From NCBI RefSeq assembly GCF_001194135.2, contig NC_069000.1:27511325-27555009 (forward strand): DNA of 43,685 bases. Reading direction: 5' to 3'. Position 1 is the first letter of the stretch; each line of letters begins with the position of its first letter. The notes beneath the pieces were generated by a model. That model was not told where the DNA came from. It was given only the letters and a program-made list of their open reading frames with translations, and made no database searches. Below, one piece after another: positions 1 through 43,685 of this stretch. The stretch comes from Octopus bimaculoides (Eukaryota). The position numbers and the translations under genes were made by a program.

Positions 1-137
1 CCCATAATTTTAGACTTTTAGATTCACTTCTAGACAGCCATACCAATTATGATGATAATAATAGTAATGATAATAATAATAATAATAATAACAATTACTC
101 CTGTAATACAACACACTCCTATGGTAGCAATAGCTAT

Positions 138-602
138 ATGGATAAAAATTTAGGTAATAAGTACAACATTTGTAAATATAACAATAACTATCACAACAAT
201 AAGATTAGTATCTCGGAATCTAATCGTAACAGAATCAAGTTTTTGAGTGTGAATGCAAGGACCAAAAATGTGGTTTATCAATGTAAGGTAACGACTAACA
301 CAGAGGTCTTGCATTACGTAGGTTGCTCTTCGTTGCAGGTCTCTAGGAGAATCTCTAACCATTACTCAACCTTTAGGGATGGGAATAGAAATAATAGTAC
401 CGGTCTTAGTAAGTTAATCTGGAAACTTAAGGACTGCAATAAACAATTCTCTTTAGAATGGTCAATACTGGCTACCTCAATACCTGACGACAAGGATAAA
501 GATTTTTGTCCTCTCTGTAACTTGGAGCTATTCCACATTCTGTTCTCCAAGAATAATTTAGTGAACCAGATAACACAGAGAGCATACGGATGCCAGTATT
601 GA
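138..602 (+). pseudogene. PLE GIY-YIG endonuclease remnant (Naiad-like)
   Basis: VVYQCKV...HYVG...RISNHYSTF...STGLSKLIWKLKD...WSIL...CPLCNLE is the PLE C-terminal GIY-YIG layout. No RT is visible upstream in the window. Confidence 0.8.
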
Positions 603-1268
603 AGAAAACACACCTTCAGCTCATTTCATTTATTTCATCCTTTTTACTAATTTTAGTTATTTTTTTTCACCTACCAACATACTCACTAGTTAACAGCCAC
701 TTTATATGTGGTATGAACTATCACCCCACTTTGTATTTATTTTTATTAAACTTTAGACAATAAATCTCCTCCAGTTACGTCCATTTATCCATTTGGTTCA
801 TCCCTACAACTTTTCCTTCTTGCTTGATGATCCTCTTAATATTATTATTATTCTTATTAACTCTCTTTGTAGTTTTTTTTTATCCATTGGATTTAAATAT
901 ATTTTAGTTAATTATAACTTTGTAGTTTTTGTTTCCCACCTTTGTAACCAGATATGTTAATACAACGTCTCTGCATCGTACACACTGGAACATAACTTTA
1001 ATATCAATTTTTCGTTGACATCAATATCTCTTTTAATTTGTCCATCATACTGCTCCCACCACCTAGGTTTTTTCTATTATTAAAAATTTTTGTTTTTAAT
1101 TGTTTATTCATTCATTTATTAATTTACTTATTTCTTAATAGTAATAAATATTTTATTATAGCATATCCATCTCCTTAATATTTATATTAATAACAATAAT
1201 AGTAATAATAATAAATTTATTATTAATTTATAATAATAATAATAACAATGAGAATAATAACATAATAA

Positions 1269-1990
1269 TCCGTATATATATAAGACAGGATGTGTGTTTG
1301 TGTGTGTGTGTGTGTGTACGTGATTGTACTTTATGCACGTCCACAAATTAGAACGCATCTCGCTCCAATTTTCGTCAACTTTTTCTCTCAGAGGCACCCG
1401 CGTATAGCTGTAAAAATCGATAAACTTTTACCAATTTTGAAGTTTGGTGACATGGTGAAGTCAAATCTGTGCGTACGCGTGTGAAGGAGAGAGAGAGAAA
1501 GAAAGAAATAGTGTGTTTGTGACAAGGGGAGTTACAGAGTGTTTGCTAGCATCTAACAAAAAAAAAGTCAACAAAAAGTGGGAAAGAGAGACAAAGCGTC
1601 TAAGGAAAAAAAATTTCTCTAACCAAGACAGAGTTTGTTTGCCAGCGTTTAACAAAAAAAAAGGAACGAAAAAGTGGAAGAGGGAGACAAAGCGTATTAC
1701 AAAAGAAAATGTAGGTAAAGAAGACAGAATAAGTGTAAAATGTAAAATGCTTTTTTTTTTCTTAAACATGAGATATAGTTTCAAATATAAGATGTTTTTG
1801 AAAGACGCTATATACTATAATGAGATTATATATACTTTCTCACACAACAATTAAAATATATTTATTTTAAATCATTTATTTATTTTAAATCGTTCATCTT
1901 TCTCCCCCCTCTCACTCTCACACACATGCACATATACTACTTTGAGAGCGAACGAGTTTTGTTTATATTTCACAACAACTATGAAACAAA
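1269..1990 (+). mobile_element. Possible non-autonomous Helitron-like element
   Basis: Starts A^TC followed by (TA)n and (GT)n, as in the other Helitron 5' ends here. Contains an internal ~94-bp degenerate duplication (about 1534 and 1628). No clear 3' terminus. Confidence 0.35.
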
Positions 1991-2098
1991 AAGGTATGTA
2001 ACAATTTGTCAGTCACACCCCCAACCCGTTTTTCGGACCACAAAAAGGGTTTGGCAATTTTTCAGATTAACACCCGCACGATTTCCACTAGGGTGTTA

Positions 2099-2196
2099 CG
2101 GTTAAGGTTTTAGGGTTAGGGTTAGGGTTTTACGGTTAGGATTAGGGTTGGTGTTAGGGTTACAGTTTTAGGGTTAGGGTTTAGGGTTAGAGTTAA
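2099..2196 (+). repeat. Degenerate interstitial TTAGGG-like tract
   Basis: Several perfect TTAGGG units mixed with variants such as TTACGG, TTAAGG and TTAGGA. Confidence 0.85.
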
Positions 2197-3129
2197 CCTA
2201 GAAGGGACAGGCCTCTTATTTTTTGGTTAAGGCTATTGGTAAGTTTTCCTAAGTTACTCCAATCCAGATCCACAATGCAAACCTTCAGATCAACCTTCTC
2301 CTATGCAGATCTCTAATGCAACTTTAAAAAAACAGTCAATGAGTGGAAATAACCAATAAACTGATTCCTTATGGGATTTCCCAATCAAATTGCCAGCAAA
2401 CCATTTTCAGCCAAACCAATTTCAACGGATTTCAGTCAAATCTGATGTCGCTCTTACTTATTTTGGTTTGAAATAAAGCACTTGATCACTTAATAATCCT
2501 AGCTTAATCCCTGGCAGCGCCAGGCTATACTGCTAATATTATCTAAAATAACAATTATATCTAACTCCAACACCAGTTGTTCACACTCTCTCTCCTTCTC
2601 TAGTTAGTACAGCAAGTTTAACCCCTGTAAAGTTATATTCGTAGAGTTTTAAGTATATTTAAATATATACTATCGATTTTTTTATCGTAAGTATGTTTAT
2701 TCCTATTATTTCATCACTTTATAGTTTTGTACCTTGTATTGCCATTTATTTAGGTTAATTACAGTAACTTAATGGTGAATTATATTTACAATCCATCTTT
2801 AATTTTCCTTCCTTATAAACGTTTATTTACATAATTAGTCGTATAAAAAATTTACTCTTTACACAAATTCATTGGATTCTCTCCCTTTCTCCTTCCAATT
2901 ACAATAAATTTTTATTACCATTATTATTAACTTTAAGAATTTTCTGCAGATCATTATGTCTTCTTTTAATTTAAACTTTTAGTATGGTGTTCATAGCCTC
3001 TCTCCCTAAACAGCTCCCTGTAAACTAGCGTTCTTGTTTCTAACGGTTATTTAACTTAGCTATATAGTGTTATTCCTCGTACGTAAACTTAGCATTCAGC
3101 ACAAGTCTTGCATTTGTAATATGGTTCCC

Positions 3130-3229
3130 NNNNNNNNNNNNNNNNNNNNNNNNNNNNNNNNNNNNNNNNNNNNNNNNNNNNNNNNNNNNNNNNNNNNNNN
3201 NNNNNNNNNNNNNNNNNNNNNNNNNNNNN
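3130..3229. other. Assembly gap of exactly 100 N (likely unsized scaffold join)
   Basis: Direct count gives 100 N. A fixed 100-N gap is the usual convention for a gap of unknown size. Confidence 0.85.
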
Positions 3230-3930
3230 CTATGTGTGGTCTTAATATCTGTGAGAGGAAGAATGACAGCCTATAATTGACCATAAACCCATTGCAGACC
3301 TTATCATGGGCCCCCCATGTCGACCGATTTGTGGTGCCAATATTGCCAGCAGAATTAGCATAGAAATCCTGTCTAGACACCCCGGTGATGCATCGTTGCG
3401 GCAAATACAGGAGTCGGTCCTCATAACTGACCATGGACTGACCATGTAACATCTCTTCTCGTAAGTTACCCCATCATTTCGTTTTTGTCTTGCTATTACA
3501 TGTTTTATTATGAACTCCTTGAAGAGAAATAAATGAGAAACCCCAACAGCTCTTTCTTCTTTGTGAAAGAACTATCATTTATTTTGAAACATATGTAGGA
3601 ATTAATGGAACTTTTATTAACATGCGTTTTTGCTCCATTTATTATTATCCATATCTTCTCAAAATGCATCACTTTAACTTGGTATATCTACCTGTAAAAC
3701 GGCTGTGATATCTTGTTTTTTAGTGTAATTTTGCTACCTGGTAACTATTAACGTATTTAAATTATCAAAAGTTTTAATAACTGAGATAATATTAATATAT
3801 ACATAAACTAATATATATATATATGTATATATACATATATATTGTTGTATTTGGGGATGGATATGTTGCCAGTTTAGCCAATAAAAACACACACACTATA
3901 TATTTGTTGTTAATTTGCTTCAACTTTATA

Positions 3931-3970
3931 TTACGTTAATCGTCACACTTCTGTGACCTCATCAGTGGTC
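3931..3970 (-). ncRNA. Decayed hammerhead ribozyme motif 3' of the PLE
   Basis: CTGATGA, then a GTCACA/TGTGAC stem with GAAG loop, then GATTAACG where GAAAC is expected. Confidence 0.45.
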
Positions 3971-5600
3971 CTTTGCTTTCTTCTTTCTTATTTGTGTGTC
4001 CCTCCGTACTAACAATTAGACATTTTGTATTTTGTATTCCTATTGTATGTGTCTATATTTGCGCATGCGTATCCCTCTATGTGTGTCTATGTTTAGTAAG
4101 TGCATGTGTGTGTATAGGGAGTGCCTGTATTATCTGTATCCCCTGTTTATACATGTTCGTTTAATTTGTTTTTATTTGTTTGTTCATGTGTTTATACCTA
4201 CTTTTTTTTACTTGTATTTAATTTTATTTTGTTAACGTACCTAGTTATTTAATTCCATTTGTTTATCTGTGTATTGTATTATATTTTGTTCATATTGTTA
4301 TCAGTTTATGGGGATTTTATTGTCGTATGTTGTGGTTTGTTGGGGGTGTGTGCTAGTGTTCCATTCCAGTTTCCTATTCAGGCTAGGCTTATCTTCTATT
4401 ATGTGTGTAGCTTCTGTAATTTGTCTAAGCGCTGCATCTGTTCTATGTGTGGACAAGATTTTAATTTCTATGTTGTTGAGTGAGCCTCCATGTTCCTGCT
4501 CAGCGTGTTTGTACAGAACTGATGAGCTCTTCTTTTCCTTAAGTTCCCTCCAATGTCCATTTACCCGTTCTCCTATGCTCCGTGCTGTTTCCCCTATGTA
4601 CGTAGTCTTGTTACTGCATCGTCCCTCTGTACATCTTATACTATAGACCACATTTCTGGCTTTACAGTTTGTTTGTGGGCTAAATCTACATATAGTACAG
4701 TTCCTAATCAGTACAGGGGTTTCTACTAAAAGGGTAGGTTCTACCGATAAGGGATATGATAGGGTTGCCTGGCCTTTCAACAACCTTAATTCTTAGCTTA
4801 AGTTTGTCTAGGGCCCTTCCAAAGCAGTATGCCAGTTCGCCTCTAGGGGTGGTGTCAACGAACATGACACTCTGGTATTTGTGGCTATCATACCATGAGT
4901 TGGCCTTCCCTATTTTCTTCTTAGTCCTTTCAATGGTGTTCCATGACTTGCTCCTATAGAGTAGGCAAATCCCATTCCTATCGTTACATTTGATGGTTTC
5001 AAATTTCCTCATAGCTCCTTTGTATACTCTGATCCTTTCTTTATGGCTGTAACTCGAGAACTGCATGCGGTGAACGAAATGTTGTATATGTCTCTTNNNN
5101 NNNNNNTGATGAGGTCTGCCATCAATATATTGAATTTGGCATTGTCCGCGATAGCTGAGTTCCGGTGGATCAGGTATTTGGAGGCAATAGGTTTGGCATA
5201 GTGTGAATGAAGGATTCGGGTTTTATTATTCTCAGTTTCCAGCCAGAGTTCTGTATCTGGTACTGGCAGTCTATGCTTAGGGTGTTTAGTAGGGTAGTCT
5301 ATTGTGACCTTAATACTCTAGTGGATGGAGTTAGCTATTTGCTGGATGCTCTCCATAGTATTAGTTTCTATTTCTATTTCAAGAGTACTCTCTTGTGGGG
5401 GTGTCTTTACCACTACGTTGATATCATCAACATATTGAGAGTACATATTCACGAGTATGGAGTTCTGTGTCAGGCGTTCCTTAAGCCTTCTGTCCCACCA
5501 TACCATGAAGAGGTTGTTGCCTAATGTGAGCCCAGAGCAATCTCTTATATCTTCCACTATTTCAGTATTATGTGTCAAAAGTGAAACAATAACATCTCTC
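3931..5600 (-). mobile_element. PLE remnant (Neptune-like): RT, linker, GIY-YIG and 3' UTR
   Basis: Fragments in order on the minus strand: FMVWWDRRL...YVDDIN (RT, 5318-5578); YRSKSW...SVMFVDTTPRGEL...IKVVERPG (4704-5066); CTIC...NVVYSIRC...YIGETARS...GH...KH...LRQITEA (GIY-YIG, 4301-4783). Broken by frameshifts. The clade name is from recalled motifs and is tentative. Confidence 0.88.
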
Positions 5601-5658
5601 TATTGTAATGTCAGATACTTTCACTTTAATAGTTTCACTGTTAATACTGAAACTATTA

Positions 5659-5705
<47 letters not shown>

Positions 5706-5785
5706 AATATATACAGACATACATATATACATTCATACATATACATAATATATATTATGTATATATATATATATATATATATATA

Positions 5786-8524
5786 CTAGCAGCTAAGCCC
5801 AGTTTCACCCGGTCTGTTTGGATGATGTGGCTGTGATTGTTTTCGGTTAGGCATAATCTATAACAGCATTTCTCAGCCTTACCATTTCGGGTCCCATTTC
5901 GATTGGAGCCTCCAGTTGTATGAAAATTTCCTCACCTCCCCTCCGTCAGAAAACAGCTTCACCCGTTCCCCCACTCCAAAAAAAACACCCTTTACTCTTT
6001 ACTCTTTTACTTGTTTCAGTCATTTGACTGCGGCCATGCTGGAGCACCACCTTTAGTTGAGCAAATCAACCCCAGGACTTATTCTTTGTAAGCCTAGTAC
6101 TAATTCTATCGGTCCCTTTTGCCGAACCACTAAGTTACGGGGGACGTAAACACACCAGCATCGGTTGTCAAGCGATGTTGGGGAGTCAAACACAGACACA
6201 CAAACACACACACATATATATANNNNNNNNNNNNNNNNNNNNNNNNNNNNNNNNNNNNNNNNNNNNNNNNNNNNNNNNNNNNNNNNNNNNNNNNNNNNNN
6301 NNNNNNNNNNNNNNNNNNNNNNNNNNNNNNNNNNNNNNNNNNNNNNNNNNNNNNNNNNNNNNNNNNNNNNNNNNNNNNNNNNNNNNNNNNNNNNNNNNNN
6401 NNNNNNNNNNNNNNNNNNNNNNNNNNNNNNNNNNNNNNNNNNNNNNNNNNNNNNNNNNNNNNNNNNNNNNNNNNNNNNNNNNNNNNNNNNNNNNNNNNNN
6501 NNNNNNNNNNNNNNNNNNNNNNNNNNNNNNNNNNNNNNNNNNNNNNNNNNNNNNNNNNNNNNNNNNNNNNNNNNNNNNNNNNNNNNNNNNNNNNNNNNNN
6601 NNNNNNNNNNNNNNNNNNNNNNNNNNNNNNNNNNNNNNNNNNNNNNNNNNNNNNNNNNNNNNNNNNNNNNNNNNNNNNNNNNNNNNNNNNNNNNNNNNNN
6701 NNNNNNNNNNNNNNNNNNNNNNNNNNNNNNNNNNNNNNNNNNNNNNNNNNNNNNNNNNNNNNNNNNNNNNNNNNNNNNNNNNNNNNNNNNNNNNNNNNNN
6801 NNNNNNNNNNNNNNNNNNNNNNNNNNNNNNNNNNNNNNNNNNNNNNNNNNNNNNNNNNNNNNNNNNNNNNNNNNNNNNNNNNNNNNNNNNNNNNNNNNNN
6901 NNNNNNNNNNNNNNNNNNNNNNNNNNNNNNNNNNNNNNNNNNNNNNNNNNNNNNNNNNNNNNNNNNNNNNNNNNNNNNNNNNNNNNNNNNNNNNNNNNNN
7001 NNNNNNNNNNNNNNNNNNNNNNNNNNNNNNNNNNNNNNNNNNNNNNNNNNNNNNNNNNNNNNNNNGATTTCTGGCAAAAAAATAATTTTTAAATAAACAA
7101 ATTTGGGAGAAAATGGAGGGGGGGGGCGAAGTCTTTCTAAAATATCTTCTCGGAAAACAGCTTCAGGAGTTGTGAAGAAAGAATTTGTACGTAATCTGTT
7201 TCTGAGAACTATTCTATTGGACTTTTGTCTAATCACATCTGTTAAGGTACACACACATACATAGAAAATGTAAGGTCATGGTAGAAAATTTTTACGATAG
7301 TTGATTTATGGAAAATATTATGTTAAATTTTTGAAATGCAAATCTGTGAATGAAAATTAAGTTCAGACCTCTACATGGTAGGTAGACCTAGTAGAAATAG
7401 CAACCAAATCTCCCTCAAAATACTGTACTGTATTAATGCGACAATTCTGTGTATTATGTAGTTTGAATGAGAAACTGTAACTAAAGATGAAGATAATTAA
7501 CCCCACAAAGATGTGAAAGAAGGGAGACAGCATAGCAAAAGTTTTGGCAGGCTGTCATCCTGTAGTCCCTTTGTTGCTGTGTGAGCAACTGGTTGTTTTA
7601 ATGGTGGAACAAAGAGGGGATTTGCTTTAGAAAAAGTTGTAATCGATTTTCTCGGTAAGTATGGGGGCTAGGAAAAAAATAGAAGAGGCATTAAGAAGTT
7701 CATGTTAAGAATTGCTTTAACAGTTAGAAAGTGTTTGACATTTCAATCATCACCAAAAAATGAAGCTGTAAGAATTTACGGGGAAATTGTATGTAAGAAG
7801 TAAAGCAGAAATGATTTGTAACTGTACTGCCAAAGTTCTGCAACTTAATAGCAGACATATCCAATTTAAGAAATGTNNNNNNNNNNGAAGTAAAGCAGAA
7901 ATGATTTGTAACTGTACTGCCAAAGTTCTGCAACTTAATAGCAGACATATCCAATTTAAGAAATGTGAAGATAAAAGCTAAGTGGAGAAGTATGGAATAA
8001 GTCATTGTTATACGCTTATAGAAAAAATAGACACGTACCTTTTTAGAGAACAAAATATAACTGAGAGCTATTGTATTAGATGTTTGTCTAATCAGAGAGC
8101 AGAAATTGAAAGAAGATATATGAAATGGATGTGTATGTGAGTGTGTTTTTGCGGATAATTTGGTGGGAGTTTTGCAGTCAGCACGAGGTGGTTTGTGTTT
8201 ATCTCTCGAGTCGAACTGTTGTGAATTTGTCTGTAATAGCAATGCCCGGACAGGTGAGTGAAAATATTTTTTTAATATGTGGTTGGGGAAACAAGGGGAT
8301 CTTTTGAAGTCGGTGTGAAAGCGAAAGAGACAGAGAAGGCGTGGTTGTATGAGTGAAGTTTGTTTGAAGTTGCGTGAGAGGGAAGAATTGATGTGCATGC
8401 GTGCTTGTGTCTGTGTGTGTGTGTGTTTGATGGGGTGTGCGAGACAGAATGTGTGGTGTGTATATGAATTGCTTTTGTGAGTGCGTGTGAAGAGACAGAG
8501 AGAGTAATGTTGATGGTGTGTGTG

Positions 8525-8563
<39 letters not shown>

Positions 8564-8565
8564 AC
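5786..8565 (-). mobile_element. Non-autonomous Helitron-like element, family A copy 1 (interrupted by a SINE and gaps)
   Basis: The minus-strand 3' end is CTAG^T with a nearby GC-rich motif. Several blocks are shared with 28698-29733. The 5' end was not identified. Confidence 0.65.
5991..6222 (-). mobile_element. tRNA-SINE, 3' half
   Basis: Reverse complement of the 3' half of the full copy at 35779-36182. Confidence 0.85.
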
Positions 8566-8795
8566 TGCTAATGTAGCAGAACATGGTATTGGCTTATAAA
8601 AACATTTAATATACTTTATAGTATATTATAGTTGCATACCAAAATACCATGTACCTACAAATCATTAGTCTTTACATACTAATTGCTACATCCAATAACT
8701 TAACACCTCTGTATGCGGTGGCTATATAAGCAATGTGTTTGGAGGCAAGAATGGGTTAGATAGGTGATGATGAAGAAGCAAAACCCCACTGAAAT

Positions 8796-9350
8796 ATGAC
8801 ATATACACTCATTACCCATTTTTGTCTTCGATCTCATTATTTGGAAGCTGGAGCTTCTCTTGCTGAATTGCTGTTCAAACATCACTTGCAGATTGCTTTT
8901 CATTTACTGAAACCAGATACTTCTCATCAAATTCTTAGGGTTCAATATGATATGGAACAAAGAACAAAAATATTGCATCTGCTGTTTATATTCATAAAGG
9001 ATGACTGTGTATTTGCACAGAACTTTGGAGCTGGTGAATGCTGGGTAGAAGGCACTGTGCCCAGATAGTTGAGTTATGTGTTACAATCTGAAGCTTTGAA
9101 CCCAGTCAGCTGAAGCATTGGCACCTCATATTCCTACTGTTACAGCGGCTGGGGTTCTTATTATTCCTAGAATGCCTACAGTTTTTAAGTTACCTGAAAT
9201 GCCAGGTAAAGTTACTGAATTGCTTAAGGTGTCAATTACTGCTGATTCTCCTCTGTTTCTTCCAGTACATCTAAAGTGCTGACTGGTCCCAAAGCTCATA
9301 GGTGGTGTTACTGATGTCAACTGCCCTCCAGGTTTCAAGATTACATACAT
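8796..9350 (+). pseudogene. Ty3/Gypsy integrase C-terminal remnant
   Basis: GASLAELLFKHHLQIAFHLLKP resembles GxSPAELLFxRxLRTRLDLLKP. FAQNFGAGECWVEGTV resembles the GPY/F region. Ends with QLPSRFQDYI, a typical pol terminus. Confidence 0.7.
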
Positions 9351-9980
9351 GGAAAACATTAATTAATAGTGTTGGAGTTGTTGTACCAGCAAGAACATGG
9401 AAGCAGGAGAAACAATTTCAGTGTTAGTTGTCCAACTATCTATGCAATTCTCCAGCAGAGAAAAGGTCTAAAAGGTGCTTGAAACTGACAGTGGGAGCTA
9501 TCTTGAAGCATGACTAAGGATAAACAAAACTTGTGTTGAAGTTCCAGTATGCAGTCCTCACATTTAAATAAACAACAGTTCCATGGCCATGTTAAGCAAA
9601 TCTTATATTGCTTTGATCTATGGTTGATAGTGCAGCCTCGCAATCTTATTTTTCAAACTGGTTTCATCGTTACTTTTTGAATGCTTCACTTACATTTCTC
9701 TCTTTTTCTAATGTTAATTAAAGTAAACAGGACATTGCACATGACACTGTAAGTCCTTCCCAAACTGGTGAGATAAAGGCAACCAAAGACAACGTAATGG
9801 TGTTCAAATGTGCTGCATATTGGATCTATTGTCAGTAATGTGTAAATACAACTTAGATTGCTAGTTTTCCTTTGTTGTAGTATATAGCTGTTCAAATATG
9901 TGTGTGTGTGTGTGTGCATGTGCATATGTGTGTGTTTGTAGACATATATTTATATATATATATATATCTCTTTACCACAG

Positions 9981-10041
9981 GTTCATCTCAATATCCATGG
10001 TGTTCATTAATAAATACTTATTAAGTAGCAAACAACTGAAG
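9981..10041 (+). CDS. SLC35C1: GDP-fucose transporter 1-like, coding exon 2 (G+FISISMVFINKYLLSSKQLK)
   Basis: 61 nt between a tttaccacag acceptor and a gtaagt donor. The only open frame gives SISMVFINKYLL, the conserved SLC35C1 TM1 motif (SISMVFLNKYLL). It ends in phase 0. Confidence 0.9.
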
Positions 10042-10536
10042 GTAAGTCATCTTCATCAGTTTTAGTTTCAGAACTTAACATTATCATATTCCCCCTCTCC
10101 TACTAATCACTATACAGTGCACCTGACCACTACATTTAATATATCCAACTGTGAAACTGTTCCTCTGTTCTACCCAGTGTGTTTCCTTAATTAATTGCAT
10201 GTCTACTCTGATATTTTCATTATTACTGGTTTTATTTTTGGGTTTTTTTAAATCAAAAATTAAACAAAAAGTAAGACAAAATATTTATATAATTTTTGCC
10301 AATTAATTGGACATTAAATACATAACCCAGTTCTGTTCAAGCTATCCCCTATACTCGGCAACCTACAGGTTGTTTTAAAAGCCCTAGCAAAATCAGTTAT
10401 ATAATGAAAATAATAGTGCAAAATACATTTAACAACAAAAAATATGCCAGCTAAAAAAACTTGCCCACTCACTTTTTGTTAACATTGTATGAAATATTCT
10501 TTCACCCTTTTTTGTTGTTAATATTGTATTAGATAA

Positions 10537-10737
10537 GGTGGCGAGCTGACAGAATCATTAGCATGCTGGGTGAAATGCTTAGCTGCATTTCATCCATCTT
10601 TATGTTTTGAGTTCAGATTCCTCCATGGCTGACTTTGCCTCTTGTCCTATCAAGATTGATAAAATAAGTACCAGTTTATGTAATCAACTTATCGCCTTCC
10701 CCAAATTGCTGGTCTGGTGCTAAAATTTAAAATCAAT
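10537..10737 (+). mobile_element. tRNA-SINE, second family
   Basis: GGTGGCGAGCTGACAGAATC head, GAGTTCAGATTCC B-box-like motif, and a central GACTTTGCC...GATAAAATAAGTACCAG block. Related copies at 20357 and 34205. Confidence 0.7.
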
Positions 10738-10939
10738 ATTGTGTCAGATACCTGTATAATAAAATAGGGAAATGTTCATCAAAAATAATTCTTGTTGTGT
10801 TTTTTTCTGTAAGGGATGCCATGTAGTTCATTGAATCAACTTTAATATAATATAAGGGCAGTGAAGGAAAAGGTGTAGAGTTTGAAAGGGAAACTTAGAG
10901 TGTGAAAATTGAATACATGGTTAGGGAGGGGAGAACTAA

Positions 10940-11545
10940 TGAGGGAAACAAAGTCTTGTTGTAGCTCAGGATCAGGCTCATGCAACCACCTCTATAAAGA
11001 AGTCTATGTACAAGATTACTGTAAGTGACAAGTGCCACTTTTGTGGGAAAGATGTTCAAAATGTGACGCATATTGTCAGTGGATGTGAGATATTTGCACA
11101 ATGTAAATACAAAGCCTACCATACCAAAATGAGTCAGCATGTTTGCTGGAACCTCTGTATGCTCTGTGGATTAGAAGTACATGAGAAATAGTATGAACAC
11201 AAAGGTCAAAGTCAGTCATGGAAAACAAACAGTGCTAAAATTCTGGACCAAACATTACATTGATGGTCAAAGAGTCCTACAAAACTTTCATTATTGTTAT
11301 AGCAATCCCAAGTGACCATAATTAGTAGCTGAGGTCAAAACGATTACCATCCTTGCAAAGGTGAAGGTAAAACTAGAAAGAATGTGGAATACCACTACTA
11401 ACATTATTCCTGTACTGGTTAGAACATTGGGGTCTGTCTCAGAAACTCTTACAATTCCTTGTTCAACTTAAAATCAAATATGATATCAGCACTATAAAAA
11501 AAGAACTGCCTTATTAGGCACTGTTCATATCATGATGGAGAGACC
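10940..11545 (+). pseudogene. R4/Dong-type non-LTR retrotransposon 3' end (zinc knuckle and restriction-like endonuclease)
   Basis: VAQDQA...CHFCGKDVQNVTHIVSGCEIFAQ..YKAYH...WNLC, then IAIPSD, ERMW, IPVLVRTLGSV and TALLGTVHI, with stops and frameshifts. Confidence 0.82.
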
Positions 11546-11599
11546 TTAAAGAAAATCAAGCCAGTTTTTAGACACCATGAGAAGCACAATGTTTAACTA

Positions 11600-12215
11600 C
11601 TCCCCTGCTCACTCAACTGGGAATCCTCCCAGTCTGTTGCTACTTGAAGTAGACAACTGCCAAGACAGACGTGAATAAGTGTGGTATTTAGAAATATAGC
11701 TCATTGGGCAGACTATGCAATCTTTGTCAAACTGGCCGAGCTTATCCACCACTTCATCAGCAGAAATCAGATTTTCACAATATTCAGTTCCCTGTCTAGT
11801 AGTAGTTTCTACCACCAAGGCCCAATGGATTGCTTTTGTGGCTTCATGTTTCAGCACATGCAACTTAAGTTGGATAATGCACCCTTTATGTTTCATGTTG
11901 AAGAACTGGTTGAGGACCATTCTTGCATCTAGCACATCTTTTATAATAATACTTCTCTTCTTTTCTATTATTCTCTGCACTTATATTGTTGCTAAAACTA
12001 ACAAATGCTTTTCTGATTTTTCCTTTTAGTGAAACTTATCACTTATTTTTGATGATGGCTCCTATCAATTCTTGCTTAACTAGTGCAGTAACCCAATATC
12101 TTAACGCTTTGTTCCTTGAAGGATGGATTTGTTTTCAGTTACTGGGTCCGTGTCAATTTGTCTTTTCTAAATTGGTTGTAAAGTACACAAATTTGTGGTC
12201 TGAGTAGCCACCTGC
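11600..12215 (-). pseudogene. Possible decayed LINE (end of APE domain and linker)
   Basis: Only GYSDHKFVYF near 12200 resembles the APE SDH motif. The rest could not be recognised. Confidence 0.25.
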
Positions 12216-12680
12216 CTAAACTGTGGGCAACTTATACAATGTCTAACTGTTAACCTGATGAAAACCCTAAATACAATCTAGATGACTCATGTAATTTCAC
12301 CAAGCCTGCATTGGCACATTAGGGAAATCAAAGCAAAACCTTCAAACACTTGAAAATGCTTGTGAAGTTTTGCAAGGTTTTTGCATCCCACTCCCCTTTA
12401 GGCTATTTCCACTTAATCATTGCATTTCAATCTTCTATTGATGAGAGGAGCCAAGCTTATTATAATATCTTCATCTGACTAGTTACTGATTATATACCCT
12501 TTTGCATATTTCATCTGCAATTTGTGGTTATTATGATTATTATGTAACTCCAGGCTTCCTACAAGAGCTGTTGAGCTGTGAATTTATATATTTTCTTATC
12601 TTATTCTGTACTATTCTGCATTTTTTGTATTCCATATTGGGTTGGCAAGAAAGTAATTTTGTTTTCCGCAAAATAGAGTT

Positions 12681-12917
12681 CATTATTTACATTGGATGGA
12701 TATGTGTCCTCATCTTGTTTTTTGTTACCATCACGTTTCAGCTGATTTACTCTCCAGCCTTCATCAGGTATCCTGGTGGAATTTTGAACCTAACTCCAGC
12801 TTCTCATTCCTAAGGTATTTTTTTGCTGATGTCATTATTTATTCAAGGCACTGCCTGGAATTGAACGCAGAATCTTGCGGTTAGTAGCCTGTACTCTTAA
12901 CCACTATGCTATATGCC
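12681..12917 (-). mobile_element. tRNA-headed SINE carrying a hammerhead motif
   Basis: Head 12917-12847 has A box TAGCATAGTGG, B box GTTCAATTCC and a GGCA/TGCC acceptor-like stem. It is followed by CTGATGA-GGCTG..CAGCT-GAAACGT at 12767-12733. Confidence 0.72.
12725..12773 (-). ncRNA. Minimal hammerhead ribozyme motif (probably inactivated copy)
   Basis: CTGATGA, a GGCTG/CAGCT stem II, GAAA and a palindromic ACGT stem III. Position 17 is G and stem I pairing is poor. Confidence 0.6.
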
Positions 12918-13189
12918 TGTGAGCAATTATAGAGTGAATTTTAGGGCTTATAAACCTAGTATTTTATCTTTTCTTAATACTGGTTCTCATATTCTACTCC
13001 TATTTGCACTAGATCTGCTAAGGTTATTATGTCCTAGCATATGTGCTGCCTCTTTAGTTTTTGCATTTTCCAGTGGTGTTCTCTGTCTAGTATTTTAACT
13101 TCATCCCACAGGAGAAGATGGTCTCTGTTCTTTAGAAACAAATTGTACATAATTTTGTTTACAGCTGTTAGTTCAGTGTCAATTTTAAC

Positions 13190-14194
13190 ATGGAATACAA
13201 AAACAAACATTTTCGCCATATTTTGATTTTTTTAATTTCCATAAAGGCAAGAAAGCTGCCGAGGCTCACAAAAAGATATGTGAAGTTTATGGTGTTGATT
13301 ACTTAACAGAATGCACATATCAGAAATGGTTTAAAAAATTCCGTTCTGGAGATTTTTCACTCAAAGATGATCAACATTCTGGTTGACCTACTGAAGTTGA
13401 TGACTGAATCAAAGCCATAACTGTGCAAGAGATTACAGAGAGATTAAATGTATCACTCACAACAGTTGAAAATCACTTAAAATGTCTTGGACTCTTTAAG
13501 AAGCTTGATATTTAGGTTCCGTATAAATTGAAAGAGGTTCACTTAACACAACGAATCAATATTTGCAATATGCATCTCAAATGCAATGAAATCAATCGTT
13601 TTTTGAAACAAATCATCACTGGTGATGGAAAATGGATTGTCTACAATAACATCAATCAAAAACGATCATGGTCCAAGTGTAATGAGCCAACACAGACCAC
13701 ATCGAAAGCTGAATTGAATCAAAAAGGTCATGCTGTCAATTTGGTGGGATTACAAAGGTGTTGTATATTTTGAGTTGCTTCCAGAGAACCAAACGTTCAA
13801 TTCAGATGTTTACTGTCAACAAGTGATGAAACTGGAGAAAGCAATCAAAGAAAAACGGTCAGAATTGGCAAATCATAAAGGAATCATGTTCCACCATGAC
13901 AATGCTAGATGACACACATCTTTGTTAACTCGTGAAAAATTATTGGAGCTTGGTTGGGAAGTGATGACACATCCACCATATAGCCCTGACCTTGCACCAT
14001 CAGATTACCATTTATTTCGAGGTTTGCAAAATTATTTGAATGATAAAACTTTCAATAATGATGATGATCTGAAATTGCACTTGCTTCAGTTTTTGGCTGA
14101 TAACGACCAGAAGTTCTATGAGCACGGAATCATGAAGTTGCCAGAAAGATGGCAAAAGGTCATCAAACAAAATGGAAAATATATAATTGATTGA
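13190..14194 (+). pseudogene. Mariner DD34D transposase pseudogene
   Basis: MEYKNKHFRHIL...KWFKKFRSGDFSL, TGDGKWIVYNN, HHDNAR, HPPYSPDLAPSDYHLF. Multiple stops and frameshifts. Confidence 0.93.
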
Positions 14195-14969
14195 AGTTCA
14201 TTCTTTGTATGAAGAAAAAAAACTGACTTTTATTTCACACTAAAAAACTGAAATTATCTTCTTGCCAACCCAGTATTTCTTTTAAACCTAACTGTGTTTA
14301 TCTCCATTACTACCTCTATATCTGCTTGATTTGGATTTCTCTTATAGCCAATTTTGACAGTATGGATCTTGCCCTGGATGAAGAATTCAGAGGTTAAGTC
14401 TAAATCCTTTTGAGTACTACTATGTGTTTTCTATACTGAGCATACCCAGCTCTCATTTATTGTCTGTATAATATATATTATTAATATGTATGCTTATATA
14501 CCCATAATTCTCCTTTGCTCATATGCAGGCAGATATAAACAACCATATATACACAGTCCTGTATGCATGCACTCAAACTTCCTTCAAAAACTGGAGGTGA
14601 AGGAAGTCAGAAGTGTAATGGGAGTGAATTGAAATTGCATGATTGTGCATGACTAGTACCTCCTTCAAAATATTCTTGACAGGAATTAAAAACATATTTA
14701 CCATTACTACTAGAGAGGCCCTCTACCAGTATCTCTGACAGAAACTGAAAGTTATTTACTATTAATACTTATAAACTAGGTAGATCGAGTTATAAAGAGC
14801 TCCTTAATAATATCTCTGACAGAAATTGAAAGTAATTTACCAAAGTACCTGTAAAAGAAAGAGAGACAGATAGACCAGTAGACACAATTTATATGTCAGA
14901 CAGAAATTTGGAGTTATATACCATTAATACTATAAGATATAGATAGAAAGAAAGTTGGATGATATTATT

Positions 14970-16915
14970 ATCCTTATGAGCTATTCAATTCTGCTGGAGA
15001 AATTAGCAGGGGGAATCCGTAAGGTACTGAAGGAAATTTTTAAGGGAATGATTCAGTCAACATATATTACAAGCAGCAACAATGGCAGATAGGCTCAAAA
15101 AAATAAAATAAAATTATTTGCTTTGCTTAGCTTAGTGGGAGGTAGGCAGATCAACATGACAGATTCAACTGCTCTGAGGTTAACCGAAGATCACTTGACG
15201 AAGTCCCTGCACATTATCCTGGGACCCAGGAGAACATATGAGAGTGATGGAAAGGCTATTAACCATTCACTATCAAGATTGCATTATGTTGACAGTCATC
15301 TGATTGTTAAAAGAATAAAGGAATAAAGATGGTTACAATAACAGGCTTGCTAATGTCTCCACTGCTGATCTTACACTATACTGCAACACTAAACCACATA
15401 AGTACATGCAACATGTAGTAAGGGTGCACTGGGTACATAGGTGGTGTGGGAGATGAAGAGTAAGGTGCTAAAACAAAGTTGGTGGGTTGTAGGCTGGCAC
15501 CTGCAATGGTGGAGTCCCAAGTGGTTATGGTAAGTGGTGATACTGACTGCCCAGTAGCAAGGGGTGTGCGTGCATGCTAAGGGTGGCAGTATTATTATCA
15601 GTTTTACCTAAGTTGTCAGGTGTAAATGTAGGAATGGCCTTCCCCTATTGTGTGCAGAGACCCACACGGCTGACCTTCAAGTTTTAGCATATCAGAAGCT
15701 TTAGAGTAAGTCAGCTTGACCATGTTCTGATTAAATATTTGGTAGAATCTCAAGGATGTCAAATTACTTCCTGATCACCAAGATTTTTACCGAACTGCTG
15801 AATGGGTGGTTCCGGTAGCAGCCATGCTTGGTCCTGTGTCTATTAGGGCTAATTGGAGTGCTGGAGGAAGGAGCAACCTGATGTATACACCCAGTGGGGT
15901 TACCACCAGTAGGTGCTGGAAAGTGATGTACAAGCATGTGACCTACAAAAGCATCCATCTGTTTACCTACTGTCCTTATTGTCACTAGCAGTGGTAAGAT
16001 GGTGACTGGCCCTATGTGTGGCTTGAACAGCTTCACTACAGGCCACAGCAACATTCAGATGTGGTCTCAGGATTGCATGTCAACACATGTACCTGGCCAG
16101 ACAGGCCACACAACCCCTCAAGTATCTTGACATTTGGGATTGGCCCACTTCTTTTCTATGTGGAGTGTACCCACACTTCTGGAGTGAGAATGTACTCTGG
16201 GGTGTGATGGTGTTGGTTGGCTACAAGGAAGGGTACATTAATGGATAGTTTAAGGGGGATTTCAGGGTTAGTATTCAATCTTCTCTTCAAAGACGCTACT
16301 GGCTGGGGCCTCATTATAATCCTGAGCAGGAAGATCTGCGCATTGACCTAGAGATTAGAGATTCTTATAGAAATGTTTTTCACTAGACTATTAACTATGG
16401 ATTTAGGAACAGGAGGAATGGTGTATATAGTGTAATGATTCATTGGGTTTGTGGTATAGGGAATATCACCCTGTACGTAAGTCTAGGAAGTTAATTACTT
16501 TCAGGCTGAAGTTCTTAAAGAACCTGTGCAACTTTTTCCTAATTCTCTCCAAAGGGATTGAAGTATAATTCACTGTAGCGAGGAATACATCATCCCTATA
16601 GGCACCCACTCCAAGGTCAGGGAAGTGGCAGCCCAGATCATGCACAAGGTACAGACTCACAAGGTACAGACCTACAAGGTACAGACCTACAAGGTACAGA
16701 CCTACAAGGTACAGACCCACAAGGTACAGACCCACAAGGTCAGTTACTTGAGCAGAGTCTGAGGAACATGTGGTGATGTCAAAATGATCCATACATCCCT
16801 TCCTGCACCACAGGTAGTCTTGGAAGAAAACAAAGGTATTCCTTACAGCCAGGATAACCTATAACTCAAGTTCAGGAATCTCAGTGAACTTTCTAGTGTG
16901 TTTGATTGAGGTATG
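14970..16915 (-). mobile_element. PLE remnant (Naiad-like): RT, linker and possibly decayed endonuclease
   Basis: VILAVRNTFVF...FDIT..SSDSAQVTDLVGLY...GAYRDD...INFLD (RT); YHKPNESLHYIH, NISIRISNL (thumb); NHPFSSSVK and QIFNQNMVKLTYS near 15700-15810. The part below 15700 is weakly supported. Confidence 0.8.
16643..16740. repeat. 15-bp minisatellite, 6.5 units of (C/T)ACAAGGTACAGACC
   Basis: Directly visible. Encodes (LVGLY)n in the PLE RT frame. Confidence 0.95.
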
Positions 16916-18217
16916 TTAAAAAATTATCTTACCTTTGGGCATAAAAAATACAGTTTTTATATTTAATCACTTTCGAAATACCCCCTCTTTGAGTTCACAC
17001 ACTTCTCCCAGCGGTTCTGCCACTGCTGGTAATACCTCAGGAATACCTTTCTTTGGAATGATATCAAGCTCTACTGTCACTTTTCTCATAACTTCCTCTT
17101 GCGACTCAAATTGCTTCCTTTTCAGATTAGGAAAGAGCCAGAAGTCACATGGTGGCAAGTTGAGATATTAGGGAGCCTGTCAAACAAGTGGTGCATTGTT
17201 CTTGACAAGGGAAACTTGGATTATGTAGGTGGAGTGAGTGTGCACATTGTTGTGGTGAAGTTGCCAATTTTTCACTACCCACATCTTCCTGTTTTTGACA
17301 CACATCTTCACAAAGGTAATGCATAACTTCCAGGTAGTATTACTTATTGATTGTTTGGCCTTGTAGCGCGTATTCATGATACAAAATACTGTGGAAGTCA
17401 AAGAAACACAATACCATGGGAGTCAACATTACTTTTAGATTTCTGCGAACCTGTCATGCTATTTTGGGCCTTGGTGATGACAATTGCTTCCACTGAGGAG
17501 ACTGGAACCTGGTTTCCGGTTGTAACCATAAACCCATGTCTCCTCAGCAGTGATGATGGTCTTCATGAAGTCTGGATTGTGTTTTGCAAAATCCAGCATA
17601 TCAGTGATTTGAATGTGAAGTTGCTTCTGCTGCTCCACCAGCACCTTGGGGGCAATTTTACCAAGGACATGCACAGACCTTCCATTGAAATGGAATGCAC
17701 TGATCCTGTGCTTATTCACACTTGATGAGCAATTTCTTGGCTTGTTACGTGATGGTATTTCATGACTATTTGCCAAACCTTCTCAATCAGCTTCTTGTTT
17801 TGGCTTGTAGATGGCCTGCCTGAGCATGCCTCACTCTCTATTGAGGTGTGGCCATGTTTGAAATAGTTTTACCACTCCTTGATCTGAGTTTTGCCCATGG
17901 CATCATCACCAAAGGCTTGCTGAATCTTCTGGATGGTTTGAGCTTGAGTATCATCAAGCTTTTCGCAAAACACGATGTAATATCTCTGCTTGATGCATAC
18001 GGCCATCTTGCATAAAAGCAAAAATCTGATGAGCACACACTACATGTCTGTACTCTAGGCATAACAGCTAGAAACTGACACAGCCTATCAGTGTGAAAGT
18101 TTCCATTCATGCATAAAAAGGGTGGCATCATCTTTCACCCAAAGGATTTTGCCCACACAGAATTGAATTAGTTTGGGCAGGGAAAAATAAAGTTAAATAC
18201 TTTTTGACCACACCTGA
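16906..18217 (-). mobile_element. Mariner element (second subfamily) with decayed TIRs
   Basis: Ends GAGGTATGTTAAAAAATTAT and its inverted counterpart CAGGTGTGGTCAAAAAGTAT. Transposase remnant at about 18006-16963: QRYYIVFCEKL...SGRPSTS, TAEETWVYGY, LHHNN, PCDFWLFPNLK, YFESD. Confidence 0.88.
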
Positions 18218-18346
18218 TATCATGCTGGCCCTCTGCATCTACTGATTGCATCTATAATGTGACACGTGTTTAGAATACTGAAATATATGTAACAGATGAA
18301 TTAAAAGAGTACCAAGTCAATGCTCATGCTCTTTTTCTTATATTTT

Positions 18347-18383
<37 letters not shown>

Positions 18384-18411
18384 GGGTATGCCTGGGATGT
18401 CTATAATTATA

Positions 18412-18909
18412 CAAGGGTAGGCCGAAAGTTCACAGGCTGAATATGAAGGAGTGTTGTTGGAGCTGTAAAAACTTGTCATGCATTAATTTCAACTTTCCTG
18501 CATTGTTTCTTTCCAGATAAATTGACATCTGACTGTTCAAAGAAGACTTCAAAAAAAGTAACTGGTAGTGACTTCTCTTGAAAATCAACAAGATTTGGCA
18601 TCATGGTGTTATCAAATACCTGCAGGTTTAACCGCCAAGGACATTCATGCTGACATGGTTGCTACATTAAGTGATGCTGCTCCAGTTTTATTAACAATGC
18701 AAAAGTGGGCAGCTGAATTTAGGAGGGGAAGGAATGGCTTTGAACTGGTTGATCACCCTCCCTATTCTCCTGATTTGGCCCCATCTGACTATCATCTGTT
18801 CCCCAAAATGAAAGAAAAACACTTAGCTGGGAACCAGTATTGCAGTGATGATGACATTATATCTGTTGTTAGCAGGTCCATCAACCATGTAGAAGCTTTT
18901 TTGGCTTGA
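18412..18909 (+). mobile_element. Internally deleted mariner (third subfamily)
   Basis: A TA+CAAGGGTAGGCCGAAAGTTCA left end. ORF 18568-18909 joins QKWAAEFRRGR directly to FELVDHPPYSPDLAPSDYHLFP. No right TIR was seen. Confidence 0.85.
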
Positions 18910-19276
18910 ATAACATTAAATAGAGAGCAATACTGAGATGAGATTAGAGGAATCAATGTTGTAGTAGATCTCTATTCAATAAGGTGTCCAAAGGTATTGT
19001 TGCCAGACTCTGTTCTCAAAATGTTTTATTGTCCTTGACATTTTTTCTTTTTGACATTTTTGTGTGTAAAAGGTAACTATTATTTTCCCATTCAGAGGCT
19101 TATTTGTAATTGACTTAATTTTCACTTAAATAATAAAATACTTATGTATTCAGTAATGATGCATCCAGCTTTAATCCAATACATCATATAAATCATTCAA
19201 AACATATGTTTCTTTAAAATCTTATTGATTGCATTTAATAATCTAATTTGATATTTCTTTTCTTTTTCTTCTTCAG

Positions 19277-19417
19277 TTAGACGCTCCATTATTCATCACA
19301 TGGTACCAATGCTTTATAACTGTGATACTTTGTGCTGTTTTCAGCTTCATCAGTTTTTTTTTACCAAATCTCGTTAAATTTCCATCAATGAAACTTGAAC
19401 TAAAGATATGCCGCAGT
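19277..19417 (+). CDS. SLC35C1: GDP-fucose transporter 1-like, coding exon 3 (LDAPLFITWYQCFITVILCAVFSFISFFLPNLVKFPSMKLELKICRS)
   Basis: 141 nt, phase 0/0, with a tctttttcttcttcag acceptor and gtatgt donor. LDAPLFITWYQC is the motif that directly follows NKYLL in SLC35C1. The next expected exon (VLPLS...NNLCL) was not found in the window. Confidence 0.92.
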
Positions 19418-19791
19418 GTATGTTAGTCTTCTTTTTGTTTTGTTTTGTTTTTTTTTTCTTTTTGAACATTCCTGTTTACTTTTTATTGTTTTTCTCTTTT
19501 TTTTGTAATTATATATCCATGTAAATTGCATAAGTACACACTTGCTGAAACTAATTTCTAACACAGGCACAAAGCTTCAAATTTTGTGGAGCAGGAACAG
19601 TCAACACTTGGTAGCATATAGTTTATCACATCTCCCATCCTCCAGAAATATTAAGTAGACATGATTAGGCAAAATTTGATCTCAGAAATGTATGAGAATA
19701 TAACTAAATACCACAAAACATTGTACTTGCTCTATTAATTCTACTAATTCACTGCTCTAGAGTGCACACACACACACACACAAAACACACA

Positions 19792-19833
<42 letters not shown>

Positions 19834-20187
19834 CTCACCAATAAGTAAAAACAATAACTGAAATAATTTTATTTCTCTATTTTCATGCTAGCAGGGATCA
19901 GATGAAACTTTATTGAGACAAATTGTCTATGGCCATATGCTATTCCTGTCACCAACCCTTACTTGTTCTTCAAGTAAAATATTTCCCATTTCAGTGGTTC
20001 ATCACACATCTGCTGAACAGATGGAGAAATTTAACATTGCCACCACCTTTCACCTTGCTGGTACTAAAGACATTGCTGAATTTATGCGCGCGCGCGCACA
20101 CACACACACACACACACAATAACACACACACACACACAATAACACACACACACACACACTTCCTTGCAGTTTCTACTGTTTTCATTT

Positions 20188-20305
20188 ACAAAGGACTGAT
20201 TGGCTTAGGGCTGTTGTGGATGACACCTGCCCAAGGTGTCCCACATTGGGACTGAACTGGAAACCACAAATCAAACATCTTAACCACATAGCCATGCCTG
20301 CTCCA
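20188..20305 (-). mobile_element. tRNA-SINE 5' half (same family as 35779)
   Basis: Minus strand reads GGAGCAGGCATGGCTATGTGGTTAAG...GTTCAGTCCC...CCTTGGGCAGGTGTC. Confidence 0.7.
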
Positions 20306-20356
20306 ATATGAAATGATGATAAGAATCATTTATTAGACAAAATTATAGATTGTACT

Positions 20357-20545
20357 GGGTGATGGGTTGGCAGAATAGTTAGAAAGTTGGATAGTAAGCT
20401 TTGTTGTATTTAGTGAAGGGCTTTTACTTTCTTAGTTCAATTACTACTGAAGTCAACTTTGCCTTTTATCTGTGTAGGATCAAGGAAATGAGTATCAGTC
20501 AAGTACCAGAGTGAAATTAATTGATTTTATTGGCCCCTAAAGTCA
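20357..20545 (+). mobile_element. Diverged copy of the second tRNA-SINE family
   Basis: TTGGCAGAATAGTTAG head and GTCAACTTTGCCTTT block, similar to 10537-10737. Confidence 0.5.
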
Positions 20546-21334
20546 GTGATAATTAATATAAGTTCTTAAACAAGATCAAAAATACATAGAGTAGAGATAA
20601 TATGCCAGAACAAACTTTCAAGGTCATTGAGCATAAGAAAAGATGTGGTCAGTGGATCAAAGTGGGATGTGTCATTTCATTAGAGTGTCAGGGGAAAGTT
20701 ACAGATGGTTAGAGTTAGGGATCAGAGGTGGCTATATTGAATGATGTGCAAGGATGGCAGTACAGTTGGTGAGAAATATCTGTAGAGAGAGGGTGAAGTG
20801 AGTAAAATAGCAGAAGGAGGATAGATCATAAGGTAGGGAGATTATGTGTAAGGTGTAGAAGTGACACAGAGGGAGATGTGGGGTACATAAAGGTGTGTAT
20901 ACCAGTCAACGCATCTAAAAAATGTTCAGTGTATTCTCTTCAAAAACTGTATCTAGTGAAAAACTTGAGAATCTCTAATGAATTCATGAATTCGAGGAAC
21001 GAGATTTTTTTCTGTGTGTCCATATTTCAAGAAATATATCGTGTCGGAATTTTAAAGTAGACCACCAGACACTTAGTAAACCATTAACATCTGGTTTACA
21101 TCTTGACATTGAATTATTGTTATGTTGGTTATCCCCATTGTTTTTCTTCTTGTCTTCTTTACAAGCATCTCTTGTTTAAATGTTATCTGCTTAAAAGACA
21201 ACTGACAAACGGTTTTGTTTTCAGCTTGATAAATGGTGGAATAAATCATGATTTCAACCAGAAAATCCTGGGTAGCTGTAATTACAAGATTTGTGCTTTT
21301 TTATTTTAAGATTATTTTTACTCGATTAGCTGTT

Positions 21335-21830
21335 GAGTGCTTTTCTACTCTGCCCAGTTAAGAGTACCCCTGATGTGTCGTGCAATATGATATGCTTCAG
21401 AAGACCTGTTGAGTCAAGTAAAATCGATATCATAGCTGTGGCTAGTGCCCCCTGACTGGCTCCCATACCGGTGACACATAAAAAGCACCATCCAAACGTG
21501 GTCAATGCCAGGTCTGCCTGACTGGCTCCCATGCCAGTGGCATGTAAAAAGCACCATGGCTGATGCCCATACACCCTCACTGGCCCCCATGCTGGTGGCA
21601 CATAAAAAGCACTATCCGAATGTGATGAATGCCAGGCTCACCTGACTGGCTCCTGTGCCAGTGGCACATAAAAAGCACCCATTATACTCTCGGAGTGGTT
21701 GGCATTAGGAAGGGCATCCAGCTGTAGAAACATTGCGAAATTAGATTGGAGCTTGGTGCTGCTGCTGGCTCTCGTTCAAACCGTTCAACCCATGCCAGCA
21801 TGGAAAATGGACGTTAAAAGATGATGATGA
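21335..21830 (+). mobile_element. SINE/LINE-tail repeat with four internal modules and an (ATG)n tail
   Basis: Four CCTGACTGGCTCC..TGCC(A/G)GTGGCAC..AAAAAGCAC modules, then AACCCATGCCAGCATGGAAA..GACGTTAAA and (ATG)n. The tail is shared with 25200, 25695 and 33832. Confidence 0.75.
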
Positions 21831-22269
21831 TATATATATATATATACACACACACATACGAAAAACATACAATATATGTGTGTATATATCTTCACATATA
21901 TCCACACAGAATGATGTCTCTAGATAGACGGCCCTGCAAAAAGGCACTTGTGTATTATCTGTTTATGGATAGTCAAACAAAAACAATTTACATGTAGATG
22001 TAGACATGGCAAATATAATAAACTGACTAAATAGATTAAATATATAGTAAAAAGTAGTTTGGGAAAATACAAAGATGAATATGTACACATACACCAACAC
22101 ATAGGCTGACCACTGCATCATACAAGTGTCCTAAAATTTTCTTTCGTCTCTCAAACAGTCTTAATGACCTCTTGTTCTCCTCCCCACACTTTCACTGGTC
22201 TTTATGTTAGTGCGTATATATCTATTCGTGTCTTTCTGTAACCGTTTTTCATTTCTGCATATCTCCATA

Positions 22270-22315
<46 letters not shown>

Positions 22316-22316
<1 letters not shown>

Positions 22317-23040
22317 TAGCAGAATGACCTGGTTTCACTCAGGTTATATAAAGACTCATAGCCTTAACACAGATAGATAGATATAGACAGACAGACATAG
22401 ATAGACAGATAGATATAGCAGCATAACTACAGATGTGTACCCTACCTGAATTTGTTGCCTCATAACTTCCAGAAAAATGTATACTTTTTTTACGAAATTT
22501 TCAACAAATACTGCTTAGATGCTGTGGATATAGAGTATATAAGGATTTATGGGAAAGAATTTTTCTGAGGGAGTTTCGGAAAATTCACACAATCTGCTTT
22601 TTTACCTCATAACTTTCAGGAGAATGGATATCTTTTGATCAAATTTTACACAAATACCTTTCAAATGGCATAGATTATGATAATAAAGAAATTTGTGAGG
22701 AAAATTTGTTCTGAGGTGGTGGGGAGAGGAGTTTCAGATCAGGGAAACCAAATAAGTTGCAACCACTCTGTTTTGACAGGGATTTTCCCCCCATTTCTTT
22801 TTAACCACAGCCTTCGGAATGATGGGGAGGGGTATCTTTTTTGAAAAAAAAGTTTTGACAATTTTTTTTGTAAGACCCTGCCCTGTCTAGACTGATTTGG
22901 GCCAATTTTTTTTGTACTTCAAGGCCATGGCAGGAGCCTTTTTGGAAGAAAAATATTTTAAAAATTGTTAATATTTTCGGAGGAAAAAGTGAGTGATTTA
23001 AGGGAGATTTGGGTGTCATTTCTAGCACATCCTAAGACAA
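22316..23040 (-). mobile_element. Non-autonomous Helitron-like element, family B
   Basis: CTAG^T terminus next to (TA)n. Internal blocks (CCTCATAACTT, GAAATTTTCAACAAATAC, TTCGGAAAATTCAC) recur at 37830, 39420 and 43480. Confidence 0.65.
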
Positions 23041-23119
23041 CCTGCCTCATTTCTTTCTCACTGTTGAATGTATTGAAGTTTTACAATATTTTTCTCCCTG
23101 TAAATGCATTTATATGCTA

Positions 23120-25096
23120 CTAGCAGAGATACCCAGCGTTGTTTAAACAGGTGATACGGGAAAGTGCAGCATTGACGACAAAACATTTGTAGAGTAAATG
23201 ATGGTCTAATTCGACTAATCGACATGTAATACATCCGTTTGGAGGATTCCATGCCCTAACCTAGCGTGGAAAACTGGAGTGGGGGTGTGTAATTTTTGAA
23301 CCCACCGAAAAGCTGTCAGTGGATATACTCGCCTTTGAGGCGGTCAGCGCTGCATATAACACGACCCATTGTATGGTTAACAGTCAAATGAATGGAGGTG
23401 TAATGGAGATATTGTACGTAAATGGGCTGTAATGGGAGACGGTGACGGAGAAGTGAACTGTCGAAAGAGGTTGAGGAGGAGCTGGTAGTGCTGGCAATCT
23501 GACCTTACCGCCTGAGCAGCACATGCCACTAGTTTCATTTGGAAATTTGAAAACTTTGCAGAAACGACAATTTGAGTGTATCACACCAATTTGTAGAGAA
23601 TTATCGTTTTTATAAGGCTGGGATGGGTCATATCTGAAAGCAGCTCCTGGTGTTGTGAAGAACGAATTTGCCTGTGGTCTATTTCTGAGAGCTATATTAT
23701 ATTGGACATCTGTTTAATATAGCATGCTAAACGTTGTTCTAATGACTCGGCATTAAGTATTGCAGCATGCCTTAGCTGATCTTGGGAAAATCTCATCTCC
23801 TTTCTCTCTTGAGACTCCATTTGACGTGCTGCAGCATGCATCTGCTGACCCTGAGAAAGTCTCATCTCCTTTCCCTGTTGAGACACACGCCTTCGGTTTT
23901 CAGGAATCTTCNNNNNNNNNNCATCTCCTTTCCCTGTTGAGACACACGCCTTCGGTTTTCAGGAATCTTCCACGCTTTATACTGTGTTTCTAGAGAGAAA
24001 CACGTCTTTTCTTTGGTGGCATATTTTTTCAATATTGTAAACAAAAAATTATGAACATTGAAAAAATATATTGGGTTGTCTGGAAAGTTCGTGTCGATTT
24101 TTAAAGGAAGAAAAAAAAGAATCAATAAATACTTGTCATTATATTTTTAATCAACCAAATATGAACCATTCTGTTACACAATGCGTCTCCATCTTTCCTT
24201 TAACTTGAAAATAACCTCTTCCCAGAATTGAGGTGGTTTCATGGCAAGTAAGTCGAAAGGTAAGCTACTATAAATTGGCATGAACTTTCCGGACAACCCA
24301 ATACATTAATCTCTATTTTTGTAAGCAGTTGTATGTATATAGCATGCCCGTATTTTTGTATGCAGTGTAAATTAACGAAATATAAGCAAATGAACAAAAT
24401 AGCACATGTATGGAACTGCTAATTTAACAGTAAATACCACAATAATTATTACAGAGAGACAAAGAATTTTATATTTTACCTTGCAACCTTGCAACTGCTG
24501 CGATAATTATTAAGGCATAATAGAACAGTAAATGTGTATTGTTTTAATGGAAATGAATATAAAATTTCGTATTGACACTGGTCAGACAGCACTTCACGCA
24601 TGTCTGTTGTCGACTGAATATATAACACAAGCAACACATAAAAAAGAAACAAAAATAAAATAACACGTGTTAAAATTTTTTTCTAAAAACGTTCATTGAC
24701 GTTAACTGGAGTTTGGGGTTCGAGTAGACGTCATTCCACCTTTTCATTTATCATTACCATTCTTTTCATTCGATTTTATTTTTCCCTACTTTTGTGTTTT
24801 GTCTGTCCTTGTGTTTCAGTTTTTATACTGAAATAGTGGAAAAGTTTCATTTTTAAAGTGAAAGTATTTGACATGAGTGTTTTTGTTTCACTTTTGACAC
24901 GTAATACTTAAATAACGGAGGAGATATTATGTTGCTGTGGGCTCGAACTATGCAAGAAGTTCAAAATTTTTTTTGCCTAAAACACAACCAGGACCCTAAG
25001 TAAGGCATGTGTAAAATTTGAATGAAATAGGTTGTGTAGTTCTGGAGTTTTAGGGATTCACACAGACATACATTCTTATTTTTATATATATAGAGA
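23120..25096 (-). mobile_element. Helitron deletion derivative with both termini
   Basis: 5' A^TCTCTATATATATAAAA at 25096 and 3' CTAG^T at 23120. The RepHel N-terminal remnant includes repeats (ESQERKEMRFSQDQLRHAA) and CRFCKVFKFPNETSGMCCSGGKVRLPALPAPP. Confidence 0.88.
24071..24301 (-). mobile_element. Mariner-derived MITE, 231 bp, nested in the Helitron
   Basis: TIRs TTGGGTTGTC(T/C)GGAAAGTTC(G/A)TG with TA on both sides. Retains transposase C-terminal codons (FWEEVIFKLKERWRRIV). Confidence 0.88.
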
Positions 25097-25199
25097 TAAT
25101 TTAAAACATTGGAGAGCCTGAGAAGGTCATTGCTGGCATTTATACACAGTGATTTAAAAAAAGAGGTATGTAAATGATACTCATTTTAATAGCATACTC

Positions 25200-25279
25200 T
25201 TCATCATCATAGTCGTTGTTTAATGTCTACTTTCCATGTTGGCATGGGTTGGATGGTTTGACTGAAGGCTGGCAAGCCA
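25200..25279 (-). mobile_element. 3' tail of the (ATG)n-tailed repeat, cut by the gap
   Basis: Reverse complement of CCAACCCATGCCAACATGGAAAG..GACATTAAAC and (ATG)n. Confidence 0.7.
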
Positions 25280-25379
25280 NNNNNNNNNNNNNNNNNNNNN
25301 NNNNNNNNNNNNNNNNNNNNNNNNNNNNNNNNNNNNNNNNNNNNNNNNNNNNNNNNNNNNNNNNNNNNNNNNNNNNNNN
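25280..25379. other. Assembly gap of exactly 100 N (likely unsized scaffold join)
   Basis: Direct count gives 100 N. With the 3130-3229 gap it delimits the block holding SLC35C1 exons 2-3. Confidence 0.85.
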
Positions 25380-25694
25380 AAACAATACACAATGCTTCAA
25401 GCGAACTACAATACTCTCTTATATATAATTGAAATTAGTGTTCAGCAAGAATTGCTTCACCACACACCCAAAATTAGAAATAGCAGTCAAAACTACTATT
25501 TCTCTACCAAAATACAATTTTCGGTGTGGTGGTGCAATTCTTGCTGAACCCTAATTTTAGTTATGTTTATATAACTTTACTGATAATGGTTTTTTAACAC
25601 ACCAAACTACTTGGTAAAATTAATAATTATTGATTATTAATTTTTACCCTATATCTGTAATTATATATATATATGGTTGCACCAGGCTTTAATC

Positions 25695-25811
25695 TGAACT
25701 CTGCCAGATCAGATTGGAGCCTGGTGCAGCCATCTGGCTCACCAGTCTCTAGTCAAATCGTCCAACCCATGCCAGCATGGAAAGCGGACGTTAAACGATG
25801 ATGATGATGAT
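25695..25811 (+). mobile_element. 3' tail of the (ATG)n-tailed repeat
   Basis: AGATTGGAGCCTGGTGCAGCC...CCAACCCATGCCAGCATGGAAAGCGGACGTTAAAC and (GAT)n. Confidence 0.75.
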
Positions 25812-25844
25812 ATATACATACATACATATAGATATATATGTATG

Positions 25845-25876
<32 letters not shown>

Positions 25877-25877
<1 letters not shown>

Positions 25878-26598
25878 CAACTTTAAATAGAGCTCAAAAC
25901 TGATCCGTTGAAAATACTTTATTACAACAATAATAATAATAATAATAATGAAATTGACCTATGTACATTTCAATGTACATTTTTATTTTTAATTGTGTAT
26001 ATTGGTGTGTGTTAGAGTTTATTAGAGAGAATTTCATTTAAGAACATTATCATTATTATTATTATTATTATTATTTAAGTGTGCTTCTGTTTAACCAGGT
26101 TCCTCTAGTTTGAATGTTATAATTAATAATTGTTTTCTATGGTATGATTTCTTTCTTTCTTTATTTATTTTGATGATTATTGCTCTAACGGGTTTTTTAA
26201 TTTTATAGCGTTCTAAATTGATCAGTAACTGATTTTTATAATATACAATTTTTAGTTTGAGTTAATTTTCCGTTTGCTCGTTCCTTGCACATTTGGGATG
26301 AACAGTTGTGTGCCATCTATTACCTTTTCATCCTGTTTTGTATATTTTCATGGGTCAACTATGAAAATTGGATTTGAATGTTTTCTGTTTTTATTGGCTG
26401 TGTATTACTAATAATAATAATAATGGGACCCTGAGGAGATGGAGTATCCTATATTTTATAATATTTTATGATATGTATCAATCATTCTGGATGTTCCATC
26501 GAAATGTACATAGGTCAATTTCATTATTATTATTATTATTATTATTGTTGTAATAAAGTATTTTCAACAGATCAGTTTTGAGCTTTATTTAAAGTTGA
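25877..26598. repeat. Long inverted repeat, arms 25877-25971 and 26501-26598
   Basis: The arms differ by two substitutions and one (AAT) unit. Both outer flanks are (TA)n. Confidence 0.93.
26425..26516 (+). ncRNA. Type I hammerhead ribozyme with complete catalytic core
   Basis: Stem I GACC/GGTC; CTGAGGA (26431-37); stem II GATGGAGTATCC/GGATGTTCCATC with the G10.1-C11.1 pair; GAAA (26501-04); palindromic stem III ATGTACAT; cleavage triplet AUA ending at 26512. Confidence 0.85.
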
Positions 26599-26943
26599 TA
26601 TATATATATATATACAAAAACNNNNNNNNNNNNNNNNNNNNNNNNNNNNNNNNNNNNNNNNNNNNNNNNNNNNNNNNNNNNNNNNNNNNNNNNNNNNNNN
26701 NNNNNNNNNNNNNNNNNNNNNNNNNNNNNNNNNNNNNNNNNNNNNNNNNNNNNNNNNNNNNNNNNNNNNNNNNNNNNNNNNNNNNNNNNNNNNNNNNNNN
26801 NNNNNNNNNNNNNNNNNNNNNNNATATATATATATATATACCAGAGTAAGCACATAAACGCGAATGAAGGTGGGGAAAATAGTACTCGAATACCAGAGGT
26901 AAAGTAATATGGTTTATTAAAAAGCAGCAAAAATATCACAAAT

Positions 26944-26983
26944 ACTGCTGCTCAAAGTTTCACATTCCCGTCCGTCGGACAGT
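26944..26983 (-). ncRNA. Decayed minimal hammerhead motif
   Basis: Stem I ACTGT/GCAGT, core CCGACGG (for CTGANGA), short stem II AC/GT, GAAA, stem III ACTT/GAGC. Three core substitutions. Confidence 0.55.
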
Positions 26984-27787
26984 TTTGTGTAGAATGGAGC
27001 AAGACAAAGTTATATGCAGAAATACAATTCCTTTGCTAGATACACATTTGAAAATGATTTTGTTTTATTGGTCCTTTCAACTAATGGTCTTTTCAATAAC
27101 CGGTTGCATGAAATAACAAATTGCTGTTTAAAATCATATTATTATAAAAATCGAACACCTGAAATCAAAAATAGCTTATAAAGAAGGAAAAAGACCTGAA
27201 TACCCAGGGTAGTTAATTAGCTGTAAAAATAATAAATTAATAAATTAAAAGATATATCAGTTTTAAAAATTTTTAGGCTAAATTACGTATACATTTGGCA
27301 ATACATATACATACCAAACAGTCTGTAACATACGTATATACACTAAACATATAGACGTAGGTACATGGTTACATACCTATACAGACATATATAGGCAAAA
27401 CAAAAGTATACGCTCACACACATGCACACAAAACCTCCTGGTGTATGCTTATACAAGTCAGTTGTTACAGGCGAAAGAAAGAAAAAGAAAAATATCAGAG
27501 AACAAGTCGGAGGGGGAGGGAGAAAAAAAGGGGAAAAGAAGAAAAAGAAAAGGAAAAGAAAGAAAAAATTAGAGGGTGAATGGAAAAAATAGATAGAGGT
27601 AGAGAGAGTGAAATGGTTGGCGTTCCAATAAGTACCAAAAGTTAGAAACTTTGTTTAACTTATGAAACATACACATAAAAACACACATAAAATTACATGT
27701 ATATCTACATAAATACAAACATACATACAGATACACACACACATATAAACACGGATACAAATATACAAATATGTACGCAAATATAAG

Positions 27788-27835
<48 letters not shown>

Positions 27836-28165
27836 NNNNNNNNNNNNNNNNNNNNNNNNNNNNNNNNNNNNNNNNNNNNNNNNNNNNNNNNNNNNNNNNN
27901 NNNNNNNNNNNNNNNNNNNNNNNNNNNNNNNNNNNNNNNNNNNNNNNNNNNNNNNNNNNNNNNNNNNNNNNNNNNNNNNNNNNNNNNNNNNNNNNNNNNN
28001 NNNNNNNNNNNNNNNNNNNNNNNNNNNNNNNNNNNNNNNNNNNNNNNNNNNNNNNNNNNNNNNNNNNNNNNNNNNNNNNNNNNNNNNNNNNNNNNNNNNN
28101 NNNNNNNNNNNNNNNNNNNNNNNNNNNNNNNNNNNNNNNNNNNNNNNNNNNNNNNNNNNNNNNNN

Positions 28166-28408
28166 TTTACTTGTTTCAGTCATTTTGACTGCAACCATGC
28201 TGGAGCACCGCCTTTAGTCGAGCAAATCGACTTATTCCTTGTAAGCCTAGTACTTATTCTATCGGTCTTTTTTGCCGAACCGCTAAGTTACGGGGACGTA
28301 AACACACCACCACCGGTTGTCAAGCGATGTTAGGGGGACAAACACTGACACACAAACATACACACACACATATATATATATATACATATATACGACGGGC
28401 TTCTTTCA
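28166..28408 (-). mobile_element. tRNA-SINE, 3' portion
   Basis: Same family as 5991 and 35779, in reverse orientation. Confidence 0.85.
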
Positions 28409-28424
28409 GTTTCCATCAAAATCC

Positions 28425-31100
28425 TTTTATAAGACCATAAAGATAACCTCACGCAAAACCCTAGCTACAGATTAATAAATCACACAGAAAGTGAAATAGG
28501 AAATATTAGTAAACTCATATTAGATAATATCATATTACACATCAGAACATACTCAAACTTTACTTAATGGATATGTAGTAGTTTAACTATTTAATCGTTT
28601 AAGAACAGAAGATAAACCGAAATACCAATTCATCCAATTTGACATCGTGGAGTTTTACCCCTTGATCTTCAAAAGGTTCATATAATCATATATATAGCTA
28701 GCAGCTAAACCTGGTTTCACCCGGTCTGTTTGGATGATGTGGCTGTGATTGTTTTCGGTTAGGCATAATCTATAACAGCGTTTCTCAACCTGATCATTTC
28801 GTGTCCCATTTCGATTGGAGCCTCCAGCTGTATGAAGATTTCACCCCCTCTTGTCAGAAAATGGCTTCAGGAGTTGTGAAGAAAGAATTTGTACGTAGTC
28901 TGTTTGTGAGAGCTATTCTATCGGATGTCTGTCTAATCGTTAAAAGATTTATTTAATTATGAACATAGAAAGAAATTATACATTAATCCCAATTTTTGTA
29001 AGCAGTTTTATCCGTAAAAATTTTATTTGCAGAGAGCAGAAATTGAAAGATATATGAAATGGACGTGCGTGTGTGTGNNNNNNNNNNNNNNNNNNNNNNN
29101 NNNNNNNNNNNNNNNNNNNNNNNNNNNNNNNNNNNNNNNNNNNNNNGTGTGTGTGTGTGTGTGTGAGAGAAAGAGGGTAAGAAAGAGAGATAGAGTGAGT
29201 GAGTGAAGTTGTGTGTCATTGACTTATGTTGGCTGGCACGGCAAGTACGAAGCTTCTGAGGCAGCGATCTTTTGAAGTGGGCGTCGAATGAAGAAACATG
29301 GACAGTTTTATGACTGAACTTCTTTTGAAGTTGTGGTGAGAGGGGAGAATCGATGTGCGTGTGTATGTCTGAGTGTGTGTTTGATGGGGTGTGCGCGACA
29401 GAGAGTAATGTTGATGGTGTATATGTATAAGAGAGAGAGAGAGAGAGAGAAAAAGAAAGAGATGAATGAAATTTATCATTCAGTTTATTTATTTATTATG
29501 TATATATGTATGAATGGCTTCAGTGACACACACTCACATACACGCATGCATGCTGTTTTAAGCGATTTTCTCTGTAAGTATGGGGGCTAGGAAAAAATAG
29601 AAAGCGCGCTCCAATCTATGCATCCGTCTCCACATGTGTGCCATTCTTCACGCGAATCCACGCAGCCATTTGGCCGTAAACCTCAAGACAAGAAAGAATA
29701 CAACGGTCGGCCAACTTCAATTTATATTATAGATTATGAATGCAAGGCAGTCATTACTTTTTCATGATAATTCTTATTGGGTAAAAAAGAATGGCAATGA
29801 GCTATTTGATGTGGTAATGGAGAGCTATGAAGGTGAAGAGATAAGTGACCTTGTAGGCCTCAATATCCTAGATATCTTTAGAAAAGAAATAAAAGCCAAC
29901 ATGGGTTTATTTTGGGATGATAGCCTAGGAGTGGCATACAATAAAAATGGACATGATATGGATGGGATAAGAAAAACATTATGCAAAATATTTAGCCAAT
30001 TAGATCTAAGCACCACAATTAGTACCAACCTTAAAGAAGCCAATTTTTTAGATAATAACATGAACCTGAGCAAAGACAAATTGAAAGCCTATCACAAACC
30101 AAATAAAGAAACCTCATACATAGATATAGGCTCCAACTACCCAACCATCCACTAGCAATCATTAAACAGTTAGTTAATGACATTAACCTGCAAGTCTCTA
30201 ATCTACCTGCCAATAAAGACACTTTTGAAAAAGGCTGCCCCATACTACAATGCTGCATTAGAAAGATCCAACCTCAAGAATATCATAAACTACATTGAAT
30301 CAAATGTAGATAGACCAAGAAGGTGCCGGCAGAGGAAAATCTTATGGTTTAACCCACCTCATAGCATGAATGTAGCCACTAACATAACTAGGAAGTTCTT
30401 AAATTTAATAGACAATCACTTCCCACATTCACACAAGTACCATAAGATCTTCAATAGAAACACAGTTAAAGTTAGCTATAGTTGCCTCCCTAATATAGGG
30501 TCCACAATAAAAATAAACCCGCCAGGAATACTCCTGAAAGGCACTGTAATTGGAGATCTCCAAACCGCTGTTCTCTAAATAATAACTGTCGTATACAACA
30601 AGGCTAAAATCATGGACCCCAACAGAGTAACAAAGACATATATCGGAATGATGGCAACTCATTCAGGGAAAAATACACACAATACCTGGCATCATTCAGG
30701 GACAAAAAAAATAAAAGACATGTGACATCCCTATCCAATATGATATGGACATTGAAAGAAGGAAGAGTAAACATCTCTCAGGTAACATGGAATATTATTG
30801 CTAAAGCCAGAAAACACAGGTAACAGGGTGCCAAATATGAGCCCTGTATCACTGAAAAACTAAAATATCATCCAGTCAAGAGATAACATCTTAAATATTA
30901 AGAATGAAACCTTCTCTCCCAATATACACAAGCAATATTTTACATTTCAAAGAGGAACCACCACCTACTCTGCCAATCCCACCAAAATAGTTTCTTTCCC
31001 TGAACATGAACATTGAATATACACAACATACGAACTCCACACTAAAAAGATACATGCCCCTCTGATGAACTCCCTCAGCACACAAATATACAAACATCAC
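28425..31100 (+). mobile_element. PLE remnant (Naiad-like), RT to GIY-YIG, split by a Helitron
   Basis: DHKDNL...RLIN..ESEIGNISK..LD and FIQFDIVEFYP (28430-28670); NARQSLLF...FDVVMESYEGEEISDLVGL...FWDD (29736-30155); WFNPPHS...KIFNRNTVKVSYSCLPN; YIG...SLSNMIWTLKE (to about 30950). Confidence 0.9.
28698..29733 (-). mobile_element. Non-autonomous Helitron-like element, family A copy 2, both termini
   Basis: 5' A^TCTATAATATAAA at 29733 and 3' CTAG at 28698. The first ~250 bp closely match 5786 onward. Confidence 0.78.
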
Positions 31101-31390
31101 ATATACCCAGAATATAATATAATACAAACAAATTCACAAGGGAGATAATCATTCAAAGGTGCCATCCAAGAATAGTGCTCCTTGATTTCTTGTTTTCTTT
31201 ACGAGATATTTTTGTGAATTCCCAAGATTTTCTGCATTTACATCCAAAATGGAGATGAACACCATTCTTTCATGTGATCAGCTTGAAAAATTGTTAAACT
31301 ATTAAGATATTTTTCTTGACATGAAACCAATATGAAGAGTGGTTAGGAGTCCATACAAATCAAAAATTATAGTTAAGAAAAAACATGGGA

Positions 31391-31692
31391 ATATATTTTA
31401 GAGAATGTTTAATAAAATTTAACCAGTTTCAATGTATCCATCTTATCAAATATTAGAAAGAATTTTGGTGGGTGTCAGAGAGAAAAAACATTTTTTGCTG
31501 GGTTTCACAGTTTGTACCCATATTTGAGTTCTTAATCTTTCATTAAGAACTCAAATAGGGGAACAAACTGTTAAACCCTGCCAAAAATGTTTTTTCTCTC
31601 TGATCCACCAAAAACTTTTTTCTAATATTTCTAACATTTGATAAGATATGTCAAGACTGGTTATATTTTGTTAAACATTCTCTAAAATATAT
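31391..31692. repeat. ~300-bp foldback palindrome (MITE-like)
   Basis: Arms 31391-31536 and 31542-31692 around a 5-nt loop (CTTTC). The innermost 16 bp are perfect and the outer parts pair with scattered mismatches and indels. Confidence 0.92.
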
Positions 31693-31726
31693 AGTTTTGT
31701 GCCTTTTCCAACTTTTTATTTTTCAA

Positions 31727-31814
<88 letters not shown>

Positions 31815-31815
31815 T
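31727..31815. repeat. (TA)n microsatellite
   Basis: Directly visible. Many other (TA)n, (CA)n, (GA)n and (AAT)n tracts occur, e.g. 5661-5698, 8530-8562, 19765-19830 and 22276-22315. Confidence 0.95.
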
Positions 31816-32539
31816 TATATTCTTTAAGTTCATCCATGGAAACCGTTTTTGAGTATGCATATAAAGGCTTCTATTTTATTACGTTGACTACAGCCTAATG
31901 ATACCAACCTGCAACAGCAGTTTTATGAGGTTGTACTGAACTGTGCCAATATAATGTAGGATAAATATAATAATAATAATCCAAGGATGGAATTTATAAA
32001 TATTTTAAAGTATTGCTACACACATTTCCACATGTTTCTTATGATCACGAACCAATCCATAGTATCATAGTTTATGCATTCATTTCATCAGGCACTATGA
32101 CATTAAAGTTGGAAGCAAGGAATGTATATAACTGAAAGATGTTTATCAATTTCCACTAATCAAAAGGTTCATTGGGGTATGCGGGCAGTTCTGTGTGTAT
32201 TCATTCGGGAAGAATAGAAGATGGTGGAAAGAGAGAAAGGAATGGTAATGATAAAGGAGAGGAAGGTGTTTGGTGAGGCTAGACTTGTTTTGATATTTGT
32301 GTACAGATGTTGGGATAGGTAGTATGTTTTATTGGTTTGACTTTAGTTACAGCAGGCATTCCCTCAATGAATTTAGATGTTGTAGGATCAGGAAGCCACT
32401 TACTTTGGTGTTGAAGTTCATTGTCTGAGTTGAGAAATGTTCCCCTAAAGGGTCCTTTTAGTTACTTATGGTGGTACAGTGACATAGCATAAGGAAATAA
32501 TGAGTTTTTCTTTTTGTTTAGTTCATGTTTCTATTCTTC

Positions 32540-33600
32540 TCTTGATCTGTTAGATGTTGATGAAGGTTAGTGTTTCTGTTTCATAATGTTCTGTTTGAAT
32601 TCTAGGAAGGATGCCTTGATCTTATGTCTAATTGATACAATTACTTCAGAATGTCTATTAATTATGTTTTCCCTGGATGTGCTGATCTCCCGGGTTTCCA
32701 CTGAGCATAATTTCCATACTTGTGATGTTCTACTGTATGGACTAGCATTTTTTATTGTGGACCAGTTGGTTGTATGCTCCACTCCATTTCATTTCTGCCC
32801 CCAGATAAGGTTAGATAATGTGCAGTGTTTCCAGTTCCACCAACATTGCACATATTTTTGTGCATCCATCTTCACTTCACATTTGTAAACCACGCTCTTT
32901 ACTATGCAGTTGTTATTAAACTTGTACTCATTTTTCCATTTGAAGTTACATGTTATATTATTTTTTCTGATTCTGTAAGCAGAGGTATTATTAATACTCA
33001 CATTCCTTCTTCCTCTTGCAACAGTGTTCTTATTTTCTTTAGGTATAGATTACACTGCCAATGGTATGGCGCTGTTTGGACCCCTTCTTGTTATGGAGGA
33101 GCTTTTATCCTTCATATTTGCAACCATCCCATTGTTATTTTGTTTTGATCTGCAGTTTTTCCGTAAGCCCCCTCTAATTTTATTTTATTGAGTTTTCTGT
33201 TTATTTAATTTGTGTATGTAGTATTCTGGATTGTACAATGTCGCATATGCTAATTTCACCTTATGTCTGCTGATAATTTTGTGATGTTTGCTAGATTTAG
33301 AGAAGTGCCTATCTAATGCTGAAAAGAATTCCAGGTTTATTTTGGATTTTATTTGTGAATTGAAAATTGGGTTAAACCAAATAATTTCATCACTCTTTAT
33401 TTTACTATTTCTTTTAATGGATCTATTGGATTTGTTACTGCAATTTGTTTTATCTGTTTCTACTATATGCTTAATATTTCTATCTATGTCTATTGGTCCC
33501 GTCATTTCAACCCTTGCTCGCAACTTCCTGGGTTCTGTTTGATATCTATCCTTCTTAGTGTTGCAGATGCATTTTTCCCATTTTGGTCCCTATCACATTT
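32540..33600 (-). mobile_element. PLE remnant (Naiad-like linker and GIY-YIG)
   Basis: IIWFNPIFN...F...LDRHF...HHKIISRHKVKLAY, then NNCIVKSVVYKCEV, LSNLIW, WSTIKNASPYS...KLCSVE and INRHSEVI. Confidence 0.82.
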
Positions 33601-33831
33601 ACTGTTTTTTTAGAGTCTGGTATTCTGTGGTTATTTATAGGATTATCTCTAATATTAATAACACTGTCTGGATATTAAATATTAATTCTGTACATATATT
33701 ATTCTATCCGTATACCTTGCCCTAGCTAGTCCTGAGTTGTAATATCCGTTCATCTGCAGATAGTCTGTATATTCAGTTTGACACACTTCTTGGGATGTTT
33801 CACAGCAAATGTTCCAGATGTGCAGCATATC

Positions 33832-33960
33832 AATTGGTATTAAGAAGGATATCCAGCCAAAACAAACAATAGAACCTGGAGCAGTTCTCTGGCTAACCAA
33901 CTCTTGTCAAACTATCCCACCCGTGACAGCATGGAAGATGGGTGTTAAATGATGATGATG
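33832..33960 (+). mobile_element. Diverged (ATG)n-tailed repeat 3' end
   Basis: TTAAGAAGGATATCCAGCC...CAGCATGGAAGATGGGTGTTAAATGATGATGATG. Confidence 0.6.
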
Positions 33961-34204
33961 AATAGCACTGGCTACAGTGAAATTTTATCCCAAATGTAAC
34001 ACAAAAACAAGTCATATTTCAAAGTTGAAAGAAGGAAAAGCTGTTTTCATCTGGAGTGATACGTAAAAGAGAGTTCTATAATTAAAACAGTAAATTTAAA
34101 TTAAAATTTAGGAAGCCAATCTTACCTTTTTTTCACAAATATGACCAGCTTGCTAAATGTCTACCAAATGAACTGAATAATGAAGTTTAGAGAGTAGCAA
34201 TATA

Positions 34205-34394
34205 TGTGAGCTGATACTCTGGGCAAAACATTTATTTCGTCCATCTTTACATTCTGAGTTCAAATTCTGCTGATGGCAACTTTGCCTTTCACCTTTTTAG
34301 GGTTGATAAATTAGTACTAGTTGAACATGGGGTTGATCTAATCAACTTACCCCATCCTCCAAACTTGTTGGTGTTGTGCCAAAATTTGAAACCA
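34205..34394 (+). mobile_element. tRNA-SINE, second family
   Basis: GAGTTCAAATTC, AACTTTGCCTTTCA...GTTGATAAATTAGTAC and GTGCCAAAATTTGAAACC, as in 10537-10737. Confidence 0.7.
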
Positions 34395-34884
34395 TGACAT
34401 TTGTAAACTACATTCTTTACCATGCAGTTGTTATTATATTTGTATTCATTTTTCCATCTGAAGTGACATGCTATATTATCTCTTCTGATTCTGTAAGTAA
34501 AGTTATTATTAGCGAGTTAGTGTTTGCGTGCATGTGTATGTGTGTGCTTTAATCACAAGTACAAAGGCTTGGAGCTGACAGGTCATTGTAGGGGTAAACA
34601 ACTTCTATCTATCCTTTATATAGAATATTTTTCAGAAAGCTTTCGCTTTGTTATTTTTGTTTTTTCATTATTATTCTTTTCTCCATCCATCTGCTTGTTT
34701 TATTCCCAAGGGAAACAAACTGCTTTTTGGACAACTGGATAGTGGTTACTTTAGGGTTGTGTATCTGGTGTTGCTGAAGAAATCTACTAAAAGATTTCTT
34801 TTAGTAGATTTTTTTAAAGAAATAGATAGGGGAAGGCCCTATTCAGTAACCGGATCATTATATCTGAAGTTGTGATTCGCTAAA

Positions 34885-35300
34885 ATATTATGCACATGAT
34901 AAAAAAAATTTGATCAATCAAGAACTAGCTTCAACAACAATTTCATCTTTGCATGCCTTTCTCTGAGCCTATCTGTCACTATAAATTCAGCACACCTTAG
35001 CTACTTTGACAGACACCATAGGAGACAACCAACAGAGATAGTTGACAGCAGTTGACAGCAGCTGACAACACAACAGCCAGAAGACAAAACCAGAAGACAA
35101 AAGACATTAGAAGTCAGTAGCACAGCAAGCAGCTAACTACAATGAATGATTGGTAAGAGCAACACAAAGACTAGCAGCTAATGTTTTGACTACTGTGACA
35201 ACCACATCAACTGAAAAACAATAACATCCAAACTCTATGTTTTGTTATTTGTAGTGACATTTGTTTTTGTTTACAGATAGAATATTTTGTTTATCAAAAA
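34885..35300 (+). repeat. ~410-bp direct repeat, copy 1 (copy 2 at about 36445-36855)
   Basis: Colinear shared blocks include CCTTAGCTACTTTGACAGACAC, GACATTAGAAGTCAG and TTTTGACTACTGTGACAACCACATCAACT. Confidence 0.85.
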
Positions 35301-35778
35301 TGTCAACAGATATCAATGTTCTTCATACAAGTGGTAACACCGAACCCCAAAGAAAGAATACGATACAGCCTAGAAACAACTCACCAATAACTCTGTCTAT
35401 AGGACACCACCACTACACAGCTTACCGATACCGACATGTCTCCGAGAAATTTCTCTCTCCAACTGACTTTTTCCTGCCATTGTAGCCTCACTGTGCTACC
35501 ACCATCTCTGTCATCAATACACTGGTAATCATGTCCTAAACACGCTTCTTAGCAGAATATCAAATATTTTCAGCAACACCATCATGATGCCAGTATACTA
35601 CCTGTAACGTCATCAATATCAGTACCTTGATGCCTCCATCTCACAAATGAGATATGTCAATGCGTGTTTCCTCCAGGGCAATACCACAACCTTACTTTGG
35701 CCACCAATGTTCTTAAGCTCAGGAATTACTGGATAGGCTCACAATACCAACCAACTGATATTCAATGCAAATACACAT

Positions 35779-36182
35779 GGGAGCAGGAGTGGCTGTGTGG
35801 TAAGTAGCTTGCTTACCAACCACATGGTTCCGGGTTCAGTCCCACTGCGTGGCATCTTGGGCAAGTGTCTTCTACTATAGCCTCGGGCTGACCAAAGCCT
35901 TGTGAGTGGATTTGGTAGATGGAATCAGAAAGAAGCCCGTCGTATATATGTATATGTATATATATATATATGTGTGTGTTTGTGTGTCTGTCTTTGTCCC
36001 CCCAACAACACTTGACAACCGATGCTGGTGTGTTTATGTCCCCGTAACTTAGCGGTTCAGCAAAAGAGACTGATAGAATAAGTACTAGGCTTACAAAGAA
36101 TAAGTCCTGGGGTCGATTTGTTCGACTAAAGGCAGTGCTCCAGCATGGCTGCAGTCAAATGACTGAATCAAGTAAAAGAGTA
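35779..36182 (+). mobile_element. Full-length tRNA-SINE with CORE-like central block and internal microsatellite
   Basis: A-box-like TGGCTGTGTGG, B-box-like GGTTCAGTCCC, CTTGGGCAAGTG block, internal (TA/TG)n and a CAGTCAAATGACTGAA..AAGTAAAAGAG tail. At least four family members occur in the window. Confidence 0.88.
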
Positions 36183-36444
36183 TATTCAAATGAATATGAA
36201 TATGCAACAATCAACTTGTGTACATGCATATGACTATATATGAGTCACTCAGTCACACATTTAGATGCACATACATGTATCTGCATCAGATCTTCTTTCC
36301 CAGCATTTTTACAATTATACTCTGACCTACTGTTCATTTATTTATTTAATTGTTTGTTTTCAAATTCCTGGTTTTGCAGTCATTTGCAACATTAGCTTGT
36401 ACAGTACTTCGTGCATAAGACAGCACTGCACTGTGCTTTAAAAG

Positions 36445-36855
36445 CACACACATGATCGAGAAAATTTGACCAATCAAGACTTTGCTTAGAACTGGCCCCA
36501 ACAACAATTGCATCTTTTCACACCTTTCTCTTTGAGCCTTTCCATCATTATAATTTCAGCAAACCTTAGCTACTTTGACAGACACTAAAGGAGACGGCTA
36601 AGAGAGACAGTGGAAAGCAACTGACCCAAATTTACAGCACAAAGGCAATGAACATCAGAGGACAAGAGACATTAGAAGTCAGCAGCTAATGACATTGAAC
36701 GATCAGCAACAACACAACAACCAGCAGCTAACCTTTTGACTACTGTGACAACCACATCAACTCAAGAACAATAATATCCAAACTCTATCAATGTTTTGTC
36801 ATTCATAGTAACATTAGCTTTTTGTTTATGGAAATAAATATTTTATCAAAAATCA
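36445..36855 (+). repeat. ~410-bp direct repeat, copy 2
   Basis: Diverged colinear copy of 34885-35300. Confidence 0.85.
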
Positions 36856-37044
36856 TAACTGGTGACCTTTGACGCTAGAAATGGCAGTCAGCACTTGTAG
36901 CACAGGCAAGCTTGCAGTGTTTAGGTGTCACTACAGGCAGAGGTCGGAGCCAATATTTGAGAAGGGGGGGGTATTTTCCCCTTCACCACCCTATGGGTGG
37001 GGGGTAATTTGCACGTCGCATCAAAACATTTGAGGAAATGAAAA

Positions 37045-37292
37045 TGAGGTGTGTGAATTATTCAGCTTCTTCCCAATTTTCTTTTTCACATGGTTTTGAA
37101 TTAATTTTATAACTTTGAGATTTTTATGAGGTAACTGCTATTTTTGGATTGATATTGAAGGGTTGATGTGAGAAGGGTTGATGTGTGAAGGGTTGATGTG
37201 AGGGCTGATGTGTCCAGATATGGACAGTTTGAACGTAAAGCAAGCAGAATATTTTGGCTAGATATGACCAGCTTAAATGCTTAAAAGGTTAA
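37045..37292. mobile_element. Possible decayed TTAA-ended (piggyBac-like) MITE
   Basis: The right end TAAATGCTTAAAAGGTTAA resembles a CTAAAGGG+TTAA terminus. The left TIR could not be recognised. Confidence 0.3.
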
Positions 37293-37829
37293 GAAATAGC
37301 CTGTTTTCAGAAAGGAAACAAATCAAGGTGTATAGATTACCCAAAATTCCTCTACATTCAGAAAATTTTTCAAAATAAATTCCCATATAACCCTAAGCTA
37401 CACCATCTAAAATGTACCTCTTAGAAACTTTCATTAAAAACATGCATTTTTCAGAAAGTTACAAAGAAACAAAGTCAACAGCTGGTATGGTTTCCTCATA
37501 ACATTCAGAAAAATAAGTATTGCTTAATGAAATTTTTAACAAATATCTTTCAGATGGTGTAGATTACAATTCTATCAGAATAAATTGGTGAGCATGTCTA
37601 AATACATACTGACACAACTTTTTCAAAATTTTCATGTTTTATTTTGTAGATATACATGTGTTCCTTTAGACAATCTTTTGGGATTGATACTGAAACCAAA
37701 ACAGTACAAGAGAGAACGGAAATGGACTCGCTCAACATACTGTAATTATGCCAATCTGTACACTAGATTATTTAGCCTCAGGTCCAGTATAATCAAATTG
37801 GTCAAAAGTATTTGTTGTGGGCATAACGA

Positions 37830-38330
37830 CAGATGTGTACCCCACCCCCAAATTTGTTGCCTCATAACTTCCAAAAAAATGGATACTTTTTAGTGAAATT
37901 TTCAACAAATACTGCTTAGATTGCTGTGGATGCAGAATATATAGGGATTTACAGGAAAGAAATTTTCAAAGGAGTTTCGGGAAATTCACACAATCCGAAT
38001 TTTTTCCCTCATAACTTTCAGGAAAATGGATATCTTTTAATGAAATTTTATACAAATACCTTTCAAATGGCATAGATTACGATTATAAAGAAATTTGGGT
38101 AAATTTTTCCGAGGTAGGGAGACGAGTTTAGAAAAAACGGAATTTCAGATCAGGAAGACCAAATAAATTTTGACGGAGATTTTTCCTATTTTTTATTTCA
38201 CCACAGCCTACGAAATGATGGGAGTCGGGGGGCAGATTTTATATATATTTTTTTTTTTTACCGAAAAGGCTCCTCCCATGGTTTTGAAGTGCAAAAAAAA
38301 AATTTTGGATCTAGTCTTTCTCATTCGCAA
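37830..38330 (-). mobile_element. Helitron-like family B fragment (same orientation as 22316)
   Basis: Colinear with 22430-22960. Confidence 0.7.
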
Positions 38331-39419
38331 AATGAGCCCCACTTAATTTTGCTTAGATTGATTTCAGCTTTGGTGTATTGATGCAACTCTGCATCTTGAT
38401 TACAATCAACCAATTACTTTATCTCGTAAATTAAAGAATCTGATGTTATTTGGAATTAAAGTTGGGAACTTTGGGTAATTTTAGCCAATCAACAGACAGC
38501 GTGGCATTAGCAGCTTGTTACCATGCCAACCGCAATGGGTTGTGGTTCACTGTTATCTGTGCCACTGTTGTCTAAAACAAAACATGTGGGTGAAATCACG
38601 TTTTGTTGTGTGTTAGTATATTACATATTTTTCTGTACTTCTGTGTGTTAGTATTTTTCTGTGTTAGTATTTTTACATATTTTTCATTTCATATGTTTTT
38701 GGGACTCATTGACTCAGCTGGATTTATGATTTCACTAGGTTTAATTATATTCATAAAAAAAATTAATTAGGAGTATTTTTTAAACTGTTAGCTTCACATT
38801 TCAACAGCTTAACTGAAATTTAGTCCACATAACAGGAACCAAGAAGGATATCGTGGAACAGAGAAACTGTGGGTGATACAGATAATTTGACATTATTTTT
38901 GAATTCTGTATGCCAAAACATATAAGATACAAGTATTCTTTTCCTTGCGGCAAATTCTTTGTTCCCCAGTGTTATTCTTATTGTAGTTTACAAATCCAAG
39001 CAGGAAAACGTTACTCAAATTTGGAGTTTAGGAGACACATGCATATTAATGATGCACATAATTACATGGCAGGTATACATAATATGGAAGTACGCATGAA
39101 GTAAACACATGCAGACAAATACATTAATATAACAAATTTTAAAAAATAATAAAAACATACAATCAATGAAGAGACAAAAGAAACAGTAAGATGATACATG
39201 TTAATTTTATTAGATATTTCTGTTTCTTTAAAAACATACAATGAAATTAGGTATTTCTGTTTATTTAGAAACCTACAATGAACGCTAAACTATAAATTTC
39301 ACTGAGTACAGCCTTAAAATTGACACCGCTCCGCTAAACGCAGAAAATTTCTCTCTCGCTATTGGCTAAAAATACAGTGTTTTCGATTAGATTTAGAAAA
39401 GTATTATTTCTAATAAACC

Positions 39420-39870
39420 TCTAACTGTTTTTCTCCAATTTTTTTTCTCCACAACATAATACCTTCAAAGCAATGAGACTGGAATATACATTATTATAGT
39501 CGATTTTCAGATTTTTTTTACTTCCTTTTAAAAAATGCATATTTTGCGAAAGAAAAAAACTAAATCCAAAAATTTGGCCAAAATCAGCCCGGAGTGGGAT
39601 GAAGGGGGTGAGGACATACAAAAAATTTTAAAAACTCTATTTTCATATAAAGATGCCCCTCTCCTATCATTTCGAAGGCTGTGATGGAAAACAAATTTTC
39701 CGAAACTCTTCTCCCCATTCCCTCGGAAAAATTCTTTCCCATAAATCCCTATATACTCTGAATCCACAATATCTAAGCGGTATTTATTGAAAATTTCGTT
39801 AAAAAGAATCCATTTTTCTGGAAGTTATGAGACAAAGTTAGTGGGATACACATCTGTAGTTATACCCAGT
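39420..39870 (+). mobile_element. Helitron-like family B fragment, opposite orientation
   Basis: The reverse complement matches blocks of 37830-38330 and 22430-22960. Confidence 0.7.
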
Positions 39871-41145
39871 TGTGAACACCAGCGTTAAGAGGAATCGGCT
39901 GCATTTCGGATCAGGGAGGTTTGGTTGCTATTTCTAGCAGAGTGACCACATAGAAGCCCCTCGTTGGTTCGTAAGCAAGTGTATATGCGTTGTAGGGGCT
40001 TCAAACTACATTAAATGCTGTTAACTAGTGACGCAGCTAATAGGGGATCGTGAGGAGCGACCACTATCAGTGTGCACATTTTTCAAAATTGGCGCTTTTT
40101 ATAAAATGTATAGTCAATTATTTGGTATCACGGCACCTTTTCTTATGTGCTTGCTCCCCTTAACTTTAGAATCTGGCTGTGCCCTTGTTGTTAACTCCAA
40201 GTCGACCCTGGTTGAGCAAACCCATGACGAGTGCTCCAGAAACAATGAACATCCTTCCCTTAAATTATACCTTGTCATATTAAAAGAAAAAGAGGGTGGC
40301 ATACTAAAGTTGCTCTAATTATATCATGTGAGAAAACGACCAAGTTCGAAGCTGGAATGCTTTTAATGAAGTTTACTCCCTCGCGGCTGACATGGATATT
40401 ACAACGTTTATAAGGTGCCTATACTGTCAGAGAGCACTCAAATGTATGTTTTGTTAGTTAAAACTTAATATTCATTTCGTTTCGTCCCAGGTCTCCTTTA
40501 ATTCAATAGAGCTGTGACCAAATACGTTCCAGCCGTGACCCTTTCAGGATTACATTATCCAACATGCCCTTTCTTTAAGACGATAGTGAGGTTCTCCTTG
40601 TTGACACATAAAAGTTAATGCATATGTATGCAGGTTCATATTCATTTGGGTAACATAATTACAATACATCCCACACACCCGGCAAACATGTAATGTTTTA
40701 CACTTGTGAGATAGACAAGAAAAGCGAAGGAAAGAGATGCATTTCAATAGCATTAAGTTCAAATTGAAAACTTTCTAACATGAATTATTATTTCTCGTTA
40801 TTTCCGCCATTCCATCACTTGTGTGTTGTGTGTAGAATACTAACTTACATCTCAACAGAAATGAAAACATTGAATGATTAACAAAGGAAAAAATTCAGAC
40901 TAGAAAAATCAAAATAGAATAACAAGCGTGCGCCGAAGGAAAGTTGTTCTATCTTGAAATAACCCCATCTCTCATAAATTTGAAACCGTTTGCAAACGTA
41001 TCATAGAAGAAAAAAATCAATTACAATTGAGAACGTTTTTAAACGTTAACTGCTGAGATTTTGACTAATTTAAAGTTAAGTGTAACCAAATTTAATGTTA
41101 AAAGATTAAGTGAATAAAAGAAAGCGATAATTAGTCGTTACTTAC

Positions 41146-41237
41146 CAATAGATGGCCACCACCGAGGCGATTTTCAGCGACTTATAAAAAAACGACTCCA
41201 TTCGCTTATCTTTGTTGTCATAAACGTGGAGCTTCAT
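41146..41237 (-). CDS. SLC35C1: GDP-fucose transporter 1-like, first coding exon (MKLHVYDNKDKRMESFFYKSLKIASVVAIY+TG)
   Basis: Minus strand ATG at 41237, 30 codons plus TG, then a perfect GTAAGT donor. KIASVVAIYW matches the start of TM1 of SLC35C1/Gfr proteins. The phase-2 end TG is completed to TGG (W) by the first G of exon 9981-10041. The neighbourhood is richer in CpG than the rest of the window. Confidence 0.88.
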
Positions 41238-41748
41238 TTAATAAAGTGTGTCAGCAAATATAAAAATAAATCAAATAATCTAAAGAGCTATATACATGTA
41301 TATAGGTGTGTGTGTGTGTATTGTGTTCTGTAACTTAATTCAACTGTACTTCTGTCGCTGTAGTAAGGTGGTGTTTTGCAATAGCCGATATATAAATTTA
41401 TATATTCTTTAGTTTTTAGATGTGATTAACAATAATGTACATTGAAGATATAAGAATTTAATGTAATGAACTGCTTAGATATGTTCTTATGGTGTGCGAT
41501 GAATATTTATCAATTAATAAAATTGTATTTATCAGTTTATTGATCTGTTCACTGATCTGTCTGTTGTAATATTGTATTTTTTATACTTGTTTAAATTTCA
41601 TTCTTTATTCTGGACAACATATATATATATAGAGAGAGAGAGAGAGCGATACTTTAAATAACAATAAGGGGTGTAAAATTAATGAGTAAGTTAATACGAA
41701 ATCATCCGAGATATACGTATCATAATTTTGCTACTGCTGTTAAGTCAT

Positions 41749-41756
41749 TGACGTCA
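41749..41756. promoter_or_regulatory. Candidate CRE/ATF site upstream of SLC35C1 exon 1
   Basis: Perfect TGACGTCA palindrome about 510 bp 5' of the ATG in a relatively CpG-rich patch. Motif match only. Confidence 0.3.
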
Positions 41757-43479
41757 CATCACACACCTCAAGCACGGAACGGTAATCGTTGTTTCTAAGC
41801 CCCACATTACAGAAACATACAAAATATTTGTGTACCAAATAATTTACTTTACATCCGCAATTGTGAATAATTGCAGTTTATTTTCATACACATATCTGTG
41901 TTTTTAAATTAATTTTGATATTATTTTAGTCCGAAGAGGACAAGCTTTTTATTAACACTTGACATTAAAAAAGAAAGTATAAATACTTGAAATTTTCTTA
42001 TAGTTGTACTAGTTGGTCTCTTACAACAGATAAAATTTTATATATTTTAAATTTTATATATATATATATATATATATNNNNNNNNNNNNNNNNNNNNNNN
42101 NNNNNNNNNNNNNNNNNNNNNNNNNNNNNNNNNNNNNNNNNNNNNNNNNNNNNNNNNNNNNNNNNNNNNNNNNNNNNNNNNNNNNNNNNNNNNNNNNNNN
42201 NNNNNNNNNNNNNNNNNNNNNNNNNNNNNNNNNNNNNNNNNNNNNNNNNNNNNNNNNNNNNNNNNNNNNNNNNNNNNNNNNNNNNNNNNNNNNNNNNNNN
42301 NNNNNNNNNNNNNNNNNNNNNNNNNNNNNNNNNNNNNNNNNNNNNNNNNNNNNNNNNNNNNNNNNNNNNNNNNNNNNNNNNNNNNNNNNNNNNNNNNNNN
42401 NNNNNNNNNNNNNNNNNNNNNNNNNNNNNNNNNNNNNNNNNNNNNNNNNNNNNNNNNNNNNNNNNNNNNNNNNNNNNNNNNNNNNNNNNNNNNNNNNNNN
42501 NNNNNNNNNNNNNNNNNNNNNNNNNNNNNNNNNNNNNNNNNNNNNNNNNNNNNNNNNNNNNNNNNNNNNNNNNNNNNNNNNNNNNNNNNNNNNNNNNNNN
42601 NNNNNNNNNNNNNNNNNNNNNNNNNNNNNNNNNNNNNNNNNNNNNNNNNNNNNNNNNNNNNNNNNNNNNNNNNNNNNNNNNNNNNNNNNNNNNNNNNNNN
42701 NNNNNNNNNNNNNNNNNNNNNNNNNNNNNNNNNNNNNNNNNNNNNNNNNNNNNNNNNNNNNNNNNNNNNNNNNNNNNNNNNNNNNNNNNNNNNNNNNNNN
42801 NNNNNNNNNNNNNNNNNNNNNNNNNNNNNNNNNNNNNNNNNNNNNNNNNNNNNNNNNNNNNNNNNNNNNNNNNNNNNNNNNNNNNCTTTAAAACCAATCA
42901 TATTTATTTTTCATAAACATTTTAATTCGTTACACTAAACAAAAACCGGTTTACAAATGTAGCCTCAAGTTCACTATCTAATATTGGAATATAAAGTTAA
43001 TCGAATTCGCTAAGCATTTCGTTTCGCTATTTATTTCCAATTTTGTTTATCCCCACTCTGACTTCTAAGCAATTTATTTAGAAATCAAGAAGACAAGAAA
43101 TTTGTCATATATAAAAAAAATGCAAGGATCGTGAAAATTACAATTAACACAATAAGCAAAACAAAACTTATATATGAAGAATATGGTTAGCCCAATACAA
43201 CACTTGGAAGTAAAATGAAACGCTATATCAAACTGAAGGTAAACGGTAATAATGGCACAAATGAGAAAATAGGTAAAAATGGCACAATAAGCTTATTGAA
43301 ATATACACTTTTGGCAAAAGAAATAGAATAAAGTTTGTCTAATTTAAAAACTGGTTTTGGTTAATGTTTACATCTTAACCCGGAAATGAAAATCCCCCCA
43401 AAAATTGAAATGGCTGTAAAACAATGTCTAGGAAACGAATATAAAAAAAAAATGCGCGCAAAGCAACGGATGGGTAGGG

Positions 43480-43685
43480 AGAGGACTTCGGAAAATTCAC
43501 AAGATCCGAGCTTTTCCCTCATAACTTTTAGGAAAATGGGGTTTTTTCAATGAAATTTTATGGAAATACCTCTCAAACGCCATACACTACGATTATAAAG
43601 TAATTTGTGGTGAAATTTTTTTCCTAAGGGTGGGAAGAGGACTTCGGAAAATTCACAAGATCCAAGTTTTTCCCTCATAACTGTA
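43480..43685 (-). mobile_element. Helitron-like family B fragment running off the window end
   Basis: TTCGGAAAATTCAC..GATCC...CCCTCATAACTTT...GAAATTTTA blocks, with an internal tandem repeat of the first block. Confidence 0.65.

What the first reader, a model, noticed from the sequence alone, without database searches (positions are those of the whole stretch)
9981..41237. SLC35C1 exon 1 is antisense to and downstream of exons 2-3
Seen: exon 1 (minus, 41146-41237, ends TG|GTAAGT) and exon 2 (plus, begins G) join exactly to give the conserved YW-FISISMVF, but they face each other. Exons 2-3 lie in block 3230-25279, bounded by two exactly 100-N gaps. Flipping that block puts all three exons in order on the minus strand, with an intron 1 of about 22.6 kb. 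The most likely explanation is a mis-oriented contig that would break the annotation of this gene. Alternatives are a real inversion allele, two inverted paralogs, or opposite-strand trans-splicing as known for Drosophila mod(mdg4) and lola.
Basis: partly seen in the sequence, partly recalled or inferred. Interest (0 to 1): 0.8.

Follow-up and report, generated by a model that had tools for sequence, protein, structure and literature searches.

The report
Flipped scaffold piece splits SLC35C1 gene
The first exon of the GDP-fucose transporter gene faces the next two exons, most likely because a 22-kb assembly piece joined by two unsized 100-N gaps was put in backwards, so this is probably an assembly error.

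Summary
Exon 1 (41237-41146, minus), exon 2 (9981-10041, plus) and exon 3 (19277-19417, plus) have canonical splice sites. Joined, they give an open 98-aa N-terminus of SLC35C1 that aligns without gaps to relatives. A relative's 110-kb contig has an intron at exactly the same codon position, with both exons on one strand, 650 bp apart.

Each exon occurs once in the window. There is no second exon 1 and no exon 4.

Exons 2-3 lie in block 3230-25279. This is the only unit bounded by exactly 100-N gaps, the kind that scaffolders such as HiRise insert without sizing.

The other gaps carry signs of continuity. Two 10-N gaps have exact 80- and 49-nt overlaps, and one sized gap has same-strand (GT)n on both sides. 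The two 100-N joins have none. Both block ends are cut inside repeats.

Flipping the block gives a collinear minus-strand gene with an intron 1 of 22,617 nt.

No read-level or same-species data could be obtained, so mis-orientation is inferred, not shown (about 0.88). Rivals are a second gene copy, a real inversion, and opposite-strand trans-splicing of the eri-6/7 kind (about 0.02). Interest is low.

The parts
41146..41237 (-). SLC35C1 coding exon 1: ATG, 30 codons plus 2 nt, donor TG|GTAAGT
   Evidence: Best of 145 candidate sites, score 63 against 32. Matches P0001 residues 11-35.
9981..10041 (+). SLC35C1 exon 2, 61 nt, acceptor cacag|G, donor AAG|GTAAGT; encodes (W)FISISMVFINKYLLSSKQLK
19277..19417 (+). 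SLC35C1 exon 3, 141 nt, acceptor ttcag|T, donor AGT|GTATGT; encodes LDAPLFITWYQC...KICRS
   Evidence: E = 4e-11 to human SLC35C1 within the window.
10042..19276 (+). Intron 2, 9,235 nt, inside the block and unaffected by any flip
   Evidence: It contains a decayed mariner at 13528-14194.
3230..25279 (.). Scaffolding unit, 22,050 positions, that carries exons 2-3. It is the candidate mis-oriented piece.
   Evidence: Bounded by the only two 100-N gaps. Its internal 10-N gaps at 7877-7886 and 23912-23921 are bridged by exact 80- and 49-nt overlaps.
3130..3229 (.). Unsized 100-N scaffold join on the left of the block
   Evidence: No overlap or shared sequence between its flanks in either configuration.
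25280..25379 (.). Unsized 100-N scaffold join on the right of the block
   Evidence: The only similarity nearby is a dispersed SINE-like copy 355 nt into the right side, in inverted orientation.
25203..25279 (-). SINE-like repeat copy cut off by the block end; at least 70 nt of the element are missing
   Evidence: Other copies lie at 21734-21848, 25702-25826 and 33872-33961.
3267..3446 (+). C-terminal tail of a GIY-YIG-like transposable-element ORF, cut off by the block start
   Evidence: 50-58% identity to 4394-4477 on the minus strand. Its core is absent from both possible neighbours.
25380..41145 (-). Proximal part of intron 1, downstream of exon 1 on the minus strand. It contains no SLC35C1 exon.
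   Evidence: It has sized gaps at 26622-26823, 27836-28165 and 29078-29146.

Best explanation
This is an ordinary, cis-spliced SLC35C1 (GDP-fucose transporter) gene whose 5' end has been scrambled by scaffolding. The window comes from a short-read assembly whose original scaffolds have sized gaps and unmerged overlaps. A later scaffolder joined those scaffolds and wrote 100 N at every join without sizing it. The 22-kb unit 3230-25279, with exons 2-3, was inserted between its neighbours in the wrong orientation relative to the unit that carries exon 1. In the real chromosome, exon 1, a roughly 22.6-kb intron 1, exon 2, a 9.2-kb intron 2 and exon 3 lie in order on one strand. Exon 4 onward lies beyond the window.

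Shown: the exons, their phases and splice sites, their single copy in the window, the gap pattern, the lack of continuity at the two joins, and the collinear arrangement with the same intron position in a relative.

Inferred: that the orientation is an artefact, and which of the two units is the wrong one.
For: 1. Only the two gaps that bound the block are exactly 100 N. [quoted passage not shown] 2. Internal controls: the 10-N gaps have exact 80- and 49-nt flank overlaps, and the 69-N gap has same-strand (GT)n on both sides. The 100-N joins have nothing in common.
3. Both block ends stop inside interspersed repeats, a SINE-like copy and a GIY-YIG-like TE ORF tail. The rest of each repeat is in neither neighbour. 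This is typical of short-read scaffold ends.
4. The three exons are intact, with consensus splice sites and matching phases. They align without gaps to relatives.
5. In a relative's 110-kb contig, exon 1 ends TATTG|GTAAGT and the next exon starts cag|GGTTG. That is the same codon position and phase, on the same strand, 650 bp apart. In another relative the region is one uninterrupted ORF on genomic contigs.
6. A single flip restores a collinear gene with plausible intron sizes (arithmetic).
Against: There is no direct evidence. No read, long molecule, transcript or second assembly of this organism could be consulted. The flipped configuration also shows no overlap or repeat continuity at the joins, so the sequence itself favours neither orientation. 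I did not establish which scaffolder made this assembly; 100 N is also the generic convention for gaps of unknown size. Exon 4 is not seen in 1-3129, so the flipped model cannot be checked by a fourth exon.
Confidence: 0.88

Rival explanations
1. The arrangement is real, but the exon 1 seen here does not serve exons 2-3. The two parts belong to two copies (inverted paralogues or a partial duplication). The true exon 1 of the plus-strand copy lies upstream of the window, and the later exons of the minus-strand copy lie elsewhere.
For: Introns here are long (9.2 kb, and 22.6 kb in the flipped model). An exon 1 more than 10 kb upstream of exon 2 would therefore fall outside the window, and I could not look there. 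No exon 4 is seen on either side.
Against: Each exon occurs exactly once in 43.7 kb, and no exon-2-like sequence lies in the 15.8 kb downstream of exon 1 on its strand. Exon 1 has an intact ORF and a consensus donor in exactly the phase that exon 2 needs. This rival needs two unseen gene halves where one flip suffices.
Confidence: 0.05
2. A real inversion of about 22 kb in the sequenced individual, polymorphic or recent, separates exon 1 from the rest and leaves the gene broken or hypomorphic.
For: The assembly as given shows this arrangement. The breakpoints would lie in unsequenced, repeat-rich DNA, where recombination between inverted repeats could occur.
Against: All three exons and six splice signals are intact, so any inversion would have to be very recent. 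The 400 nt next to the two joins share no inverted repeats in the geometry an inversion needs: A-end against D-start z = 0.6, B-start against C-end z = 0.0. The supposed breakpoints coincide exactly with the two unsized scaffold joins, which is what an artefact predicts. From general knowledge, loss of SLC35C1 causes a severe glycosylation disorder in humans.
Confidence: 0.04
3. The orientation is real and the gene works by opposite-strand trans-splicing. One pre-mRNA, from the minus strand, carries exon 1 and its donor. A second, from the plus strand, carries exon 2 onward. The spliceosome joins them, as in C. elegans eri-6/7 or Drosophila mod(mdg4) and lola.
For: The exon 1 donor and exon 2 acceptor are consensus sites in matching phase. 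One direct-repeat pair, 5769-7234 against 28166-28938 at 87-88% identity, lies in the geometry that would let the two opposite transcripts pair. In eri-6/7 direct repeats do this (PMC11414722).
Against: That repeat is a dispersed SINE-like element that also occurs inverted, 6000-6222 against 35961-36182, so it is expected by chance. No mod(mdg4)-type TSA core lies on the exon 1 strand, and there is no 9-nt U1-complementary site anywhere in the window. Relatives are collinear. Such trans-splicing is extremely rare (general knowledge), and the arrangement coincides with two unsized scaffold joins.
Confidence: 0.02

Closest known systems
Orientation errors of small scaffolds in proximity-ligation (Chicago/Hi-C, e.g. 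HiRise) scaffolding
   Same: A small unit of 22 kb lies between two unsized 100-N joins, with no sequence continuity at the joins. Flipping it restores a normal gene. The literature states that HiRise writes 100 N per join (PMC5545040) and has a raised rate of orientation errors because the pairs carry no strand information (PMC4772016).
   Different: I could not establish which scaffolder made this assembly, nor view contact maps or reads. The match is to the pattern only.
C. elegans eri-6/7 (opposite-strand trans-splicing after inversion of the 5' exons)
   Same: The 5' exon(s) lie on the opposite strand from the rest of the gene. Relatives have a single collinear gene. One direct repeat is present in the geometry that would allow pairing.
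   Different: In eri-6/7 the orientation is verified in a finished genome, the fused mRNA is observed, and about 930-bp direct repeats flank the inverted exons closely (PMC11414722). Here the orientation rests on two unsized joins, no mRNA was seen, and the only repeat is a dispersed SINE-like element many kilobases from the exons.
Drosophila mod(mdg4) and lola trans-splicing
   Same: The 5' exon and the 3' exons lie on opposite strands, with consensus donor and acceptor sites.
   Different: Those genes have many alternative 3' exons and a conserved U1-binding TSA core in the last 5' intron (PMC4387717). Here there is one constitutive junction inside a conserved transmembrane segment, and no TSA-like motif.
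Human SLC35C1 (GDP-fucose transporter 1, FUCT1_HUMAN)
   Same: The window's exons 1-3 align with residues about 32-117, sharing the invariant VV..YW..S..VF.NKYLL and P.F.T..QC motifs.
   Different: Only the first 98 residues are in the window. The N-terminal tail is shorter than in the human protein. Exon structure differs: relatives merge exons 2 and 3.

Membership tests
SLC35C1 / GDP-fucose transporter (nucleotide-sugar transporter, TPT fold) | Sequence homology to a named SLC35C1 over the N-terminal transmembrane region | tested here: met
   tblastn of human SLC35C1 finds exon 3 at E = 4e-11 (46% identity), exon 2 at E = 8e-4, and exon 1 weakly at E = 0.36. The query was confirmed to be NP_060859.4. 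There are 22 invariant columns in a gap-free alignment.
SLC35C1 / GDP-fucose transporter (nucleotide-sugar transporter, TPT fold) | Pfam TPT domain (PF03151) | tested here: inconclusive
   The 98-aa fragment alone matches no Pfam family at E <= 0.01, because most of the domain is encoded outside the window. Homologue P0002, 60% identical, carries PF03151.
SLC35C1 / GDP-fucose transporter (nucleotide-sugar transporter, TPT fold) | Gene structure shared with relatives (intron after the second base of the Trp codon of YW) | tested here: met
   L001 reads ...CTCTATTG|GTAAGTAA and tttcag|GGTTGTT. The window reads ...ATCTATTG|GTAAGTAA and cacag|GTTCATC.
Scaffold mis-orientation artefact | The unit is bounded on both sides by scaffolder-made joins of unknown size | tested here: met
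   100 N at 3130-3229 and 25280-25379. No other gap is 100 N.
Scaffold mis-orientation artefact | No sequence-level evidence for the given adjacency or orientation at the joins | tested here: met
   No overlap, shared microsatellite or continued repeat at either join. In contrast, the 10-N and 69-N gaps do show continuity.
Scaffold mis-orientation artefact | Reversing the unit restores a collinear, conserved structure | tested here: met
   After the flip, exons 1, 2 and 3 are in order on the minus strand with introns of 22,617 and 9,235 nt. Relatives are collinear.
Scaffold mis-orientation artefact | Spanning molecules (long reads, strand-defined mate pairs, PCR) show the other orientation | not testable with these tools
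No same-species contigs are on record.
Opposite-strand trans-splicing, mod(mdg4)/lola type | Conserved U1-binding TSA core (GGURAGUAGAGUG) or another strong pseudo-5' splice site in the 5' intron | tested here: not met
   The only match with up to 2 mismatches is on the plus strand at 35799, inside a SINE-like repeat, and 1.1 matches are expected by chance. CAGGTAAGT has no match in the window.
Opposite-strand trans-splicing, eri-6/7 type | Direct repeats that make the two opposite-strand pre-mRNAs complementary near the splice sites | tested here: inconclusive
   One pair exists, 5769-7234 against 28166-28938 at 87-88% identity. It is a dispersed repeat that is also present inverted, and it lies 2.7-4 kb from exon 2 and 12 kb from exon 1.
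Opposite-strand trans-splicing (any type) | Fused mRNA observed together with a verified genomic orientation | not testable with these tools
   No RNA or DNA reads were available. No same-species protein or transcript is in the protein collection.
Real inversion by recombination between inverted repeats | Inverted repeats at the two breakpoints | tested here: not met
   In the 400 nt next to the joins, A-end against D-start (inverted) gives z = 0.6 and B-start against C-end (inverted) gives z = 0.0. The breakpoints themselves would lie in the unread gaps, so the test is partial.

The most novel reading that the evidence does not exclude
The orientation is real, and SLC35C1 is expressed in this animal by trans-splicing two pre-mRNAs transcribed from opposite strands. 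That would be an eri-6/7-like rescue of an inverted 5' exon in an essential housekeeping transporter, outside nematodes and insects.
Probability: 0.02. Interest if true: 0.8.

Novelty: not a real feature. Interest (0 to 1): 0.08.

Why it matters
As an artefact it matters only in practice. Gene predictors cannot join exon 1 to exons 2-3 in this assembly, so SLC35C1 would be annotated without its start or split into fragments. No protein of this organism containing these exons is in the protein collection. That fits a broken annotation but does not prove it.

The pattern is an easy automatic flag for assembly curation. It is a small unit between two 100-N joins that carries exons facing their partner exon, next to gaps that do show continuity.

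If the orientation were real, this would be a rare case of opposite-strand trans-splicing or a natural knockout of a glycosylation gene. Nothing here favours that.

Tried and rejected
- **Read-level test:** I did not try to get around this.
- **Same-species contigs:** two window ORFs were not on record in the look-up of encoding contigs. The mariner search found nothing above 84% identity, so this genome is not in that collection. Exact 30- and 33-mers from the two outer gap edges gave 0 hits in metagenome contigs.
- **First protein search:** exons 1+2 alone (51 aa) found no candidates.
- **Base-composition skew:** noisy (±0.2 per 2 kb), and in any case it cannot separate an artefact from a real inversion, because each unit is transcribed in its exons' direction under every model. 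Dropped.
- **Overlap or repeat continuity across the 100-N joins:** nothing, as given or flipped. The SINE cut at 25279 and the GIY-YIG-like ORF cut at 3230 continue in neither neighbour.
- **Other searches that found nothing:** Rfam at gathering threshold 0 hits and tRNA scan 0. The PDB has no relatives. Pfam finds nothing on the 98-aa fragment.
- **Organism:** not established. From memory the SINE-like repeat with a (GAT)n tail and the AT-rich, microsatellite-rich sequence resemble octopus genomes. No tool confirmed this, and a literature search gave nothing usable. The conclusion does not depend on it.


Full report
**What is in the sequence**

The window has ten N-runs. Only two are exactly 100 N, at 3130-3229 and 25280-25379. 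The others are 10, 843, 10, 10, 202, 330, 69 and 808 N.

- Exon 1 runs from 41237 to 41146 on the minus strand. It has an ATG preceded by an in-frame TAA, is 92 nt long and ends TATTG|GTAAGT.
- Exon 2 is 9981-10041 on the plus strand, 61 nt, cacag|GTTCATC...CTGAAG|GTAAGT.
- Exon 3 is 19277-19417 on the plus strand, 141 nt, ttcag|TTAGAC...CGCAGT|GTATGT.

The phases fit: 92 + 61 + 141 = 294 nt, or 98 open codons. The product is MKLHVYDNKDKRMESFFYKSLKIASVVAIYW / FISISMVFINKYLLSSKQLK / LDAPLFITWYQCFITVILCAVFSFISFFLPNLVKFPSMKLELKICRS.

**Is it SLC35C1, and is it more than chance?**

The exact-sequence look-up confirmed that this query is NP_060859.4 / FUCT1_HUMAN, GDP-fucose transporter 1.

The joined 98-aa peptide finds P0001, a marine eukaryote transcript catalogue entry, at 60% identity and E = 1.4e-27. 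It also finds P0002 (Rotaria, carries Pfam TPT PF03151), P0003 and P0004. The five-sequence alignment has no gap at either exon junction and 22 invariant columns.

I scanned every TGGT site in both strands that has an open 18-codon frame upstream. The real exon 1 scores 63 against the relatives' exon 1 peptides, and the next best of 145 sites scores 32. With six different protein queries, each exon is found once. There is no second exon 1 and no exon 4 or later anywhere in the window.

**Relatives**

P0004 lies on a 110-kb contig, fetched as locus L001. There exon 1 ends ...CTCTATTG|GTAAGTAA and the next exon begins tttcag|GGTTGTT. That is the same position and phase inside the Trp codon as in the window. 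The exons are 650 bp apart on the same strand and are followed by four more SLC35C1 exons on that strand.

P0003 is a single uninterrupted ORF on four marine metagenomic contigs, and it covers the equivalent of exons 1-3.

The exon 1-exon 2 junction is therefore an old, conserved intron position in an ordinarily cis-spliced gene.

No exon touches a gap. One search gives the following.
- The 10-N gaps at 7877-7886 and 23912-23921 have left and right flanks that overlap exactly by 80 and 49 nt. These are unmerged contig overlaps, so the sequence is continuous and in the same orientation.
- The 69-N gap at 29078-29146 has (GT)n on both sides on the same strand, which also fits one orientation.
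- The 202-N gap has (TA)n on both sides, which is uninformative.
- The 330-N gap has (TA)n on the left and a SINE-like repeat on the right.

The stretch with exons 2 and 3, from 7887 to the block end at 25279, is therefore sequence-continuous. The contig with exon 1 (29147-42077) is tied to its left neighbour.

The two 100-N joins are different. They show no overlap, no shared microsatellite and no continued repeat, either as given or with the block flipped.

The block end at 25279 is cut inside a SINE-like element whose other copies lie at 21734-21848, 25702-25826 and 33872-33961. The block start at 3230 is cut inside the C-terminal tail of a GIY-YIG-like transposable-element ORF. The missing parts of both repeats are in neither possible neighbour. 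These are the ends of short-read scaffolds that stopped in repeats, and the true gaps hide at least 100-300 nt.

**Interpretation**

The gap pattern shows two layers of assembly. The older layer has sized gaps and 10-N placeholders. The later layer wrote a fixed 100 N at each join.

[quoted passage not shown] It also states that proximity-ligation pairs have no defined relative strandedness. [quoted passage not shown] I did not establish which program made this assembly, and 100 N is also the general convention for gaps of unknown length.

Either way, the orientation of the 22-kb unit relative to its neighbours is the weakest statement in the window. It is also the only thing that has to change to obtain a normal gene. 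After the flip, exon 2 falls at 18468-18528 and exon 3 at 9092-9232 on the minus strand. Intron 1 is 22,617 nt and intron 2 is 9,235 nt. Exon 4 must lie more than 9 kb further on, beyond the window's left end.

The data cannot say whether the block or the right-hand unit is the misplaced one.

**Rivals**

- **Two copies or an unseen exon 1 upstream.** This cannot be excluded from a 43.7-kb window with introns this long. It needs two unseen gene halves, and nothing supports it.
- **A real inversion.** It would have to be very recent, because all exons and splice signals are intact. Its breakpoints would coincide exactly with the two unsized joins. The 400 nt next to the joins carry no inverted repeats in the required geometry.
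- **Opposite-strand trans-splicing.** I tested two sequence features known from the documented cases.
  - The mod(mdg4)/lola TSA core, GGURAGUAGAGUG (PMC4387717), has no match on the exon 1 strand. Its one 2-mismatch match is on the other strand, inside a repeat, at chance frequency. The perfect U1-complementary 9-mer is absent from the window.
  - eri-6/7 uses direct repeats that make the opposite transcripts complementary (PMC11414722). One direct pair exists here, 5769-7234 against 28166-28938 at 87-88% identity. It is a dispersed SINE-like element that also occurs inverted (6000-6222 against 35961-36182) and lies kilobases from the splice sites. It is expected by chance in this repeat-rich sequence.

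**What could not be done**

Window ORFs are not on record in the assembly index. The best hit to the window's mariner ORF is 84% identical, so this genome is not in the protein collection. Gap-edge 30- and 33-mers have no match in metagenome contigs. The conclusion is therefore an inference from anatomy, controls and prior knowledge, not a demonstration.

**Verdict**

A second copy is about 0.05, a real inversion about 0.04 and trans-splicing about 0.02. This is not a biological feature. Interest is low, apart from its use as a curation flag for this assembly and as a warning for the annotation of this gene.

Noticed in passing
window 7877-7886 and 23912-23921: The 10-N gaps are false gaps. 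The 80 nt (first gap) and 49 nt (second gap) before the Ns are repeated exactly after them, so the assembly contains small artificial duplications where overlapping contigs were not merged.
   Followed up: yes
window 13528-14194 (+): A decayed mariner (Mos1/SETMAR-like) transposase lies inside intron 2, split over three frames. Its last 90 aa are up to 84% identical to proteins that carry Pfam PF01359 or are named Mariner Mos1 transposase.
   Followed up: partly
window 138-602 (+), 4301-5066 (-), 3267-3446 (+), about 30636-30808 (+), about 32654-32911 (-), about 34403-34429 (-): Several diverged copies of a transposable-element ORF have a GIY-YIG-like nuclease motif (NVVY..C...YIG). From memory this resembles Penelope-like elements. 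The Pfam GIY-YIG match is below threshold (E = 0.0014, 19.3 bits against a cut-off of 22.6).
   Followed up: partly
window 21734-21848, 25702-25826, 33872-33961 (+) and 25203-25279 (-): A SINE-like repeat family ends in a (GAT)n tail. The copy at about 21430-21830 is preceded by roughly 60-nt internal tandem units. From memory it resembles a common octopus repeat, but this was not verified.
   Followed up: partly
window 25425-25564: A roughly 140-bp near-palindromic element with terminal inverted repeats, MITE-like, lies just right of the second 100-N join.
   Followed up: no
window 5769-7234 vs 28166-28938 (direct) and 6000-6222 vs 35961-36182 (inverted): Copies of another dispersed repeat, 87-91% identical, each abut an assembly gap (6223-7065 and 27836-28165). 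This suggests these gaps are caused by this repeat plus the adjacent microsatellites.
   Followed up: partly
L001 9256-15353 (+): An unnamed 110-kb ENA contig carries a complete-looking multi-exon SLC35C1 gene of an unidentified eukaryote. The window's exons 2 and 3 are fused into one exon there.
   Followed up: partly
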